This document shows positions 1-64,000 of a DNA stretch of 64,000 nucleotides, piece after piece. A model generated the notes under the pieces. The model worked only from the letters and a program-made list of their open reading frames with translations, was not told where the DNA came from and did not search any database. Positions within the stretch are counted from its first letter, which is position 1. Every line of letters begins with the position of its first letter. Source of the stretch: a virus; the IMG/VR virus record IMGVR_UViG_3300006310_000773. One strand, given 5' to 3'. The translations under genes and the position numbers were made by a program.

Positions 1-1167
1 TGTCGCTCTACCTAAAGTAAAACTGGCATCCGTTTCTAATCTTGAAACAGGAACATTTAATGATTTATATAATTTTCTTTGAAAATATTGTATATCATCA
101 ATTTCTCCAAGATTTTGTCCTCCCGGCAATGTTGTAATTTCTGTACCTCTACCACCTTCTCTACGAGGCAACCAGTAATCTTCCAACATTGTCATTATTT
201 TTCTATCATCTCTAACTTCTCCAGTATCCGCATCATAAATTAATTTATTCTTATAACGCTGCATAATATCTCTAAGATACTGTTCCGCTTTCATTTTAGG
301 TAAATTACCAACATCAATGTAAAATATTCTTCTTTCTGGTGCTCTCGATATTCTGTAAATAACTAAAGAATCCTCAATCATTCTTAACTGATTTAATGAT
401 TTGATCGCTTTATGTAAATGAGAAATGACCATTTTTCTACCAGCATTAGTAACACCGGAACCAGCATATGCAATCATATCAGGAGCGATCTTCAGTTGCT
501 TTTTAGAATAATCTCCAACGCCCATTTTATTAGGTTGATTAGACATTGGTTTATCCTGATACAAATAATATTCATAATATTCACCAGACATGTCTTTCTT
601 TAATGTAGCTTCTCGTGGAACATTTTGTTCTGGTTTTTTTCTTTCTCTAACTTTTCTTATTTTAAGGGGATCAACAAATCTTAATTCTTGTAATCCTGCA
701 GAAGCGTCAGCTGGATCAATAACACATTGATAATAAATTCTACCATCAACATACCATTTTCTAAAAATATCATAACCATTATTATTAAAATCTAAAAGTC
801 TCATAATTTCTGCAAATTCATCTGAAATTTTGGCTTTGATTTTATCTGTAACATTTAAATTATGTAACGCAATTGAAATTGCTGGAACATCTCTTCCAGT
901 AACTATAGCCTCATTTACAATATCATCTATAGCCATATCGACCTCTGGTTGTAAAACCATCGTTCTATATCTGCTAATGAGGTCTGCCTCATTTTTGGCA
1001 GTACCTTCCATATCAATATAAGTACCATAAGCACCACCTGCAGACATTCCATACGATGATGCTATATCAAAGGTTCCTTCAAGATCATCAGGTTTAGCAA
1101 AAGCTAATAGTTCCTTTTCTTCATCCTTTTTTCCGATCTTAAATCCAAATAAACTAAATTGTGCCAT
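1..1167 (-). CDS. gp20: Portal protein (T4 gp20-like), 3' end runs off the window
   Basis: Not in the ORF track; translated by hand from ATG at 1167 (MAQFSLFGFKIG...). Contains the gp20 hallmarks YRISRAPERRIFYIDVGNLPK and MLEDYWLPRREGGRGTEITTLPGGQNLGEIDD. Lies downstream of gp19. Confidence 0.95.
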   Translation of the reverse strand, partial: MAQFSLFGFKIGKKDEEKELLAFAKPDDLEGTFDIASSYGMSAGGAYGTYIDMEGTAKNEADLISRYRTMVLQPEVDMAIDDIVNEAIVTGRDVPAISIALHNLNVTDKIKAKISDEFAEIMRLLDFNNNGYDIFRKWYVDGRIYYQCVIDPADASAGLQELRFVDPLKIRKVRERKKPEQNVPREATLKKDMSGEYYEYYLYQDKPMSNQPNKMGVGDYSKKQLKIAPDMIAYAGSGVTNAGRKMVISHLHKAIKSLNQLRMIEDSLVIYRISRAPERRIFYIDVGNLPKMKAEQYLRDIMQRYKNKLIYDADTGEVRDDRKIMTMLEDYWLPRREGGRGTEITTLPGGQNLGEIDDIQYFQRKLYKSLNVPVSRLETDASFTLGRAT

Positions 1168-1208
1168 AATATATCCTATTGATTGTTTTATTTTTCATAT
1201 ATATTTCT

Positions 1209-1886
1209 CTAATAATCATCGTCCATTGTTAAATCAAAATCATCCAACGTTGCATTCATTTCTGCTACACCTTGATCGCGCGGAACTGTGCTACCTCTTC
1301 CAATCCAATTATCAGGGCTGATGTCGCGACTCTCAGGATTAGAACTTATATAATTGGTTGTATAATATTGATATTCAAATGTTGCTGTAAATTCTTCAAT
1401 TGCATTTGTCGTATCCCAAGAAACAGGAATATCTGTTAATGTTAATGGATATAGCCCATTAAATGTATATTTTTTTAAAGGATTTCCATTTTTTGAAAAT
1501 TGAGTCAATATAGCTGAAGATTGATAATCGAGTGGTGCATCCTCTCTTCCTGCAGTAGATTGTACTCTTGTTCTTCCAAGTTTCACGTGTCCAGAAATAT
1601 AATCAGACCATCTTTCTAATGCATTTCTCAATTTAAAATCTTCATCATTAAGAAAAGTACATGTCCATTGTGGATATGTTCTTTCCCCTGCAAATTTAAA
1701 AACTCTACCAAGATAATTTACTGTTGTGGAAGTTGATATAGATGCTGGAAGAAATGTTGTTTTAATGTTATAATTTGTTCTAGTAGAAGATGTCCAAGGC
1801 CAGACAATATCCACTTCAAATAGATTAGGTGCCGCACCACCATATTTTAGCGCTTTTGATCTAAATTCATCTACATTGAATGCCAC
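1209..1886 (-). CDS. gp19: Tail tube protein (gp19-like), paralog 3
   Basis: Motifs APNLFEV, GRVFKFAGERTYPQWTCTFLNDEDFKLRNALERW and IEEFTATFEYQY; position between gp18 and gp20. Confidence 0.88.
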   Translation of the reverse strand: MAFNVDEFRSKALKYGGAAPNLFEVDIVWPWTSSTRTNYNIKTTFLPASISTSTTVNYLGRVFKFAGERTYPQWTCTFLNDEDFKLRNALERWSDYISGHVKLGRTRVQSTAGREDAPLDYQSSAILTQFSKNGNPLKKYTFNGLYPLTLTDIPVSWDTTNAIEEFTATFEYQYYTTNYISSNPESRDISPDNWIGRGSTVPRDQGVAEMNATLDDFDLTMDDDY

Positions 1887-1946
1887 GAGTTATCAACCTG
1901 TAAAGTGTTTAAAATTATTAACTATTTATCTGATTATAACTATTTA

Positions 1947-2516
1947 TCACGCAGCGGCTGCAATAATATCACCCACCTTTGCGGAGTTGCCAGCCTCAGA
2001 TTTTTCTAGAAAATAATCATATCTCCAAGTTACAGTAAATTCTTGAAATCCTTCTGTGCCCCAATCTAATGCAATATCACTTATATTTACTGGCCAAGCC
2101 TGTATTAATTTATAAGTTATTGTTTTTGTGCCATCTTTTTTTAATTGAGTAACGGACAAATCTCTATAATCAGAAGTAGTTTTATTAAATGGTCCATATA
2201 CAGCAGTTCTTGATCCATCAATTCCCCCCGCCATTTGTCTCATCCATGTTATTAACTTCTGTCTTATTTCACCATCATCATTTAAAAATGTCGTATTCCA
2301 TACATCATAAGTTCTAACTCCTGGGAGTTTAATTGCTCTTCCGCGATAATTTACAGGAATTACATTAATATTTGTTCCTGGTAATGATGCCGCTCGACAA
2401 TGTAACATAAAACTTGTTCCTTCGAAACTTCCACTAATCTCAAATAGCGTAGGTCTCGCTCCACCATCCGCTAAAGCGGTTTTAATATCATTAACGTTAA
2501 ATCCCGTTGCTGCCAT
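1947..2516 (-). CDS. gp19: Tail tube protein (gp19-like), paralog 2
   Basis: Motifs GGARPTLF, YRGRAIKLPGVRTYDVWNTTFLND, AWPVNISDIALDW and FQEFTVTWRYDY. Confidence 0.9.
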   Translation of the reverse strand: MAATGFNVNDIKTALADGGARPTLFEISGSFEGTSFMLHCRAASLPGTNINVIPVNYRGRAIKLPGVRTYDVWNTTFLNDDGEIRQKLITWMRQMAGGIDGSRTAVYGPFNKTTSDYRDLSVTQLKKDGTKTITYKLIQAWPVNISDIALDWGTEGFQEFTVTWRYDYFLEKSEAGNSAKVGDIIAAAA

Positions 2517-2528
2517 TATTTCTCCTTA

Positions 2529-3164
2529 TTATGCGACTCCGCCGCCGGCTACTGTATCTATTGTTTTGACCGCATTAGTTGCTGTAGATAATGTTGGTCC
2601 AGAATAAGAATATTGCCAAGTTATAGTAAATGTTTCTATAGTATTTACTGAATCATGACTTAATTCAATTGGTGATATATTATTTGGCCATGCACCATGT
2701 AATTTCATACTATCAATTGTCTTTGTCGTATCACCAGCTAAAGAATAAGATTTAACTAATATTGTACCTAACATACTAGAATGAGGAATCTTCCATGCTC
2801 TTACATTTCCCTCTGCACTATTCATAGCTTCAATCCATCTTTCAATATTTGTTCTAACTTTCATATCTTCATCATTTAATACTGTACATGTCCAATCGCC
2901 AAATGTGGTATCTCCTGCAAAGAAAACCTGCCTCCCGTAATAAGAAACAGGAATTTCTCCATTAATATATCCTGGCATAACCGTTGCATTTACTAGAAAA
3001 TCTAATTTGTCCGTTGCACCGGTCTGCTTTGCCATTCCTGCGGCATCCACTGCGGTTGCTGGTAATGTCATTGTACATGAAAATAAATTAGATCTCGCCC
3101 CTGAGGCTTTAATTGAACTAATAAAAGTATTAATACTAAAATTATTTACTGCTTCATCCGCCAT
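2529..3164 (-). CDS. gp19: Tail tube protein (gp19-like), paralog 1
   Basis: Motifs GARSNLF, YYGRQVFFAGDTTFGDWTCTVLNDED, AWPNNISPIELS and IETFTITWQY. Confidence 0.88.
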   Translation of the reverse strand: MADEAVNNFSINTFISSIKASGARSNLFSCTMTLPATAVDAAGMAKQTGATDKLDFLVNATVMPGYINGEIPVSYYGRQVFFAGDTTFGDWTCTVLNDEDMKVRTNIERWIEAMNSAEGNVRAWKIPHSSMLGTILVKSYSLAGDTTKTIDSMKLHGAWPNNISPIELSHDSVNTIETFTITWQYSYSGPTLSTATNAVKTIDTVAGGGVA

Positions 3165-3178
3165 GTGTTATCTCTCCT

Positions 3179-5434
3179 TTATCTTTGAACTACTTCACTA
3201 AATGATACACCAGTTCTTACAGATACAAAACTTAATTCAATAAAGTTAATTGATCTTGCCGGCTTAACATATATAGCACCTACAAATTGATTTGCATCTA
3301 TAACTGTTGGTGTATTATTAGATCCATCACATACAACCATAAAATCAGTAATTCCTCCCCTTGCTTGAATATCTCGCAAGAAAGGTTCTACAATGGAAAC
3401 AAATTGAGATCTTGTAAAATCATCATTGAATTCAAACAATGATTGTTTTGCCGCTTGAGAAATTGATTTTTCTAATGTAATAAACAATCTTCTTACATTA
3501 ATTCTATCAAATGCATTTGGTTTTGCTAATAGTGTTTTATCTCCAAACAACATTCTTCCTTCGCCTGGAAAATTCACAACAGAATTGATACCTTTATTAT
3601 AAAGAACATCTCTATCAGCTTCCGCAGGATTCCATGCCAAATCTCTAATATTCTTAATTTGACCTCTAGTATAACCTGCTGGAGAGTAAAATGAACCCAA
3701 AGTATTTTCTGTAGCAACTGCAAGCCCTGCACAATCCGGATTTAATGGAATGTATCTATAAACATCATTGGTCGTGTCCCATTGTCGTTTCCATCCTGAA
3801 TCCATAAATCCATAAGATGTACTTGGTAAACCATTTCTATAATCTAAAACATTTGATGCTTGAGTAGTTGTACCCAAAACATCTGCTCTTTCCGGTGAAC
3901 AAAATACGACCAAATCTTTTCTTGCTTCCGCGATAGTGGACATTACATAAGAAGATAATGCCGCTTCTGCGTCTCCCATAAAAATTAATGAAGCGGCTGA
4001 ATCTACTGGTTCTTTAAATACATCGTATCCCGTTTTTCGATCACCAAGTGATAATGTCTGTCCATCTAATCCACCATTAAGTGACCATGACTGTGACCAT
4101 CCAAATGCATTAAATTTAGTACCACTTACCGCGGCTGTTCCCCATGCAGAATCAGTAGTGTCATCACCATTTACTATACCACCTGTTGCTGGATGTGACA
4201 TTGCCCATACTGGAAATTCGTCTGTGTTATTAACTTTAGATTTATAATAGTCTGGAGAATTTGAAGCGACTGAAACTCCATTCCATCTTTCTATTAATGT
4301 ATCGCCCGTCGATGCTGTTGTGGATGTTCCCCAATTTCCATCTTCGTCTACAACAACAATATGAATTTCGTCTTGAGAAGCTCCTCTTGCTTCAGCCCAA
4401 ACTGAAGTTCCGGGTGCATCTCCATTGACACTAGATTCTCCTGGATTACATGCATATTCCCATTCTCTACCAAAAGCTAATGTAGATGTAATTCCTTTGT
4501 CTGTGTCTGATGCTGTAACCAATTGCAATTCAGTATTACTTGTGATTGAAGCAACTTTATGTCTGAATGGTGCTAGAGTATCACAAGTGGATACTATCAT
4601 ATCTCCCACTCTCAATTGTGTACTAAAAAATGTACCAGTTCCGGTTACTGTTTTTGTTCCACCAGTATTTACAATTGTGCCGAAAATTTGTGTTGATTTT
4701 TCTTCAAATGCTGATCTAACCAAACAGGATACTGCACTTCCAGCAGATTGTACTGTGACAGTAGCGGAACCTGGAGTTTGTACAACATACGCTGTATCAG
4801 TTCCTTGAGTATTCATTACATTATTAACTAAGTAATTTTCTCCACCAATTTCTAAAACATCACCATTTCTAACTTCTTCAAACCAAAGTGAATTAGACGT
4901 TGATGCTACTAATCCAGTTGTCGCATTGACCGCAACTGTTCCTGTGAGGGTTTTTGCTGCTTTATCGGGTCCACATGCTGAAACCTTTAAACTATTTCCT
5001 CTTACTCCCGCATATGTCGCAACCCACGGTCCATAAGTTCCCGTAGAAGATCCTCCTGTGGATGGATCATATGTGGTTTCGAATGCTTTCTTATTTTTAA
5101 TTAAAACTGTCGCTCCCTCTTGTGTCGCCGCATAAGTTGTGTTAGCAGATGAAGCGTTTTTTGCTAAAGAGTTTGCTGTTCGTGAAATTTCAAGAACTCC
5201 ACCATAGTTCATAAAATTTGATGCGCACATCCATGAAATATAATTATCTTCGTTTGGTACGAAAAATTTAGCTTTTAAATCGGCGTCTGAAGCGACTCGT
5301 CCATTTTCTGGATCTTCAATAGGTCCCCATCTAAAGAGTCCTGAAAATCCCCCTATATTTGTGGCGAGGGTTGGTACTATGGTTGTTAAATCGATTTCTC
5401 TAGTCAGAACACCAGGACTAACTGTGAAGGGCAT
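3179..5434 (-). CDS. gp18: Tail sheath protein (gp18-like)
   Basis: N-terminal SPGVLTREIDLT...F.WGP; C-terminal FSPAG-like YSPAGYTRG, LFGDKTLL, AFDRINVRRLF and KPARSINFIEL. Confidence 0.96.
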   Translation of the reverse strand: MPFTVSPGVLTREIDLTTIVPTLATNIGGFSGLFRWGPIEDPENGRVASDADLKAKFFVPNEDNYISWMCASNFMNYGGVLEISRTANSLAKNASSANTTYAATQEGATVLIKNKKAFETTYDPSTGGSSTGTYGPWVATYAGVRGNSLKVSACGPDKAAKTLTGTVAVNATTGLVASTSNSLWFEEVRNGDVLEIGGENYLVNNVMNTQGTDTAYVVQTPGSATVTVQSAGSAVSCLVRSAFEEKSTQIFGTIVNTGGTKTVTGTGTFFSTQLRVGDMIVSTCDTLAPFRHKVASITSNTELQLVTASDTDKGITSTLAFGREWEYACNPGESSVNGDAPGTSVWAEARGASQDEIHIVVVDEDGNWGTSTTASTGDTLIERWNGVSVASNSPDYYKSKVNNTDEFPVWAMSHPATGGIVNGDDTTDSAWGTAAVSGTKFNAFGWSQSWSLNGGLDGQTLSLGDRKTGYDVFKEPVDSAASLIFMGDAEAALSSYVMSTIAEARKDLVVFCSPERADVLGTTTQASNVLDYRNGLPSTSYGFMDSGWKRQWDTTNDVYRYIPLNPDCAGLAVATENTLGSFYSPAGYTRGQIKNIRDLAWNPAEADRDVLYNKGINSVVNFPGEGRMLFGDKTLLAKPNAFDRINVRRLFITLEKSISQAAKQSLFEFNDDFTRSQFVSIVEPFLRDIQARGGITDFMVVCDGSNNTPTVIDANQFVGAIYVKPARSINFIELSFVSVRTGVSFSEVVQR

Positions 5435-5524
5435 TTTTATTCTCCTATATTTATTATATTTAGTTGACTTCTAGCGTGTTAGCTCTTACGTCTAACCTAC
5501 TTGAAACTCACCTCTAATTAACTA

Positions 5525-5532
5525 TATTTATT
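5525..5532 (-). promoter_or_regulatory. T4-type late promoter-like motif (AATAAATA) upstream of gp18
   Basis: One mismatch to the T4 gp55 consensus TATAAATA; sits at the gp17/gp18 junction. Confidence 0.5.
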
Positions 5533-7165
5533 AAATTTCGGAATTCCAATAGAGTCCTGATTTATATTCTTTCCAAACATGATAATCATCTTCAGCCACT
5601 ACCTCAGATTTGCCATCATTAAAAAAGCCCAATGGTAATGAATCTTCATCATTCATTCTTTCTTGTTGTTCTAATAATTTTTTTCTAATATCAGAATCAG
5701 TAATTTCTTTAAAATATCTTTGATTCACTAACCATCCAAATAAAACTAAAGTCATGACCAAATCATCATGATATCCTTCCTCAGCCTGAAAACTGGGTCC
5801 TTTTTCAGCAAAAGTCATCAACTCTGAAATGATATCAAAATCCTCAATTATTAAATGATCCTTCTCAATTAATTCTTTTATAGTTGTACAACCGGTTCTT
5901 TTAACATGTTTTGATGTAATTAAACCAATTCTAGAATTTTTCTTAAATCCACCACTAACTTCTTGACCACCTTTATTTGGAGAAGTGAGAATAGTGTTCT
6001 CATATTCTAAATCATAATACAATATATCTCCTACCTGCATACCATTTCCATTAGTTTCGACTAAACACCAAGACTTATTATATTGTGTAGATATTTGTTC
6101 AATTATATTTGGAAAAATAATTGGAGATATTTCATTGTTTCTATATTTTGCAACAACTTTATATGGTATTTCTGTAACATCAATTATTGTAAATGTGGAA
6201 TAATCTTGACCAACGCCTGACGCTGTGTCTACAAGAGTACAATAAGCATGACCTTTTTGTGGTTCAACATAAACATCCAATTCTTGTTGTTTTCTAATTG
6301 GTGGCTTATAAGGCATATTTCTTAATTTGGCAGGTTCAATCAAAGTATTTGTAGACCCTAAAAATTCACACTCAAATTCTTGTCTCCATTGTCTTTCACT
6401 TGTATTTCGAATAGTTTCTTGTTTCCAAGCATCATCTCTACCTGGAACATCACTCCAATTTACAGAAAATGGAACATAAGTATTTCTCCCCTCTTCTGCA
6501 TCAATCCACATTTTATAAAATTTATTCATTCCATATGGTGTTGATACAATGAAAACTTTTGTAGTATTTCCAGAAGAAATTGTAGGATAAACAGAGTTAA
6601 AAAATTCATCCGCTAAAGATGGTGGATCTACATGAGCAAACTCATCAAGGAAAATGATATTAAAAGATGAACCCCTAACCGCTGAAGAGGATGTTGCTGC
6701 AGCGAGAATTTTACTACCATTTTCTAATTCAACATTACCTTTATTCCAAACAGTAACTCCTTGTTGTAGCCATCTCGGTAAATGTTCAAAAGACATCTGC
6801 ATTCTGCTCAAAAGTTCTCTCGCAGTATTACCTTTATTAGCGAGAATAGCAACTGCAACATTCTCATTAAAAAGAATATAATGTAAAAGATAAGATACAA
6901 TTGTTGTTGATTTACCAGATTGTCTAGGTAGTTTTGAAATTACAAATCTATTATTATGAAAAATTTCGACCATCTCTTCTTGATAATCGTATAATTTAAA
7001 AGGAACTAAGCCATGATCAACATGAACAATCTGAACATAATTTTCTATGAAATGTTTTGGGTCAGTGGCACATTTAACAAGTTCCTTTACTTGATCAGGA
7101 GAAAATTCTAATTGTACGTTTGAGTTTTTTAAATTTGGGTTACCAAGATAATGCTGTGCGCCCAT
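5531..7165 (-). CDS. gp17: Terminase large subunit (gp17-like)
   Basis: YLGNPNLK start, Walker A region LPRQSGKST, Walker B IIFLDEFAH, and nuclease motifs VDTASG.GQDYS and GYHDDLVM. Confidence 0.97.
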   Translation of the reverse strand: MGAQHYLGNPNLKNSNVQLEFSPDQVKELVKCATDPKHFIENYVQIVHVDHGLVPFKLYDYQEEMVEIFHNNRFVISKLPRQSGKSTTIVSYLLHYILFNENVAVAILANKGNTARELLSRMQMSFEHLPRWLQQGVTVWNKGNVELENGSKILAAATSSSAVRGSSFNIIFLDEFAHVDPPSLADEFFNSVYPTISSGNTTKVFIVSTPYGMNKFYKMWIDAEEGRNTYVPFSVNWSDVPGRDDAWKQETIRNTSERQWRQEFECEFLGSTNTLIEPAKLRNMPYKPPIRKQQELDVYVEPQKGHAYCTLVDTASGVGQDYSTFTIIDVTEIPYKVVAKYRNNEISPIIFPNIIEQISTQYNKSWCLVETNGNGMQVGDILYYDLEYENTILTSPNKGGQEVSGGFKKNSRIGLITSKHVKRTGCTTIKELIEKDHLIIEDFDIISELMTFAEKGPSFQAEEGYHDDLVMTLVLFGWLVNQRYFKEITDSDIRKKLLEQQERMNDEDSLPLGFFNDGKSEVVAEDDYHVWKEYKSGLYWNSEI

Positions 7166-7389
7166 TAGTCTTTTGCATAGGATTCATAATTAAGTTCTTT
7201 TTCTTTTAGAGCGATCAAACTATGAATATCATTTTTCATATCTTTTATATCCACTTGTATTGTTTTTACTCGTTCTGTTAATACAGCGATAGATGTCTCA
7301 TGAGAAATTATTCCTGATGTCATCCATATGACCAACGCTAATATCGAGGACAGAAACGCCGCTTCAACTTTTGGCCAATGATTAAACAT
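7165..7389 (-). CDS. Small membrane-anchored coiled-coil protein (possible lysis accessory)
   Basis: N-terminal hydrophobic segment followed by a heptad-like segment; stop overlaps the gp17 start. Confidence 0.5.
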   Translation of the reverse strand: MFNHWPKVEAAFLSSILALVIWMTSGIISHETSIAVLTERVKTIQVDIKDMKNDIHSLIALKEKELNYESYAKD

Positions 7390-7391
7390 TA

Positions 7392-7685
7392 TTAACTATC
7401 TCTTGAGATTCCAGGAGCCGCATTGTATGCAACTGCTGTTAATGATGCTGTTCCGCCCGCCGAAGCGATTGTATCCAGTGGAGCTTTTCTCACTAACAAC
7501 GCAAAATGTGGTGGTACAGATAGTGTTCCGCTATTTCCAGAACCATTAGTTACAGAACCATCTAAAGTTAAAACTACTGCGGTGGTTGCGTGAGAGTTCG
7601 CGCACCATACCAGAGTAGCAGTACCCATAGTGGTCGCTGATACTGTTCCATCAGATTTTACACCTTTTACACTTATCGCTTCCAT
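7392..7685 (-). CDS. Hypothetical small virion-like protein
   Basis: Ala/Thr/Gly-rich; has an RBS and a perfect TATAAATA upstream. Confidence 0.5.
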   Translation of the reverse strand: MEAISVKGVKSDGTVSATTMGTATLVWCANSHATTAVVLTLDGSVTNGSGNSGTLSVPPHFALLVRKAPLDTIASAGGTASLTAVAYNAAPGISRDS

Positions 7686-7721
7686 ATTTCCTTTAAATTA
7701 ATTTCATTTTTCACTTACATA

Positions 7722-7729
7722 TATTTATA
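7722..7729 (-). promoter_or_regulatory. T4-type late promoter TATAAATA
   Basis: Exact consensus in the intergenic gap, 37 bp upstream of the ATG at 7685. Confidence 0.7.
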
Positions 7730-9133
7730 TTATACAGTTATCCAACCTCGTGCCACATTATAATATACTAGCTCTTTGGCCTGTCCATTTGTACTCATGA
7801 CAAAATTACTCGTTGCTCCATCAATTTTATGATTATTTCTATTGATGGTAATATTATTTGATGCAGCATTTTGAGATGCATCAACAATTCTTATATGATC
7901 TCCCATTACTCCTGTTTGTGGTAAAGTTACTATCAAAGATGAAGTGGAAACATCACACAATAACCAATCTCCCGCACTTGCAGTTCTAGCACCATCTATT
8001 TCCATCCAAATACCAATATCACTTGTATAAACTGGTGTTCTTTGATCATCTGCTCCAGGACCAACAGCACCACCCATACCTGCATGGTTTGCACAATAAA
8101 TGTAAATAATATCGGGAGTATCCCAAGCTGTGGTAATATTTACTCTTGCATTGGCAGACCCCGCTGTTCCAACATGTTCAACTCCTGTTGACAATGCTGT
8201 TCCGCCTGTGTGTGTTCCATCTGGAGATGCTGAAAAATTTAATATATGACCTGAATTTGAACCAGCACTTACATCAAAACGATATACCATTCCTTTTTGT
8301 AAACGAATAGTGGGTCTAATGTGTGTGGACGTTTTCATTTTTTGTCCATCCAACTCAAAAACATTTTGAGATGAACTTCCATCATCTGCGACAGTTACTA
8401 CAATTTGTGATGTGATATTATTATCTACATATGCTTTAACTGATTGTTGTGTTACCAATGCGGTCGCAGAATTACTTGTTAAATCATCCTCATCTAAACA
8501 TGAGTCTATTGAACCAAGTCCTGGTCTCGCTAGGGTTGCAACTCCATTATTAATAACTACTACACCTGTATTGGCTGCGGAAGAAGAACTAAAATCTTTT
8601 CCGGTTCCACCAAACATTGTACCAACTGGTGTAGATTGCCAGGTTCCAGCGACTATAGCACCCAAAGTTATAAGATTAGTTGATCCCACCTCTGGTGACA
8701 ATCCTGCAGTTCCAGGTGCAGCACTTGTCCAATTGCCGGTATTGTAATATATAATATCGCCTTGAGTGGCTGATGGGGAAGTTACGTCTGCTATGGAACT
8801 AAGATTAACTGAAGCAACATGTGCTACAGTTGCCATTGTGGAAGTATTCGCTTTTATTGCTATTGTATCTGTTGCTTGGGCTTCACAGAATATGGAAGTA
8901 TCCGCCCCCTTAACAGTCATTGTGGCGGCTTGACCAATGGTTTCTGGCGATCCACCATCCGCAGCAACGGTAAAAGATGCAAATGTTCCATCCGCTATTG
9001 ATATTAAATTTCCTACCGTTGCTCTTTTAACTCTTTCTGTATCATCTGATGTATCATAAACAAGTACTGAATCTGCGGTAGATATATCATCCGGATTCAT
9101 TTCTGTCAGTTCACTTATTGGTCTATTTGCCAT
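7730..9133 (-). CDS. Fibre-like virion protein with cupredoxin-like domain
   Basis: S/T/G/A-rich fibre segments; GMVYRFD...SGHIL...YIYCANHAGMGG; the C-terminal LIVTLP...GDHIRIVDA...NNITINRN module is typical of T4-like fibre/baseplate proteins. Confidence 0.6.
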   Translation of the reverse strand: MANRPISELTEMNPDDISTADSVLVYDTSDDTERVKRATVGNLISIADGTFASFTVAADGGSPETIGQAATMTVKGADTSIFCEAQATDTIAIKANTSTMATVAHVASVNLSSIADVTSPSATQGDIIYYNTGNWTSAAPGTAGLSPEVGSTNLITLGAIVAGTWQSTPVGTMFGGTGKDFSSSSAANTGVVVINNGVATLARPGLGSIDSCLDEDDLTSNSATALVTQQSVKAYVDNNITSQIVVTVADDGSSSQNVFELDGQKMKTSTHIRPTIRLQKGMVYRFDVSAGSNSGHILNFSASPDGTHTGGTALSTGVEHVGTAGSANARVNITTAWDTPDIIYIYCANHAGMGGAVGPGADDQRTPVYTSDIGIWMEIDGARTASAGDWLLCDVSTSSLIVTLPQTGVMGDHIRIVDASQNAASNNITINRNNHKIDGATSNFVMSTNGQAKELVYYNVARGWITV

Positions 9134-9735
9134 TACATTCGCCTTGAAGAATAAAAAATATGTCTATCTATTGTTACAGTTTTTATTTTTGTAGTAGTCC
9201 ATCTCGGAGCACTAATATAATCTGCATGATAAAATGTAGCTCCGTCAGTTATATCAACCAAATCATCTGTTTCTAATAAAAATTTTGCCAATTCTACAGA
9301 ATTTTCCCAAAGTTTTCCTCGAAACGGTCTGTCATGTTTACCATCACAATACCAACTGAATTGGCATCTATCTCTAACTGGAAATCCACTTTTATAATGT
9401 TTTCCTTCATATATTACATCACATACTGTATTTGGAAAACTTATACTATCTTTTCTATTTAGTACCACTTGTCCGACGGCGATTTTGCCTGCGGTGGATT
9501 CTGTTGAAGCTTCAAAATATATATTTTTAGACATACATTCCAATTCTATAGGATCTACTTGGGCCACATTTAGTTGAAAATTTTCCTTTGATATCATCAA
9601 CATTGGAGGCATTGCGTCTGTATGAGCGCGTTTAATGGAAAATGCTTCTGGATTCCAATATTGATTAAGAGAATTTCCTCCTATACTAAATGGTAAAAAT
9701 ATTAATATAGTAAAAAATATAAGTATTCGTAGCAT
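9133..9735 (-). CDS. Cell wall hydrolase, SleB/Hydrolase_2 family, with N-terminal signal or anchor
   Basis: Motifs CMSKNIYFEA, AVGQVVLNR, FPNTVCDVIY, CQFSWYCDG, TDGATFYHADY and IDRHIFY. Confidence 0.9.
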   Translation of the reverse strand: MLRILIFFTILIFLPFSIGGNSLNQYWNPEAFSIKRAHTDAMPPMLMISKENFQLNVAQVDPIELECMSKNIYFEASTESTAGKIAVGQVVLNRKDSISFPNTVCDVIYEGKHYKSGFPVRDRCQFSWYCDGKHDRPFRGKLWENSVELAKFLLETDDLVDITDGATFYHADYISAPRWTTTKIKTVTIDRHIFYSSRRM

Positions 9736-9879
9736 GTTACCTCATGTATTGGGTTATAGGGTGCCCACCGTTAATAAAATTTAATTGGATTTTTGCGAAG
9801 CGCATGGCTTCATTTGGTATGTATTCATGATAGGCAATTTTAAAACCTTTCTTAAAGAGTGTAGTATTATTTAGGTACA

Positions 9880-10428
9880 CTAAACGGCTTCAGCCCTTGT
9901 AACTTCAAGAATCCTATCAATTTGTGCCTGTAATTTACCCGTCCTATTAGGCCAATATATATACTCTTTGCTTGGGTTTTTCATAAGATTTTTCAAAAGT
10001 GGAATAATCATTTTTTCCATTTTTTCCATCCTATCTTTTAATTGTCTATCAATTTCTACTTTTCTCTCTTCTACTTCATCTATAACTGCTCGAATACTAG
10101 AACCTTGTTCCGTAACTGCAGATACTAATTCTTGTGATTGCATTGTGAGAATCTTGTCTACTTTTTCTTCAACTCGATCCCATTGATCTGAATTTAAATT
10201 CCAATCATCGCCACCACTATCTTTATCTACTAGTGATCCCAATGCATCTATTTTTTTAATAATAGATTTTACATCATCTGTTAAATCTTTACTAACCGCG
10301 GTTGCAGCCTGAGTAGAAATTTCTTTTGTTCTTTCTTCAGCGGAAGCTTGAGTTCCTTCAACCTCTTCTGCTCCACTAAAACTAAATCCAAAATCAAAAT
10401 CATCATCCCATACTTCTTCTTCTGCCAT
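9880..10428 (-). CDS. Hypothetical acidic coiled-coil phage protein
   Basis: Long ORF in the operon; DDFDFGF N-terminus and KNPSKEYIYWPNR C-terminus. Confidence 0.55.
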   Translation of the reverse strand: MAEEEVWDDDFDFGFSFSGAEEVEGTQASAEERTKEISTQAATAVSKDLTDDVKSIIKKIDALGSLVDKDSGGDDWNLNSDQWDRVEEKVDKILTMQSQELVSAVTEQGSSIRAVIDEVEERKVEIDRQLKDRMEKMEKMIIPLLKNLMKNPSKEYIYWPNRTGKLQAQIDRILEVTRAEAV

Positions 10429-11624
10429 TATTTGAATCCTATCGCTTTAAGTTGTTTAATTGTATTTGCTGCACTGGTATGATGTATTCCTATTCCTCCC
10501 GCTTTTCTAAATTCTGCAATATTTTGTTCATGATCATCAATCAGAATATTGGGTCTTCTATCTCTACCATCTTTAGCAAATTGTTTTTTATCACGTCTTG
10601 AAACTGCTCTCATACTATTTTTTTCAACATTAAAATGTTTTAGCATCCATTTTGTCTTATCAGCTCCCGCCCTATCAGCGATTTTTCCCCTTTTATGTGT
10701 TGGTATTGCTGTAAGCATAAAGGGATTGAGTTTACCAATAAAATTCCAAAGTCGTTTCGCATCTTTCATTGGTGGTAATTTATAGAAAAAATCGTCTGGT
10801 AATTCCTCCCAACGCTCATCTTTAAACTTTCCACCAATCATTTCCTTAACTCCCGCATCAAAATCCGCTACAACTCCATCCATATCACAATAAATTTGAG
10901 GATTATCAAATTCATCTAATTCAAAATATTCTTTAAAAGTTTGAGATTTTTTTAATTTCTTTTCCCTTTCAATCCATTTTTTAGCTTTATAATTTTCTAC
11001 AGGTTTCTGTATTATTTTTTTTAATATTTTATAAACACTTCTAAATGGATCACGTGCTTCAGTTTCAGTATTATTATCAACAATTATAAATTTATCAGCA
11101 CCAAAATATTCTTGAAATTTTCCTATATTTGACTGAACATTTTCCCAACTCTTTTTTACTATGTCATCTCTTAATTTTCTAGGTCTTCGACTATTTCTTT
11201 TTAAAGCGACATCTAATGATGTATTAACAAATATCATCATTGTATCATAACCCAACCCCCGCAATCCTTCTGATGCTGATTGAAGTCTGTCAAATTTATG
11301 GCCTGTGCCATCTACAATTAAACCTAATCTTCCGTCCATCCATTGTTTCATTCTCATTTTTGTAAGGGATTTTGCCTTATCTCTAATCACTTGAGATTTC
11401 TCGAAATCCTTTTCTGTATATTTCGTGAAGTCTGTTCCCAATCCAGAAGATGTTAATTTTAATTCATATATTTCATCTGAATTCACAATCTTCATTCCTA
11501 GTCCAGCTGTTGAATGACCGGCAACCCACGACTTTCCAGAACCAGGACCTCCTGCCATGAAAACTGCTTTAAAAATTGAAGGATCATACATTCCTTCAAT
11601 TAAGAATTCATTAAATTGCTTCAT
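10428..11624 (-). CDS. P-loop kinase (zeta-toxin/AAA_33-like) fused to HAD 5'(3')-nucleotidase-like domain; likely start MKQFNEFLIE at 11624
   Basis: Walker A MAGGPGSGKS, IVDGTG and lid ALKRN..R in the N-terminal half; HAD motifs IYCDMDGVVADF and ILIDD in the C-terminal half. Confidence 0.8.
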   Translation of the reverse strand: MKQFNEFLIEGMYDPSIFKAVFMAGGPGSGKSWVAGHSTAGLGMKIVNSDEIYELKLTSSGLGTDFTKYTEKDFEKSQVIRDKAKSLTKMRMKQWMDGRLGLIVDGTGHKFDRLQSASEGLRGLGYDTMMIFVNTSLDVALKRNSRRPRKLRDDIVKKSWENVQSNIGKFQEYFGADKFIIVDNNTETEARDPFRSVYKILKKIIQKPVENYKAKKWIEREKKLKKSQTFKEYFELDEFDNPQIYCDMDGVVADFDAGVKEMIGGKFKDERWEELPDDFFYKLPPMKDAKRLWNFIGKLNPFMLTAIPTHKRGKIADRAGADKTKWMLKHFNVEKNSMRAVSRRDKKQFAKDGRDRRPNILIDDHEQNIAEFRKAGGIGIHHTSAANTIKQLKAIGFK

Positions 11625-12219
11625 TCGGCTTTCCTTCAAAGATTGTAAGCCATTGTTCACCATGTAATTTATTATAATACATGCTTGTTTCTAATTTTTC
11701 TTCCATAACAAAAGATTCCTCTTTCATTTTTAATAGAAACTTTTTATCTCTGTGTGAGCCTTTATGTAATTTTGAGAATAAATCTTGAAATTGGTTTCCT
11801 CTATTATCAACAGAAATACTTTTGCCCCCATGATTAAAATTTGCATGAACTTTACCATGAGAATTTCCTGGAGAAGTATTTGTTCCTAAAAGTGAAAAAT
11901 CATCTTTCTCTTTGTGGATTACTGAATGTTGATCATATTTTTTTCCTAAACCCATCATGTGTTTTCTTTCAATATTAGGAATAAGAAGAGATTTTTCTTT
12001 AACAAATCCTCCCTCTTCTTTATAACCACCTCTCATTTCAATATATCCATGTCCAAGTTTTCGAACATGATTTTTTAAATCAGAAAAGCGTTTTTCATTC
12101 TCTTCAGGTGAATGTTCCTGCCTATGTGGTGATATTAAACCAAACTTAGGAGTTTTATTCACATGATGCATAACTCTCGATAAACTAGATTCTACTAAAT
12201 GATTCTTAAATGTTTTCAT
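11611..12219 (-). CDS. Hypothetical phage protein, putative internal head protein
   Basis: Starts MKTFKNHLVE (capsid-targeting-like); basic and His-rich. Confidence 0.55.
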   Translation of the reverse strand: MKTFKNHLVESSLSRVMHHVNKTPKFGLISPHRQEHSPEENEKRFSDLKNHVRKLGHGYIEMRGGYKEEGGFVKEKSLLIPNIERKHMMGLGKKYDQHSVIHKEKDDFSLLGTNTSPGNSHGKVHANFNHGGKSISVDNRGNQFQDLFSKLHKGSHRDKKFLLKMKEESFVMEEKLETSMYYNKLHGEQWLTIFEGKPNEAI

Positions 12220-12256
12220 TTATATATCCTTATTAAATTTTATTTCAGTTACATAT

Positions 12257-12286
12257 ATCATACCACGAAACTAGGAAAATTGTCAA
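12257..12286 (-). promoter_or_regulatory. Sigma70-type promoter TTGACA-N18-TATGAT
   Basis: Perfect -35 and near-consensus -10 in the intergenic gap upstream of 12219. Confidence 0.6.
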
Positions 12287-12300
12287 GTTTTAAATATTTA

Positions 12301-12981
12301 TTAATTCCCACCATTCCTACATTGTATTGTTCCTTGACACGCCAAATGTTTCATTCCTTCCAACAAGAACAGCATTTCATCAATAAATGCATCAAGCCCT
12401 CTTATTAGGTACGGATAGATAAATTCTCCAACCGGCCCTCGTAATAAGAATACTAAAACTGCTCCCACCATTCCCCAAAGGAAACTCATGTATGACCACT
12501 TGAGAAATTTGTATTTACTGAGAGCAAGAACTTTTCCTTGTCCGTATATGTCTCCCGCAAGTGCATCATATACGATATCATCTGTCATCAATTTTTCTGC
12601 GTAATCTTCTTTATATTCTTCAATATCTATATGAGCAAAATGACCAAAAAATAAAGGATTAAAATGCGGAGATGATCTGTCTATATCTCCATGTCTGTCT
12701 TTTGGATAATCCGTCTTTGGTATAATAGCAAATATCGCAAACAATAATGAGAAGAAACTGCCCGTTGCAAATGTTAGTAGAGGCCATTTCATCACCTCAT
12801 TGTCCAGGTTTGCTATCGTTATAGAAAATACAATAGATGCAACAGTAATCATTATATTAGCTTTTGCATCTGCCATCAACCCCAATCTCATTTGATTACC
12901 GTGATTGAGGCGGAGAATATTATCTACTGCAGTACGATCTTCAGGTACTTTTGAAAATTGATTAATTTCTTCTTTTTCCAC
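12301..12981 (-). CDS. Pycsar effector-like (DUF5706/PycTM) transmembrane protein
   Basis: MADAKANIMI + TM1, TM2 ending AIIP, NPLFFGHF, then IYGQGKVLALSKYKFLKWSY + TM3, matching the DUF5706 pattern. Confidence 0.8.
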   Translation of the reverse strand: MEKEEINQFSKVPEDRTAVDNILRLNHGNQMRLGLMADAKANIMITVASIVFSITIANLDNEVMKWPLLTFATGSFFSLLFAIFAIIPKTDYPKDRHGDIDRSSPHFNPLFFGHFAHIDIEEYKEDYAEKLMTDDIVYDALAGDIYGQGKVLALSKYKFLKWSYMSFLWGMVGAVLVFLLRGPVGEFIYPYLIRGLDAFIDEMLFLLEGMKHLACQGTIQCRNGGN

Positions 12982-12990
12982 ATCATGCCC

Positions 12991-14106
12991 CTATTTCAAT
13001 GGTGGGGCATATAATAATCCTCCATGATTGTATAATTTATTCAGACCACGTTCTAATCCTATAGGTGTATCCGGCCCCACATTACGTTCATATATTTCTT
13101 TGTAATTTCCAATCAATTTAATAACGTTATATGACCAAGATGCCTCTAGTCCAAGTTTAGCTCCAAGATGGGGATGATCTTTTCCATTTTTTTCACCCAT
13201 AAATCTTTGAATGTTTGGGTCTATGTGATTCTTGAACAAGTCAATGTTCTTTGAATTAATGCCCATCTCTTCTGCAATAAACAAAACATATACTGTCCAT
13301 CGAACTATGTCTGTCCATTTCTGATCTCCATACTTGACAACTGGCCCCAATGGTTCCTTTGAGATAATCTCTGGAAGTATCATGTGACGGGCAGGGTCAT
13401 CAAAACTTAATCTATTCGATGCAAGACCAGACCTATCCGTACCATACATATCACAGTCACCCCTTTTGTATACGTTCTTTGTTTTTTCGTTAGGGGGTAC
13501 TGCGACAGGGATATAGTTTATTCCATGTAACTCAAAAAAGTCTGCAATGTTCTTTGCAGCTGTTCCACTACCACTAAAACATATCCTTGCACCTTCCATC
13601 TGTTTTGCAGAAGATACTCCAAGAGTTTTTCTTACAATGAATCCTTGACCATCGTAATAGGTTGTAGGTAGGAATTCTAGTTTCTTTGCAACATTCCTTG
13701 TATAAGTAAATGTGGTTGCAGCAGAAAGAATATCTATAGAACCATCTATTAAGAATTCAAATCGGGTCTTACCATTGACTATAGTAAATTCGATTGCATC
13801 TGCATCACCGAATATTGCAGCTGCAACTGCACGACATATATCAACATCAAAACCTTCCCACCTATCACCATCTTCATTATTCCATATTTCCTGAGAGAAG
13901 CCGGGAAACTCATCATTGGTTCCACAAATGACATATCCTCTTTTCTTCACTCGTTCAAATGTTGAATTATACGTTGGAACATATTCTGATTTTGGTGCAC
14001 CAACTCCAAGTTTTTCTTTCATTGGATCTTGGCCCTCAGCAGGAGACAATGCCATCATCCAAAATACCCAAATTAAAGATACAACAAGTTTACCTACCAT
14101 TATCAT
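12991..14106 (-). CDS. aapJ: General L-amino acid ABC transporter substrate-binding protein (AapJ/BztA-like)
   Basis: Signal peptide; motifs GFDVDICRAVAAAIFGD, YYDGQGF, LPEIISKEPLGP, GNYKEIYERNVG and GGLLYAPP. Confidence 0.92.
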   Translation of the reverse strand: MIMVGKLVVSLIWVFWMMALSPAEGQDPMKEKLGVGAPKSEYVPTYNSTFERVKKRGYVICGTNDEFPGFSQEIWNNEDGDRWEGFDVDICRAVAAAIFGDADAIEFTIVNGKTRFEFLIDGSIDILSAATTFTYTRNVAKKLEFLPTTYYDGQGFIVRKTLGVSSAKQMEGARICFSGSGTAAKNIADFFELHGINYIPVAVPPNEKTKNVYKRGDCDMYGTDRSGLASNRLSFDDPARHMILPEIISKEPLGPVVKYGDQKWTDIVRWTVYVLFIAEEMGINSKNIDLFKNHIDPNIQRFMGEKNGKDHPHLGAKLGLEASWSYNVIKLIGNYKEIYERNVGPDTPIGLERGLNKLYNHGGLLYAPPLK

Positions 14107-14573
14107 TGCAATGCCCGATATACTTCTAACAATTCTTCATCTGCGATCGGGGCGGTCATAGTATAATATCTCTGGTGGCCAACCGACATGAATGCTTTAA
14201 TGTCAGAAAAACTTGGATATTTCATTAAGAGATTATGAAGAAGATAATCTGGACTCAAGTGGCACGATGCACATTGATTATCCTTTGCAAATACTCTGGT
14301 TGATTTCTTGAATCGTTCAGATTGAACTAATACAGAGTTGAGATCCTTTTCCATCCATGTAACTTTTTCTTCTATATCTGGAATAACCAAAAAGGTTAAG
14401 TATATAAGAAGTGCAATAATAACATAGATAAATGATTTACTCGCAACTATTTGGTCTTTAGCAGAAAGTTCCATTTGTTGAACTTCATCTACTTTTTTAT
14501 CTATTTCTTCAATATCATGTTGTAGTATTTTTTGATCTTTTCCATTTGCAACAATTTTTTCTTTTTCAGCCAT
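14103..14573 (-). CDS. Single-pass membrane protein with c-type heme motif CASCH
   Basis: Internal TM (FIYVIIALLIYLTFLVI), coiled coil, CxxCH, and distal His/Met residues. Confidence 0.55.
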   Translation of the reverse strand: MAEKEKIVANGKDQKILQHDIEEIDKKVDEVQQMELSAKDQIVASKSFIYVIIALLIYLTFLVIPDIEEKVTWMEKDLNSVLVQSERFKKSTRVFAKDNQCASCHLSPDYLLHNLLMKYPSFSDIKAFMSVGHQRYYTMTAPIADEELLEVYRALQ

Positions 14574-14580
14574 AATTACC

Positions 14581-14925
14581 TCACTTCTTTCCTGCTTCGT
14601 TTAACTTCTTGGTGATTTGCTGTTGAAACCATTTGAGAACAATCGGTATGCTCACATTAGATGTCAATCCAAAAAGATAACCGATGGGATAACGATAACT
14701 TTCATAGGCCGCAAGTTGTGGAACATTTGTAAATACAATAGAAATCAACAAATATCCAGTTGCTGACATTCCCATATTGATAACTAAATCAAGTAAAATC
14801 AACCATCCATGACCGTTATACTTATCCTTATTATCCTGTCTGTAATTAAACAGAAATATCCAAAATGATGAAAATAATACCAATCCAAGCATCATCATTT
14901 CAGAAGTGTTAAATAAATCAATCAT
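14581..14925 (-). CDS. Small 3-TM membrane protein, holin-like
   Basis: Three hydrophobic segments in 114 aa and a basic C-terminal tail. Confidence 0.45.
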   Translation of the reverse strand: MIDLFNTSEMMMLGLVLFSSFWIFLFNYRQDNKDKYNGHGWLILLDLVINMGMSATGYLLISIVFTNVPQLAAYESYRYPIGYLFGLTSNVSIPIVLKWFQQQITKKLNEAGKK

Positions 14926-14937
14926 ATTATGTTACCT

Positions 14938-15108
14938 TTATTTTCCTTCAATTCTATTAAAAAATTCTATAGATTTTATAAGTTGTTCAATCTGATCTGT
15001 ATGTGACAGCGATTGATATATAAGTAATCCAAATGTGAATAGAACTATAAACCATAAACATGTGAATGATATTAACACAAGTTTAGATATTAATTCTTCT
15101 TCTTTCAT
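14938..15108 (-). CDS. Small membrane protein (56 aa)
   Basis: Translated by hand (MKEEELISKLVLISFTCLWFIVLFTFGLLIYQS...); ATGA overlap with the upstream ORF stop; below the ORF-track size cutoff. Confidence 0.55.
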   Translation of the reverse strand: MKEEELISKLVLISFTCLWFIVLFTFGLLIYQSLSHTDQIEQLIKSIEFFNRIEGK

Positions 15109-15365
15109 TTATCTTCCAATTGATAATTAAATGCTTTTGTATCCTTTGATGCTGGTTTTGCCATTGGTCTAAGCCAAACATAAATTACCATACTGCTCGT
15201 TGGTGATGGAAATTTAAAGGTTGGTTTACCCTTCCTCATACCAATATCATCAGTTGCATTAACTGGATGTCTTGCGAGTTTGCGTTTCTTGATTTCATCA
15301 CTAACATACTTGTCAAGTTTTCTGTCTAAACGCGTTTCTTTGAGATATTCTTTAAAATTTATCAT
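15105..15365 (-). CDS. Hypothetical basic protein, putative internal head protein
   Basis: Starts MINFKEYLKE. Confidence 0.55.
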   Translation of the reverse strand: MINFKEYLKETRLDRKLDKYVSDEIKKRKLARHPVNATDDIGMRKGKPTFKFPSPTSSMVIYVWLRPMAKPASKDTKAFNYQLEDK

Positions 15366-15766
15366 TTATTCTTCTTATCCTTTATCAACTTTAATAAATC
15401 TGTAGTTGATCCAACATACAAATTATTATTAACTGATGCTGGTCCTGTTGGTGCTTTGTTTGTTAATTCTTTTTTAACTTTTTGAAGATTTACCAATTTT
15501 TCATTAGTTTCTCCAAGATTTTTAATCAGTTGTGAAGCAACTTCAAAATGTCTTGCATGCTCTGTCGATTTTGCTATTTCTAATAATTCATCTAATGCGT
15601 CATGTCCCTTTTCCATTAAATTATAATAATTTTCTCTTGAATATCTATAATCAGTTTTAAAATCCTCATCATCTGAATCTACTGTTAATCTTTTTTCTGT
15701 CTTTTCTGGAAGAGTTGTTATTGGGTCTTCAACCAAAACTTCTTGAACTAAATCTTTTATGTCCAT
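15362..15766 (-). CDS. gp16: Terminase small subunit (gp16-like)
   Basis: Motifs DYRYSRENYYNL, ARHFEVASQLIK and NNNLYVGSTTDLLK; follows gp15. Confidence 0.88.
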   Translation of the reverse strand: MDIKDLVQEVLVEDPITTLPEKTEKRLTVDSDDEDFKTDYRYSRENYYNLMEKGHDALDELLEIAKSTEHARHFEVASQLIKNLGETNEKLVNLQKVKKELTNKAPTGPASVNNNLYVGSTTDLLKLIKDKKNK

Positions 15767-16662
15767 GATACATCGTCTCCATCAAGTGTTAAACTAAACC
15801 CAAAATCATCATCCGCTGCCGCATCTTCTGGTTTGGGTTTTATTCCAAGAGTTGCGGTTGTTTGTGTTGATGTATTTCCTAATAAATTTACGTCTGCAGA
15901 TTCTAAATAAAGTGATTCAGAATCTTCAGTTATTACGCTATTAATTGTAAATGCTGTACTACTTTCCAAAAGAAATCTATCTAAAGTACCAATATCCGCA
16001 TCCGCGTTTCCAGATACATTCTCAGGAACTATTATCTGAAGAGATATTTCCTTAATTGGTTTTCCACTAGTCGATAATTCTGGATACAGAAACGTTTTCA
16101 TTGTAAATTGCATATCCCATGATAAAGATCTTCTAGTTTCAAAATCTCCGTCATACGCATCTGTATAGTTAACAGAATTTAATATAATAGGACAATCGAC
16201 CGCAATATCCATTAAAGGTACAGTTTTAATAGTTACTGTAAATTCTGGTGTAAAATTTGGTAAAATCTGTTCAACAATTTGTGCAGCATCTTCTGCATTT
16301 TTTGCTAAAATAGCCAAATCAAAAATAAAATTATAAGGAACAGGATTATATTGTGTTCTTAATGTTCCAGATATAGAAGAAGAATTCTTACCAACAGTAT
16401 TCAATTTTCTTGTTCCATCATACATTATCTGACTCATCATAAACCCAATTCTAGGTAAAATTATTGCTGGAGTTCCTGCAAGAGCGGGATTTGCAATTCT
16501 AACCATAAATTTTTGTTTTGGTCCATAAGCAACAGGAATTTTTAAAGTTTCTACTACAACTCCGGATGAATTTACCCTTTTAACTGAAATATCATTAAAT
16601 AATGAACCAAAAGCAACAACCATTTTTCTGATTGTTTGATGATATGTCGATGTTCCAAACAT
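15757..16662 (-). CDS. gp15: Tail sheath stabilizer/terminator (gp15-like)
   Basis: Motifs FGSLFNDI, IPVAYGPKQKF, LPRIGF, PVPYN and QIVEQILPNFTP. Confidence 0.92.
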   Translation of the reverse strand: MFGTSTYHQTIRKMVVAFGSLFNDISVKRVNSSGVVVETLKIPVAYGPKQKFMVRIANPALAGTPAIILPRIGFMMSQIMYDGTRKLNTVGKNSSSISGTLRTQYNPVPYNFIFDLAILAKNAEDAAQIVEQILPNFTPEFTVTIKTVPLMDIAVDCPIILNSVNYTDAYDGDFETRRSLSWDMQFTMKTFLYPELSTSGKPIKEISLQIIVPENVSGNADADIGTLDRFLLESSTAFTINSVITEDSESLYLESADVNLLGNTSTQTTATLGIKPKPEDAAADDDFGFSLTLDGDDVSWT

Positions 16663-17507
16663 TATATGTTACCTTCAGAAAATGGATCTCTATCAGTGAA
16701 ATCAAATATTGAATCACTTTCAGTTTGAATACCTAAATTATTCGCCAGTGGATCTGTTAGAATTACCAGATCATCTGGCACTGCTGTCATAGACCAAGAT
16801 GCGGTACTTGCTACACCCACAACATCATATGCTGTAGTAATAGTACCAACAATATTTCCAACTCTCAAAGTCTTTGTAGTAGGAGCCCAAGAAAGAACTT
16901 TCATCGTAGCGTCTCCATTGCTACAATCTTCTCCTATCGTAAAAGTTCCTTCTCCTGAAGTAAATACCAAGTCCATCGAGTATCCATAATCTGTTTCAAT
17001 ATCGTCGATTGCCGCAATACCAGTATCCATATCCTCATGACTGTACTCAAACGTTTCACAAGTGAGAGTATATATTGGAAGATTCCCCAACTGATAAAAT
17101 ACTTTTTCATGTTCAACAAATCTAACTTCAAATAATTTATCATTTAATGGAAAATATATTAAATCTCCTTCATATGGTCTATCAAGTCTTCCTGGTATTT
17201 CTTCATCTTTCCACCGTCTTTGAGAAACATCTAAAATTACTTGATCTCGTATTTCAAGCCCAAATTGTCCTACCATATCACCTTCACCACTAAATCCATC
17301 AGTTGAATCAATATACATTTCTATTATATGTGCAGCTGAAAATTTAGAAGCGACATCTTCACTATACAAATTATCTACTGCAACTGATGTTCTAGGCAGA
17401 TAACTTATATCTATTCCATGTATTTTAATCGATTCTTCTACCAAATCGTTTAGTAAATTTTGTTCTGGTTGAAAATCAACATTTTGAAAATATGTAGATA
17501 CTGGCAT
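16662..17507 (-). CDS. gp14: Neck protein (gp14-like)
   Basis: Motifs ESIKIHGIDISYLPR, RPYEGDLIYFPL, FYQLG and DPF at the C-terminus. Confidence 0.92.
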   Translation of the reverse strand: MPVSTYFQNVDFQPEQNLLNDLVEESIKIHGIDISYLPRTSVAVDNLYSEDVASKFSAAHIIEMYIDSTDGFSGEGDMVGQFGLEIRDQVILDVSQRRWKDEEIPGRLDRPYEGDLIYFPLNDKLFEVRFVEHEKVFYQLGNLPIYTLTCETFEYSHEDMDTGIAAIDDIETDYGYSMDLVFTSGEGTFTIGEDCSNGDATMKVLSWAPTTKTLRVGNIVGTITTAYDVVGVASTASWSMTAVPDDLVILTDPLANNLGIQTESDSIFDFTDRDPFSEGNI

Positions 17508-17510
17508 TTA

Positions 17511-18257
17511 TTATCCTACTGCAAAGTCGACTGGGAATTGATATTTTCCTTCTAAATCTTGTAACAATATTTCTATATTTGATTTAGCTTCATCTAAAAT
17601 TCTACCACCATCTAAAGTGGTTCCTCCAGGTAATTGTGTACCTTGATATTTAATTAAATTGTTTCCCCATTGTTTTCTAAACAATTCTGTAGTGTATTGT
17701 TTTAACCACATATCATTAAAAACATCCGTATGTGTAGTTGGATCAACGATTTGTACACATTCAGCAACGAGATAATCCCCCACATTAAATTCCTTAGACC
17801 AATCAACATCAACATATAATCTATCCTGATGCCTAGAAAATCTCATTCCTGGTTTCCCACTAAATACTTCTTGAAGTACTCCTAAATGTTGTTGTACTTG
17901 ATAGTATGATACTATTGAAGTTTTGGTTAAATCATAAATATCATTTAAATATAATTGATATCTAACATCAAACATGTTCTTTGTTGATCCACTATCCAAG
18001 GGAAAAACGGCTATAACACCAATAGTTGCCTCTAATAATGTAACGTATGAGTTATCAATATCATCTTGTGTTATTTCGTGTTTTAAAAATGTTTTAATTG
18101 TGGCATCTCCATGAAATTCTTGATACATTTGAAGACCTTCTTCCAATCTATCTTCCAGTTGATCCTCTTCAACATTGATCTGAATAACTGGTTTCCCTAA
18201 TGCCCTTAAACAATATTCTCTTAATTCTGTTCTTGACGCTGGTTGTGTAGCTGACAT
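17511..18257 (-). CDS. gp13: Neck protein (gp13-like)
   Basis: Motifs LRALGKPVIQINV, WLKQY...QWGNNLIKY and LPGGTTLDG. Confidence 0.93.
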   Translation of the reverse strand: MSATQPASRTELREYCLRALGKPVIQINVEEDQLEDRLEEGLQMYQEFHGDATIKTFLKHEITQDDIDNSYVTLLEATIGVIAVFPLDSGSTKNMFDVRYQLYLNDIYDLTKTSIVSYYQVQQHLGVLQEVFSGKPGMRFSRHQDRLYVDVDWSKEFNVGDYLVAECVQIVDPTTHTDVFNDMWLKQYTTELFRKQWGNNLIKYQGTQLPGGTTLDGGRILDEAKSNIEILLQDLEGKYQFPVDFAVG

Positions 18258-18295
18258 AATGTTCCTATAACGGCGTTAATATATGTTATATTAAC

Positions 18296-18303
18296 TATTT
18301 AGT
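18296..18303 (-). promoter_or_regulatory. Late promoter-like motif (ACTAAATA) upstream of gp13
   Basis: TAAATA core in the short divergent intergenic gap. Confidence 0.45.
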
Positions 18304-18314
18304 AAGGTAAGTTT

Positions 18315-18986
18315 ATGGAAATTTTGATTACTGGACACAATGGTTTCATTGGTTCTAATCTCTACAATTATCTTAATTCATATCATAATATTTATGGAAT
18401 TGACTACCCAAATGACATATTAAATACTGAGTTACCTAAAGTTGATTGTGTAATACATTTGGCGGGATCAACAGGCGTCAGAGAAAGTCACAAAAATCCT
18501 AAAAAATATTTAGATAATAATATAAAAATAACTAAAAGAATATTTGATCATTATAAAGATACAAAAATTCTATTTGCATCCACCTCTTCTGTAAAAGAAT
18601 TACAAAGTCCATATGCAATATCAAAATATGCATGTGAACTTATTGCTCCCAAAAACGTTGTTATTATGAGGTTTTTTACTGTTTGGGGAGATTATAATTA
18701 TAGAAAAAATATGTTATATGGACTAGCCATAGAAGGTAAATTAGACTATATTACTGAACATAAAAGAGATTTTACTCATGTATATGAAGTTTGTAGAGCC
18801 ATTAAAATACTAATAGATAAAGGAGTTGGTGGAGAACTTTATGAAATTGGTCACGGAAAACCAATATCCCCCCTTGACTTTTTGAAAAAGATAGGGTATA
18901 ATAAGGTGTTACCGTTTAGGAAAGTTGAAGGTGAATCTAATATAACTTGTGCAGATCCAACTAAAATGGAAGAATTGGGATGGTAA
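18315..18986 (+). CDS. NAD-dependent epimerase/dehydratase (extended SDR)
   Basis: ILITGHNGFIGS, HLAG, ASTSSV, catalytic YAISK and RDFTHV. Confidence 0.85.
   Translation: MEILITGHNGFIGSNLYNYLNSYHNIYGIDYPNDILNTELPKVDCVIHLAGSTGVRESHKNPKKYLDNNIKITKRIFDHYKDTKILFASTSSVKELQSPYAISKYACELIAPKNVVIMRFFTVWGDYNYRKNMLYGLAIEGKLDYITEHKRDFTHVYEVCRAIKILIDKGVGGELYEIGHGKPISPLDFLKKIGYNKVLPFRKVEGESNITCADPTKMEELGW
18874..18902 (+). promoter_or_regulatory. Sigma70-type promoter TTGACT-N17-TATAAT inside the epimerase gene
   Basis: Near-perfect consensus with 17 bp spacer, ~78 bp upstream of the methyltransferase start. Confidence 0.55.
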
Positions 18987-19501
18987 TTGACTACTTTAAA
19001 AATGATTGGAAACCTAATTGGAGCAAATATTCTTATAGCGGTTGGGAACTTCTAAACAAAATATCAAATAATGAAACCATACTTGATATAGGTTGTGGTT
19101 ATAATCTCTTTAAAGGACGTTATGGTGATAAATTATATGGTATTGATCCCGCCAATGACAGTGCAGATGAAGTAATATCTATTGAAAAATTCGATGCTGA
19201 CGGTAAACAATGGGATGTGGTTTTATGTCTCGGTAGTTTAAATTTTGGATCTATAGAAGATGTTGAACCACAAGTACAAAAAGCTGTAAAATTAACCAAA
19301 GTTGGTGGAAGATTATATTGGAGACAAAATCCAGGACTAAATGATCATCGTTGGAAAAATCAAGAAAATATTACATTTTTTCCTTGGACATTTGATCTGA
19401 ATTATAAATGGGCAAAAAAATATGGATGCACAGTTATGGGAATGTTATGGGACGACGCTAGAATTTATTCAGAATGGATTAAGGAGAATGAATGTGTTTA
19501 A
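18980..19501 (+). CDS. Class I SAM-dependent methyltransferase
   Basis: Motifs ILDIGCG, YGIDP, WDVVLC and KVGG. Confidence 0.8.
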   Translation: MVIDYFKNDWKPNWSKYSYSGWELLNKISNNETILDIGCGYNLFKGRYGDKLYGIDPANDSADEVISIEKFDADGKQWDVVLCLGSLNFGSIEDVEPQVQKAVKLTKVGGRLYWRQNPGLNDHRWKNQENITFFPWTFDLNYKWAKKYGCTVMGMLWDDARIYSEWIKENECV

Positions 19502-20594
19502 CTACTGCTTTATAACCTAATCCTTCATTAACAAATCTTACTGCATTTTTTAATGTTGATTCATTTACCGCTTCATACATTCTTTTTATAATAAACTCAG
19601 AGTCTTGTCCAATAAATACCCCATAATTTCCTAATTTTTTTAATCTTTCTTTTTGAAATTCCTCATCGAACCACGTTTTTGTTGCAATTGTTACCATATC
19701 ATGATAATATACACTATCCGTAGTCACAAAAAAACTTTTTTGAATACCATCTCTCCACAATCTCAATAAAACATATGCATCATAAACCTCTCCTTTGGGT
19801 TTAAATCCATGAGTTTGTTCAAATATATAATCGAAACATAATCCTTTAAGTTCAGGATTTGGATCATCTACCCATTGACCTGTTTTATAATTCATTTGAC
19901 AATGATGAAACCATATTTCAAGTTCATTGTTAGATAATGCTTTTTTATATTTTGCATTACCTGTATAATTCTGAAAGGTGTCTCTACTTACATTCAATTC
20001 TCCATTTACAAATGCTACAATCCGCGCTCCTCCACTTTTCATACCTTTAACAATAATTACTCTATCTTTAAAACATTTCATAAATTTATCCATATCATTA
20101 GTCTCTGGACACACCATTAGTCCCGCCGCGAAATGATCTGGTTCTGATCCACCCCCAGGATTAAGTGCGAATTTTTGTTTATGGAATTTTGGATTATAAT
20201 CTATCCTTTTGGGAATAAGCATATTGCCAGGATGAATTAATATTGGTTTATATTTTCTAAAATCATAATTTCCAACATCTTCTAATAATGTTGCCATAGC
20301 ATTTCCACCATGACTAGTCATCATATAATTACCGTATTTCAATTTACTTTCAAATTTTCTTAGAGCATTTTTTCCTCTATTTCCTGGGATATATTTAAAA
20401 TCTATTTGTTCAATATTACCTGATAAATTATTATTCATATGTTTACCCCAAAGCCATGCCCATCTCGAGGTTCCTCCTGGCTTTGGTGAACTAGGAATAA
20501 CTGCGTACATTGTATCAGCATTAACCTGGCTGACCATAACCATTGTACCAAAAACAAACAACATACATAATACTAATTGAATAAATTTAAACAT
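19479..20594 (-). CDS. Divergent tripartite tricarboxylate transporter substrate-binding protein (TctC-like)
   Basis: Signal peptide; PGGTSRWA and IPGNRG resemble TctC motifs; coupled to tctA. Confidence 0.6.
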   Translation of the reverse strand: MFKFIQLVLCMLFVFGTMVMVSQVNADTMYAVIPSSPKPGGTSRWAWLWGKHMNNNLSGNIEQIDFKYIPGNRGKNALRKFESKLKYGNYMMTSHGGNAMATLLEDVGNYDFRKYKPILIHPGNMLIPKRIDYNPKFHKQKFALNPGGGSEPDHFAAGLMVCPETNDMDKFMKCFKDRVIIVKGMKSGGARIVAFVNGELNVSRDTFQNYTGNAKYKKALSNNELEIWFHHCQMNYKTGQWVDDPNPELKGLCFDYIFEQTHGFKPKGEVYDAYVLLRLWRDGIQKSFFVTTDSVYYHDMVTIATKTWFDEEFQKERLKKLGNYGVFIGQDSEFIIKRMYEAVNESTLKNAVRFVNEGLGYKAVVKHIHSP

Positions 20595-22032
20595 AATCCA
20601 CCTTTACTTTTTTACTAAAAATGACCATCAATATTGATAACAACATTATTATAATAACGAATGGTCTTATAATTATTTCTTGAAAACTATACAAATCTAT
20701 CAATTGATATGAAAATTGTTCTAATCTTTCACTCAAAATAAATCCCAACAATACCGCTGGCCTGCTAATTTTAAAATGCTTCAGTATAAACCCACAAAAT
20801 GAAAACACAATAAAAAATATTGAATCTTCTAAAATAAATTCATAAAAATTTGAACTTATTATTGCCCACCATGTAACAAGTGCAACAAATGCTATGAAAA
20901 AATATTTATTGATACGAAATATTTTAGATATCGGCCCGGCTAATAATAATCCAAAAATTGTAACTGAAATAGTGCCGACTAGATAACCAATTATTATAGA
21001 ATTTATAAAATTTTTATCCTCTAATATATATAAATCTCCCATAGGAAATCCAATATATTCCCATAATCCCATCGCGATCATTGCCCATGTTGCACCAGGA
21101 ATACCTATGAGAATAGTGGGTATTAATGCTCCTGCCTTGCCGGCATTATTAACTCCTTCTGGTGCGACTATACCTTCTGGCGCGCCCTTACCAAATGGAG
21201 TTGAAAATACCCTTTTCATTTTTGTCGCTATACTATAAGAAATCCATTCTGAACCGCCACCACCATATCCCGGCAATAGTCCATAGAAAAACCCAATTAA
21301 TCCCCCAACAAAACCATGTTTCCATAAACGTATTGCATCAATTATACCTTTTTTTATTTGTTTAAAGTCACTATTTTCTTTAACAGATTTCATATCAAAT
21401 TTACACAATGTATATAATTCTGGAATACAAAATAATCCTGATGCCAATACTGCAATACCTATACCGTCATAAAGATAATATTCCATTCCAAATGCAAATC
21501 TTGGATTTCCTGTAACATCAGAACCAATTGATCCTAAACCAACACCTATAATTACTGCTAAAATACCTTTTAATGGTTTATTACTTGATAATAAACTTAC
21601 ACTCAAAAAACTAAACAATATAATAACCCACATCTCAGGAACTTTCATATATTGTAAAATATATTCATATAATGGAAGAACAATAAGAAATGGAACAAAC
21701 CAAATAATACCTTGTATACCACTAGTGGTTAATGCTAAACTAATTGCGTAAGAACTTTGTCCTGCTTTGGTGAGTGGGAATCCATCAACCATTGTCGCCG
21801 CAGAAGAATTAGATCCGGGAATTCCAATATAAACTCCTGAAAAACTATCTCCTATTGTGCACGCAACAACCGCTGCCATAGAAAATGCGACAAATTCATA
21901 TGGTATATGTGAAAAATGATTTACAACACTAAACAGCATTATTAATGCTTTGGTGGGCCCTGAAACGGGAATTATGCCTATAAATAATCCATAAAGTGAA
22001 CCCAATATAGTCCACATCAACAATTCAAACAT
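20587..22032 (-). CDS. tctA: Tripartite tricarboxylate transporter permease TctA
   Basis: Polytopic membrane protein; GIPGSNSSAATMVDGFPL, GLLPG, APEGVNNA, IPTILIGIPG and LLGFIL. Confidence 0.9.
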   Translation of the reverse strand: MFELLMWTILGSLYGLFIGIIPVSGPTKALIMLFSVVNHFSHIPYEFVAFSMAAVVACTIGDSFSGVYIGIPGSNSSAATMVDGFPLTKAGQSSYAISLALTTSGIQGIIWFVPFLIVLPLYEYILQYMKVPEMWVIILFSFLSVSLLSSNKPLKGILAVIIGVGLGSIGSDVTGNPRFAFGMEYYLYDGIGIAVLASGLFCIPELYTLCKFDMKSVKENSDFKQIKKGIIDAIRLWKHGFVGGLIGFFYGLLPGYGGGGSEWISYSIATKMKRVFSTPFGKGAPEGIVAPEGVNNAGKAGALIPTILIGIPGATWAMIAMGLWEYIGFPMGDLYILEDKNFINSIIIGYLVGTISVTIFGLLLAGPISKIFRINKYFFIAFVALVTWWAIISSNFYEFILEDSIFFIVFSFCGFILKHFKISRPAVLLGFILSERLEQFSYQLIDLYSFQEIIIRPFVIIIMLLSILMVIFSKKVKVDYV

Positions 22033-22047
22033 AATTTTTATAATTCT

Positions 22048-22482
22048 TTATACGGGAAATACTTCTTTAGCTTCATTATTAAATATAATTTGACAATTAT
22101 CACATACTCTCTTTGCATAGTCATTTGCATCAGGAATACCTGTCTCACTTATAATATAATGTGCTTTCTCTACTGTTCTAGTCCACCCAATTCCCGCAGG
22201 CAATGTATCAAGAGGTTCATCTTTTATTTGGTCCCATCTTTTGTCAGAAAATATAAATGTTTTTTGAAATCCATTTCCATTTTGCGTAAGCTCGTCAGTT
22301 ACTACTAAATCACCATTTTCTAGATCATCATTTATATCATTGTCAGATGCCAGTAGATACTGTCCTTTGGCGGCTTCGATGTCATCACTGAACATTGCTA
22401 AAGCCTCAGATAAAGTTTCAAATGATGAAAAATCTAATTTTGAAAAAGATTTTTGAAAAGTTATAATAAGTCTTGCAGACAT
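22048..22482 (-). CDS. Hypothetical protein (paralog of 22530-22922)
   Basis: ORF with RBS and late-promoter motifs upstream; shares the ELT..GF.....D.RW...GW.R pattern with its neighbour. Confidence 0.55.
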   Translation of the reverse strand: MSARLIITFQKSFSKLDFSSFETLSEALAMFSDDIEAAKGQYLLASDNDINDDLENGDLVVTDELTQNGNGFQKTFIFSDKRWDQIKDEPLDTLPAGIGWTRTVEKAHYIISETGIPDANDYAKRVCDNCQIIFNNEAKEVFPV

Positions 22483-22495
22483 TTTAAATTCCTTT

Positions 22496-22523
22496 TATTT
22501 ATATGGTTACATTTATATTTATA
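22496..22523 (-). promoter_or_regulatory. Two tandem T4-type late promoters TATAAATA (22496-22503, 22516-22523)
   Basis: Two exact consensus copies in a 47 bp intergenic gap. Confidence 0.65.
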
Positions 22524-22529
22524 TAAAGT

Positions 22530-22922
22530 TTAAATTTCTATTCGATTCCATCCGTTTCCTACTACAGGAACTGGAATTGATTGAACAATTGCCCATCGTT
22601 CATCAGTCCATGTTCTAGTAATTTTAAAACCAGTTTTGTCGACTGTCAATTCTTGTATGTGTTTTTCATACAGATAAGAATTCCAGGAATCATCTATCTC
22701 GTCGCCCCCTTTTGCTATCGTCCTAATTTCTTTTACTCCAGCGCCTTCTATTACTTTTTTAAATTTCGTATTAATTCCTAAAGTCTTAGATTGGGAGAGC
22801 TCCGCATCGAATGTATTAACTATATGAGGATTCGCCTTCTCAAATGCCATCTTTGCTTCCACGACAGTTGAATAAGTAGTTCCTGTAATATTTGTGAATA
22901 TGACTATGGTTGTTACTGACAT
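22530..22922 (-). CDS. Hypothetical protein (paralog of 22048-22482)
   Basis: See the neighbouring ORF. Confidence 0.55.
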   Translation of the reverse strand: MSVTTIVIFTNITGTTYSTVVEAKMAFEKANPHIVNTFDAELSQSKTLGINTKFKKVIEGAGVKEIRTIAKGGDEIDDSWNSYLYEKHIQELTVDKTGFKITRTWTDERWAIVQSIPVPVVGNGWNRIEI

Positions 22923-22924
22923 TT

Positions 22925-23533
22925 CTATTCTTCTTCGTATATAATGTAGTCCTTATATTTGTTGATACTTCTTTTTAAAATTTCATAGTGTTTTTGTTTA
23001 TTAACCCAAAAATGAGTAAAAAGTATAAATCTATCAGGATCATAATTACCACCATGAGTTGTATCTGTACTTCGTATAACACACCAATCAGTATCTATTG
23101 GCATTTTAGCTAAAACTGTTTCTCCATTATTTTTTTGAATATAAGGATTTTTAATATTGTTATCATATTGTATTGTCATTCGATAGCCACATGGTTGTAA
23201 ACTTTTTTCATGTTTCCATAAATCTGCGTTTTTATCTGGTGTTAAAAAATCAATATGCATTTCAGTAGCCTTTAAATAATTATTAATTCTAACATTAACT
23301 AGATGATCAATTGGTAAATTTTTATCAATATATTTTGTTAGAGAAGATTCTTCAATCCACGATGATTTACTATAATTTTTATTTGTTGTAGTAAATTTTT
23401 GATATTGAAATGCTTGAGCACCTGTTCCATCATCCGGCGGTGAGTCACCAACAAAATTATCTATAAGATCTTTTTTATATTGATATTTTGGAATGTCGAC
23501 TGGCATCCATAAAATATTATCAAAATTATTCAT
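22925..23533 (-). CDS. Putative Fe(II)/2OG oxygenase-like (cupin) protein
   Basis: HxD (MHID) with a distal H (THGG) and a following Arg. Confidence 0.4.
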   Translation of the reverse strand: MNNFDNILWMPVDIPKYQYKKDLIDNFVGDSPPDDGTGAQAFQYQKFTTTNKNYSKSSWIEESSLTKYIDKNLPIDHLVNVRINNYLKATEMHIDFLTPDKNADLWKHEKSLQPCGYRMTIQYDNNIKNPYIQKNNGETVLAKMPIDTDWCVIRSTDTTHGGNYDPDRFILFTHFWVNKQKHYEILKRSINKYKDYIIYEEE

Positions 23534-23542
23534 ATTTCTTTC

Positions 23543-24124
23543 TTAACGTTTTTTAAATACAGTCATAAAATGTCTTTGTTGTCCTTCATCTTCAGTAAGT
23601 ATAGAATCAACTTTTTCCGAAGAAATAATATCCAAATATTCTTGATCTCTCCATCCAAATGCTGTAAGAGGATCATCATTTCCATGAGCTGATACTGATG
23701 CTACCATCATTCCATTTTTTTCTAAAGAATCTGAAAAGAATTTTGCTGTATCTGATTGAAGATGTGATTTGTTAAATCCTCCAATAATTGTTATACATTT
23801 ATATTTTCTTGGTAATGGAAATTCTTTCATATCATGCAAAATTATGTCACGATAATTAGTCGCCTCAAATGTATCAATCATTTTTTGATTAACATCATAT
23901 CCATCTATAATATAATCATTATTATTAAAACCAATACCAATCTGACCATTACCACATGCAACATCTGCTATTTCAGTACCTAATTCAAAATTCCTTTTTA
24001 CCCAATCACATGCATAACGTATAGGACCTTCCATCCAACCGACCTTCATTGTCCAAGCGTGATAATCCCAATCCTTATATAATTCTTCAACACTTTTACT
24101 ATAAACTTCATCAAGCCAAGTCAT
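23543..24124 (-). CDS. Class I SAM-dependent methyltransferase
   Basis: Motifs ELYKDW, IADVACGNG and DGYDVNQKM. Confidence 0.8.
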   Translation of the reverse strand: MTWLDEVYSKSVEELYKDWDYHAWTMKVGWMEGPIRYACDWVKRNFELGTEIADVACGNGQIGIGFNNNDYIIDGYDVNQKMIDTFEATNYRDIILHDMKEFPLPRKYKCITIIGGFNKSHLQSDTAKFFSDSLEKNGMMVASVSAHGNDDPLTAFGWRDQEYLDIISSEKVDSILTEDEGQQRHFMTVFKKR

Positions 24125-24127
24125 ATT

Positions 24128-25009
24128 TTATTCCTTTATAATAGTTGTGTAATCAAATGCGACTCTCCATAATTCTCTAGACTTATTCACAACATGTGAA
24201 CGTCTATGTATAGTATACAATTGATCCATAATTAATAAATCTCCCTTTTTAAATACAAAATGTTTTTGATATATTGACCTATCTAATATTTTTTTAAGTT
24301 TATCTTTTATAATATTTACATCTATCAACTTTCCATTTTTCCATGCCTTTTCTGTTAAAGATGGTTGCCAATATAAAAATTCTTCTCCACCAATTGGATG
24401 AACATTCACAATTGACATGCGTTCATCTCCCTTATGATGTGCCGGAATAGTATAATCTTTCACAACAGCAATCTCATTATCCTTGCCGGCCATTGTGTAT
24501 TTCACTTCATGCGCCATCATGTTCCCAATTGCTTCCCGGTCAGCCCGATCCTTTTGTGCGTCATCTATAGATCCGAATACGCCATAATTAAAATTATTTA
24601 ATTGTATTTCAACAGTACGCCAGTAATCTTTTTCATTATTAGGTAAATCTAAAAAAGATCTTCTTTGATCTAATAAACTAAAAACAGTATCACGACATTC
24701 TTCCACACAATACAAAGCAGTTAATATTTCTTTAAAATCTCCTATATGTATCATAGTACCATCCCCATGCCACTCTAAATCTGCCATACCAAACAAACCT
24801 TTATACATTACTCTCGATATATCTGGATTATCTTTTGGATTAAAAGGCATGTAACCCAACACATCATCGTCTGTATTTCCTATACGCCTACAATAATTAA
24901 CTAATTGAGATTGAGTTAAATTCTGTTCGTGATAAAAAGTATAGCCATGTTTTAATACTTTCTGTATTTCTGATTTTAATTCTAAATCTGTAAATTCTAA
25001 TACTTGCAT
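24128..25009 (-). CDS. TauD/TfdA-family Fe(II)/2OG dioxygenase
   Basis: EWHGDG, VHP..GE, GDLLIMDQLYTIHRR and RELWR. Confidence 0.85.
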   Translation of the reverse strand: MQVLEFTDLELKSEIQKVLKHGYTFYHEQNLTQSQLVNYCRRIGNTDDDVLGYMPFNPKDNPDISRVMYKGLFGMADLEWHGDGTMIHIGDFKEILTALYCVEECRDTVFSLLDQRRSFLDLPNNEKDYWRTVEIQLNNFNYGVFGSIDDAQKDRADREAIGNMMAHEVKYTMAGKDNEIAVVKDYTIPAHHKGDERMSIVNVHPIGGEEFLYWQPSLTEKAWKNGKLIDVNIIKDKLKKILDRSIYQKHFVFKKGDLLIMDQLYTIHRRSHVVNKSRELWRVAFDYTTIIKE

Positions 25010-26434
25010 TTATATTTCACTATGTGGTTTAATACTCAATGTTGATATTATTTCATTAGGAAAATCATCTAACAAACTTACTAATTTTGATTTTTGATGT
25101 TTCGTTTTTCCACCATAATACAATTTTTCAGTAACATGATATATATTATGCGGACGTTTATATTTTTGAAGTTCTTCAAACCGTTTAGCAAGATTATTAA
25201 TATCAGCCGATCCTGTATAAATTACATAATGTATTTCATCACGAGAACAACTTGATACCTCATTAACTCCTGGTTCTAGTAATGCTTGAGCCTCTACTAA
25301 TCCTGTGTAAACTTTTACGCCATCTTTCATAAAAATTACATCATCAAAAACTCTACCATCATAATACCATTTTCCGTTCGCAATTTTCATTTTATCACCA
25401 TCAGTCATCCAATCATTAAGTCCATACTTGTACCACAATACGCCCCCATCATCTACTTTTAATTCTCCCCAATAATAAGTTTTATAAAAACCATAAAAAT
25501 TATCTAATGAATCTCCTGGCCTATATTCAGATCTTGTATGACAATCCGCTTCAGTGCTCGCCATTACATTATAAATTACTTTCCATTTAAACTTTTTCTC
25601 AATATCTCTAATAATATTTTCTCCCGTATGCCCTCCAGCAAATTCCCAATAATCTACCTCAAAATCAAAATCATCAGGACATGCATCAAGTAATCTTTTT
25701 ACAGCATTAGGATAAGACGCCACAAGATTTGGTTTCACTTTTTGAAATTGTTCTGGAATATTATCCACTGTTTCATTTATAAAATGAATTGTTCCGCCTG
25801 TATAATAAGCTCTAGCTAAATTCCAAACAAGATAGGTTGATTCAAATCCTCCATTTTGTAACATTATGGGTCTTTTATTATTAAAAAGTTCAGGGGATAC
25901 TTCTTTCAAATGTCCGGTCATAGAACCCATTGTACAACCCCTCAATGTTTCCCCATTAACATTAGCTTGAGCATGATCCTCATAATCCCAAAAAAATGGC
26001 CATAATTCAAATATAGGTTTTACTGTAGTACCACTAGTCATTCCTCTATACATCTCATTGGGGTGTAATAATGTGGAAGGAATTTTGCCCTCACTATCTG
26101 GTTCATGTAACATTTTAATTTTATTTGAACGTATAACACAACTGGCATTACTGTCACCAATTAAAGAATCTAATTCTATATTTGATTGATCTGCTGAAGC
26201 TTGACTAGCTGATCCACCATTTTTTATACTAGCAAGAATCCATAACATATCATCCAGAGTTTTAACTTCTTCAGCTACTACAAAAACAACATGAGGTCCC
26301 AATCCGTGTTTTTTTAAAATTTCAATTTTTTCATCTAACATGTTATGTAAATTTTTCCATGTAACATGTTCTGTTGATAAACTTATGAATACATCATCTT
26401 CATTAAGCGGTGCTTGATATTGTTTTAGTGTCAT
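25010..26434 (-). CDS. Adenylate-forming (AMP-binding, acyl-CoA synthetase-like) enzyme
   Basis: MTSGTT P-loop, ASTEA, WMTDGD, YYDGR..D and QKYKRP. Confidence 0.7.
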   Translation of the reverse strand: MTLKQYQAPLNEDDVFISLSTEHVTWKNLHNMLDEKIEILKKHGLGPHVVFVVAEEVKTLDDMLWILASIKNGGSASQASADQSNIELDSLIGDSNASCVIRSNKIKMLHEPDSEGKIPSTLLHPNEMYRGMTSGTTVKPIFELWPFFWDYEDHAQANVNGETLRGCTMGSMTGHLKEVSPELFNNKRPIMLQNGGFESTYLVWNLARAYYTGGTIHFINETVDNIPEQFQKVKPNLVASYPNAVKRLLDACPDDFDFEVDYWEFAGGHTGENIIRDIEKKFKWKVIYNVMASTEADCHTRSEYRPGDSLDNFYGFYKTYYWGELKVDDGGVLWYKYGLNDWMTDGDKMKIANGKWYYDGRVFDDVIFMKDGVKVYTGLVEAQALLEPGVNEVSSCSRDEIHYVIYTGSADINNLAKRFEELQKYKRPHNIYHVTEKLYYGGKTKHQKSKLVSLLDDFPNEIISTLSIKPHSEI

Positions 26435-26880
26435 ATTTTCTCTTCAGGATAATACCACCATCCAGCATCTGGTTCATATTTAAATATCGATATTCCCACT
26501 CTTTCAGTTTCAATATTTTCTATTGAATGTTCTATACCAGCATTAAACTTGTGCCATTTTTTTTCTGGTATACATGTTCTATAAAGTTCTTTACCTTTGT
26601 CCCACCACACAGTTTCTACATTGCTGCCACCTGCTTGTAAAATATAATTATAATTTGTAGTCCTATCAACATCAATATGTTTGGGTATACCATTTCTTAA
26701 AATTTGATACTTGAAATTATCACATTCAGGAAATAAATGTTTTAGAAAATTTGTTAACTCATCTTCACAATAATAAATTCCGTATATTTCTTTATTTCCT
26801 GGCCAAATATTTTCTTTTAATTTTATTGATTCAGTATCTAAAAAACAAGGTGGGCCTGGTAAATCTAAAAATTCAATCAT
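26431..26880 (-). CDS. Putative Fe(II)/2OG oxygenase-like (cupin) protein
   Basis: KHIDVDR ... HSIENI ... R pattern. Confidence 0.5.
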   Translation of the reverse strand: MIEFLDLPGPPCFLDTESIKLKENIWPGNKEIYGIYYCEDELTNFLKHLFPECDNFKYQILRNGIPKHIDVDRTTNYNYILQAGGSNVETVWWDKGKELYRTCIPEKKWHKFNAGIEHSIENIETERVGISIFKYEPDAGWWYYPEEKI

Positions 26881-27559
26881 TTTTTCTTATCTCTATCAAA
26901 TTTTTAAGAGTTTCATATACATACATTTTATATTCTTCATCTGTACCCTCAAATAAATCACGCATAACTGCATCTTTATTTTCTTCTAATCTTTTTGCAT
27001 GAGATGTGAGATAATTTGGTCTAAAATCTGACAAGTTTAAATAAGCTGGAAAGTTTGCAGTAGTTTTTAAATAATGCTCAACAACAACATTTATATCATT
27101 TGGTATTATTTCTTCTATCCTAGCATTAGGAAACGTTGCTTTTATTTTTGACTTTGTTACATGCACAGGATACATTATATATTTTCCACTTTCCATTATT
27201 TCTAAACCACCTCGTGCCTCAAACAGTTTTTCAAATAATGGATAATATTCATCAATATCATTATAGTAAGGTTCAATTACATTAAATAATGGGGGTAACA
27301 TTTTGCCGTCTATCATTCTATCAAAATGATTTGGAGCAACTAATCTGCGTGATATTGAATATTCATTGATTGATGTATCAAGTGGAACTATACCATTTTC
27401 TTTACAAGAATACCAATATACGTCATCATTATCATTAGCAAGGTTTCTGCCTAATCTATGTCCACCCGCACCTTGTTCAAATGCAATGAATAAAAATTTA
27501 TCATGTTCAAATAAGTCTACCATCATAATACATTCTATTATTATTATAGTGGGATTCAA
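26873..27559 (-). CDS. Hypothetical protein (likely start MMVDLF ~27526)
   Basis: ORF coupled in the operon; Gly-rich FEQGAGGHRL motif near the N-terminus. Confidence 0.5.
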   Translation of the reverse strand: MNPTIIIIECIMMVDLFEHDKFLFIAFEQGAGGHRLGRNLANDNDDVYWYSCKENGIVPLDTSINEYSISRRLVAPNHFDRMIDGKMLPPLFNVIEPYYNDIDEYYPLFEKLFEARGGLEIMESGKYIMYPVHVTKSKIKATFPNARIEEIIPNDINVVVEHYLKTTANFPAYLNLSDFRPNYLTSHAKRLEENKDAVMRDLFEGTDEEYKMYVYETLKNLIEIRKND

Positions 27560-28202
27560 TTAAATAAACTAAATCATTTGTATTATACCAATCATCATAG
27601 ATACACGTATCTCCCCTTACAAATAATTTACCATCTTCAATCTTCCAATCACAATAATACGTATCACCCAATATTGTTTCTTTTCTTTTAACTTCTTGTA
27701 TTTGATCCAAATTATAAAACACTTTATTAATTGTTAAGGGTCCTATTTCACTCATACCCCAATTTGCCATAAATGTTGCTCCTTTGTTTACAAATGATTC
27801 TATAATATGCCATTCAACAGGATTGGAACCACAAGTAATCCATATACCCTTTAAATTTAAATCCTTAAATCCTTTTGTTTTAATAATTGCTTTTGCATGA
27901 TCTGGAGCTAAATGAGTATGAGTATATTTGTTTATTTCTTTAACAAATTTATAAGCATTAAATTGTTCAACTGTTACCTCTGCACCAATACTAAAGGCGG
28001 GTAAGGTTTGTGCCAATAATCCTCCTGCATGCTCCATTTTACATACAGTATAAATTTTAGATTTTTTTGTAATTTGTTGACATTCTATTGCTATCTTATT
28101 ACATGCCTCTAAATTTTCTGGAGTCCTAAAAATATGTTTTTGTATTCCTGTTGTACCACTACTTTTAACAAAAACTCCTTCGCTTAACATATTCTTGTAC
28201 AT
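27507..28202 (-). CDS. Minimal AMP-binding/adenylation-domain protein
   Basis: KSSGTTG, HAGGL, WGMSEIGP, WYNTND and YYDGR; lacks the C-terminal subdomain. Confidence 0.7.
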   Translation of the reverse strand: MYKNMLSEGVFVKSSGTTGIQKHIFRTPENLEACNKIAIECQQITKKSKIYTVCKMEHAGGLLAQTLPAFSIGAEVTVEQFNAYKFVKEINKYTHTHLAPDHAKAIIKTKGFKDLNLKGIWITCGSNPVEWHIIESFVNKGATFMANWGMSEIGPLTINKVFYNLDQIQEVKRKETILGDTYYCDWKIEDGKLFVRGDTCIYDDWYNTNDLVYLIESHYNNNRMYYDGRLI

Positions 28203-28737
28203 TTAATTTCCATATAGTTTGTTCTGTATGATATAATATAGTATCACATACTTTATCAAGTATTCCTTGTTTTGCTAATAAACCCATTAATTTATGATTT
28301 CGTAATGCCTTACCACTATGCTCATTGGAAATATTTGTAGTTATATACAAATTATCTGTATGACAATAATCTATATAAACTGGGATAAAATCTCTCCATG
28401 TTATTGTATTCCAATTACCTTTATTCAATCCACTATAAGGACTTATTTTAGGTAACTCACATCCTCTGAAATTAATTCTCCATCCGTTTTCATCTATTTC
28501 TGGTAATGGATGACAACCACCAACGGCAACAATTTCATCATCTTTGATTGCACAATAGTATTCACCCCAATCTTTACACCATTCTAGTTTCATTGACTTA
28601 AAGGATGAGTTATTTGTATATCCTAAGTCTTTACATTTATCACAAAATATTTGGAGTTTGCTATGTAGTTGATTAGTGATTGGTTTTATATTGAAAATCC
28701 CCATGCTCTTTCCTGACACCACCAACATATACCACAA
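28165..28737 (-). CDS. GNAT-like acyltransferase (tentative)
   Basis: YYCAIKDDEIVAVGG beta-hairpin pattern; size ~180 aa. Confidence 0.4.
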   Translation of the reverse strand: MWYMLVVSGKSMGIFNIKPITNQLHSKLQIFCDKCKDLGYTNNSSFKSMKLEWCKDWGEYYCAIKDDEIVAVGGCHPLPEIDENGWRINFRGCELPKISPYSGLNKGNWNTITWRDFIPVYIDYCHTDNLYITTNISNEHSGKALRNHKLMGLLAKQGILDKVCDTILYHTEQTIWKLNVQEYVKRRSFC

Positions 28738-29330
28738 TGTCCTAATTTTGGGTCTTTAACATTTTGTGCTTCCCATTCACATGATCTAGTATATACAAAT
28801 AAACTATCTATTAAATTATATTCTTTATATATTTGGGCTAGTTTCTTTTTATCTATATTAATCCAGGGTGTATATGCTTTATTATTATTACGTAAAACGT
28901 CTTTCATAATAGTAGGATTTCTGTCTACTTCTGTAACTTCTTCTATAAATGTATCAGTAATAGATTTTGGTGGATTAGCAGTAATTCCTGTATAGAAAAT
29001 ATTTATTAATTTATTTTTTCTATAATAATCTAATTTATCAAATATATTACTTAATGTTTGATGGTCACAAAATGTACTATGATGTTCTATGTTTATATTT
29101 CCGGTTAATTCGATACATTTTTGAATAACATTATTAGTTGTTGTAACATTTTTAAATTGTCTTGCTTTATTTCCAGTAGATAAAATATAGATTTTATCAT
29201 TAGAATATTTCATTAAAAAGTATAAAAGCAAAGAACTATCAGCTCCGCCGCTACAACTTATACCTATAGGACCTTCATATATTTTTAAATTGACTCCGGA
29301 TAAATTTAATTCTTTTTTAATTAAATTCAT
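28686..29330 (-). CDS. QueC-like PP-loop ATP pyrophosphatase
   Basis: SCSGGADS PP-loop; PW..IDK; TRSC...HCGICWWCQER Zn site. Confidence 0.75.
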   Translation of the reverse strand: MNLIKKELNLSGVNLKIYEGPIGISCSGGADSSLLLYFLMKYSNDKIYILSTGNKARQFKNVTTTNNVIQKCIELTGNINIEHHSTFCDHQTLSNIFDKLDYYRKNKLINIFYTGITANPPKSITDTFIEEVTEVDRNPTIMKDVLRNNNKAYTPWINIDKKKLAQIYKEYNLIDSLFVYTRSCEWEAQNVKDPKLGHCGICWWCQERAWGFSI

Positions 29331-29995
29331 GGTTCTATTAGATTTGTTACTGTTGACACAGATTCTTCTGTTAATTTAATATTCATTATTAATACAATAT
29401 GATCATCCTCATCATTGGCATTAAATATTGTATGCCGTTTACAAGTATTTAAAAAATATAAACTACCATAATTCCAATGTAATACATTATCATATTGATA
29501 TATAAAATATCCCCCATCTAACGGATTACATACTAGTAAAGGGACAATTAATCTAAAACTATCTATTGTAGATCCCATATTATCTACATGACTTGGAAAA
29601 AATCCGCCTGGTTTTAATTTTAAAATATGAGATCTAAATAACCATTCTTTAAAAGGATCACAATATAATTTTAATACATCATAAACAGGTGTTGGTACAA
29701 TAAAATCAGATTCAGTTATATTTGTATTATTTTCTTTATTATACTCATATAAACTATCTAAATCAGGCCCAGGTCCTAAATTGCCGTCTAAATTAGTTAC
29801 ACTCAATCCCCAACGATTTATATGTTTTCTAGGATTATATTTTGTCCAATTATCATCAAATTGGATTAATCTTTCTAACATAGTCTTCGAATTTTGATAT
29901 ATGTTTAATTTAACTTGATCCCCATATGCTGTTAGAGTATTAAATAATTCAAAACTCATACGTTGTATCTCCTGGCCATAGTGGTAATTGTACAC
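29327..29995 (-). CDS. Aspartyl/asparaginyl beta-hydroxylase-like Fe/2OG oxygenase
   Basis: LKLKPGGFFPSHVD, RLIVPL and YFLNTCKRHTIFN. Confidence 0.7.
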   Translation of the reverse strand: MYNYHYGQEIQRMSFELFNTLTAYGDQVKLNIYQNSKTMLERLIQFDDNWTKYNPRKHINRWGLSVTNLDGNLGPGPDLDSLYEYNKENNTNITESDFIVPTPVYDVLKLYCDPFKEWLFRSHILKLKPGGFFPSHVDNMGSTIDSFRLIVPLLVCNPLDGGYFIYQYDNVLHWNYGSLYFLNTCKRHTIFNANDEDDHIVLIMNIKLTEESVSTVTNLIEP

Positions 29996-30980
29996 CCACT
30001 TTTCTTTTTGGTATTTTACTATCAGCAGAACTCACGCAATTATCAGTAATGCATGGCATAGGTTTGTCAAATAATTTAAATCCAGTTTGAATATTTCCTA
30101 AAGGTATATCAGAGCAAGAATATGACCGCTTAATGCTCCCACAAGGCTCGCGTATAATAATACTACGATATCCCGACGAACAGATCCAGCCTTTGAATTC
30201 ATTAAAATTAAACGCATTAAATCTTTCGGCTTGATCCATTTCATGCACAATCCCTTTCGAATCAATTAACTCTATTTCCATTTGTGGGGTTTGAGACTCA
30301 TTATGCAATATGTCTAACTGACTTTTAGTATATCCATCTACTACTTTTGTCGCCGTAGGATTAGATTGGGGTTTTAAAGTTGTATGAATACCCCTCTCTT
30401 TAAAATATAAAACATGATCTGTTAATGTCCAAAATTTCTCAGGTATCATTACCATATTAATAGTAATTCTTACACCATTATCTTGACAATATACTAATTT
30501 GTCTGTAAATTCTTCAATCTTTTTTTCAGTATCTAAATGTTCAAAATGAGCAGATGCGGTTATTGAAGCCCTATCAAATTTTTTAGCATATTTGATATAT
30601 GTTTCAAACCATTTCATCTTTCTTGAACAGTTTGACGTCATATGTATTCTCTGTCTCTTAGAATATTTATCATCTGCAAGATATTTTAATATATCCAAAT
30701 ATCCAGGATGAAATGTTGGTTCTCCACCAGACAAAGACCAATTAAATGAATTAAATCCTTGTTCTCTCGCCTGACGTTTTATTTCATCTATTGTTGTTAA
30801 ACACAACTCTGTAGGTCTATGATCTTTCTTATCTGATCTCGCGTATGGCCAACAATAAGAACAGTGATAATTACAAAATCTTCCTAATAACCATGACACA
30901 GTAAAGGTATCATGATATAACATGGTTTTTGTTCCTACAAGTTGTATATCATCAAATGGAATTTTAGTAAAATCATTCAT
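29949..30980 (-). CDS. Radical SAM protein with C-terminal Cys cluster
   Basis: CNYHCSYC, SGGEPT, and C-terminal C..G...C....C....C. Confidence 0.9.
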   Translation of the reverse strand: MNDFTKIPFDDIQLVGTKTMLYHDTFTVSWLLGRFCNYHCSYCWPYARSDKKDHRPTELCLTTIDEIKRQAREQGFNSFNWSLSGGEPTFHPGYLDILKYLADDKYSKRQRIHMTSNCSRKMKWFETYIKYAKKFDRASITASAHFEHLDTEKKIEEFTDKLVYCQDNGVRITINMVMIPEKFWTLTDHVLYFKERGIHTTLKPQSNPTATKVVDGYTKSQLDILHNESQTPQMEIELIDSKGIVHEMDQAERFNAFNFNEFKGWICSSGYRSIIIREPCGSIKRSYSCSDIPLGNIQTGFKLFDKPMPCITDNCVSSADSKIPKRKVGVQLPLWPGDTTYEF

Positions 30981-32281
30981 ATTAAATATTTTTTAATTCG
31001 TGGATGTAAACTTTCCGCAGCACTTGTATTTCTAATTTTGTCTTGTATTCTTGTATGTTTTTTAAAATGATGTCTTAATTCCTCTACACTATTTGGTTTA
31101 ATAGTAGGAAATACAGTTGGTAAAAATAAATCCCATATTGGATCATTTAAACATGTTTGAACAGGAGTTAATGTTTTTTCTATAAATTCCTCATCTTTAA
31201 TATTTTCTTCTTTAATTAAATCATTGATTTCTTTTATTATAAATTTTTTATCTTCTTCAAATAAAATAGCAGGATGAAAATGTGGTGGATCTTCACACGC
31301 CTGAATATATGCAGCTCCAACAGATGCACGCCCTTCAGGATATCCTTCTTTTCTCATATTATAAAAATATCTTGCCCATTCTTTTACATCAAAAATATTA
31401 TACATTTGTACAACCATGTTAATTGAAAGATGTGTAAGATTGGGAAGAGTTTGTAATTCATTAATATTTTGTAATACTGCGTTCCATTTGGCATTTGTTC
31501 TTATATACTCATATGTTTTTCCTATACCATCTAAACTCGCGCAAATATTTAATTTATTAAATTGTTTAAATAATTGCCAATGTTTATTAAAATTTGTGCA
31601 ATTAGAAGTGATATTTAAATGTAAATCTGTATTATCTTCTTCAATTAACTTCTCTAAAAATGCTATTGAATCTGGATCTACTGTAGGTTCTCCACCCAAT
31701 ATGTTTAATCTCTCTATAAGTGTAAAATCAATATCAGAAAGAAAATTATTAATATCCATATTATTTGAAATTTTTCCTTCAGGTCTACCCATGTAATATT
31801 GATATAACACCGGATGAAGTTCTAATTCTTTATATATTTCTGTACTATTTCCTGGATCACACATACGACATTTTAAATTACAAACATTACCAGGACGAAT
31901 ATCTAATGCCAATGGTTGTTTATCTCGATTTCCATATTTTAAATCTGGAGTAACATGGCCGTCTCGTTTTATAAATTCTTGTCTATCACTAGACCATCCC
32001 TTTCTTTCTCGATCACCACATACAAAACATTCAAGCGGTTCTTCCCCCTTTAATAATTTTTCTCTTATTTCCAAAAGTTGTTTATCATTATAAAAAAACT
32101 CCTTCAATCTTTCTTTTGCAGGAATTCCTGAAGATTTTTCACTAAACTTTGCTTTCGTGAAGCGTGCTTCACAACACATCTTAATTGAATCTTTTGATGC
32201 GTTTACATAAGTATGCATAAATGGGGCGGGACAATGAAATCCCTTTTTATATTTTATTTTTTCATGAATTTCACGTCTCAT
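30977..32281 (-). CDS. Radical SAM protein with N-terminal twitch/SPASM-like domain
   Basis: FHCPAPF...MCC...ECFVC, then CNLKCRMC, GGEP and SLDG. Confidence 0.9.
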   Translation of the reverse strand: MRREIHEKIKYKKGFHCPAPFMHTYVNASKDSIKMCCEARFTKAKFSEKSSGIPAKERLKEFFYNDKQLLEIREKLLKGEEPLECFVCGDRERKGWSSDRQEFIKRDGHVTPDLKYGNRDKQPLALDIRPGNVCNLKCRMCDPGNSTEIYKELELHPVLYQYYMGRPEGKISNNMDINNFLSDIDFTLIERLNILGGEPTVDPDSIAFLEKLIEEDNTDLHLNITSNCTNFNKHWQLFKQFNKLNICASLDGIGKTYEYIRTNAKWNAVLQNINELQTLPNLTHLSINMVVQMYNIFDVKEWARYFYNMRKEGYPEGRASVGAAYIQACEDPPHFHPAILFEEDKKFIIKEINDLIKEENIKDEEFIEKTLTPVQTCLNDPIWDLFLPTVFPTIKPNSVEELRHHFKKHTRIQDKIRNTSAAESLHPRIKKYLI

Positions 32282-33450
32282 AAAAATTCCTTAATTAAAA
32301 ATTTATCTTTTTCTAACCAATGTCCAACTTGATTTACTGGTATTCCTCCACGTCGGACATAAAAATTATCAATATCATTTAATTTATTTAATAATTCAAT
32401 TTGCTTAGTACATCTATAATATAATCCCATATATACTGCAGTGGGTCGATATTGAAAAATATTACTTAACCACATCAATTTTGTGCCCGAATTTTCATCC
32501 TCATCATGTTTAGAAATAAAATCATGAATAGAAAATCTTGAATCCAATAAATCTACATGATCATAATATAAGTTTACATTATCTTTAAATTCATTAAACC
32601 AGGATAACCAACTCTGCATTCCTCCAAAATAATCAGTATACTTTTCAAATTCCCCATCTTTTATTTCACTAGCTCCATCCAAAACATCTACACTACTAAT
32701 AAAATCTTTATAATTTAATCCATTCCAATTTTCATGTATTTGTTTCATCATATATAATGAATATTCATTACTATCAAAAAATACTAATTTCAAGTCTTTA
32801 GTATAACCTGTATCTTTTAAAATTTTTAAATGATTAAGTCCACAAGCTACTGTATAAAATACAGATACATCTTTTATAAAATGATGAGAATGAATAGATG
32901 GTGAATTTTCTTTAGGTAAAATTGGCTCCGTATTCCAAGGAAGAAAGTTTGAAAATGTACTATCCTTTATAAAATTATAAACATCATATTGATCAGCTAT
33001 ATAAGTAAGAGTTTTTTTAATTTGAGAACTAAATTCTCTTCTTTCTTTTATTTTTGATAATAAAGGACATCCTTTAGATTTCCATTGTTTAACATTTAAA
33101 TAATATAATTCTTGATCTCCTATAAAAACATCATTATCTATAATATCTTGATCTAATTCTTGTATAAATGAATCATCCTCTGTTTCTAAATCATGTCCAA
33201 CTTTTATTATTATTGCATGATCAACTGATTTTGTTTTTAAAAATTCAAGAGCTTCAACATAAGTACCAAAAAGTTTAAAAGACTTCTCATATGAAGACGG
33301 CGGGGGATATGGATAAGGTTGGGGATTTACTTGCCAATCTAATTCCAAAAACCAATATTCTGTTAAATTTTTATGAAGACCTTTAACAACAGGATCAACA
33401 TTATTTGAATTGTCAATCCAACAAATAAAATATTTTCTTTTTAATTCCAT
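32278..33450 (-). CDS. Hypothetical protein, Rossmann/SAM-binding-like; paralog of the N-terminus of 37279-41517
   Basis: VACGL...LVFFDSN...WLSNIF aligns by eye with LSAGF...IFYDIS...WVSNVY. Confidence 0.55.
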   Translation of the reverse strand: MELKRKYFICWIDNSNNVDPVVKGLHKNLTEYWFLELDWQVNPQPYPYPPPSSYEKSFKLFGTYVEALEFLKTKSVDHAIIIKVGHDLETEDDSFIQELDQDIIDNDVFIGDQELYYLNVKQWKSKGCPLLSKIKERREFSSQIKKTLTYIADQYDVYNFIKDSTFSNFLPWNTEPILPKENSPSIHSHHFIKDVSVFYTVACGLNHLKILKDTGYTKDLKLVFFDSNEYSLYMMKQIHENWNGLNYKDFISSVDVLDGASEIKDGEFEKYTDYFGGMQSWLSWFNEFKDNVNLYYDHVDLLDSRFSIHDFISKHDEDENSGTKLMWLSNIFQYRPTAVYMGLYYRCTKQIELLNKLNDIDNFYVRRGGIPVNQVGHWLEKDKFLIKEFL

Positions 33451-33456
33451 AATTAA

Positions 33457-34833
33457 TCATATTAAATATCGTTCAAGTTGTGGTGTAATATCTAAAACAT
33501 TCGTTTTTCTTAATTTATCTGCTAATCTGGTATGTTTAATAAATTGCTCTTTATTATATTTTATATTAGGTAACATCCATCTATCACCTCTTTTTTCAAG
33601 ATCATCTGGTAACTTGTCTACAAATTCTGAATCTTTTCTATAATGACTTACATCTTTATTAAGATCTGAATATACTTGCTGAAAACATTCTTGTTCTTCT
33701 TCATTAATATTATAATCATATATTACTCTCTCTATTTCACTTCTAATAAAATCTTTATGATCATCATCTAACCAATGTATATTTAAATGCATTGGTTCAA
33801 CTATTGGATGTAGTGCCGGTGGATCTATAAATTCAAATCTACGGCTTTGCTCTATCATCCATGCAACATGATTGTAAATATGGAAAATATTATATACATT
33901 TATTACACTATTAAATCCTATACTATTAATATTTGGTAATTCACACGCTTTTAAGAAATTAGTATGAACTCTTTTCCACTCACATCCTGTTCTACAATAT
34001 TCAAAAACTTTTCCCAATCCATCAACACTAAACCGCAATTGTAACCCTTTAAATTGAGAAAGAAGATCAATAACTTTCTTAGGCCAAACTGTACCATTAG
34101 TAATTAAATGTAGTTGTATATTTTTAGCATCACCATGTTCAACTAACTGTTTCCATATTTTTATACAACTTGGATCTATAAATGTTTCTCCTCCAGACAT
34201 TTTTAACCAACGGACACCTTCAAGATTATAATTATCATATAATCGAGAATTATCTTGATCCCAATCAATAGATTCAGCCATTTTCATTTGCCACGGATTA
34301 TCAGTCCACATATCCCAATATGTACCTTCTAATAAATCATAATTATCTAAAACTTCCTTTTCTATTTTACTACTCCAAATACTACTACAAGATCGACATT
34401 TGGCATTACATAATTTTCCTGGTCGCAAATCTATGTCTATTGGATGGTCATATATATTTCCTGTTTCAACATTAAATCCCATATTATCCATCGTAATACC
34501 TTCTGGTGCATATCTGTTTATAAAATCAATTCTAGCACTTTCTCTTTCAGCACCAATTTCTTCATAATGCTTACAATAATTACAAGGATTTGAACCATCT
34601 TCTAAAACGGGCCATTCATTTTTTAAAAAAGCTTCTCTAACAGTTTTAATCTTATCACTTGACCACCATTTTTCTTGTTGATTGGCTACAGTATCCCCTT
34701 CTCGAATTGCCGGTGTATCAATTCTATCCATAATATCACTCATACAACATAATTTAAAAGCACTATTACCCATACTAGTATAGGTGTGTAAAAATGGTGC
34801 AGGGCAGAACACCTTCTTGATTTGCTCTTTCAT
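33457..34833 (-). CDS. Radical SAM protein with N-terminal twitch/SPASM-like domain
   Basis: FCPAPF...LCC...CNYC, then CNAKCRSC, SGGET and SVDG. Confidence 0.9.
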   Translation of the reverse strand: MKEQIKKVFCPAPFLHTYTSMGNSAFKLCCMSDIMDRIDTPAIREGDTVANQQEKWWSSDKIKTVREAFLKNEWPVLEDGSNPCNYCKHYEEIGAERESARIDFINRYAPEGITMDNMGFNVETGNIYDHPIDIDLRPGKLCNAKCRSCSSIWSSKIEKEVLDNYDLLEGTYWDMWTDNPWQMKMAESIDWDQDNSRLYDNYNLEGVRWLKMSGGETFIDPSCIKIWKQLVEHGDAKNIQLHLITNGTVWPKKVIDLLSQFKGLQLRFSVDGLGKVFEYCRTGCEWKRVHTNFLKACELPNINSIGFNSVINVYNIFHIYNHVAWMIEQSRRFEFIDPPALHPIVEPMHLNIHWLDDDHKDFIRSEIERVIYDYNINEEEQECFQQVYSDLNKDVSHYRKDSEFVDKLPDDLEKRGDRWMLPNIKYNKEQFIKHTRLADKLRKTNVLDITPQLERYLI

Positions 34834-37292
34834 AATTTTCCTTGTCTTCTTGCTTTTAATGCTTCGCGGATTCCAATTTTAACATACTTTTCATCATCTA
34901 AAAAATGCAAACTAGTATCTTTCCATTCTGGCATTTTTTCAAATCCATCCCACATTTCCGTTAAAATCCAAGGGAATTCATGTGGACCTAACGCTACATG
35001 CATACATTTTGTTTCATATAATTTAAATTCTTTGCAAAGTTCTTTATGCCAGTTTAAATATTTATTAGGTATAAAATCACATGAAAAATTATTCATTTGA
35101 TGATTCGCTATATGCGCCATTGATAATGTTAAATGATTATAATCATTTGTTACAGCAATTGTACCATCAGTAAAATTACTATATCTAATTCCTATCCTCG
35201 AATGACCTAATCCCAAACTTTTACTTAAACTAAAACACACTTCTTTTATGGCAGGATGATTAACATCTATAGTAATATCATAACATGTACCATACCACGC
35301 ACAATCAATAAGTACTGGTACATCTTTTTCTAAACATGAATCGAGAGTTTCTTGTAAAAATGGAACTTGATTCCCATTTCCACAAAATGGCATACTAATT
35401 ATAACCCAATCATTTTTTTGTATTGGTTCTTGAATATCGTCGTGGGGATATTCCGTATCTATAAATTCCCATTCATTAAAGATTCTTCTATGATAATGAT
35501 ATTCCCCTCGATAAAATCTCAATCTTCTATCTTTATATCTAAAATAACTTTCATCAAGTGCTTGAGTAGTACCTATAATTATATGCTTTTGTTTGAATTT
35601 GTCTAATCCTTTTATTTTATTTAATTTTGTTGATTTAATCCATGAGTCTATATTTTTTAAAAACTCTTCTTTACATTCCCAAAATCCCGAAGCTTCAAAT
35701 TCCTCTTTCCAAGGTAATTCACCTAATGATTTTTGAAAATTTGGATCAAAAATTGCGTGGTGCTTATCTTTGAATAATATACTATTCTCTTTTAAAATTC
35801 TTTTTTTCCTCGGATAATTTATATTTTTTAAATGTGCATAAATTGGTTCAGCTATCTCAGGTAAAGATTCTCGAAAATTCTGTGATCTATACTTATCAAG
35901 TGCCTCAGTACGATCAATAAACTCTCTAATATGATATGATTCATCTTGTGCCCACATATATTTTAAAATAGAATTTAAACAATTCGTTGTTACATCTATT
36001 ACATAATCATTATCCACAATATTCTCATAATGTTTCCACACCTTTCTCTGTTCTATTAATTTGGGAAACCTTTCTAAAAAACTTTCATATTTAGATTGAA
36101 CTAATAGTTTTATTCGTTCTGGCAAACATCTAATATTATAATATAATGGATTATGTAAATGGTGCATACTAAAAAACATATGTTTACCATTTATATTAAA
36201 TCTTTTAAAATTTTGTTCTATTGTCCATTCTATTAATTCAGGAATATTCAATACATTAAAAACTTGAACTGTTGTAGTAAACCATCCATTTATATTTGGA
36301 ATTTGATCAATCTTATGAACCGTTTTTTCAATTTTTTTCCAATTACTCGGAAAGCGTATATATTCATTAACATCTTTAATACCATCAACACTTCCGCCCA
36401 ATTCAACAAGTCTAAAATGTTTCCATAATTCAAATGCCTTATCAGGTATATTAACTAAATTAGTATTATAATCTAATGCAATACGCTTAGATCTACCTGT
36501 GTCAATAAATTTTTGCAATAATTCATAATTAGCTTTCGCTATAGTAGGTTCTCCACCACTAATATGAATCATTTCAATATTAGGGGCATTTTCAACTATT
36601 TGATTAAAAATATCACCACGTTCATGCCAACTATAAGGATCAAAACCATCTATACATATTTGACCTTGTTTATCCTTTTTTAAATACAAATACTTATCAT
36701 CTGCTGCATCATGTCTAAATCTATTCCATCCAAAAGCATTATACCAATCATCTTTCCAAGGGCTACTTTCTGTCGGTCCGCACATTCTACATTTTAAATT
36801 GCACAAATTCCCCAATCTAATATCAGTATGTAAAATAGGTGAAGAGAAGTCAATAGATCCGTCTGATTTTGTTAAATTTTTAGCGTCATCTATAGTAAAA
36901 GACTGTAGGGTTTTGTCTTCAACTAAAGGCTTTTCCCACGAAGGACATTGTAATTCAATTTGTCCTTCTCGCAATGCCCTCTGCTCATATCTTCTTCTAT
37001 CCACAACTCTTCTACTTTGTTGTCCCGCATCTTCTTCCTCATTACATCTTTGACATACTGGATGCCTTTCACCTTTTAACATAGATGATCTAACGTCTTT
37101 TAATAATTTACAATTTCTTGCTTCATTTATAGAAGCATTATCAGCTGTCATTATTTCATTATTATCTTTTCTGCAAACTCCTCTAGTTTTTCTATGAGTA
37201 TTTGCTTGAACACACATACGATATTGTCCATTATTATTAATACTAAAACTAGTCCAAGGGACGGGACAATAACTTATATTATTTGTATTCAT
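34830..37292 (-). CDS. Twitch-domain radical SAM fused to a fold-type I PLP-dependent enzyme domain
   Basis: YCPVPW...CQRC, CNLKCRMC and GGEP; C-terminal GTTQA, LIDCAW and FSLSKSLGLGHSRIG (PLP-lysine motif). Confidence 0.85.
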   Translation of the reverse strand: MNTNNISYCPVPWTSFSINNNGQYRMCVQANTHRKTRGVCRKDNNEIMTADNASINEARNCKLLKDVRSSMLKGERHPVCQRCNEEEDAGQQSRRVVDRRRYEQRALREGQIELQCPSWEKPLVEDKTLQSFTIDDAKNLTKSDGSIDFSSPILHTDIRLGNLCNLKCRMCGPTESSPWKDDWYNAFGWNRFRHDAADDKYLYLKKDKQGQICIDGFDPYSWHERGDIFNQIVENAPNIEMIHISGGEPTIAKANYELLQKFIDTGRSKRIALDYNTNLVNIPDKAFELWKHFRLVELGGSVDGIKDVNEYIRFPSNWKKIEKTVHKIDQIPNINGWFTTTVQVFNVLNIPELIEWTIEQNFKRFNINGKHMFFSMHHLHNPLYYNIRCLPERIKLLVQSKYESFLERFPKLIEQRKVWKHYENIVDNDYVIDVTTNCLNSILKYMWAQDESYHIREFIDRTEALDKYRSQNFRESLPEIAEPIYAHLKNINYPRKKRILKENSILFKDKHHAIFDPNFQKSLGELPWKEEFEASGFWECKEEFLKNIDSWIKSTKLNKIKGLDKFKQKHIIIGTTQALDESYFRYKDRRLRFYRGEYHYHRRIFNEWEFIDTEYPHDDIQEPIQKNDWVIISMPFCGNGNQVPFLQETLDSCLEKDVPVLIDCAWYGTCYDITIDVNHPAIKEVCFSLSKSLGLGHSRIGIRYSNFTDGTIAVTNDYNHLTLSMAHIANHQMNNFSCDFIPNKYLNWHKELCKEFKLYETKCMHVALGPHEFPWILTEMWDGFEKMPEWKDTSLHFLDDEKYVKIGIREALKARRQGKL

Positions 37293-40200
37293 TATACAAC
37301 TCCTTTAATTCAGGAAAAATTATACTAAAATTAAGTTGTCTAATATTTTCTAAATTTTGTATGTATTCAAATGTCTGTGGCAATAAATTAGATTGATCCT
37401 CAGACCACATAAATTCAATTAATGATTTTAATTTTTTAATTCCATTTGGTTTTTCCAATACTCGATCATAATATTCAAAATTTTCTTCCAACCATTTATA
37501 AAAATCATTATATTTGTCTGAAATTTTTTCTTTATATTCTTTTGTTAAACATTTTACACTTAAAAAATTAGGACTATGTAAAAAATGAATTCCTATCATT
37601 CCTCCATGTTCAGGCCATTTATTTATTTCAGAAATTTCATCTTGTGTCAATTTCCATTTAATAAAATCTGGTATGTGCATTATATTAAAAATACTCGCAG
37701 TCGTGTCTATATTAATTTTTATATGTTCATTATTTTTTGCAAAATTATTATATTTTATAAGATTTTGCATTGTCGTATCCAATTTACTAGGATATCTTAA
37801 CCATTCATGACGCTTCTCAACACCATCCAGACTCACAGCAATTTCTACTAATGATAACCTCTTTAACATCGAAAATAATTTATCATCAATTTCTTCAGCA
37901 TTTGTATTAAAGCGTAAATTTGTTGTTTTTGGAGAATTTTTAATAAAATCCTTAAATTCGTTTATAATTGTAGGTTCACCTCCTAATATATACGCATCTG
38001 ATATTGGTTGCTCTGATAACTCTTTCCAAGTTTGTTCATTCTTATACCAATTATATCCACCATTTTGATCCTTCCCCTTAGACCAACTTAATTTGTTTTG
38101 TAAATCTGAACTTATATTACTATTCTTCATTTTTGTCCAATCCTTTATCCAAAAACTACTATCATCTGGATTACAAGTTGAACAGGCTAAATTACACTTA
38201 TTTCCTAGTTTTAAATCAACATAATGAATTTTTGCTGGTGCTTCTCCATCATCTTTAGTATGCCACACAATCGAATTATAATCCAATTTTTTCTTCCATT
38301 TTTTATTTTCCCAAATACGTTTGCTATTATATCCAACTTCTTCTTCTTTGTAACATTTTTGACATTCTCGTGGTTTATTTCCTTTAATCATTTCTGAACG
38401 CACATTTTTCATATAATTGGTATTCCAATAATCTTTCCAATTATCATGTTTTAAATTAACCAATTGACCATCATCTTTTCTATTACAACCTATTTGTGGA
38501 TGTTCATCATCACTACTACTATTAGCTGTACAACATAATTGCATATTGCCTGTAGTTCTAGTACTTAAATGCATCCAAGGCAAAATACAAAATCCACTAT
38601 CCTCTTTTTTCCAAGGCGCGGGTGGTGCATTATCTAAATAATCAATCATCTCTGATGCTAAATGATTTTTATATTGTTGATTTCTAATATTATCATAAAA
38701 TCTAGTTGTTTTCTTTAATTGATAATGTTTTAAATCTTTTATATTATTGATAATTGTATTTTTAACAAAATTCTGAAAGAATTTTAAACGTGGTTTAATT
38801 CCTACAACTTCTTTTGTATTTGCTTCAAATTTTTCTAAAGCTAATTTTAATAAATCATGATCAATAAATTCAGAATTCAATTCACTACTTTGTGGTATCA
38901 TTTGGAAATCAACAGCCACATCTATCATTGCATCAGGGCCATCATGTTCTGAAAGATTTGTATAATATTTTTTATATAACTCGTCTGCCCATTTATAAAT
39001 ATCATCCAAATTAAATATGTTATATGGTTGAGCAACTATAGAAAATCCTACTGAAACCCTGTTTTGTAAATATTCCTTTTCTTTAAAATGACTAAACATT
39101 AAATTAACACTCTTATTCAACATATCCCAATTAAAAGGATACCGAATATAATCATAAAGCTTATCAGTACCATCTATAGAAATTCTAAAACGACAAAATT
39201 TAAAATGTGAAATTTTTTCTAATAAATCTGAATTAAATTTTGTACCATTAGTAGTTAAATCTAATACTATATTTTTAGCATAATCATTTTTTATAGCATA
39301 ATCAACTGCATTTAAAAATTTATGATTAACTGTTGGTTCCCCACCAGTAACCTTTAAAACTTCTAATTCTGGTAAAGCGGAAATAACATCTTGTTCTAAA
39401 AATGGTTTTTCAGCATGAGATGATAATCTATGAGACAATTCTTTTTTATACTTATTATTATTTTCATATTCACCATAATCAAAATGATTTGGTATGCGTT
39501 TACCATCATTGACTTGAATGAGTAATTCCTTTTGATGTTGATCACTACTACCTGCGCTACACATTCTACATGCTAAGTTACACTTATTATCATACTTTAT
39601 ATCTAAATATTTTAATTTTGGTTTTTTCAAATTAAATGTATCAATATTATCCGCAAATCTCCCATTCATGGCAATTCGTAAACTTGCGATTCCCATATCT
39701 TCTCTTTTCCAACACGTTGAACAAATATTTGGTCTTTCATTATTTAAAAATTGTTTTCTTATTTTATTCATTTCTGGACTATAAAATGCATCTTTAATTG
39801 TAGCAACATTTGCATGTAATGCATCTTGGGATGTAACATCTTTTGAATCACTACCCACTCGTAAATTTTTATTACTGTCACAACATACTCGATACCAACC
39901 AGCCACACTTGATGTCATATGTATCCACGGCAATATACAAAAATTTTTTGTAGGAATATTTATGTTTTCCTGTAAAAACTTTTTTGTATATATTTCACCT
40001 TGTAAAACTTTTCGACCAAAACTATTATATATTCGTTCTGAATCATCATCATCTAATTTAATATCAGGTAAAAATCCGTACACATATACTTGATCATTTA
40101 ACTTAGAAATAAGTTTTTTTAATTGCTTAAAAATATTTGAATAATTTTTATGTTCCCATAATGCATATTCATTAGCATAAACATTACTAACCCATATAAA

Positions 40201-41517
40201 TGTATTTCCTTTGAGATTATTAATTTCATTAACCTGCCAACCCTCATAATTATTTAAAATGTCCCATCGCCAATATTGATGTTGTTGTCTATTCTTTACA
40301 AATGTTTCCCAATGTTGTACAAAATTTTCTAATCCTCCCCATCTAGTACATTCTTCTGTCCATAACTCATCAAATTCTATAATATCATCACAAAATTCTA
40401 TTAAACTATCCTCACTATTTGAATTATCTTTAAATTTTATATCAACCAATTCATTAAATATATCTTTAAATGTTTGTTTTTTTAGATTCCAATGTTCTGA
40501 CAATAATCTCTTAAAAGATAAAGCGGGTCCACTTATATCATAAAATATAACATTTTCTTTTCCTGAATAATTAAAAGTATTTAAAATATGATTTCCAACA
40601 AATCCTGCAGATAATACCACATAATTATCAAATTGTTTTGGTGCATTTATTCTTTCTAATAAGTTATAAAAATTATTTTCAGGTATTTCTGTTGGATATG
40701 GTTCTGAATTAAATGCATATAATTTACTAGAATATCCTCTAGTTGTAAGTGAAGTTTGATATCTAACCTTAGTTTCCATATCATTAAGCATTTTTTTATC
40801 TTGCTGTACTTCATCCAAATAAAAATATTCTTTACTTTCTCTTATTTTATAATTAAATCCTTCAACATTATATCCATATTTAAAAACTGTATTTAAAAAG
40901 TTCCACCCCCATCCCATACGTGATCCCTTTTCAATTTTTTTCATTTTTAATTTATAATCTCTCGGCTTTAACCATAGAGGTGTATAATCATCATGAAAAT
41001 CTTCAACACATCTTTCAGGTTCATATAATTCTTCTATTGTCAAAATACTAGAAGTGTGCAGGTCAGGGCAATGAATATCTTTATAAATTTCCAAATTTAA
41101 AAACATCATTTGAGGATGTATACTATACCAATTTCTATTCAAATGAATTCTACTTTTAGCATCATTGTCAACAATATGACAAAGCATAGCTGTATTTGGA
41201 GAAGCTTCTGCTTGTTCAATCAAATAAAAACACGTATCATGACTAAGACGATGCCCCGGTTTTTGAATTAATGCATATTTCCTCTCACTAGATAATGCAT
41301 CTTTGATACATTCTTGTAAATCATTATTTTCACTGTAATATATGTTTGCATGAATGTTGGCCAATTGTCCTTGAAGCTTCGATTTTGTAAACTGATCTGC
41401 AAGATCAAGTAAATATGGATCATCAATCTCATCTTCCCAATCAGAAAAAGTTCTCCAATAGCAAAAATAAATTTCTTTTTCAGCTATCTCATTTAATACT
41501 TTATTAGAATTTAACAT
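37279..41517 (-). CDS. 1412-aa multidomain enzyme: unknown N-terminal domain plus two twitch-radical SAM modules
   Basis: FCILPW occurs twice; CNLACRMC and CNLACSTC; two GGEPT motifs. Confidence 0.88.
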   Translation of the reverse strand: MLNSNKVLNEIAEKEIYFCYWRTFSDWEDEIDDPYLLDLADQFTKSKLQGQLANIHANIYYSENNDLQECIKDALSSERKYALIQKPGHRLSHDTCFYLIEQAEASPNTAMLCHIVDNDAKSRIHLNRNWYSIHPQMMFLNLEIYKDIHCPDLHTSSILTIEELYEPERCVEDFHDDYTPLWLKPRDYKLKMKKIEKGSRMGWGWNFLNTVFKYGYNVEGFNYKIRESKEYFYLDEVQQDKKMLNDMETKVRYQTSLTTRGYSSKLYAFNSEPYPTEIPENNFYNLLERINAPKQFDNYVVLSAGFVGNHILNTFNYSGKENVIFYDISGPALSFKRLLSEHWNLKKQTFKDIFNELVDIKFKDNSNSEDSLIEFCDDIIEFDELWTEECTRWGGLENFVQHWETFVKNRQQHQYWRWDILNNYEGWQVNEINNLKGNTFIWVSNVYANEYALWEHKNYSNIFKQLKKLISKLNDQVYVYGFLPDIKLDDDDSERIYNSFGRKVLQGEIYTKKFLQENINIPTKNFCILPWIHMTSSVAGWYRVCCDSNKNLRVGSDSKDVTSQDALHANVATIKDAFYSPEMNKIRKQFLNNERPNICSTCWKREDMGIASLRIAMNGRFADNIDTFNLKKPKLKYLDIKYDNKCNLACRMCSAGSSDQHQKELLIQVNDGKRIPNHFDYGEYENNNKYKKELSHRLSSHAEKPFLEQDVISALPELEVLKVTGGEPTVNHKFLNAVDYAIKNDYAKNIVLDLTTNGTKFNSDLLEKISHFKFCRFRISIDGTDKLYDYIRYPFNWDMLNKSVNLMFSHFKEKEYLQNRVSVGFSIVAQPYNIFNLDDIYKWADELYKKYYTNLSEHDGPDAMIDVAVDFQMIPQSSELNSEFIDHDLLKLALEKFEANTKEVVGIKPRLKFFQNFVKNTIINNIKDLKHYQLKKTTRFYDNIRNQQYKNHLASEMIDYLDNAPPAPWKKEDSGFCILPWMHLSTRTTGNMQLCCTANSSSDDEHPQIGCNRKDDGQLVNLKHDNWKDYWNTNYMKNVRSEMIKGNKPRECQKCYKEEEVGYNSKRIWENKKWKKKLDYNSIVWHTKDDGEAPAKIHYVDLKLGNKCNLACSTCNPDDSSFWIKDWTKMKNSNISSDLQNKLSWSKGKDQNGGYNWYKNEQTWKELSEQPISDAYILGGEPTIINEFKDFIKNSPKTTNLRFNTNAEEIDDKLFSMLKRLSLVEIAVSLDGVEKRHEWLRYPSKLDTTMQNLIKYNNFAKNNEHIKINIDTTASIFNIMHIPDFIKWKLTQDEISEINKWPEHGGMIGIHFLHSPNFLSVKCLTKEYKEKISDKYNDFYKWLEENFEYYDRVLEKPNGIKKLKSLIEFMWSEDQSNLLPQTFEYIQNLENIRQLNFSIIFPELKELYNEYK

Positions 41518-42157
41518 TATTATATCCGTTTATGAAATTTTTCCAACTTCTTCTGACAATAGGATTCCAAAATTCTGAATCCATATTACATCCATTAGTA
41601 AGAATATGATAACGTGGCTTATCACTATTATTAATACACTCATGGTTCCATACATTAGAAAAAAGCCACGTAGATCCATTATCAATTGGGATATTGCCCC
41701 ATCCTGATACATGAAAATCACAACCTTTTGGATGTTGAATAGAGAAATGCAGGATACTTGGACCCATTATATCAAGGGTAAGTGGTTGGTCTTCAATATC
41801 TCTATCATTATGTAAAAAAATTGAACCTCCTGGATCAATTTTCATAAATCTTGTTCTTTCATGAGATATTATTCCCGCGTGGTTTTGTAAAAAGTCTTTT
41901 GTTTTTGGACATTTATCCGCTATACTTGTCCAATCATATCTAACATGTTCTAATTCTTCATGATAAACACTGCCGAATTCACCACTAATTCCATGTAATG
42001 CTAAACTAGACCAATTCTTTCCACTACTTTCTCTATATGGTATCCATTCATCTAATTGTTCAACTTCATGTAAAATGTCTTCCCAACGAAATTGAAAGTC
42101 AAGCATTAACCACGGCAATGCACAATTATCTATTGCGTAACTATATTCTTTATTCAT
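41504..42157 (-). CDS. Aspartyl/asparaginyl beta-hydroxylase-like Fe/2OG oxygenase
   Basis: WSSLALHG, RFMKIDPGGSIFLHND and HECINNSDKPRYH. Confidence 0.75.
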   Translation of the reverse strand: MNKEYSYAIDNCALPWLMLDFQFRWEDILHEVEQLDEWIPYRESSGKNWSSLALHGISGEFGSVYHEELEHVRYDWTSIADKCPKTKDFLQNHAGIISHERTRFMKIDPGGSIFLHNDRDIEDQPLTLDIMGPSILHFSIQHPKGCDFHVSGWGNIPIDNGSTWLFSNVWNHECINNSDKPRYHILTNGCNMDSEFWNPIVRRSWKNFINGYNNVKF

Positions 42158-42458
42158 TTTTTTTATCTATAAAAGTGTCTCTATTTTTTAATTCACATGT
42201 CTGTTTACATTTTTTAACAGGCTCATCTGAACTCCATGAATTTATAATACCATTAAATAACGGGCCATCTAATATTTCTTGTATTGTTTGACTATACAAA
42301 CTATTATTATATTTTGCATTAAATTCACCAAACAATGTTTTTGGGGGATGTCCAGCCGCCATATTTAATGATTCAGCATTTACATAACAACACGGTATTA
42401 ATTCACCAACATGATTTATAAATATTCTTTTTTGATTTCCATATTTACATTCTATCAT
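42150..42458 (-). CDS. Stand-alone SPASM/twitch Fe-S domain
   Basis: IEC...IFINHVGELIPCC...CKQTC; aligns with the C-terminus of 44415-45476. Confidence 0.75.
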   Translation of the reverse strand: MIECKYGNQKRIFINHVGELIPCCYVNAESLNMAAGHPPKTLFGEFNAKYNNSLYSQTIQEILDGPLFNGIINSWSSDEPVKKCKQTCELKNRDTFIDKKNE

Positions 42459-43828
42459 ATTACTTTCTTTATACTATCCAAAAAATAATCTGCTAGCCAT
42501 TGATTTGACTTTTTTCCAGGATGACTTAAATCTCTTGCATAATCATCATAAGCAGAAGGAAGTTTATTTTTTTCAATGTATTCAATTACTTGTTCTCTCG
42601 TAGCCTGTTTTCCATCTTCAACAAAATTCTCTATCATTTCTGCCATCTCACTAATTGATGTAACATTTATCTGTGCATCTACTTTATTAAAAGGTATCTC
42701 ATAATCATCAGCCAAAAAATAATGAAAGGAAGCCTTATTTTCATAACAAACACCTTTAACAGCATTAATATTTCTTGATGCATTTAATTTATTCATATAT
42801 ATATTTCTGGACATATGATTAACCAATTGTTTTACATATTGATCAAAATATATATCCCCCTCTTCACCCTGATGAGATCCGAACGGATTTGTACAAATAT
42901 CAAATTCAAATAAGTCAGTATATTCAGTTTTATGTTGAATAAAAGAAACATCTTCCCACCAGTAAGGCTCTTTCTGGAGCGCCAATTTCCAATTAGATTC
43001 AAAACCCTTTAATATAAGATATTTAAATAAATTTTCATTAAAATGAAAAGTACGAGTAATATTAGGACCTAAAAATACTACATGTTTCGGTTTTAAAAGA
43101 GGTATTAAATATTGACTAAAAAGATATGCTTGATCATGACTACCTCCTGATAAACCTACATTATAGTTTTTTAATCCCAAAGTTTTACTAAGTATATTAG
43201 AAAAACGATCTTTTTCTGCTAAACCTATACCATAAACATAACTACATCCTAATATTAAAATACTATCACCTTTATTGTCAAAATCAAATTCATCAGACCT
43301 AAATCCCCAACTATTATGTCTATACCAAGGCACTTCTTCACATTCAGTCTGTAAATAATTTATTTGTTTTTTTGATAATGTATATGGCCAATCCTGGCCA
43401 TCATGAATCATTTTAATTTTCTCAAATTGTTCTGTATATCCACACATATCCAGTACATATTTGCCGTAACTGGAATTTTGAAATTTATCATATCGCTCTT
43501 TATTATCTTGCCCCATATAAAGATAATCGCCATTACGTCTATGCCAAGATGTATGCAAAAATGGTATAATTTGTTTTTCTGTAAAATCATGATTTTGTAA
43601 ATATCCTATAAAATGAGTCAATTCTGTATCATGAACATTAAAATTTGTTAAATCAAATTCTCCATTATCAATTCTTTGACTAATTTTAGAAATCTTTTCT
43701 TCTGAACCATCTTTAATAGGGCATTTAGGTAAAATATCATCTTCCCATTCTAAACAAAATCCTTTAGTTTTGAAATCTTTTCCTAATTTAAACTTAGCAT
43801 TATTGGCATTTAGATGTTCTTCACTCAT
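42455..43828 (-). CDS. SGNH/GDSL hydrolase-like protein
   Basis: NSWGFRS, LILGCSYVYG (block I), NVGLSGGS (block II) and DLSHPG (block V). Confidence 0.65.
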   Translation of the reverse strand: MSEEHLNANNAKFKLGKDFKTKGFCLEWEDDILPKCPIKDGSEEKISKISQRIDNGEFDLTNFNVHDTELTHFIGYLQNHDFTEKQIIPFLHTSWHRRNGDYLYMGQDNKERYDKFQNSSYGKYVLDMCGYTEQFEKIKMIHDGQDWPYTLSKKQINYLQTECEEVPWYRHNSWGFRSDEFDFDNKGDSILILGCSYVYGIGLAEKDRFSNILSKTLGLKNYNVGLSGGSHDQAYLFSQYLIPLLKPKHVVFLGPNITRTFHFNENLFKYLILKGFESNWKLALQKEPYWWEDVSFIQHKTEYTDLFEFDICTNPFGSHQGEEGDIYFDQYVKQLVNHMSRNIYMNKLNASRNINAVKGVCYENKASFHYFLADDYEIPFNKVDAQINVTSISEMAEMIENFVEDGKQATREQVIEYIEKNKLPSAYDDYARDLSHPGKKSNQWLADYFLDSIKKVI

Positions 43829-44415
43829 TTCACTTCTCCACTACCTGTTCTATGTGAATATATTTTTCTAAATCTTTTAAATCCTTCAACTTTAGACATA
43901 TTCTCTGCCTCCTTTATTAAATGTTCATTATGATCAAATACAATAAATTGCCATGTTGCATTGCCGCCCGCACCTATAAATGCTCTATAATTTTCCTGCA
44001 CCTTTTTAAAATTAGATCCAATTCTATATTTTTCCAATGATTTTTGATCTGTTCCATCAAGACCAAAAAATACAGATAACTTTCTTCTACCCAGATCTTC
44101 CCAGAATTTAATAGTTCGAGTAGATCCATTAGTAGCAACATTAACATCTGAAAAATCTAAAAAATAATCTACTATGTCTATAAATTCCGGATGAGTAGTG
44201 GGTTCATCGACTGATCCACAAAAATTTATAATTTTCAAATTGGGTAAATATCCTTTCGGAATCCATTTTTTTAAATCTTCAAATTTAATATAAGACTTAT
44301 TAAGTAATGGTCCAACTTTATCATGCATTTCTTGACGAAGACATCCTGGACATTTAATATTACAAAAACTAGTAAGTTCTATATCAATCCATTCTATGGT
44401 ATTTTTATTCCACAT
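43825..44415 (-). CDS. Radical SAM core lacking the SPASM domain
   Basis: CNIKCPGC, FCGSVDEP, ATNG, GLDG and FDHNEH; paralog of the N-terminal part of 44415-45476. Confidence 0.85.
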   Translation of the reverse strand: MWNKNTIEWIDIELTSFCNIKCPGCLRQEMHDKVGPLLNKSYIKFEDLKKWIPKGYLPNLKIINFCGSVDEPTTHPEFIDIVDYFLDFSDVNVATNGSTRTIKFWEDLGRRKLSVFFGLDGTDQKSLEKYRIGSNFKKVQENYRAFIGAGGNATWQFIVFDHNEHLIKEAENMSKVEGFKRFRKIYSHRTGSGEVK

Positions 44416-45476
44416 TATAAAAATTGTTCATTATATGCATCAAATCCTATTCCACATTTGTTAGCGCAAACTTTAAGTTTTCCATCTTTAACACTGGAAC
44501 ATGACCAAGAGTCTTCTATGGCTTTGAAAAACGGGCCGTTAACTATTTCTTTTATAGTATGTTTTCTGAGACTGATATTTTCATAATCTCCTATTAATTT
44601 CCAAATAGGTGCTTCGCGGGGTTTCCAATACCATTTATATTGTTGTCCCGCTGTCCAACAACAAGGAAACACATGCCCCTCTGCTGTAACAAATATTTCC
44701 TTCTTATTTATTGCTTTACAATTAATAGGTGTTGTATCATAATATGCATCCATGCTACCATGTTTAGCAACTAAATCTTTTTCTTTTTTTAATGCAACAT
44801 TAACAAACTCTAAACTAGGTTTTTCTAACTTCTGAGTATTTTCGCCTTTTCGATTTGTTGCTTGATGGGCGTCTTTACCTTTATGTTGAACAGTCGAAAA
44901 GAAACGTCCTGTTTTTTTAACTTGAAATTTTTCAAAGCCCATATCCATCGCCAATTGTCTTGCCTCATCTACCTGATGTTCATTATGTTTAAACACTATA
45001 AAATCCCATTTAGCATGACCACCTCGATCAATAAACGCTTTGGCATTCTCCATTACTCTTTCCCATTTAACTTTTTGCCTATATAAATGATTAGTATCCT
45101 CTAAACCATCTATACTAAATGTTACAACTACATCTATATCTGCTAAATCTTCCCAAAAATATTCTGGTTTAGCGCCTCCATTGGTATTCATACCTAACCA
45201 CATATTGGGATTAGCATTTCTAAAAGATCTAAATCCCTCGATTGCATAATTGCTTATGCATGGATCACCTAAATTACCACACATATACATAGAGTCCAAC
45301 TGTTCTACAAAATGCCAAGGAAACATTTCATAATAATCCATAGAACTTAACATTGCATTTGTGAGATAGGGATTATCTTTACCACCATTTATATTACGGT
45401 CACATTGGGGGCAAGCGGCATTACATCCCTGAGTAGGTTCAATATGAACACTTTTTATTTCATCATATCTATACAT
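44415..45476 (-). CDS. Radical SAM/SPASM protein
   Basis: CNAACPQC, CGNLGDP, TNGG and SIDG; C-terminal C...PCC...CANKC. Confidence 0.9.
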   Translation of the reverse strand: MYRYDEIKSVHIEPTQGCNAACPQCDRNINGGKDNPYLTNAMLSSMDYYEMFPWHFVEQLDSMYMCGNLGDPCISNYAIEGFRSFRNANPNMWLGMNTNGGAKPEYFWEDLADIDVVVTFSIDGLEDTNHLYRQKVKWERVMENAKAFIDRGGHAKWDFIVFKHNEHQVDEARQLAMDMGFEKFQVKKTGRFFSTVQHKGKDAHQATNRKGENTQKLEKPSLEFVNVALKKEKDLVAKHGSMDAYYDTTPINCKAINKKEIFVTAEGHVFPCCWTAGQQYKWYWKPREAPIWKLIGDYENISLRKHTIKEIVNGPFFKAIEDSWSCSSVKDGKLKVCANKCGIGFDAYNEQFL

Positions 45477-46834
45477 AATTCTGGAAAAACTTTTTCAAAT
45501 TGTTTATGTGGTCTTAATCTATTTAAATGTGAAATATATTCTTGAAATTCGGGAAGTCTTTCAGACCAATCTTCATCATCCATGAAATTTAATAGTCCTT
45601 CATATCTTTTAATTCCATAGGATGAATTTGCCCAATCATCAAATTCTATATTTTCTACACCGGTACATAATTTCCAATTATCTTCCATCCAAGGGAAAAA
45701 CTCTTCTTCATATTTCTCTCTAATTTTATATTTTAATTCTTTTGGTATTATTTTAACATTTAATTGTGGTGGCCAATATGCCAAATGACAATTGATCATT
45801 CCTGCTCCCCCAGGCCATTTATTTATTTTCTTATATCCTTGCTGAACTTTCCAAGATATAAATTCTGGAAGATAATTAATACTCAATGCCATAATAGTTG
45901 TTGCGGTTGTTACTGTAATATTATCATCAGTCTGATCCATTAATTTTAAATTCTTTTCAATAATTTTCCATCTACTAGGATAGCGAATATAATCATTATA
46001 CTTTCCCCAACTATCTATTGAAAAATGAAATATTACATGTTTAAATTCACTCCACAACTTAAATAACTTATCTGGTAATTCAATACCATTTGAATTATAT
46101 CTTAATTCAATTTTAGGAGCATAGCCCATTTCAATTACTTTTTCAAGTAAGGTATAATGCTCGTCAATAATAGTTGATTCACCTCCTGCAAAATATAATT
46201 GATAAATGTTTGGTATTTGTTCATATAAATCTTCCCAAAAATGAGGACTCATTTTATGCCAATTATACGTTCCGCCGTCTTCATTTTTTTTCCATTGACT
46301 AGTATCTTTCAATCTTTCATTTTTTATTTTAGGATAAAAATCTAACCACTCTTTATTCCATCCAGAAGAATCATTTGGAGAACACATCACACAAGCCAAT
46401 TGACATTTACTTCCCATTCGTAAGTCAATATATCTAAGTTTGGGGGCAACTGATCCATCTTCATTTGTGTTTTTTACTAATTCATTTAAATCATAAATTT
46501 CTCCCCATTTATTAGTTTCCCAAACTCTTTTAGGAATATGGCCCGCATCTTCTTCTTTAAAACATTTTTCACATTGAGGAGGGCGTTCACCTTTCATCAT
46601 CATCAATCTAGTACGCCTCATATAATCATTATTCCACGCATCTAATAATCGAGTGGTATTTAAATTAGCACATTGGCCATCTTCATTTCTTATATTTGCT
46701 TTTGTTCTTATGGAAGAATTTGGATCTTGAACAGCAGACGCATTCGCAGTACAACATACTCTCATATGTCCGTTGGGTCTTGTTGATAAATGTATCCACG
46801 GCAATGCGCAAAAAGTGGGGGAAGGATAGTCCAT
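45455..46834 (-). CDS. Radical SAM protein with N-terminal twitch/SPASM-like domain
   Basis: FCALPW...VCC...CEKC, then CQLACVMC, AGGES and YIRYPS. Confidence 0.9.
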   Translation of the reverse strand: MDYPSPTFCALPWIHLSTRPNGHMRVCCTANASAVQDPNSSIRTKANIRNEDGQCANLNTTRLLDAWNNDYMRRTRLMMMKGERPPQCEKCFKEEDAGHIPKRVWETNKWGEIYDLNELVKNTNEDGSVAPKLRYIDLRMGSKCQLACVMCSPNDSSGWNKEWLDFYPKIKNERLKDTSQWKKNEDGGTYNWHKMSPHFWEDLYEQIPNIYQLYFAGGESTIIDEHYTLLEKVIEMGYAPKIELRYNSNGIELPDKLFKLWSEFKHVIFHFSIDSWGKYNDYIRYPSRWKIIEKNLKLMDQTDDNITVTTATTIMALSINYLPEFISWKVQQGYKKINKWPGGAGMINCHLAYWPPQLNVKIIPKELKYKIREKYEEEFFPWMEDNWKLCTGVENIEFDDWANSSYGIKRYEGLLNFMDDEDWSERLPEFQEYISHLNRLRPHKQFEKVFPELCIDMMK

Positions 46835-46843
46835 AATTGTCTC

Positions 46844-46877
46844 ACTAAATATTAATAATCATATACTTTTATTTATG
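46844..46877. promoter_or_regulatory. Divergent late-promoter-like motifs: ACTAAATA (+, 46844-46851) and CATAAATA (-, 46870-46877)
   Basis: Each lies ~36 bp upstream of the first gene of its operon, in a 53 bp gap; same spacing as the motif at 7722. Confidence 0.55.
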
Positions 46878-46887
46878 CTATTAAAAT

Positions 46888-47640
46888 ATGACTAATTTTT
46901 TTTGTTTGAAGTGGGGAAATAAATATCCTCCAAAATATGTGAATCGATTATTCAATTCTTTAAAAATACACTATAATAATTCTTTTAATTTTCATTGTTT
47001 AACAGAAAATTCTAAAGGATTAAATAAAGATATTGAAATAAAACCAATTCCTACAACATTCGATGAATTTCCAAGAACTCAAATTTTCACTTCAGAAAAA
47101 ATGTGTTATTTTGGAGATTATGCTAACATGTCAGGTAAAAAGGCATGGTTTGATTTAGATATATTGATTCAAAATAACATAACAAAATACATACACAAAA
47201 ATCATCCAAAACCAAAATTTATTTGGAATTATTGGAGAGATTCATTGGCCTCAAAATTAAATTATGGATATTTAACAACTCCTATAAATTCTTCATTTGT
47301 TGCTTGGGATAATGATGCTGGATATGAAATGTATGAAAATTTATTAAAAACAAAAAAGGAAGCATTCTTTTCATATCCATCTTTCGATAAACTCATATTT
47401 TATCAATGTCATCGCAAAAAAATGGTAGATTTCTGGCCTCCAACCACTGCCTATAATTACAATATAGGTGCAAAATTTCCAAATGATATGACTCCAAAAG
47501 AATATAAAAAACGTTATAAAATATGTCTATTCAATACTTCACATAAAGCATGGGCAAAAGAACATGAACAACATGTAGAATTGCATGATGCACAAGGATG
47601 GGCAAAAGAATTATGGGAAAGTTATAATGTCATCTTATGA
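46888..47640 (+). CDS. Glycosyltransferase (GT-A, nucleotide-diphospho-sugar transferase)
   Basis: CLKWGNKY...YVNRL, FHCLTE, FDLDILI (DxD) and INSS. Confidence 0.8.
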   Translation: MTNFFCLKWGNKYPPKYVNRLFNSLKIHYNNSFNFHCLTENSKGLNKDIEIKPIPTTFDEFPRTQIFTSEKMCYFGDYANMSGKKAWFDLDILIQNNITKYIHKNHPKPKFIWNYWRDSLASKLNYGYLTTPINSSFVAWDNDAGYEMYENLLKTKKEAFFSYPSFDKLIFYQCHRKKMVDFWPPTTAYNYNIGAKFPNDMTPKEYKKRYKICLFNTSHKAWAKEHEQHVELHDAQGWAKELWESYNVIL

Positions 47641-48160
47641 AACTTTATTAAAAACAAAACATAAAAAATTTAAATATTTAATTGAATATTCTAATAATAA
47701 AGATGTTCAAAAAATATCATGGCGAGTATTTGACGAAATCATGATACATTATGAAGAAGAGCCCGTACATTTTTTATGTAGTTGGTTCTGTCATATAGAA
47801 GTGGATGATTTTGAATTATTCGGTTATAAGTGCTATTATTATGATATAGATCCTATGGTATGCAAAATTAATAAATTAATAACAAAGAATGTTATTAATA
47901 AAGATGTCATATTTGATGATGTTAAAATAGAAGACGGTATAATTGTAAATAAATATTGTGAAACATGTTATCCTGTTGGTAGAAAGTTCTCAGGAAAGTT
48001 TGTTTTAGTTGGTTCTGATAATCCACATCTATCTTGTATTAATCCGATAAATAGTTGTCAACAAATTATAGATCAAAATCAATTAACAACAATTCATTAT
48101 AAAACTGAAATAAAAGGTAAACATAATTATTATTTGGTGGTAGGATGCAATCAACTATAG
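47585..48160 (+). CDS. Methyltransferase-fold-like protein (likely start 47627), paralog of 48145-49038
   Basis: LCSWF, YDIDP, VNKYCE and CIN.I motifs shared with the next ORF. Confidence 0.45.
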   Translation: MMHKDGQKNYGKVIMSSYETLLKTKHKKFKYLIEYSNNKDVQKISWRVFDEIMIHYEEEPVHFLCSWFCHIEVDDFELFGYKCYYYDIDPMVCKINKLITKNVINKDVIFDDVKIEDGIIVNKYCETCYPVGRKFSGKFVLVGSDNPHLSCINPINSCQQIIDQNQLTTIHYKTEIKGKHNYYLVVGCNQL

Positions 48161-49038
48161 AAAAATTAAAAAAATTTGAAGATAATATTGAAAAGAAAAA
48201 TCAAGAAATTAGAGATTCTGCAGGAAATATTAGAAAAACTATTGGAAAATTAAAAAATGATGTTAGAAAAACTATTGGAAAATATAAAACAAATATTGGA
48301 AAAAATAAAAAACATGTAAGTGATACCACAAAAAAAATTAATAAATTACCATATCATAAAATAGAACAATGGATAATAAACAATCAGGTTGGTAGTTTAG
48401 AAAGTTATCAAGATTCTTTATCACATGGACAATTATCTTCAAAACAATGGTTAGTTAACAAATTACCCAAAGGAAAAGATTTATATCTTGAAGTTATTTC
48501 AGACGGAACGCCAACTATTTTAGGATATACACAACATTTGCCTTTGGTCAATAGTGAAGGTAATACTGACCCATACCCTGAATCATCTTTATATATTGAA
48601 ATTATTGGTGGATGGTTTGGTTGTCCATTAATAGATCTGTTACATTCTAAATTAGAAATAAAAAAAATAGACTTTTATGAAAAAGATGAATTATGTAAAA
48701 AAATATTAGCACAATATCTAAATCATTTTGAATTTCCCTTTGAGGTTTCTATTTTCGGAGATTTTTTTGAAAGAAAAGAAATTAGACGTAGAGATTTAAT
48801 CATTAATACCTCAGGAGAACATATGGAAGATATTATAAAAATGAAACATTATTTTAAAGGAAATCCTGTAGTTGCTATACAATCAAATGATTATTTTGGA
48901 TTAGATGAACATATCAATTGTGTTCATAATGTTGAAGAATTAATTGAAAAAAATCAAATTAAAAATGTGGTATATAAAGGTGAATTAGATTTTCCAAAAT
49001 ATACAAGATATATGACCATAGGTCACTGGTATGTTTAA
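48145..49038 (+). CDS. SAM-dependent methyltransferase-like protein
   Basis: GQLSSKQWL, IIGGWFG, FYEKD, DLIINTSGEHM, QSNDY and HINC. Confidence 0.55.
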   Translation: MQSTIEKLKKFEDNIEKKNQEIRDSAGNIRKTIGKLKNDVRKTIGKYKTNIGKNKKHVSDTTKKINKLPYHKIEQWIINNQVGSLESYQDSLSHGQLSSKQWLVNKLPKGKDLYLEVISDGTPTILGYTQHLPLVNSEGNTDPYPESSLYIEIIGGWFGCPLIDLLHSKLEIKKIDFYEKDELCKKILAQYLNHFEFPFEVSIFGDFFERKEIRRRDLIINTSGEHMEDIIKMKHYFKGNPVVAIQSNDYFGLDEHINCVHNVEELIEKNQIKNVVYKGELDFPKYTRYMTIGHWYV

Positions 49039-49666
49039 ATATGCGGTTGCATGTATATGTGTTGGTGACAAATACAATGTAAAAGATGTAAAACGTTTAG
49101 AAAAAATGGTTTTTGAAAATACCACATATAATATAAACTTTCGAGTATTTGATGAACCTATTCTTCCCAAATGGTGGACTAAAGTTTTATATCATTCCCC
49201 AATGATAGAACCATTTGAAGAAGAAGTCGTTTTAGCTTTTGATTTAGACGTGATCATAAAAGGAAACATAGATCCCCTATTTGATTGGGTAGAACAACAA
49301 GATTATTTGTGTGCATGTTGGTGTAGGTGGAGAGAACATATGGAAGATTTTGAAAAACGCCGGTCACAAAAAGAATGTTGCACCCCCTATAACTCTTCTA
49401 TATTAGGATGGAAACCAAACAGCAGTTTAAAAGTGTGGGAGAAATTTGAATTTGAAGATATTGAAAAATGTGGTGGATTTGATACATATCTTTGGATGAA
49501 ATATCTTGATCCCATTCGTATACCAGACCATTTTTATTATTCTGCTAGTTATTCTAATTATCAAGAATTAGATTATCCAATAGCCATTTTTAATAAAGGA
49601 TATTCTGATGGACTAGAAAAGGAAGAAATATATTCTACTGTTCCTTGGACTAAAAAATATATCTAA
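49031..49666 (+). CDS. Glycosyltransferase (GT-A)
   Basis: CVGDKY, WWTK, FDLDVII and YNSS; paralog of 46888-47640. Confidence 0.75.
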   Translation: MFKYAVACICVGDKYNVKDVKRLEKMVFENTTYNINFRVFDEPILPKWWTKVLYHSPMIEPFEEEVVLAFDLDVIIKGNIDPLFDWVEQQDYLCACWCRWREHMEDFEKRRSQKECCTPYNSSILGWKPNSSLKVWEKFEFEDIEKCGGFDTYLWMKYLDPIRIPDHFYYSASYSNYQELDYPIAIFNKGYSDGLEKEEIYSTVPWTKKYI

Positions 49667-50334
49667 TACCAAACACCATTAGGACTTTCATGAACTAATC
49701 CTATATCCTCTTTTAAAACTTCATTACAAAATTCCACATCATCATGAAAATCATTATTCATCATAAATCCTATTGAAAATCTATTACAGTCCGTTCCTGC
49801 ACAATGCCAAGCATATTCTTTTTTTTCTTCAACATGATCTAAATGACTAGTAATTTTCATAGATTTAATATTCCATCCTGCAGAATCTTGATATTCTTCA
49901 ATTTTTTTTGAATCACCATAAACTTTAAAAATACCATCACCTGTTTCTGACCAAGAAAATATTATATTTTTGCCTGGGATATTCGCATTATGATGCCAAG
50001 CAATATATCCACCAGGAGGATAATGTTGACATAAAGGACTTCTTCTTGCTCCCACTAAAGAAGCTAATTTAGTTGACAATTTTAAAAGTTCTTCATGAGG
50101 TTCAGAAGCTTCCAGACCAAAATCATTTGATAATATATGTGTAGGCCCGCCAGAGCCTGAATCACCTTCCATTATATTAAACAAATATTCATCAGAAATA
50201 GCCTCTTCTTTTGAAATTATTTCTCTTTTATTTCTATCTTCAATATTTCCATCACTTTTAATAAAATCGAATACAAAAGGTTCAAATAATTTTAAAATTT
50301 TTAAAATATCTTGTGGTATATCTTTTTCAATCAT
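49663..50334 (-). CDS. Fe(II)/2OG oxygenase-like protein
   Basis: YPPGGYIAWHHN ... WHCA ... RFSIG. Confidence 0.6.
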   Translation of the reverse strand: MIEKDIPQDILKILKLFEPFVFDFIKSDGNIEDRNKREIISKEEAISDEYLFNIMEGDSGSGGPTHILSNDFGLEASEPHEELLKLSTKLASLVGARRSPLCQHYPPGGYIAWHHNANIPGKNIIFSWSETGDGIFKVYGDSKKIEEYQDSAGWNIKSMKITSHLDHVEEKKEYAWHCAGTDCNRFSIGFMMNNDFHDDVEFCNEVLKEDIGLVHESPNGVWY

Positions 50335-51058
50335 GCCAACCTGTTCCTTTGGGATAACTTAAAAATACAATATCTGAATAATTAACATTTTCTATTTCAC
50401 AATCATATCCTGGTGCTGTAAAATTCCATAAACAATCGTCATTTTTTGTTGTATTAAAATACCAATTCCATTTTATATCATTTCTGTACCATTCATCTTC
50501 TTTATCACATAACATTAAATGTAATGGAAATTGATCCCACATTTCAACAGGACCTTTCTCATATTTAAAATCCCATCTTGAATGCCAATTATGCTTCATC
50601 TTCCATTGCCAATTATTCCACCATTCCTCCATAAATGTTTTCATTTTTTTATTATTTTTCCAAACAAAAGCACCACCATGAGGTCTTTCTTCTTCATGAA
50701 TGTTCCACCAACATGCTGATGCACAATAAGGTCTAATTTTCGTAAAAACTATATCATTATCACAAAGTGCTTCAAATACATTATTTGCATTGTCTGATAA
50801 ACAAACTACATCAGCATCTAAAAAACATGTAATATCATAGGGGGTTTTTGTTAATGCCCACAATTTAGCCCTGATTGTTTTAGGAGCACCACCAATAACA
50901 TTGTCAAATATATGATTTCCTGGATCTAAGATCCATTCATTGTCAGTAACTAATGTGATTGGATATTGTGTATATTCTTTTATGCTGTCGGCGAGGAGTT
51001 GTGCCGCAGTAAGAAATCTTTTATTTTTGGAAGCGACAACAAGAAATCCATTATTCAT
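50327..51058 (-). CDS. Glycosyltransferase (GT-A, GT8-like); likely start MNNGF at 51058
   Basis: LADSIK, KLWALTKTPYDITCFLDADV and WDQF. Confidence 0.75.
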   Translation of the reverse strand: MNNGFLVVASKNKRFLTAAQLLADSIKEYTQYPITLVTDNEWILDPGNHIFDNVIGGAPKTIRAKLWALTKTPYDITCFLDADVVCLSDNANNVFEALCDNDIVFTKIRPYCASACWWNIHEEERPHGGAFVWKNNKKMKTFMEEWWNNWQWKMKHNWHSRWDFKYEKGPVEMWDQFPLHLMLCDKEDEWYRNDIKWNWYFNTTKNDDCLWNFTAPGYDCEIENVNYSDIVFLSYPKGTGWHD

Positions 51059-51518
51059 TTTCTTCAATTGCTGGTTTGAGAACATTTCCCCATTCAGTAA
51101 GACCATGAATTGGATCACTGATTGATTTTAGTAATAATACAGTAACCCATGCATTTAATTCTACAAGATTTGTTGATTTTCTTATTTTGGAACGAAGAAT
51201 TTTATCTTTAGACTCTTTCACTTCTGATATTTCAAATGCTTTTAATTTTGTATCAAATAATGTTTTTAAATCATCTTGAGCTTTATCTGATTCTTCTTCT
51301 TTTTTTTGATTTATTATTTTTCTTTGAGAATGGGCATGTGAGAAATCATCTATTTCTTTAGGAGTAAATTTTTTGAAAAATTCTTCCCAATGTTCTGTTC
51401 CTACAGAGGTTTGTATCGAATATGTATCATCATCATTTGCGTTTTTTAATAAAATTGCAATAGAGGTTTTTTCAGAATTAGTCCAAATTCCTTCAACCAC
51501 TTCATCACTAAATATCAT
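51051..51518 (-). CDS. Hypothetical phage protein (possible fibre assembly helper)
   Basis: ORF directly downstream of the repeat-bearing virion-like gene; LFDTKLKAFEI..V motif. Confidence 0.5.
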   Translation of the reverse strand: MIFSDEVVEGIWTNSEKTSIAILLKNANDDDTYSIQTSVGTEHWEEFFKKFTPKEIDDFSHAHSQRKIINQKKEEESDKAQDDLKTLFDTKLKAFEISEVKESKDKILRSKIRKSTNLVELNAWVTVLLLKSISDPIHGLTEWGNVLKPAIEENE

Positions 51519-51534
51519 AATTTATCCTATTATA

Positions 51535-52629
51535 TTATCCAATTCTCTTATAAAGATTATAAGCGTTTATAACGTTAGAGCTTCCATCATTTTGAATTGT
51601 AGCTCCTGTCCAATACCCAGTATATTGTCCAGTATATTGCCCGCTATATTGTGTACCATATTGTCCAGTATACCACGGCCCGTATCGAGCTCCACCAAAA
51701 TTTCCATATTGTACTCTATATTGTCCTGACCACTGACCAGTATATTGTCCGGTATATTGTCCGCTATATTGTGTAGAATATTGTTGATTTGCTACAGAAC
51801 ACATATAGTCAGTGAATCCCCCAACTTGTGTCCAAGTTCCAGATCCAGATGCTGATCCCGTTTTTATTTCATAATCTCCCACATTATTTCCACCACTGCC
51901 TCCAGTAATACGATTTATCCAATGTGCGACTAATGTTTCTATTTCCGCATCTGTCATTTCTTGAACATCTCCACCAGTTCCCTTATATTTTACTGGTTGA
52001 AAGCTTCCCACACTACCTGTAGAAGTTTTTCTCCAAAGATAAATATTTGTGCTATGTGAATCTTGTGCGGTGGTTTGTGCATAGTCTATATGTTCTCCAC
52101 CAGAAGGGGGGTTAGTTCCTGTTGTAACATTTATCCACGTTCCTCCTAATGAACCTGAGGGCTCGCTTGCTCCCAAATAATATGTACCAACTCCTGTATT
52201 ACTTCCCGTTAAAACATATACTTCTTGACAACATCTCATAATATCATCTACCAATTTAGCGGCATTCATTTCTTGTAAAACGCCCGATCCTTCCCAAGCT
52301 AAAGGCCACACCTCTCCTCCTGTGGCTTCTGCAGAATTATCATTCGCTGCAAGACCATATTCACTGATTGTAGAAGATCCACTACCAGTAGGATGATACC
52401 CCACAGCATCATCTCTTTTAGTATCAATGAAGTATCCTAAATTTCCAGTTGTAGTTGTTGCTCTTAATTGAATGTTTCCGCGTTGTGCATCAGATTGGTC
52501 ACTTGCCCATTTTGCTAAAATAACAGGAACAATTTTATCCTTTATATCAGCATCTGTCATTTCTCTTAAACTGCTGTTACCTGGGTCTAAATCTGATACC
52601 CACAACGGTCTGTTATCACCTGCCGCCAT
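51535..52629 (-). CDS. Virion/fibre-associated protein with three internal repeats and a C-terminal (QY/WxG)n aromatic repeat
   Basis: Gly/Ser/Thr-rich; three P..-(L/V)(R/Q)EM repeats; QYSTQYSGQYTGQYTGQWSGQY...YTGQYGTQYSGQYTGQYTGYWTG. Confidence 0.65.
   Translation of the reverse strand: MAAGDNRPLWVSDLDPGNSSLREMTDADIKDKIVPVILAKWASDQSDAQRGNIQLRATTTTGNLGYFIDTKRDDAVGYHPTGSGSSTISEYGLAANDNSAEATGGEVWPLAWEGSGVLQEMNAAKLVDDIMRCCQEVYVLTGSNTGVGTYYLGASEPSGSLGGTWINVTTGTNPPSGGEHIDYAQTTAQDSHSTNIYLWRKTSTGSVGSFQPVKYKGTGGDVQEMTDAEIETLVAHWINRITGGSGGNNVGDYEIKTGSASGSGTWTQVGGFTDYMCSVANQQYSTQYSGQYTGQYTGQWSGQYRVQYGNFGGARYGPWYTGQYGTQYSGQYTGQYTGYWTGATIQNDGSSNVINAYNLYKRIG
51604..51786 (-). repeat. 12-bp-period coding repeat, including two 47-bp direct repeats (51617-51663 and 51737-51783)
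   Basis: Recurrent tatattg unit every 12 bp; the two 47-mers are 120 bp apart and differ at 4 positions. Confidence 0.9.
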
Positions 52630-52642
52630 ATTTTATCCTTTA

Positions 52643-53629
52643 TTATGGTCCTAATCTTGTTCCTGAGGTATTGAATACACCAAAAGTAACCCATTGTGCT
52701 AATCCATTTCCGTCAGAATCTTGTAACAATTTATACTGTGCGGGAGATCCGCCTGAAATTGTAACAGTATTAGATAAAGTTACAGTATTTCCATGTCCCA
52801 TTGTTATAGCTACATCTCTACCCAATCCACCAAGAAGACCACTATCAATAATGACTTCTTGTGCTGCATTCATTGTAATAGTATCTTCTGCTTCAGAATT
52901 TTGAATAATATTTCCGGATAATTTAAGCTTATCAGCAGTTACTTGTACGGTTCCGTCTACAGCATTATCAATGGTTTCTCCGTTGCCAAATGTAATAGTA
53001 TTTCCACCAAATGATACATTATCTGTTATCTCCCATTTGGATCCTGAATCATTCCACAATATACTATGATCAGTCGCTCCATCATTTACTTGAATTCCAG
53101 CACCAGTAGCAGTTGCTGTAGTTTTTATCGCCGCATTTGATAATTCAATAGTTTTGTCTGTAGTTACAAGAGTTGTTGATTCTACTTTAGTTTGTGTACC
53201 CTGAACAGTTAAATTTCCTGTAATAACTGTATGGGCCGCCGCTAATTGTAAATGAGAAGTTGTGGCTGTGATTTGAGATGTATTAACAAATATTCTCTCA
53301 TTCCCTGCACCAGCATCTCCTGCATAAATTTTTATTTCATCTTCATCATTACCCCATCCTTCATGGACTGTAATTTTTGTATCTTGATCTTTATCTATTA
53401 AATCATTTAATGCTATCCACTCCGCATCATGATATCCTTCATATTTTCCTAAAGTTGAATTATATCTAACTTGACCAGTGTTCGGACCATACACTCCCGC
53501 GGGTCTTTGAGCAGTGGTTCCAACAGGAACGGTCATATAACCAGTAGTGTTAAAAATCGTGTTTCCTGTAATTACCTGATCACCATCGATATCAACTGTT
53601 TGTGATAATTCATAAGCTCGTGATGTCAT
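52643..53629 (-). CDS. Tail fibre-like structural protein
   Basis: VPVGTTAQRP...GQVRYNSTLGKYEGY module, GNLTVQGT, and G/T/S-rich composition. Confidence 0.7.
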   Translation of the reverse strand: MTSRAYELSQTVDIDGDQVITGNTIFNTTGYMTVPVGTTAQRPAGVYGPNTGQVRYNSTLGKYEGYHDAEWIALNDLIDKDQDTKITVHEGWGNDEDEIKIYAGDAGAGNERIFVNTSQITATTSHLQLAAAHTVITGNLTVQGTQTKVESTTLVTTDKTIELSNAAIKTTATATGAGIQVNDGATDHSILWNDSGSKWEITDNVSFGGNTITFGNGETIDNAVDGTVQVTADKLKLSGNIIQNSEAEDTITMNAAQEVIIDSGLLGGLGRDVAITMGHGNTVTLSNTVTISGGSPAQYKLLQDSDGNGLAQWVTFGVFNTSGTRLGP

Positions 53630-53634
53630 TTTTA

Positions 53635-54150
53635 TTATTCCTTCGTTTTATTTTTAGTAATCCAATTGTCGATGGATGTCCAATCGACCCAATCTTCTAA
53701 TTGATTTAATGCTTTAAAGGTCATATTTTGTAATCCTCCAAAATTAGGAGAAAATAGATCATTGTCTATCATATCACCCGCATCCATTTTTGTAATATCT
53801 AATTCTACAATACTATCATTTAATATATTTATGTCATTTAATGATTCTTCGTGCTTACTCTGATCAACTGCCCAAGTATTTGTAGCTGGGTCATGTGTTC
53901 CATATTTATTTAATATTTCTGCTCTATTATTTAAATAAATTTGATGATGTTGTTTAATTGCTCTTGCGCATATAAACAATTTCCAAAAAATTGCAGTTTT
54001 GTCCCAATCTCGTTGTAAATATGCACTTGTCTGAAAATATTTTGTCCATAATTCATTTATAAAAATGACATATTCTTCATCAGTAAAATATGCATATCTA
54101 ATTTTCACATTTTTATCATTATTTACAACTTTTTCTTTTTTATTCTTCAA
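53635..54150 (-). CDS. Hypothetical protein (possible fibre chaperone)
   Basis: ORF between two fibre genes. Confidence 0.45.
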   Translation of the reverse strand: MKNKKEKVVNNDKNVKIRYAYFTDEEYVIFINELWTKYFQTSAYLQRDWDKTAIFWKLFICARAIKQHHQIYLNNRAEILNKYGTHDPATNTWAVDQSKHEESLNDINILNDSIVELDITKMDAGDMIDNDLFSPNFGGLQNMTFKALNQLEDWVDWTSIDNWITKNKTKE

Positions 54151-56584
54151 TTTCTTCCATTAATATTTTATATTTTTTACCTGTCAAATTATTTGTTAAT
54201 GACAAGTAATCACTTTCCTCGACGACTTTCCAATCGCCACGTTCATTTTTCAAATTTAAGTCAGAAGTATATATGTTAGCCCATCTTAAAGAATCACTTC
54301 CCATATCTCTCGTTCCATTAGCATCAGGTAAAACATCTGAAGCGAAAAAACCTCCAGACATATCAATATTCGAGTTAAATGTCGCTAATCCTGTAAAAGA
54401 AGATGTAGTTCCCACCAAAAGATTATCTTCAATTTCTATTGCTCCACAATGGAAATTTTCATAATCCGCTATTGTTATATTTCCTGCTGCTGATCCATCA
54501 TCTCCTACACGACATGTTGAAAATTCATCCAAACTTTCATCCCAAATAAATGCCGTATTTCCAAGATCATTAGTTCCTCTAATGAATACAAATCCGGTAT
54601 CATAAGCATTATTTGTTGGTACTGCTGAAAAATTATTAAGAACTATAAACGGATCTGTTATAGTCATAGTATCAGAACTAACTTCAGTAGTTGTTCCTGT
54701 AATATGTAAATTACCAATAAGAGTTGTGTCTTGACCTGACGGGGTTATTGTTAATTCACCAGCCGCATTCGTCGCAAAAGTAGTATTTGCCGCAAAACTA
54801 TGTAATAATTTTAATTGAATTGCATCAGTTCCATTACCCTTAACATCTAATGTAACTGCTGGTTCTTTAACGCCAATACCAACTCTATCATTATGTACAT
54901 CAACAGCAAATGTCGCGTTAGCATGTGATACAGGATCAACACCAATATAAGTATTAGCTTGAACAGAAGACCATCCGGCGGTGTTTGCCCATCTATCTTT
55001 AGTATAAACATCAGTATTTTCAAAAGAAGTCCACGCCCAAGATTCAACTATATTACCTACTGTTTGAGCTGGAATAGTAACAGAAGTTGCATTAGTTGCT
55101 GTCAATAAACTTTGATCAATTTTCACTCCTTCACTAAATACTTCAATCATTCCAGGAGTATATCCACCATTAATCGTAAACGTTGTCTGACTAGCGGTTG
55201 CTACAAATCTCTCTTTTGTCATTGCCGCTTTGGATAAATCTGTTGCAGCCATTGACATAACATCTATTATATCATCTACTCCAACGGTAAAGTTAAGAAA
55301 AGTTATAGCACTTCCTAATACATCAGTGTCATAATCAGCAGAATCCAGTTTAATACCGTTCACGAATACTTGTAACCAATTTGGATTATATTGTGCACTT
55401 ACTGAGGTAGTTGAATCTGTCGGTGCCTCAATTCTTGTATTATATACTGTTGTGGATGGAGAGAGTTGATACCACGCCGCTGCTGTATTTGAGTAATACT
55501 CCATTTGTCCTTTACCGGCATCATACTCTTTATTAAATCTAAGCATACCATCTTCAAGATCAGTCGATGGTCTTTGTGCTGAAGATCCTGATGGAACAGT
55601 AATAGAAGTCTCACCATCTCTTCCTAAAATATTATGACAAAATACGTTGTTAGCCCATACTGATTGTACTCTCTGGTCTGTTTTTCCTATATGAAGTTCA
55701 GTTCCGCTACCGGACCAACTACTTGGTAAAAAATATCCATCATCAGTATCACTTCCAATATACCATCTCTCTGTTCCTTCAGTATAAAATTTAATTTCGT
55801 CTTCATCTCCGCCATGAGTAGTTTCAACAGTTATTTTTGTGTCTTGGTCTGAATCAATAGCTCCACCTAATGACATAAAAGTATTAGAAACATGATCATA
55901 ACCCTCATATCTGTCTAATGTTGTATTATATCTAATTACTCCGCGTAAAGAATGATCTGCATTTGTGGTACTAGATAAATCTGTAATTTCTGGTCTATCT
56001 GAAGTTTCGCCAGAAGGTATTTTTAAATGTGAAGTTGTGTTTGCTCCAACCGTGTCCCATACATAAAGGTTTTTCCATCTTTCCCCATTATTACCTAAAC
56101 TAATTGCAGTATTTGTTAAACCAATTGGAGGTAATGGTGTAATATCTGCGGCAATGTCTCCCACTATTGTTACAGTATCTACGTCTGCATCATCACCTAA
56201 TTGAATATTTCCTTCTGCTTTAACTACTCCTGCTACGTAAACTGATCCGCCGACATTTAAACTTTTTTGAACTGAAATACCACCTTTAAATATAGCGGAG
56301 CCTGTGGACAAACTTGCTCCAAAATCATCACTTGTACCATCTGTCACATCTCGTAAACTATTGGAGGTTATTCCACCTTCTCCTGTTGTATTGAATTCTA
56401 TTGATCCATTTGCTATTAAATCACCAATTCTTATTCCACCATTTCCATCATCATCTCTTCTTACTACTGTATTTGCGATACCTGCGTCTGTTCCAGCATT
56501 AACGTCGGCAATGACCAAGTTGGTCTGATTACGCCACGTTTCAAAGGTATCAGTTAAAGCTACGTTTGCGAATGAAGTTGCCAT
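54140..56584 (-). CDS. Tail fibre protein
   Basis: DTFETWRNQTN N-terminus, repeated PSG...RP...G.IRYN modules, VFVNGIKL Ig-like repeats, and a WANIYTSDLNLKN...TGKKYKI C-terminus typical of marine T4-like fibres. Confidence 0.8.
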   Translation of the reverse strand: MATSFANVALTDTFETWRNQTNLVIADVNAGTDAGIANTVVRRDDDGNGGIRIGDLIANGSIEFNTTGEGGITSNSLRDVTDGTSDDFGASLSTGSAIFKGGISVQKSLNVGGSVYVAGVVKAEGNIQLGDDADVDTVTIVGDIAADITPLPPIGLTNTAISLGNNGERWKNLYVWDTVGANTTSHLKIPSGETSDRPEITDLSSTTNADHSLRGVIRYNTTLDRYEGYDHVSNTFMSLGGAIDSDQDTKITVETTHGGDEDEIKFYTEGTERWYIGSDTDDGYFLPSSWSGSGTELHIGKTDQRVQSVWANNVFCHNILGRDGETSITVPSGSSAQRPSTDLEDGMLRFNKEYDAGKGQMEYYSNTAAAWYQLSPSTTVYNTRIEAPTDSTTSVSAQYNPNWLQVFVNGIKLDSADYDTDVLGSAITFLNFTVGVDDIIDVMSMAATDLSKAAMTKERFVATASQTTFTINGGYTPGMIEVFSEGVKIDQSLLTATNATSVTIPAQTVGNIVESWAWTSFENTDVYTKDRWANTAGWSSVQANTYIGVDPVSHANATFAVDVHNDRVGIGVKEPAVTLDVKGNGTDAIQLKLLHSFAANTTFATNAAGELTITPSGQDTTLIGNLHITGTTTEVSSDTMTITDPFIVLNNFSAVPTNNAYDTGFVFIRGTNDLGNTAFIWDESLDEFSTCRVGDDGSAAGNITIADYENFHCGAIEIEDNLLVGTTSSFTGLATFNSNIDMSGGFFASDVLPDANGTRDMGSDSLRWANIYTSDLNLKNERGDWKVVEESDYLSLTNNLTGKKYKILMEEIEE

Positions 56585-56594
56585 GTGTTAATCC

Positions 56595-56798
56595 CTAATA
56601 GTTAATAAATTTTTTAATTTCTAATATTTCCGCTTTTATTTCAGAAATTTCCGTCTTTAGTGTATTTATCTCCGCTTGTCTACTGTCAGCTTGCCTTTTC
56701 ACTAATCTATGGGCAGTTAATGCATCTATATCATTTCTTAATATTGCATTGCTTTCAGTATCTTTCAGAAATCCTGGAGCGTCTGTTAAAATTTTCAT
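56595..56798 (-). CDS. Small coiled-coil protein
   Basis: KDTESNAIL...EINTLKTEISEIK; contains a GATAAATA motif upstream of the fibre gene. Confidence 0.6.
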   Translation of the reverse strand: MKILTDAPGFLKDTESNAILRNDIDALTAHRLVKRQADSRQAEINTLKTEISEIKAEILEIKKFINY

Positions 56799-59700
56799 GA
56801 ATCTAATGCTACAGCTCTTAAATCCTTAATTTTTGGTGGATCTATATTACTTGAAGATGTTAAAACAACTTTTATTGCAAAATATTTAAAATCTTTAAAA
56901 GTTGTAGATCCAACAGTATATGCAGCAGAATCATCTGCTGTTTTATAATTATATGTCAAGAAATCTGACTCATTTGCAGAATATACACTTGAATCGGTTT
57001 CTTGTGTCATTTTATTCCAATATTTATCATCAAATGATTCAGAATCAGTTGAACTAAGTGCTTTATAATAAATATTAATATTTGAGGTACTAGGTTTATA
57101 TGCTCTTATATATACTCTAACATCTTCAGCGTCAAACCCGTCTTGTAATGTCACTCTTCTTGTTATATATCTCGCTATTCCATTTCCACCTTCTCTATCC
57201 GTTTCTGCTGAAATTGTTACAGATCCACTTGTACCACCAGACAAAGTAGCAGTAATATTATCAAAATATCCACTTCCCTCCGCTGAAGCATATGCATCTG
57301 TAATTGCTCCTGTACCATCTGTGACTAATGTAACTCCCGCTCCCGTTCCTGTTGTTCCAGAAAGTGTGATATTACTAGTACCGTTTGCATATCCTGTTCC
57401 TCCCCCAACTACAGCCACATTATTATTACTAATTCCACCATTGTTAATATTATTTTCAACAGTTATTAAATTTAATCTAGATAAATCTATAATTGGTGAA
57501 ACATCTGAATTTGTTGTGGACATTTTCACTTGTATTTTCATATCTGGATCAGTACCACCATCATATTTACCTGTTCTAATAGTTTTTCTACTATCATGCT
57601 TAATATTTTTATTTGATGTAAATTTAGTAAAAGAATTATCTCTAACAGCAATATGAGGATATGCTTCATTTTCAGTAGTTGTTTGATAAAAATAATCTAT
57701 TACTGAATCTGAAAATTTCAATTCTGATGTACTTAATTTCATCAAATCATATGCCGTATTAGCTGTTCCATTTGAAAGAGGATGTGGAATTACATCAAAT
57801 TGACATAAATTAGAATTAAAAGATGTTAATTGAAAAGAACATTTTTGTGTTTTAAACATCAAGCTTCTATTAGTAACCGGAGTCCATTTACTAGAATTAT
57901 TTGTAACAAAAAAGTCTCCAACTTCAGGACCCTTTCCTGCTTTTGTATTTGTAGTATCAGTGTTAGTTACCATATTTCCTTCAACAGCGCTATAAACTTT
58001 ATATTTTGGACTATTTGTCATTAAAACAATAGCGAATTCGCCAGGTGGTAAATATACTGGTGATGGAAATTTAAATGTCGTTCCACTTGATGATTTTGTT
58101 GTATCAGGAGAAGAAGAGTCAACAGTTATTTCATCAGGAACAAGAACTTTTTCACCAAATGGTAGGACTTGAGCAACGCTTGGTGTTCCGTCTGTCATTG
58201 GTCTTACTTGTACTGTTACAGGCAAATAAGTATCCTTTTGTGAAAAATAGAATGTAACATTTCTTAAAAACATCCCATTTGGATATCTAGACTCATCTAT
58301 CACTATAGACTGTGCCATCGGATTCACAAAATTCGAAGAAGAACTTTTATCAGAAACAGCTGATTTTGTCACAACAGCGGATCTAATATCTTGTCTTCTC
58401 ACTAAAGAAGATCTTGTAGAAATTATACTTCCATCTGATACAGACTCCATACCCTTTATATGAAATGTTTTTTCAGCTACAGAATTAGTTTTAGATAATG
58501 TATTGTCAGCATGATCAGTAAGTCTTACTAATCTTTCTCCCATTCTAAATTGTCCAGCTGTAAATTCAAAATTTCCAACTACAGTACCATTTATATCAGA
58601 TTTAAGATTATTAACATATGTTGTTGGTACGGCTGATAAAGTCGCATTTGCTGTTACTGTTCCACTCGCAGAAACATAATCTGCTTCCACAATTGTTGAT
58701 GTACCTGTCGCAGTCCAATCACCAATTGTATTCGCAAGCATTAATGTAGTATTTCCCGTATAATCTACATGAACCAATGTTCCAGAAATTGAACTATTCG
58801 CACTTACTGTTACATATTCTCCCTCATTCGCTATAAATTCTGAGTTTCCTCCGTCAGTAATGGATAATGTCACTCCAGTATTAGCCTGCTCTGTTAAATT
58901 TACACCATCTACATATAAGTAATGATCAGTACTTGGTTTTAATCCTTGTGCTTTAAATAAAACAGTTTGTTTTCTATTCCATGAAACAATAGTATCATTA
59001 ACTTGTTTATTGTTTACTGTTTTCTTAACTGATTCTGGTTGATCTTTTGATAAAATCCCATCTCTTGTATTTTGTTGATCTATAGTCTTGGCTGATCTAT
59101 CTACTTTAGTAGAAGATGTTGATTTTTTATTCGCTTTTGAAACATCATCATTATTAATCTCTACACCACTCCAATTTTTTGACCAATTGTCCCATTGTGT
59201 ACCAAATCCATAATTATATTTACCAGATTCCCAATTATCACTACCTCCAGTTAAATTTATTAATACCTCTGGGCGCCTTCCATCATAAAACCAGGTATCA
59301 CTAGGATTTGTCATAGTTAAAATTCCATTAAACATACCAGAACCAAATGGATTTACTTCTTCAGTCGTTGTTGTAGCGGGTTGATCAATAAATCCCGTGT
59401 CTGTATAAGCAACAGAAACCAAATCTCCTGTTTTCATTATATTCGCACTATTAACATCAAGTTTAAATTTAAAATTATCAGATTCAAATGTCGGTCTTAA
59501 AAGTGTTTGATCAAAATCTATCGCTATTCTATAATCATCATCTAAAACATCACCTATTGCATGTCCCGCAAATTGGTCTACAAGTATACCATTCTTAAAT
59601 CTTTCCACTCCACCATCTGTAAATATCGCTTGTTCCTTTGCATCTTTTTCCAAAAATGAGAGAGAAGTAAAATATTCAAGTTGTTCAACTCTTTTTTCTA

Positions 59701-62700
59701 TTTTACCAATATCCCTCATAGTAAATCTTTTATTTTCAATATATTGTAAATTTACATCAGTAACCTCAAATGTATATTCAGGAATATCTGCGATATAAAT
59801 TGTCATAGAATCTTCATCATCTGCCGGAACAATAGGATCAACTGAAGGATTTCCTTCAATTACACCAAATTCCCTATCTTTTGTTACAACAATTTTATCT
59901 TTTCTTGGTAAATAAAATTGTACATCTGTCGTTAAAACAACATCTGAATCTGGTAATCTTGGTAGAACTACAGATTGATTAATTGTCGCAGAATCTAAAG
60001 CAAATGACGCAGATTCATCACCATTTGTTCTCTTTGGTCTAAAATCTAAACAATCTCTTAAACTTACTGTTTTTCCAGTTATAGGACTTGTGTATGATGG
60101 GATATCAGAAAATTCTACGCCCGCAGTTGCTCCAAGATAAGTATCTACAGTAAATGGGCCGTCTGCAGCCTGATGTACAAAATAATCAAATACCGCCACT
60201 ATTGGCACCGCCGGTGCGGATTGACCTGGTTTCAATTTAACAAATCCAAAATCATATAAATTATCTCTCTGGCCAGTTTCAAAATTATATTTGTCCGTTA
60301 TATTATTAGTATCACCAGCACTTGCACATGCTGTTGTAAACAATTCAGTAGTAAGGCTTGCAATATCAGTGTCTGGAGATTTAACAATTGCTTTCAAAGA
60401 TTTTACATCTGATGTTCTTAAACTAATCGTCGTATTAGCATAATCCGCAGCAGTAGTTGCTTTATATTGTCCTAATCCTCTTAAAGTTGTATTAGTATCA
60501 CCACTAGTAAAGGATGTTGTATTTGAATTAACAATAGTTTTAGTTCTAAAGGTAGATGCGAGAGGAGATAATGAAATAGCCGCAGTTATTGTGGCAGTGA
60601 AATTATCATTACTTCCCACACCCGTATCTAAAGCCATTGAAGTACCAGCTGCGTCTACTGAAGAGGTAGCACCAGCACCAAAATTAATAATGTCTCCAAT
60701 GTTACGCGGACACAATGCACCAATACTCCCTGTAATAGTACACACAACATGATTAAGTAAATCTGCAGATCCTAAAGAAGAACCCTTACCCGGCAAAAAC
60801 ACTCCACCAGTTTGAGTAATAGATGCAAGACCATTAGTAAAAGTTACACTAAAAAATTGCTGTTTTACTGTGTAATCAAATTTAGAAGTGACAAGAGGAT
60901 TTAAGGTTTTTACTACTGCTTGTGGTAATTCATATATTAAAGAACTTCTATCAGTATCAAATATTTTAGTAAGACTATTTGGATCTAATTGATCAACTTT
61001 ACCAAATTGTGAAATGTCTGCATACTTTTCAATATTTCCAGAACCATCTGATTCTATAACACTTTCCAAATATTTTGCGGTAAAATCAATTTCACACGTA
61101 TCACTAACTCCAACATCTGCTAAAAATGCATTTGCTAAAGTAATAGTATTTCCTTGATGATCTGTGATGAGTCTTGATACTCCATCATTATAACCACTTG
61201 TCATTTTAATTGAAGCACCAGCATATGCTAAAGAAACATTAGTGGATTTTGTAGAATTTAAAACAAGTGTTGTTCCTCCTGCAGCAATGCCCGTATGAAC
61301 ATTAGACGTTATACTTGACATTTTGGTATCATACAAATATAAATCATAAGTACCATTTGTTGCCCCAGGAGTACCAGAAAAATAATCTAATTGTCTAGGT
61401 CTAGCAGTTCCTATCTTTGATGTATTATATGTTGCTGCGGAAGTAGTATTGATATTTACTGTTCTTACACAATGTAAATCTATTGGTGCTTGTGTAGCGA
61501 CATTAAATGAACCATTCGCACTATCAATTCTCAAATTATTTCCAAAATTTGTATTCATAACAAATTCTATCGCATTGTTAGTGTCTCTACCCTTTCTTAT
61601 ATCAGCATATTCTACGGCAACACTTTCATAATCATATCCTCTTACATAAGCTTTGCCTGGTTCCAATCCAACAGACAATTTATCTAAATTATGAATAAAT
61701 TGTGTTTGTCCTGATCCAATAGGAGCAGAAACAGTCATATTCTCATCATCTGCGATTGCCGTAACTGTAGTTGTTGCAGAATTAAAAGATCCATTTGTTA
61801 AATAAACAGAATCACCAATTCTAAAATCTTTTAAAAATTTAGATTCAAGTCCAACTATTGATGCTGTTGTACTGGCTAATGTCCATCCACTCGCATTTTT
61901 ATGAGTATTTAAATTAGCCAAAAATGGTTTAACAGTATAGTTTCCTGATTCATCATAAGTTCTTCTTGCTAAAGTGTCATCTAATGCGGAATATACTGGA
62001 TATTTTACAATTTTTGTTGGAAGACCATTAACAACTCTTAATAATTCTATAAAATTTTGTTCTGAAATAGTAGTGAGTGATTTTTTACCCAATATTAAAG
62101 CAATTTTATATCTATTTGCTCCAGGTGCATTAACGTTAAAAGACCCTGAAGCATTATCTAACAATGAAGAATCATCAGTATTATTTGTAATACTTTCAGT
62201 TATAGTTAATCCAACTTTATATGATGGTGTCGTTGCAAATTTTTCTAAAACAATAGTTTGGGCGTCAACTGTGACAAAAAATCCGTTTATATAATAAATT
62301 CCAGCAGAAATACTTGCAATAGAACCATCTCCTGTAATGGTTCCGGCATCTGCGGTTTGTGCACTTATACCAGTACTGCCTGCAACATGTATCGTTGCTG
62401 ATGTTGTAGTAATTGTATCAGAACCAGAATATACTCCTATTAAAACGGGAGCATCGCTACCTTCAGCCTCTACAGTAGTAATTACATCAAAGGTAATTGT
62501 GTCTGCACCACTAAGTTGAATTTTTTGATTTGCGAATGTTGATGCAGTTTCAGTTGATGCTAATCTAATATAACTAACGTTAGTATTTAAATTAATCTGT
62601 CCACCTGTAACAATACTACCATCCTTATAAAAGGAATCGCCCAATCTGGATATTTGATTTTGTAAAATTGTCTGAAGTTGTGTTAACTCTCTAACCTGAA

Positions 62701-62806
62701 GAGAAACTCCAGGTTGAAATAACATTCTAAGAAATTTCTTAGTTTCATCATAATCATCAAAATAAGGACTTTGCTGTAAAGATGAAAGTAAACTTAATGT
62801 AGCCAT
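56795..62806 (-). CDS. Large baseplate/tail structural protein (DUF4815, VrlC-like)
   Basis: PYFDDYD...LFQPG..LQVRELTQLQ, APGANR, LARRTYDESGNY, RFTMRDIGKIEKR and KNGILVDQF; adjacent to gp8. Confidence 0.85.
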   Translation of the reverse strand: MATLSLLSSLQQSPYFDDYDETKKFLRMLFQPGVSLQVRELTQLQTILQNQISRLGDSFYKDGSIVTGGQINLNTNVSYIRLASTETASTFANQKIQLSGADTITFDVITTVEAEGSDAPVLIGVYSGSDTITTTSATIHVAGSTGISAQTADAGTITGDGSIASISAGIYYINGFFVTVDAQTIVLEKFATTPSYKVGLTITESITNNTDDSSLLDNASGSFNVNAPGANRYKIALILGKKSLTTISEQNFIELLRVVNGLPTKIVKYPVYSALDDTLARRTYDESGNYTVKPFLANLNTHKNASGWTLASTTASIVGLESKFLKDFRIGDSVYLTNGSFNSATTTVTAIADDENMTVSAPIGSGQTQFIHNLDKLSVGLEPGKAYVRGYDYESVAVEYADIRKGRDTNNAIEFVMNTNFGNNLRIDSANGSFNVATQAPIDLHCVRTVNINTTSAATYNTSKIGTARPRQLDYFSGTPGATNGTYDLYLYDTKMSSITSNVHTGIAAGGTTLVLNSTKSTNVSLAYAGASIKMTSGYNDGVSRLITDHQGNTITLANAFLADVGVSDTCEIDFTAKYLESVIESDGSGNIEKYADISQFGKVDQLDPNSLTKIFDTDRSSLIYELPQAVVKTLNPLVTSKFDYTVKQQFFSVTFTNGLASITQTGGVFLPGKGSSLGSADLLNHVVCTITGSIGALCPRNIGDIINFGAGATSSVDAAGTSMALDTGVGSNDNFTATITAAISLSPLASTFRTKTIVNSNTTSFTSGDTNTTLRGLGQYKATTAADYANTTISLRTSDVKSLKAIVKSPDTDIASLTTELFTTACASAGDTNNITDKYNFETGQRDNLYDFGFVKLKPGQSAPAVPIVAVFDYFVHQAADGPFTVDTYLGATAGVEFSDIPSYTSPITGKTVSLRDCLDFRPKRTNGDESASFALDSATINQSVVLPRLPDSDVVLTTDVQFYLPRKDKIVVTKDREFGVIEGNPSVDPIVPADDEDSMTIYIADIPEYTFEVTDVNLQYIENKRFTMRDIGKIEKRVEQLEYFTSLSFLEKDAKEQAIFTDGGVERFKNGILVDQFAGHAIGDVLDDDYRIAIDFDQTLLRPTFESDNFKFKLDVNSANIMKTGDLVSVAYTDTGFIDQPATTTTEEVNPFGSGMFNGILTMTNPSDTWFYDGRRPEVLINLTGGSDNWESGKYNYGFGTQWDNWSKNWSGVEINNDDVSKANKKSTSSTKVDRSAKTIDQQNTRDGILSKDQPESVKKTVNNKQVNDTIVSWNRKQTVLFKAQGLKPSTDHYLYVDGVNLTEQANTGVTLSITDGGNSEFIANEGEYVTVSANSSISGTLVHVDYTGNTTLMLANTIGDWTATGTSTIVEADYVSASGTVTANATLSAVPTTYVNNLKSDINGTVVGNFEFTAGQFRMGERLVRLTDHADNTLSKTNSVAEKTFHIKGMESVSDGSIISTRSSLVRRQDIRSAVVTKSAVSDKSSSSNFVNPMAQSIVIDESRYPNGMFLRNVTFYFSQKDTYLPVTVQVRPMTDGTPSVAQVLPFGEKVLVPDEITVDSSSPDTTKSSSGTTFKFPSPVYLPPGEFAIVLMTNSPKYKVYSAVEGNMVTNTDTTNTKAGKGPEVGDFFVTNNSSKWTPVTNRSLMFKTQKCSFQLTSFNSNLCQFDVIPHPLSNGTANTAYDLMKLSTSELKFSDSVIDYFYQTTTENEAYPHIAVRDNSFTKFTSNKNIKHDSRKTIRTGKYDGGTDPDMKIQVKMSTTNSDVSPIIDLSRLNLITVENNINNGGISNNNVAVVGGGTGYANGTSNITLSGTTGTGAGVTLVTDGTGAITDAYASAEGSGYFDNITATLSGGTSGSVTISAETDREGGNGIARYITRRVTLQDGFDAEDVRVYIRAYKPSTSNINIYYKALSSTDSESFDDKYWNKMTQETDSSVYSANESDFLTYNYKTADDSAAYTVGSTTFKDFKYFAIKVVLTSSSNIDPPKIKDLRAVALDS

Positions 62807-62809
62807 GAA

Positions 62810-64000
62810 TTAAAACTCTATTATTAATTTGATATCTTCGGTTTGATCTGAGGCTCTTACAACAGGAGACCTATTTTCCACATACAAAAGTGTTCCAGAA
62901 TATGGTTTAAATTCTCCAGCAGTTAAAGAGGTGACGGTAGCCGTACTTCCATCACATGTAACAGTTTCAGCTTCCTGGAATCCTCCCGGCTTGCCAGCAA
63001 TATCAGGACCTTGATTAGGATTTGTCAAATTTGAACCAGTACCTGCCGCAGTTCCTAGTAATCTATTTGCATTTGTTGGACCCAAAGACATTGATACTAA
63101 TCTCAAATCTTTTACACCTGATGAAACAACTACTTCATCAACAATTCTTCCTATTGCGCCTGACGTATTTCCTTGAACATATCCATCATCAATAAAATTT
63201 GAACCATTTATTGAAGAAACCCGCATTGTTACAGCCTGAGTACCTGCCTGTGCCGTAAATCTATGTGTTGTATTAGCTGAAACAGGATTTTTTATTAATC
63301 CAACTTTTCTAAAATCATTTACTACTGGAAATTTACCACTCTCACTTTGTTCTATTCTTTGATTAATCATAATAAAATTTCCCCCCAATTCTTCAACAAT
63401 ATCATATGCATGACCACCTGACGGGCCAATTCTTGGTACAATCACACCACCGGAACCAGTTGCTCCTGTACCAGATTGTATTACTTTAACTTCTGCAGTG
63501 TTATAACCAGAACCTACTACTCCCGCAAAAACCGCACCAAGTGTACCAGAAGTTCCCCCCTCTACACATCGAGCTGTTGCTCCTGTACCATCACCATAAA
63601 CGGCGAGTCGAGGTTGAACTGTAAATGATCCTGTTGCATCTCCCGCTAATGCTTCAGTTAAAGTAAATTGTCCTTTAGACTGTCCTTCATCATATACATA
63701 AGTATCTATTATTCGAATATCATTATTAATATAAACTGCTGAACCATCATAAATTCCATCTGTAGTATTAATTCCCGCTGTCGCAGTTTCAAAGAAAGTC
63801 GTAGTTGTAGAACCTACTGTTGCTCCGGTAAAAAATAAATAATTTGATCCTGCGTCTGTAATATTATAAACATCTATCGCACCTTTTACAGAATTCACCT
63901 CAATATCATATTGATTAGATCCATCATCCAAAGGCATTCCCGTAGATCCCGTTAATCCTATAGAATTAGCATTTCTTAATGTCTTACAAGGAATATAATT
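62810..64000 (-). CDS. gp8: Baseplate wedge protein (gp8-like), 5' end runs off the window
   Basis: Frame stays open to the window edge; GDGTGA, GGHAYDIVEELG, NDFRKVGLIKNP and YSGTLLYVENRSPVVRASDQTEDIKLIIEF. Confidence 0.9.
   Translation of the reverse strand, partial: NYIPCKTLRNANSIGLTGSTGMPLDDGSNQYDIEVNSVKGAIDVYNITDAGSNYLFFTGATVGSTTTTFFETATAGINTTDGIYDGSAVYINNDIRIIDTYVYDEGQSKGQFTLTEALAGDATGSFTVQPRLAVYGDGTGATARCVEGGTSGTLGAVFAGVVGSGYNTAEVKVIQSGTGATGSGGVIVPRIGPSGGHAYDIVEELGGNFIMINQRIEQSESGKFPVVNDFRKVGLIKNPVSANTTHRFTAQAGTQAVTMRVSSINGSNFIDDGYVQGNTSGAIGRIVDEVVVSSGVKDLRLVSMSLGPTNANRLLGTAAGTGSNLTNPNQGPDIAGKPGGFQEAETVTCDGSTATVTSLTAGEFKPYSGTLLYVENRSPVVRASDQTEDIKLIIEF

Follow-up and report, generated by a model that had tools for sequence, protein, structure and literature searches.

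What do the radical SAM enzymes, oxygenases, and glycosyltransferase-like proteins encoded among the structural genes of an uncultured marine T4-like phage (myovirus) act on? We addressed this question in a 64,000-nucleotide stretch of viral DNA (IMG/VR record IMGVR_UViG_3300006310_000773), called here the window. An earlier reading made without database searches (the sequence-only reading) had treated positions 18315 to 52629 as one system, proposed to cross-link, hydroxylate, and glycosylate a virion protein in a RiPP-like manner, with the adjoining QY(T/S)G repeat protein as the best substrate candidate. A phage-borne tailoring pathway is indeed present in the structural region, as are the more than 30 mostly coupled genes described for it: the interval contains 36 open reading frames (ORFs) of at least 100 amino acids (aa), mostly on the minus strand, with stop and start codons that overlap or abut. 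The gene content is real, but the single unit proves to be an accessory island merged with a core module.

17511-18257, minus strand: gp13-like neck/head-tail adaptor (phrog_211, E value of 7e-38), the conserved island boundary
18315-49666: accessory island (~31 kb)
49663-52629: core module (repeat protein, 155-aa protein, GT-A-like transferase, and 2OG-like DSBH protein)
52643-53629 and 54140-56584, minus strand: fiber-like proteins (PHROG matches)
within 52643-62806, minus strand: 171-aa ORF on the fiber side
56795-62806, minus strand: VrlC-like protein (2003 aa), the conserved fiber-side boundary

Genes similar to gp13, gp14, and gp15 (PHROG matches) flank one side of the island, and the VrlC-like protein flanks the other. 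The site, between the VrlC/fiber-side genes and the neck gene gp13, is the hypervariable "host recognition cluster" hotspot; the account of pelagimyophages and cyanomyophages by Zaragoza-Solas et al. (2020; PMC7029224) places the cluster at this same site, from VrlC/fiber to the neck genes, and also describes it as hypervariable. Four dioxygenase genes lie at the equivalent site in HTVC008M, to which the phage of the window is only distantly related (portal, ~77% nucleotide identity; VrlC, 32% amino acid identity with 85% of the query aligned). In relatives, the island site spans only 0.8 to 6 kb. Three loci (L025, L026, and L028) have the order gp6-VrlC-fiber-repeat protein-155-aa protein-GT-A-DSBH, with gp13 within 0.8 kb, and in four others (L054, L060, L062, and L070) the gap from the DSBH gene to gp13 measures 4.9 to 6.0 kb. 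The core-module genes were always together in the related contigs sampled, the repeat protein co-occurring with the GT-A-like and 2OG-fold genes in 53 of 53 and 68 of 68 loci. The core module is a universally conserved unit on the fiber side, separate from the accessory island.

The main operon of the island is a radical SAM operon (29949-46834, minus strand) with the following genes, in which "N-twitch" denotes an N-terminal-twitch radical SAM domain.

29949-30980, minus strand: radical SAM protein
30977-32281, minus strand: N-twitch protein
32278-33450, minus strand: unannotated protein
33457-34833, minus strand: N-twitch protein
34830-37292, minus strand: N-twitch domain fused to a PLP aminotransferase-like domain (820 aa)
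37279-41517, minus strand: unannotated N-terminal domain (510 aa) with two N-twitch units
41504-42157, minus strand: Asp/Arg hydroxylase (clear Asp_Arg_Hydrox HMM match)
42150-42458, minus strand: SPASM part, split from its radical SAM core
42455-43828, minus strand: unannotated protein
43825-44415, minus strand: radical SAM core, its SPASM part separate
44415-45476, minus strand: radical SAM-SPASM protein
45455-46834, minus strand: N-twitch protein, the first gene of the operon

The earlier count of nine radical SAM domains was confirmed (nine CxxxCxxC motifs in eight ORFs). Pfam Radical_SAM matches all eight; the match of 33457-34833 is below the cutoff, yet this ORF passes NCBIfam NF033640, the N-terminal-twitch model, to which six domains score 251 to 396 bits (curated cutoff, 170 bits). 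SPASM matches were obtained in four ORFs. As in NF033640, the window's domains carry a four-Cys module ahead of the CxxxCxxC core, but they differ in being fused to the PLP domain, to one another, or to the 510-aa N-terminal domain. We found no member of NF033640 that is characterized or has an assigned substrate, and no solved structure in or close to the family. The cores show generic similarity to the peptide maturases SkfB, PapB, and WgkB, with weak HMM similarity spanning the core. The PLP domain predicted by the sequence-only reading is present as the C terminus of the 820-aa protein, keeps the SLSK lysine motif in an alignment to ACC synthase, and in loci L078 and L080 is a stand-alone ORF adjoining the cassette. 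This fusion suggests an oxidize-then-aminate step.

Whether the radical SAM enzymes act on the repeat protein can be judged from the core module, where the repeat protein was found next to the island as described.

51535-52629, minus strand: aromatic-tetrad repeat protein (364 aa)
51051-51518, minus strand: 155-aa protein
50327-51118, minus strand: GT-A-like protein with an invariant DxD
49663-50334, minus strand: DSBH/2OG-oxygenase-fold protein with an invariant H-x-N...H...R

In the repeat protein, eight x[Y/W]xG tetrads form two runs, the N-terminal part has three EMTDAEI-type domains, and the C-terminal tail is conserved; the fold model of the protein (pLDDT of 70 overall and <50 in the repeat region) gave no structural match. 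Among the 22 distant repeat-protein loci that extend 5 kb or more downstream, none has an N-twitch radical SAM gene; 4 of 39 GT-seeded loci do, all four from the window's own clade, and the repeat family was absent within 10 kb of all 22 radical SAM cassette loci of other phages. The radical SAM-bearing loci have the fewest repeats (2, 6, and 8 tetrads, versus a median of 21.5). This missing covariation is the outcome that the sequence-only reading had itself named as refuting its proposal, here for the radical SAM enzymes. The Tyr-repeat protein is not a coevolving radical SAM substrate. The aromatic position holds either Tyr (67%) or Phe (33%), an exchange more in keeping with a residue of a structural core than with a conserved site for Tyr-specific modification.

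The RiPP-like model draws on a feature of known maturase systems (such as SkfB, PapB, and PqqE), a radical SAM core accompanied by auxiliary Fe-S domains of the SPASM/twitch type, and it would account for the Asp/Arg hydroxylase-family genes and for the location of the island, which follows a late-type motif and lies within the structural module. However, the island contains no detected free-standing small precursor ORF, RRE/PqqD domain, peptidase, or exporter, lacks the substrate covariation, and has one radical SAM domain joined to an aminotransferase, a class of enzymes that act on small keto compounds. We consider the model highly improbable, and a small molecule, which the sequence-only reading had listed as an alternative, fits better. 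The strict linkage of the repeat protein to the GT-A-like and 2OG-fold genes also speaks for its modification, and these two neighbors may therefore decorate it.

The remaining genes of the island bear on what such a small molecule could be.

18315-18986, plus strand: short SDR NAD-dependent epimerase/dehydratase (Pfam Epimerase, 1.3e-21)
18980-19501, plus strand: methyltransferase-like protein (match below cutoff)
19479-20594, minus strand: 371-aa signal-peptide protein, translationally coupled to TctA
20587-22032, minus strand: TctA large membrane subunit (Pfam TctA, 1.7e-78, full profile covered)
22048-22922, minus strand: two small proteins (144 and 130 aa), weak paralogues
within 22925-29995, minus strand: unannotated 202-aa protein
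23543-24124, minus strand: methyltransferase-like protein
24128-25009, minus strand: TauD-family dioxygenase (HMM-supported)
25010-26434, minus strand: ANL adenylating enzyme (AMP-binding; HMM-supported)
26431-26880, 26873-27559, and 28165-28737, minus strand: unannotated proteins
27507-28202, minus strand: short ANL fragment, A3-A8 (AMP-binding HMM)
28686-29330, minus strand: PP-loop/QueC-like ATPase (HMM-supported)
29327-29995, minus strand: Asp_Arg_Hydrox-like protein (weak match)
46888-47640 and 49031-49666, plus strand: GT8-like/GT-A-like paralogues (family A5) with an invariant DxD
within 46888-49666, plus strand: unannotated 191-aa protein
48145-49038, plus strand: 297-aa protein, whose relatives accompany a minimal radical SAM pair in other phages

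HMM searches thus bear out the epimerase, the QueC-like protein, and the two adenylation enzymes (one a short fragment) claimed earlier. They give no support for GNAT or SGNH domains, and all methyltransferase matches fell below the cutoff. Among the approximately six oxygenases proposed, three are HMM backed (24128, 41504, and, weakly, 29327) and one is fold backed (49663-50334); the others were not confirmed. The three proposed glycosyltransferases (46888, 49031, and 50327) have the invariant DxD on which their assignment mainly rests, but belong only to remote GT-A/GT8-like families (E values of 0.002 to 0.2). Weaker NCBIfam matches of the epimerase are to sugar-nucleotide epimerases and dehydratases. 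The 144- and 130-aa proteins match each other (pairwise BLASTP E value of 3e-6) and no family.

The predicted late promoters were recovered in part. On the minus strand, the late-promoter-like ATAAATA is enriched between genes (P = 3e-7): 7 of its 22 matches fall in intergenic gaps, which make up 2.2% of the window. One copy (46870-46876, minus strand; context CATAAATA) lies 36 nt ahead of the gene that opens the radical SAM operon, and two TATAAATA motifs (22496-22503 and 22516-22523, minus strand) precede the 144-aa gene (before 22482); neither plus-strand operon is headed by a late motif. The motif heading the main island operon is the one found before structural genes, and judging from these motifs the island is most likely expressed late.

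A diffusible cofactor-, antibiotic-, or aminocyclitol-type compound, made from a TctA-imported precursor and attached to no macromolecule, would suit the ANL, PP-loop, TauD, and aminotransferase enzymes, which are natural-product pathway types. The TctA gene is coupled to that of a secreted protein, which gave no HMM match and may be the binding protein of the system; TctA likewise lies downstream of the radical SAM cassette in a second lineage (L080 to L082), and in L080 a 37%-identical homologue of coding sequence in 18315-19501 adjoins it. A free-metabolite reading has also been given to a cyanophage that encodes an aminotransferase together with an amidinotransferase and a radical SAM enzyme (PMC12801897). 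Yet the searches turned up neither an exporter nor a carrier protein nor a core synthase, transferase-like genes consistently adjoin the cassette, and TctA might instead be an auxiliary metabolic gene that is unrelated to the pathway and merely shares the hotspot, which makes a free product decidedly unlikely. Complex base modification shielding the phage DNA from host nucleases is very improbable. Thymidine hypermodification pathways reportedly employ radical SAM and PLP enzymes, and the island has the QueC-like protein and one radical SAM domain with weak QueE/MoaA/viperin-like similarity; however, it lacks DpdA/TGT, QueD, FolE, a base hydroxymethylase, a DNA kinase, and a DNA glycosyltransferase family, lies in the virion module rather than in the nucleotide-metabolism module, and is missing from close relatives that share the replication and structural backbone.

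The surroundings of the cassette point to sugars. Beside orthologues of the 45455 gene, surveyed in seven distinct contigs, all phage-like, we found UDP-glucose/GDP-mannose dehydrogenase genes in four, DegT-type aminotransferase (weak) and carbamoyltransferase genes in two each, and recurrent PP-loop enzymes, and no peptidase, RRE domain, or ABC exporter. Of the 39 related loci, 32 carry family A5, usually as four copies adjoining the core module. Such GT8-like arrays, common at this site, and the sugar-nucleotide genes would also suit a change made to the LPS, O-chain, or capsule of the infected host, perhaps as a superinfection block, and the dispensable, hypervariable island is what arms-race cargo would look like. 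An envelope change is argued for GT8-type genes of pelagimyophage host recognition clusters in PMC7029224. Against this stand the late-type motif and the virion-gene position, ill suited to early competitor exclusion, and the window has no detected flippase, polymerase, or lipid-carrier transferase; envelope remodeling is thus possible but unlikely.

The island is both dispensable and maintained. NF033640 matched nothing in the records from which L026 and L028 come, but had nine matches (six above the curated cutoff) in the near-identical record G001, a 97%-identical relative in which the TauD gene is lost through an in-frame 756-nt gap and the orthologue of the 26873 ORF carries two stops. 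The island is kept in a 97 to 98% identical relative, with a pooled pN/pS of 0.17 versus 0.33 for flanking structural genes; its genes are under purifying selection. Large radical SAM complements are known from other T4-like phages, with 11 to 12 genes per phage in CP220/CPt10 (PMC2853527) and the environmental marine genome TARA_ERS488813_N000010 (PMC5332604), and five in the Campylobacter phages CP220/CPt10 form an interchangeable, apparently nonessential module (PMC2853527). These phages have other hosts and belong to other lineages; a tblastn search of cultured phages with the window's best N-twitch domain gave four weak matches, none to a Campylobacter phage. Compared with the host recognition clusters described, the radical SAM part is unusually large (nine domains in 17 kb). 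PMC7029224 gives radical SAM cassettes no function, and the repeat-protein/GT-A/DSBH module was not found in the passages searched.

Our tentative reading, with a probability of roughly 0.42, is that the island, distinct from the repeat-protein module, is cargo acquired at the hotspot and serves to tailor a small molecule, most likely of the sugar, aminosugar, or cyclitol type. The sugar logic derives from the PLP fusion with its lysine motif, the SDR epimerase, the sugar-gene neighbors, and the GT8-like arrays. The remote transferase assignments, the generic peptide-maturase likeness, and the small survey (seven contexts, all phage-like) count against it, as do the ability of Asp/Arg beta-hydroxylase-family enzymes to use protein substrates, the absence from the window of a sugar-activating nucleotidyltransferase, flippase, or polymerase, the fact that NF033640 has no member with an assigned substrate, and the reading of late timing from a sequence motif.

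In 2-deoxystreptamine aminoglycoside biosynthesis, the twitch-type radical SAM dehydrogenase BtrN acts before an aminotransferase. The fusion of a twitch radical SAM domain to a PLP aminotransferase in the window would fit the same conversion of C-OH to C=O followed by amination. The analogy is one of mechanism, not of family membership; no specific sequence relationship of the window's enzymes to BtrN is known, and their twitch module is N-terminal. The N-twitch enzymes would perform oxygen-independent C-H chemistry on a sugar, aminosugar, or cyclitol-type compound, and the fusion protein would oxidize and then aminate it. The adenylating enzymes, PP-loop ATPase, methyltransferase-like proteins, SDR epimerase, and Fe/2OG hydroxylases could add further decorations, and TctA might bring a carboxylate precursor into the cell. 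For joining the product to an acceptor, possibly a protein of the virion or else the host envelope, the likeliest means would be the neighboring GT8-like/GT-A-like transferases.

Almost all genes in the window lie on the minus strand, and the structural genes identified by PHROG matches were as follows.

15757-16662, gp15-like gene (neck and sheath-stabiliser genes)
16662-17507, gp14-like gene (neck and sheath-stabiliser genes)
17511-18257, gp13-like gene (neck and sheath-stabiliser genes)
62810-63937, baseplate wedge gene

A 2003-aa protein (56795-62806) showed 32% identity, over 85% of the query, to a protein annotated VrlC in the Pelagibacter phage HTVC008M. The portal fragment at the start of the window shared ~77% nucleotide identity with HTVC008M and with the Methylophilales Melnitz phages, and megablast searches against cultured phages gave no match anywhere in the island. 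On the basis of these sequence matches, the source of the window is an uncultured T4-like marine myovirus. Zaragoza-Solas et al. (PMC7029224) locate a hypervariable "host recognition cluster" in the interval from VrlC to the neck genes. The island occupies this position, between the VrlC/fibre genes and the neck genes gp13/gp14, and the content of the site is non-syntenic among related phages.

Comparison with related loci delimited the island. In three of them (L025, L026, and L028), the gene order was wedge, VrlC, fibre-like gene, repeat protein, 155-aa protein, GT-A-like protein, and DSBH protein, followed by gp13 within 0.8 kb. The gap between this module and gp13 was 4.9 to 6.0 kb in four other loci and 31 kb in the window. 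Because the gap varies among relatives, we assigned 18315-49666 to the accessory island and 49663-52629 to the backbone. A reading of the sequence alone (the sequence-only reading) had proposed one tailoring island at 18315-52629; the larger part of that range stands, and its last 3 kb is conserved backbone. These clean empty-site comparisons identify the radical SAM (rSAM) cassette as optional cargo. In HTVC008M (56402-59681), four 2OG/phytanoyl-CoA (PhyH) dioxygenase genes and a putative ferrochelatase gene lie on the opposite strand directly before the neck gene, which makes this a general insertion site for cargo of the oxygenase type.

The island is not an assembly artefact, since a 75-kb relative from another metagenome (G001) was colinear with window positions 14758-64000 at 97-98% nucleotide identity and carried the same rSAM set. 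Against G001, pooled pN/pS was 0.17 in the island and 0.33 in the structural genes on its flanks, and this sequence divergence indicates that selection maintains the island genes. Parts of the island are being lost: a gap in G001 (window 24245-25000) of exactly 756 nt (252 codons) deletes, in frame, nearly the whole TauD-family gene, and the G001 ortholog of 26873-27559 contains two stop codons. Both genes look dispensable on this comparison. The pS values were patchy, at 0.19-0.28 in 18315-18986, 28165-28737, 42150-42458, 45455-46834, and 49031-49666 and <=0.03 in most genes neighbouring them, a pattern that suggests gene-sized recombination patches inside the island. Between two fibre-like genes, a 171-aa ORF with a TTG start (53635-54150) had a pN/pS of 4.3 against G001 and 22% identity to its counterpart in a more distant locus, L094; either it evolves rapidly or the gene call is wrong.

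Nine CxxxCxxC motifs were spread over eight ORFs, bearing out the nine rSAM domains counted previously. All eight ORFs matched Pfam Radical_SAM, one of them (33457-34833) below the cut-off there, yet passing NF033640, and four had SPASM matches. Six domains scored above the curated cut-off (170 bits) of the NCBIfam model NF033640, "twitch domain-containing radical SAM protein" (here N-twitch rSAM), over the full model.

30977-32281, N-twitch rSAM, 263 bits
33457-34833, N-twitch rSAM, 251 bits
34830-37292, N-twitch rSAM (PLP fusion), 336 bits
37279-41517, double N-twitch rSAM, 569 bits (sum of two units)
45455-46834, N-twitch rSAM, 396 bits

In the alignment of the six units, C9, C27, C88, and C91 were invariant, as was the C144/C148/C151 motif, so that a four-Cys module lies N-terminal to CxxxCxxC. 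PDB sequence searches with the rSAMs returned only generic core matches (SkfB, NifB, and MoaA) or nothing. The PLP domain proposed earlier proved to be the C-terminal part of the 820-aa rSAM protein (34830-37292): its last 330 residues resemble viral class I/II aminotransferase clusters, and their alignment with ACC synthase (E 0.039) spans the PLP-lysine motif SLSK; agreement at this motif is the stronger argument. Another rSAM is split into separate, translationally coupled ORFs, a 196-aa core (43825-44415) and a 102-aa SPASM part (42150-42458), with a 457-aa unknown ORF between them (within 42150-44415); in the loci L016 and L078, its homolog is a single ORF of ~310 aa. A selfish-insert reading of the 457-aa ORF is unsupported because a different cassette, that of L083, includes a 271-aa relative as an ordinary gene.

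HMM matches also supported the TauD gene and two Asp/Arg hydroxylases, of which one match is clear and the other weak. Of two AMP-binding enzymes, one is complete and the other a fragment. A PP-loop/QueC-like protein, an SDR epimerase/dehydratase of short length, and a TctA transporter subunit of full length had HMM support as well. Thus, the epimerase, TauD, and QueC-like assignments of the sequence-only reading were confirmed. Its two adenylation enzymes are both AMP-binding by HMM, one as a fragment only, and its pair of Asp/Asn-hydroxylase-like proteins is clear for one member and weak for the other. We considered a frameshift in the second ANL enzyme and found no ANL similarity in the flanking ORFs. 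The three claimed glycosyltransferases correspond to remote GT-A/GT8-like families identified chiefly by an invariant DxD. The GNAT and SGNH domains were not reproduced with Pfam/PHROGs, and all methyltransferase matches fell below the cut-off. Pfam and PHROG searches of the unknown ORFs yielded nothing usable, even at relaxed E-values. Of the three subunits of a tripartite tricarboxylate transporter, TctA is clear; a 371-aa signal-peptide protein coupled to it matched no TctC model, and no TctB-like hydrophobic ORF was seen. TctA directly follows the gene for a 144-aa protein, which is weakly paralogous to a 130-aa protein (22048-22922); relatives of these two small proteins were absent from all fetched loci.

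The rSAM enzymes had been proposed to modify the adjacent QY(T/S)G-repeat protein (51535-52629) in a RiPP-like manner, and co-variation of rSAM copy number with the repeat gene had been suggested as a test. We fetched IMG/VR loci containing relatives of the repeat protein (58 loci) or of the best N-twitch rSAM (19 loci). The N-twitch rSAM profile of the window matched no ORF of 53 distant repeat-protein loci, including the 22 that extend at least 5 kb beyond the module (0/22); the first rSAM of the window starts 2.8 kb beyond it. In an independent set of loci seeded with the GT-A-like protein, N-twitch rSAMs were present in only 4 of the 39 with at least 5 kb downstream, namely the window's clade and the more distant member L094. 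In the other direction, the repeat, DSBH, and GT8-like families were found within 10 kb of none of the 22 rSAM cassettes of other phage lineages. We counted 2626 repeat tetrads over 123 distinct repeat proteins (0 to 94 per protein; median, 21), and rSAM-bearing loci had 2, 6, and 8. The check thus revealed no co-variation. Neither direction of the co-occurrence comparison nor the repeat lengths favoured the repeat protein as the rSAM substrate, and it was rejected in that role.

The aromatic position of the tetrads was Tyr in 67% and Phe in 33%, followed by Thr (39%), Ser (17%), Val (16%), or Ala (15%). Such a pattern would be expected of a beta-rich fibre segment that varies in length and has an aromatic core, and is not that of a conserved Tyr-specific modification site. 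The AlphaFold model of the protein (pLDDT 70) left the fold unsettled because the repeat region scored <50 and a Foldseek search against BFVD returned nothing below E 0.07. Its status as a virion protein is therefore assigned from position only. Many relatives carry two or three tandem repeat-protein paralogs (e.g., L026, 11338-13233; L028, 11371-13110), the longest reaching 1837 aa with 94 tetrads (L065); the window has one short copy.

The hallmarks of a RiPP system were also sought. No precursor peptide gene was detected: the ORFs of >=25 aa in 18300-49700 beyond the main genes were all nested inside them, and the intergenic gaps of the island (<=57 nt) contained no free-standing small ORF. 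No island protein had a Pfam or NCBIfam match to an RRE/PqqD-like domain at the HMM level; the N-terminal extension of the N-twitch rSAMs is the four-Cys twitch module. No leader peptidase or dedicated exporter was detected in the island, where the sole transporter is the TctA-family uptake subunit. A conserved 73-74-aa ORF directly upstream of an rSAM pair in three other cassettes (L080, 8673-8897; L083, 7593-7817; L079, 6105-6326) was rejected as a precursor; it is not hypervariable, being ~70% identical between lineages, and has no counterpart in the window. The island therefore differs from RiPP rSAM maturase systems in lacking a precursor, RRE/PqqD, peptidase, exporter, and enzyme-substrate co-occurrence. 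The island is real; the RiPP-like mechanism proposed for its rSAM enzymes is not supported.

The exact T4 late promoter, TATAAATA, showed no overall enrichment in the window; two tandem exact TATAAATA motifs precede the 144-aa gene of the 22048-22922 block. On the minus strand, 7 of 22 ATAAATA matches fell in intergenic gaps, which make up 2.2% of the sequence (p = 3e-7). These copies lie 14-79 nt upstream of gene starts, mostly in the virion-gene part of the window; the first rSAM gene has one copy 36 nt ahead of it, and two copies precede 22482.

The gene content of the cassettes provided other clues to the substrate. The cassette is modular: a pair composed of an rSAM-SPASM protein (like that at 44415) and an N-twitch rSAM (like that at 45455) recurs at 45-60% identity in many phage contigs, often accompanied by a protein like that at 48145, and the remaining rSAMs vary. 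Pfam-labelled neighbours of the 45455 orthologs in seven distinct contigs (78-336 kb) included UDP-glucose/GDP-mannose dehydrogenase (4/7), DegT-type aminotransferase (2/7, weak), carbamoyltransferase (2/7), PP-loop proteins, B12-binding rSAMs, and, once, TctA. In the window, the SDR epimerase/dehydratase represents the sugar-nucleotide modifying enzymes; Pfam, NCBIfam, and PHROG searches of the island detected no nucleotidyltransferase for sugar activation and no flippase or polymerase. As for DNA hypermodification, the weak QueC/TilS/AsnB-type PP-loop match is the sole family of the 7-deazaguanine/DNA-hypermodification pathways found in the island, and the partners DpdA/TGT, hydroxymethylase, and DNA kinase were not detected there. 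Several features suggest a small substrate, probably of sugar type: an aminotransferase domain fused to an rSAM, an SDR epimerase, enzymes of the adenylating and PP-loop classes, and transferase-like genes flanking the island both in the window and in L094. BtrN acting with an aminotransferase follows an oxidise-then-aminate logic. By analogy, the fusion suggests that such a step would take place in the island, and the substrate would be a small keto or amino compound.

A strict association was found in the backbone module (49663-52629). It encodes the repeat protein and the 155-aa protein, together with the GT-A-like protein, whose DxD is invariant, and a 2OG-fold protein with the invariant set H-x-N...H...R. 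The GT-A-like seed family has at least 544 relatives in IMG/VR. Among related T4-like marine contigs (L025-L077 and L090-L165) with enough sequence, a repeat-family ORF lay upstream of the GT-A-like gene in 53 of 53 loci and the DSBH gene downstream in 68 of 68. GT8-like paralogs, usually four, occurred in 32 of the 39 loci that extend 5 kb or more downstream. The DSBH protein has a 2OG-oxygenase fold, with AlkB and P4H as top matches at modest TM-scores and an unusual H-x-N...H...R set. The two GT-like families, A2 and A5 (the latter comprising the GT8-like paralogs), each have an invariant DxD. Their Pfam matches were sub-threshold (GT2 in 8/25 members; GT8 in 2/25 and 1/33), the match to LgtC had an E-value of 0.22, and hhalign gave no significant relationship between A2 and A5. 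A tblastn search with the repeat protein against cultured phage records found no relative. Throughout the sampled related contigs, the repeat protein was accompanied by both enzymes; the module therefore has firmer grounds than the rSAM island as a candidate for virion decoration. One possibility raised by this linkage is that the repeat protein is decorated by its two invariably linked neighbours, perhaps with a donor that the island produces.

Modules with multiple rSAMs have been described in T4-like phages from 2010 onwards: CP220 and CPt10 carry 11-12 rSAM genes, of which five belong to an interchangeable module (PMC2853527), and a marine T4-like genome has 12 (PMC5332604). The host recognition cluster site and rSAM cassettes at it also appear in passages of a published study (PMC7029224); the repeat-protein/GT-A/DSBH module was not found in the passages searched in that article. 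The new elements are the delimitation of the island by empty sites, the co-variation test with its negative outcome, the rSAM-PLP fusion as a clue to mechanism, and a module that is strictly conserved.

N-twitch rSAM cassettes abound in uncultured aquatic phages: for a single ortholog, the protein collection contained >2,300 relatives (E <= 1e-10). The NF033640 scan of the genome collection hit one contig only (L078, PAAV01000055.1, 161 kb), labelled a Chloroflexota MAG, with about ten N-twitch rSAM genes in 21 kb, among them an ortholog of 45455-46834 at 58% identity. This contig may derive from a phage and have been binned with a bacterial MAG. We know of no NF033640 member with a known substrate. 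The presence of 15-30 kb of oxygen-sensitive Fe-S enzymes in phages infecting hosts in oxic seawater is a biochemical puzzle.

Our data separate the rSAM cassette from the conserved module of repeat protein, GT-A-like protein, and 2OG-fold protein. We tentatively propose, at a probability of slightly less than one in five, that the module and its variable GT8-like array carry out phage-autonomous glycosylation of a fibre-side virion protein, with the island supplying a radical-tailored donor sugar. In the window's clade, this donor would be aminated, alkylated, or acylated and would come from the 31-kb island. If true, the adsorption apparatus of these phages would display a glycan made by oxygen-independent radical chemistry.

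What the first reader, a model, noticed from the sequence alone, without database searches (positions are those of the whole stretch)
51535..52629. Periodic aromatic tetrapeptide array (Q-Y/W-x-G) resembling a multi-core RiPP precursor embedded in a structural protein
Seen: NQQYSTQYSGQYTGQYTGQWSGQYRVQYGNFGGARYGPWYTGQYGTQYSGQYTGQYTGYWTG. An aromatic residue falls every 4 aa in two arms around a non-repetitive centre. The gene is directly upstream of, and co-oriented with, the island's glycosyltransferase and oxygenase genes. Established: cyclophane-forming rSAM/SPASM enzymes cross-link aromatic rings to nearby residues, and Ser/Thr/Tyr are O-glycosylation acceptors. Inference: this is the modified substrate, or an aromatic-ladder hairpin or amyloid-like needle used for adhesion.
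Basis: partly seen in the sequence, partly recalled or inferred. Interest (0 to 1): 0.85.

Follow-up and report, generated by a model that had tools for sequence, protein, structure and literature searches.

The report
Tyrosine-glycine hairpin fibre protein of phage
The flagged gene is not an antibiotic-like peptide precursor. It is one short member of a large, undescribed family of marine phage fibre-like proteins whose stalk is an out-and-back ribbon of four-residue tyrosine/glycine repeats, and which always sits beside the same sugar-transferase-like and hydroxylase-like genes.

Summary
ORF 51535-52629(-), 364 aa, carries 14 aromatic residues at period 4 (Y284 to W340), missing only at G312.

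The protein is a folded, conserved protein, not a RiPP precursor. Three homologous ~100-aa domains (hhalign E 1e-13 to 1e-19) form a confident, possibly beta-prism-like body. The (Y/F)-(T/S)-G-x array is inserted inside the third domain, so the chain must run out and come back.

The family has at least 218 clusters, all uncultured viral, with no Pfam, PHROG or PDB match. Arm lengths range from 4 to 135 units. The two arms stay matched: 48 of 66 two-array proteins differ by one unit or less, against a permutation mean of 22.

The radical-SAM link fails. Only 8 of 63 related loci hold any CxxxCxxC ORF.

A four-gene block is almost invariant (60 of 63 loci, and 17 of 17 in a second set). It runs repeat protein, 155-aa helical partner, glycogenin/GT8-like transferase, prolyl-hydroxylase-like protein with His-x-Asn.

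Best reading: a variable-length fibre or adhesin of a T4-like phage, probably matured or modified by that trio. The modification is untested.

The scan reached the same cassette reading earlier on other DNA (e1-5388324, e1-5748200).

The parts
51535..52629 (-). Repeat protein ('rep'), 364 aa: three homologous domains plus an inserted (Y/W)-x-G-x hairpin
   Evidence: ORF. 24 homologues and 218 representative clusters. AF2 model mean pLDDT 80.3, pTM 0.77.
52294..52614 (-). Domain 1 (residues ~6-112): RPL-strand, EMTDADI helix, beta strands, conserved G-x-HP
   Evidence: hhalign d1 vs d2: 97.9%, E 4e-13. d1 vs d3: 98.1%, E 1e-13. pLDDT is 73-95 over this stretch.
52009..52293 (-). Domain 2 (residues ~113-207), ending in the strand IYLWRKTS
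   Evidence: hhalign d2 vs d3: 99.2%, E 1e-19.
51781..52008 (-). Domain 3, first part (residues ~208-283), up to FTDYMCSVANQQ
   Evidence: With the arms cut out, it aligns with domain 2 over the whole domain.
51697..51780 (-). Arm 1: seven 4-residue units, Y284 to F311
   Evidence: AF2 gives a strand at 279-288.
51685..51696 (-). Centre or turn, G312-G313-A314-R315. A conserved G-P-(W/Y) follows at 317-319.
   Evidence: This is the only in-phase position without an aromatic residue. pLDDT is below 50 for 291-333 in the monomer model.
51601..51684 (-). Arm 2: seven 4-residue units, Y316 to A343
   Evidence: A 61-nt direct repeat of arm 1 at 87% identity. AF2 gives a strand at 336-345.
51538..51600 (-). 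Domain 3, closing strands (T344 to G364; ATIQ...YNLYKRIG), homologous to the end of domain 2
   Evidence: hhalign aligns NAYNLYKRIG with TNIYLWRKTS. The family consensus is GATI.SS.ET.ST..LWLRTA.
51051..51518 (-). p155: conserved 155-aa partner with a small N-terminal domain, a charged helix and the motif LF.AKL.AFEI.E.K.SKN..L.SKIRK
   Evidence: Found directly after rep in 60 of 63 loci. Alignment. No Pfam or PHROG hit.
50327..51025 (-). GT8/glycogenin-like GT-A glycosyltransferase. The ORF was listed from GTG 51118, but the family alignment points to ATG 51025.
   Evidence: D101-x-D103 is invariant. The profile matches glycogenin-1 and -2 around K-L...DxD at E 0.007-0.03. 6 of 12 members give sub-threshold Pfam Glyco_transf_8 hits, best E 3e-4.
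49663..50334 (-). Prolyl-hydroxylase-like double-stranded beta-helix protein with invariant W-H114-x-N116 ... H177 ... R185
   Evidence: Alignment. AF2 pLDDT 78.6. VIA Z 9.8 to P. putida P4H, 9.6 to Trichoplax PHD and 9.4 to Dictyostelium PHD. Foldseek E 1e-4 to P4H and AlkB. 5 of 12 members give weak Pfam 2OG-FeII_Oxy hits.
52643..56584 (-). Upstream fibre genes of 328 aa and 814 aa, with a 171-aa ORF between them, in the same transcription direction
   Evidence: PHROG hits to baseplate wedge and virion structural protein families, E 1e-11 to 2e-16.
56795..62806 (-). VrlC-like 2003-aa structural protein, which marks the start of the host-recognition cluster
   Evidence: phrog_358, 1101 bits. 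The HRC is defined between VrlC and gp14 in PMC7029224.

Best explanation
The gene encodes a virion fibre or adhesin component of an uncultured marine T4-like (pelagimyophage-type) phage.

Three tandem homologous domains pack into one compact body with pseudo-threefold character, possibly beta-prism or lectin-like. Between the last two strands of the third domain the chain makes an excursion. It runs out for seven (Y/W)-x-G-x units, turns at GGAR/GPW, and returns for seven units. The two arms therefore lie antiparallel as a beta-ribbon stalk held together by an aromatic/glycine ladder. The stalk very probably bundles with copies from other chains, which would explain why the monomer model is unsure of its distal half.

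In relatives the same stalk ranges from 4 to 135 units per arm and can carry a tip domain, so the family is a length-adjustable fibre.

The three genes that always follow are a helical partner, a glycogenin-like GT8 transferase and a prolyl-hydroxylase-like protein. They most likely fold and/or hydroxylate and glycosylate this protein during late morphogenesis.

Shown: the domain repeats, the insertion topology, the arm matching and the gene linkage. Inferred: virion location, oligomer state, receptor binding and any modification.
For: - Three internal domains: hhalign 97.9-99.2%.
- With the arms removed, domain 3 aligns end to end with domain 2, so both arm ends sit in one domain.
- AF2 is confident for the body (pLDDT about 85-95, pTM 0.77) and gives strands 279-288 and 336-345 flanking a low-confidence tip.
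- The weak fold matches all fall on beta-prism-type domains: Z 6.1 for 8b6v, 5.8 for 2qp2, 4.9 for MABP 3tow.
- Arm lengths are matched. 48 of 66 two-array proteins differ by one unit or less, against a permutation mean of 22 and maximum of 33.
- Multi-array patterns are palindromic rather than tandem: mismatch 741 vs 1007, p 0.005, and 1182 vs a null of 1487 +/- 64.
- In one 5'-truncated relative (L058), arms of 134 and 135 units flank a 180-aa non-repeat centre.
- The gene sits in the tail-fibre module between VrlC and the neck and tail genes.
- The order rep, p155, GT8, DSBH holds in 17 of 17 loci found from rep and in 60 of 63 found independently from the DSBH protein, while the flanks vary.
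Against: - There is no proteomic or structural evidence that the protein is in virions.
- No homologue was found in any deposited phage record.
- Beta-prism similarity is only middling (Z about 6), which the tool itself flags as possibly a common arrangement.
- The distal hairpin has pLDDT below 50.
- A unit-by-unit similarity test for antiparallel pairing was uninformative.
- In this particular protein the arms are also direct DNA duplicates, so here their equal length could be historical.
- Phe replaces Tyr in 27% of units family-wide, which argues against every aromatic hydroxyl being a modification site.
- The hydroxylase-like protein has Asn where the iron-binding Asp or Glu should be, so it may not be a conventional oxygenase.
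- Conserved gene order could partly reflect shared descent.
Confidence: 0.6

Rival explanations
1. The repeat is a multi-core RiPP-like substrate. The phage's radical-SAM/SPASM enzymes would cross-link the aromatic rings (cyclophane type), with or without release of peptides.
For: This phage and its closest relatives carry several rSAM genes 5-20 kb downstream in the same island. The aromatic-x-x periodicity superficially recalls three-residue cyclophane motifs.
Against: Only 8 of 63 related loci hold any CxxxCxxC ORF within 7 kb. L011, L013 and L014-L023 have none within 10 kb. The repeat is an insertion in a folded domain with no leader or cleavage logic, and arms reach 540 residues. From my own knowledge of triceptide chemistry, the ring is linked to the beta-carbon of the residue at +2. 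Here that residue is Gly, which has no beta-carbon.
Confidence: 0.04
2. The protein is an ordinary unmodified fibre. The p155, GT8 and hydroxylase-like genes act on something else, such as host LPS or another glycan (as proposed for pelagimyophage GT8 genes), and stay adjacent only through inherited gene order.
For: PMC7029224 interprets the GT8 genes of the host-recognition cluster as O-chain modifiers. The frequent Tyr-to-Phe changes and the His-x-Asn site weaken a simple hydroxylation story. No modification has been observed.
Against: The block keeps its order and tight spacing, with overlaps or gaps of 25 bp or less, across relatives as low as 28% identity. Genes on both sides are swapped freely. 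When rep is duplicated, the trio still follows the last copy. p155 and the GT8-like gene were found only next to rep in these loci. The oxygenase-like protein without the trio occurred only in 5 paralogue contexts (L073, L075, L076, L078, L086).
Confidence: 0.28
3. The tetrapeptide arrays do not form a two-stranded ribbon. They would stack instead as a beta-solenoid or amyloid-like (curli-type) fold, or act as a flexible low-complexity linker.
For: Some relatives show a 22-residue super-period, made of five units plus GSRN or GAKT. The distal array has low pLDDT. Pelagimyophages encode curli-system homologues.
Against: Other relatives have more than 130 uninterrupted units with no super-period. 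Matched and palindromic arm lengths are what an out-and-back pairing predicts, not a solenoid. The protein has no signal peptide.
Confidence: 0.08

Closest known systems
Needle domain of the T4 long-tail-fibre tip, gp37 (Bartual et al. 2010 PNAS 107:20287, recalled from memory; iron sites also described in PMC6957217)
   Same: It is a T4-type phage fibre in which each chain runs out to a tip and returns. The stalk is therefore built from two equal antiparallel arms with a short sequence periodicity, and it needs helper proteins encoded next to it.
   Different: gp37 uses His-x-His iron-binding repeats, whereas this protein uses (Y/F)-(T/S)-G-x. No sequence or fold match was found: the BFVD gp37 row has E 0.72. 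The base here is a three-repeat domain, not a collar. The neighbours are enzyme-like rather than the gp38 and gp57A chaperones.
Virus-encoded hydroxylation and glycosylation of repeat fibres: Mimivirus collagen with L230 and related enzymes (PMC5802723, PMC9546862, PMC9614988) and PBCV-1 collagen prolyl hydroxylase (5c5t, Z 8.0)
   Same: A viral repetitive structural protein is encoded alongside a 2OG-oxygenase-fold protein and a glycosyltransferase.
   Different: The repeat period is 4, not the collagen G-X-Y triplet. The repeat unit has no Pro or Lys. The virus is a phage, not a giant virus. The enzymes are separate small proteins, and the oxygenase-like one has His-x-Asn.
Glycogenin and Gat1-type GT8 transferases, and the Skp1 hydroxyproline glycosylation pathway (PhyA prolyl hydroxylase 6t8m; Gat1 6mw5)
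   Same: The GT8-like neighbour matches glycogenin around K-L...DxD. The oxygenase-like neighbour ranks Dictyostelium PHD at Z 9.4. Glycogenin glucosylates a tyrosine, and the putative substrate here is tyrosine-rich.
   Different: The matches are sub-threshold (E 0.007-0.3; Pfam scores below gathering). The acceptor residue is unknown. The C-terminal His...KPW motif of GT8 is not kept in this clade.
Host recognition cluster of pelagimyophages and cyanomyophages (Zaragoza-Solas et al. 2020, PMC7029224)
   Same: The genomic setting is the same: a variable island between VrlC and the neck genes, with tail fibres, GT8 glycosyltransferases and rSAM cassettes.
   Different: The passages of the paper retrieved here (term search) describe neither the repeat protein nor the fixed four-gene block. 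The paper assigns the GT8 genes to host LPS modification.
Mycobacteriophage virion glycosylation (Freeman et al. 2023, PMC10527164; reference seen, paper not read)
   Same: Phage-encoded glycosyltransferases sit beside structural genes and glycosylate virion proteins.
   Different: The phage group, enzymes and target proteins (capsid and tail tube C-termini) are all different. No hydroxylase is involved.

Membership tests
RiPP precursor for rSAM/SPASM cyclophane (triceptide-type) maturases | The precursor gene is conserved together with its maturase | tested here: not met
   Only 8 of 63 loci hold any CxxxCxxC ORF within 7 kb. None is present in L011, L013 or L014-L023.
RiPP precursor for rSAM/SPASM cyclophane (triceptide-type) maturases | A short leader-plus-core peptide, not part of a folded protein | tested here: not met
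   The repeat is inserted inside the third of three folded domains. Family members range from 314 to at least 1911 aa.
Phage tail fibre / out-and-back needle (T4 gp37-like) | Encoded in the tail-fibre module, with a fibrous repeat of variable length | tested here: met
   The gene lies between VrlC-like and fibre genes on one side and tail and neck genes on the other. Arms range from 4 to 135 units.
Phage tail fibre / out-and-back needle (T4 gp37-like) | Two equal antiparallel arms from one chain | tested here: met
   Both arm ends lie in one domain. Arm lengths are matched and array patterns palindromic.
Phage tail fibre / out-and-back needle (T4 gp37-like) | His-x-His iron-binding repeats, or sequence or fold homology to gp37 | tested here: not met
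   There are no HxH repeats in the sequence. No significant match in the PDB by sequence or by fold. A fold miss is not proof of difference.
Phage tail fibre / out-and-back needle (T4 gp37-like) | Homotrimer present in the virion | not testable with these tools
   Only monomer prediction was available, and there are no proteomic data.
Beta-prism (MABP / MACPF C-terminal domain type) for residues 1-283 plus 344-364 | Three homologous sub-domains | tested here: met
   hhalign E 4e-13, 1e-13 and 1e-19.
Beta-prism (MABP / MACPF C-terminal domain type) for residues 1-283 plus 344-364 | Fold similarity to solved beta-prisms | tested here: inconclusive
   VIA Z 6.1 (8b6v), 5.8 (2qp2) and 4.9 (3tow), about 119 residues aligned at rmsd 3.8. 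Foldseek found nothing.
Collagen-like hydroxylated/glycosylated viral fibres | G-X-Y triplet repeat with Pro or Lys acceptors | tested here: not met
   The period is 4. The unit consensus is (Y71/F27)-(T41/S22/A14)-(G58/R12)-x.
Collagen-like hydroxylated/glycosylated viral fibres | Adjacent hydroxylase-fold and glycosyltransferase genes | tested here: met
   linkage; identities.
GT8 glycosyltransferase (neighbour gene 50327-51025) | DxD motif and GT8 profile match | tested here: inconclusive
   DxD is invariant. The match to glycogenin has E 0.007. Pfam Glyco_transf_8 matches only 6 of 12 members and below the gathering score.
2OG-Fe(II) oxygenase (neighbour gene 49663-50334) | Double-stranded beta-helix fold | tested here: met
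   VIA Z 9.8, 9.6 and 9.4 to prolyl hydroxylases. Foldseek E 1e-4.
2OG-Fe(II) oxygenase (neighbour gene 49663-50334) | His-x-Asp/Glu...His iron triad plus an Arg that binds 2OG | tested here: not met
   The invariant residues are H114-x-N116...H177 and R185. Asn replaces the carboxylate in all 12 aligned members.

The most novel reading that the evidence does not exclude
These phages build their host-recognition fibres from a previously unknown tetrapeptide (Y/F)-(T/S)-G-x out-and-back ribbon of tunable length. They then decorate it with a dedicated hydroxylase-like plus glycogenin-like enzyme pair, for example O-glycosylation of the Tyr/Thr ladder or of a hydroxylated turn proline. That would be a phage counterpart of collagen or extensin maturation. 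The conserved His-x-Asn site would mark a new catalytic variant of the 2OG-oxygenase fold.
Probability: 0.3. Interest if true: 0.85.

Novelty: new variant of a known kind. Interest (0 to 1): 0.62.

Why it matters
The family is abundant. There are at least 218 clusters at 50% identity, and at least 581 viral contigs carry the linked oxygenase-like gene. It lies in the host-recognition region of uncultured marine and freshwater T4-like phages, including pelagimyophage-type genomes. It is nevertheless absent from Pfam, PHROGs, the PDB and the deposited phage records searched here.

The fixed partnership with a glycogenin-like transferase and a prolyl-hydroxylase-like protein gives a directly testable case of enzymatic maturation of a phage fibre. 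It also challenges the published view that these GT8 genes modify host LPS.

The repeat itself is a simple, length-scalable beta-ribbon motif that could interest protein designers.

Tried and rejected
- The full 25-sequence alignment was too diverse for the search for related loci. Sub-alignments worked.
- Nothing was found for the repeat protein in Pfam or PHROGs, in PDB sequences, or by Foldseek against PDB and BFVD.
- tblastn against the phage collection with the query and with P0014 gave no match.
- The oxygenase-like protein hit only a distant paralogue in Kyanoviridae phage C48C1, in a different context between tail tube and UvsY.
- The ESM Atlas gave only unnamed viral clusters. The phage-fibre families appeared at 0.78, which counts as a lead only.
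- A unit-by-unit similarity test between arms in antiparallel and parallel register was uninformative (mean z -0.4 and -0.1). L058 scored below the null, which might mean complementarity.
- Promoter and terminator scans were at chance level, and no TATAAATA lies near the block.
- The window's own assembly is not held. The nearest record, G001, has one copy.
- The hairpin register (Tyr facing Tyr, or Tyr facing Gly) cannot be decided from sequence.
- Bartual 2010 could not be opened.
Full report
**Observation.** The ORF at 51535-52629 on the minus strand is real and encodes 364 aa.
- Aromatic residues occupy positions 284 to 308 and 316 to 340 in steps of four. All 14 are in one phase, and the only in-phase position without an aromatic residue is G312, inside NFGGAR.
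- The DNA has a 12-nt period. The two arms are 61-nt direct repeats at 87% identity, 120 nt apart.
- In 20,000 shuffles of the protein, a single run of 7 or more appeared 3 times. In shuffles of the repeat segment alone it appeared 18 times. The protein has two such runs.
- The pattern is therefore not chance, and it is conserved in homologues down to 28% identity.

**What the protein is.** Pfam, PHROGs, PDB sequences and the phage collection give nothing, but the protein is far from an orphan.
- The word-indexed search found 24 relatives. The exhaustive search found 218 cluster representatives at E <= 1e-3, 116 of them at E <= 1e-10.
- The alignment shows a motif (RPLK ... L.EMTDAEI ... G.G.Y.L ... 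AP..GTW ... DTR ... LW.RT) written three times.
- Profile-profile comparison of the three segments gives 97.9%, 98.1% and 99.2% probability, with E 4e-13, 1e-13 and 1e-19.
- When the tetrapeptide arrays are cut out of the third segment, the remainder (residues 208-283 plus 343-364) aligns with the second domain from end to end. The closing strand NAYNLYKRIG aligns with TNIYLWRKTS.
- The repeat is therefore an insertion inside a domain. Its two ends must meet, so the chain goes out and comes back.

**Structure prediction.**
- AlphaFold2 with a 53-sequence alignment models the three-domain body confidently (mean pLDDT 80.3, pTM 0.77, body blocks mostly 81-95).
- It places strands at 279-288 and 336-345 on either side of a distal stretch, 291-333, that it cannot place (pLDDT below 50).
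- Foldseek finds no relative in the PDB or BFVD.
- The Foldseek-independent search gives only middling matches, but all fall on beta-prism-type domains. These are the C-terminal domains of Mp2Ba1 (Z 6.1) and Plu-MACPF (Z 5.8), and the MABP domain (Z 4.9). This fits a three-repeat body but is not proof.

**The repeat across the family.**
- The unit consensus from 4,242 units is (Y 71%, F 27%, W 2%) - (T 41%, S 22%, A 14%) - (G 58%, R 12%) - x.
- Arm length ranges from 4 units to 135 units.
- The two arms stay matched. Of 66 complete, non-identical proteins with exactly two arrays, 48 differ by at most one unit. Permuting partners gives a mean of 22 and never more than 33.
- Proteins with several arrays separated by phase breaks show palindromic length patterns such as 6-5-5-5-4-5-5-6, 13-20-20-14 and 23-4-4-5-4-23. 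The mismatch to a palindrome is 1182 against 1487 +/- 64 for shuffled order.
- A palindrome fits better than a tandem duplication: 741 vs 1007, 20 proteins vs 9, p = 0.005.
- One relative (L058, 5'-truncated) has arms of 134 and 135 units around a 180-aa non-repetitive centre.
- Related sequences inflate such statistics. Even so, the range of lengths over which the match holds, together with the insertion topology, makes an antiparallel out-and-back stalk the natural reading.
- A direct test for unit-by-unit relatedness between paired positions gave nothing.
- In this window's protein the arms are also direct DNA duplicates, so its own 7/7 symmetry is weak evidence taken alone.

**Genomic setting.**
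- The window is a T4-like myovirus. It encodes large terminase, tail sheath, three tail-tube paralogues and a baseplate wedge protein.
- It also encodes a 2003-aa VrlC-type protein (phrog_358) followed by two fibre-like genes.
- This is the 'host recognition cluster' described for pelagimyophages and cyanomyophages. That cluster is noted for GT8 glycosyltransferases and rSAM cassettes, which the authors assign to host LPS modification (PMC7029224). The lead to that paper came from earlier finding e1-5729020.

**Neighbours.** I fetched 23 loci with the repeat protein and compared all ORFs with the window.
- Every one of the 17 loci that reach far enough downstream has the same three genes, in the same order and orientation, after the repeat protein. 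They are a ~150-aa protein, a ~240-aa protein and a ~215-aa protein.
- The genes before and after this block differ between loci.
- I then started independently from the third neighbour. At least 581 viral contigs encode a relative, and 80 were fetched.
- Of 63 loci with at least 3.5 kb of upstream sequence, 61 have the GT-like gene, 60 have the small partner and 61 have one or more repeat proteins (14 have two). 60 have all three.
- The exceptions are a paralogue of the third gene in another context.

**What the neighbours are.**
- The ~240-aa protein has an invariant DxD. Its profile matches glycogenin-1 and -2 at the K-L...DxD region (E 0.007-0.03). It gives sub-threshold Pfam GT8 hits in 6 of 12 members. 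Its real start in the window is probably ATG 51025 rather than GTG 51118, by alignment with relatives.
- The ~215-aa protein folds as a double-stranded beta-helix (pLDDT 78.6). Prolyl hydroxylases are its best matches: P. putida P4H Z 9.8, Trichoplax PHD 9.6, Dictyostelium PHD 9.4, and PBCV-1 collagen P4H 8.0. Foldseek gives E 1e-4.
- It keeps both histidines and the 2OG-binding arginine eight residues after the second histidine. It has an invariant Asn where the iron-binding carboxylate should be. Whether it is a working oxygenase is therefore open.
- The ~150-aa protein has a small N-terminal domain, a charged helix and a conserved helical motif. It has no named relatives.

**The RiPP and radical-SAM reading.**
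- rSAM genes accompany only this phage's nearest relatives (L002-L007), plus one rSAM in L008 and L010.
- L011, L013 and L014-L023 have no CxxxCxxC ORF within 10 kb. In the second set only 8 of 63 loci have one.
- The 'core' is part of a folded domain and can be 540 residues per arm.
- From my own knowledge of three-residue cyclophane formation, the residue two after the aromatic supplies the beta-carbon for the cross-link. Here that residue is glycine.
- I therefore reject this reading. Its probability is about 0.04.

**Mechanism proposed.**
- *Shown:* a three-repeat body; a tetrapeptide excursion whose two halves co-vary in length; a position in the fibre module; near-obligate linkage to a helical partner, a GT8-like gene and a P4H-like gene.
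- *Inferred:* the arms pair as an antiparallel beta-ribbon. One face alternates aromatic and glycine, and the other alternates Thr/Ser and a polar residue.
- The AF2 strand limits suggest the register i+j = 624, which sets Tyr opposite Tyr and Gly opposite Gly. A one-residue slip to i+j = 626 would set Tyr over Gly. I could not decide between them.
- At about 3.3 Å per residue, this phage's stalk would be about 9 nm and the longest relatives about 180 nm. Those lengths are in the range of phage fibres.
- The low confidence of the isolated distal ribbon suggests it is stabilised by other chains.
- The three downstream proteins probably chaperone and/or hydroxylate and glycosylate the protein. 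Candidate sites are the Tyr or Thr/Ser ladder, or the conserved Pro in the turn (G-P-W/Y).
- This last step rests only on gene linkage and enzyme resemblance. The 27% Phe and the His-x-Asn site count against the simplest versions.

**Comparison with known systems.**
- The out-and-back topology works like the T4 gp37 needle (from my own knowledge; iron sites confirmed in PMC6957217). There is no homology and no HxH motif.
- The pairing of a repeat fibre with hydroxylase-fold and glycosyltransferase genes works like Mimivirus collagen maturation, but the repeat is not collagen.
- Phage virion glycosylation has a precedent in mycobacteriophages (reference seen; paper not read).
- I found no paper describing this repeat family.

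**Earlier notes of this scan.** Two follow-up reports on other genomes (e1-5388324, e1-5748200) reached the same reading of the trio. They named it a helical partner, a glycogenin-like transferase and a P4H-like protein with His-x-Asn, always behind a Tyr/Gly-repeat fibre gene. My results agree and were obtained before I read them. What this report adds is the domain-insertion topology, the three-repeat body and the arm-matching statistics.

**Verdict.** The RiPP interpretation is wrong. The 'hairpin needle' alternative is well supported in architecture. The link to the glycosyltransferase-like and oxygenase-like genes is a strong genomic association that awaits biochemistry.

Noticed in passing
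window 49663-50334 (-): The prolyl-hydroxylase-like neighbour has an invariant His-x-Asn...His...Arg, not the His-x-Asp/Glu triad. This holds in all 12 aligned members, and the tool's own search pattern, derived from the alignment and fixing that Asn, matched in at least 581 viral contigs. It could be a catalytic variant or a non-oxygenase use of the fold.
   Followed up: partly
window 50327-51118 (-): The listed GTG start of the GT8-like ORF overlaps the 155-aa gene by 68 nt. Relatives start at the MNNGF position, so ATG 51025 is the likely start, 25 nt after the stop of the 155-aa gene.
   Followed up: partly
L058:50-5785 (+); also L068, L070, L071: Giant, 5'-truncated relatives of at least 1841-1911 aa. 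L058 has arms of 134 and 135 tetrapeptide units around a 180-aa non-repeat centre. A second array with 12-residue period (YEGLYERQQDIT) follows, which may pair with an N-terminal part not in the locus.
   Followed up: partly
P0047, P0069 (protein ids): Some relatives punctuate the arrays every five units with a two-residue insert (GAKT, GSRN or GTSA). This gives a 22-residue super-period, and the inserts sit at mirror-image positions in the two arms.
   Followed up: partly
window 1209-3164 (-): Three tandem tail-tube paralogues of 225, 189 and 211 aa all hit phrog_45 at E 1e-39 to 1e-46, next to the sheath gene.
   Followed up: no
L014:13167-14489, L015:13190-14560, L021:13726-15108: In the 325-aa subfamily the trio is followed by a 440-460-aa ORF with no Pfam hit, then a methyltransferase (in L021) and a second GT-like gene, instead of rSAM genes.
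   Followed up: no
L029, L047, L048, L053, L059, L072, L074, L082 and others: 14 of 63 loci carry two repeat-protein genes in tandem (for example 636 + 1168 aa) before a single trio. This is reminiscent of proximal and distal half-fibres.
   Followed up: no
OQ984149.1 18267-18920 (L024:8971-9624): The only deposited phage with a relative of the oxygenase-like protein is Kyanoviridae phage C48C1 (26% identity). There the gene sits between a tail-tube gene and uvsY, without the repeat protein or the GT.
   Followed up: partly
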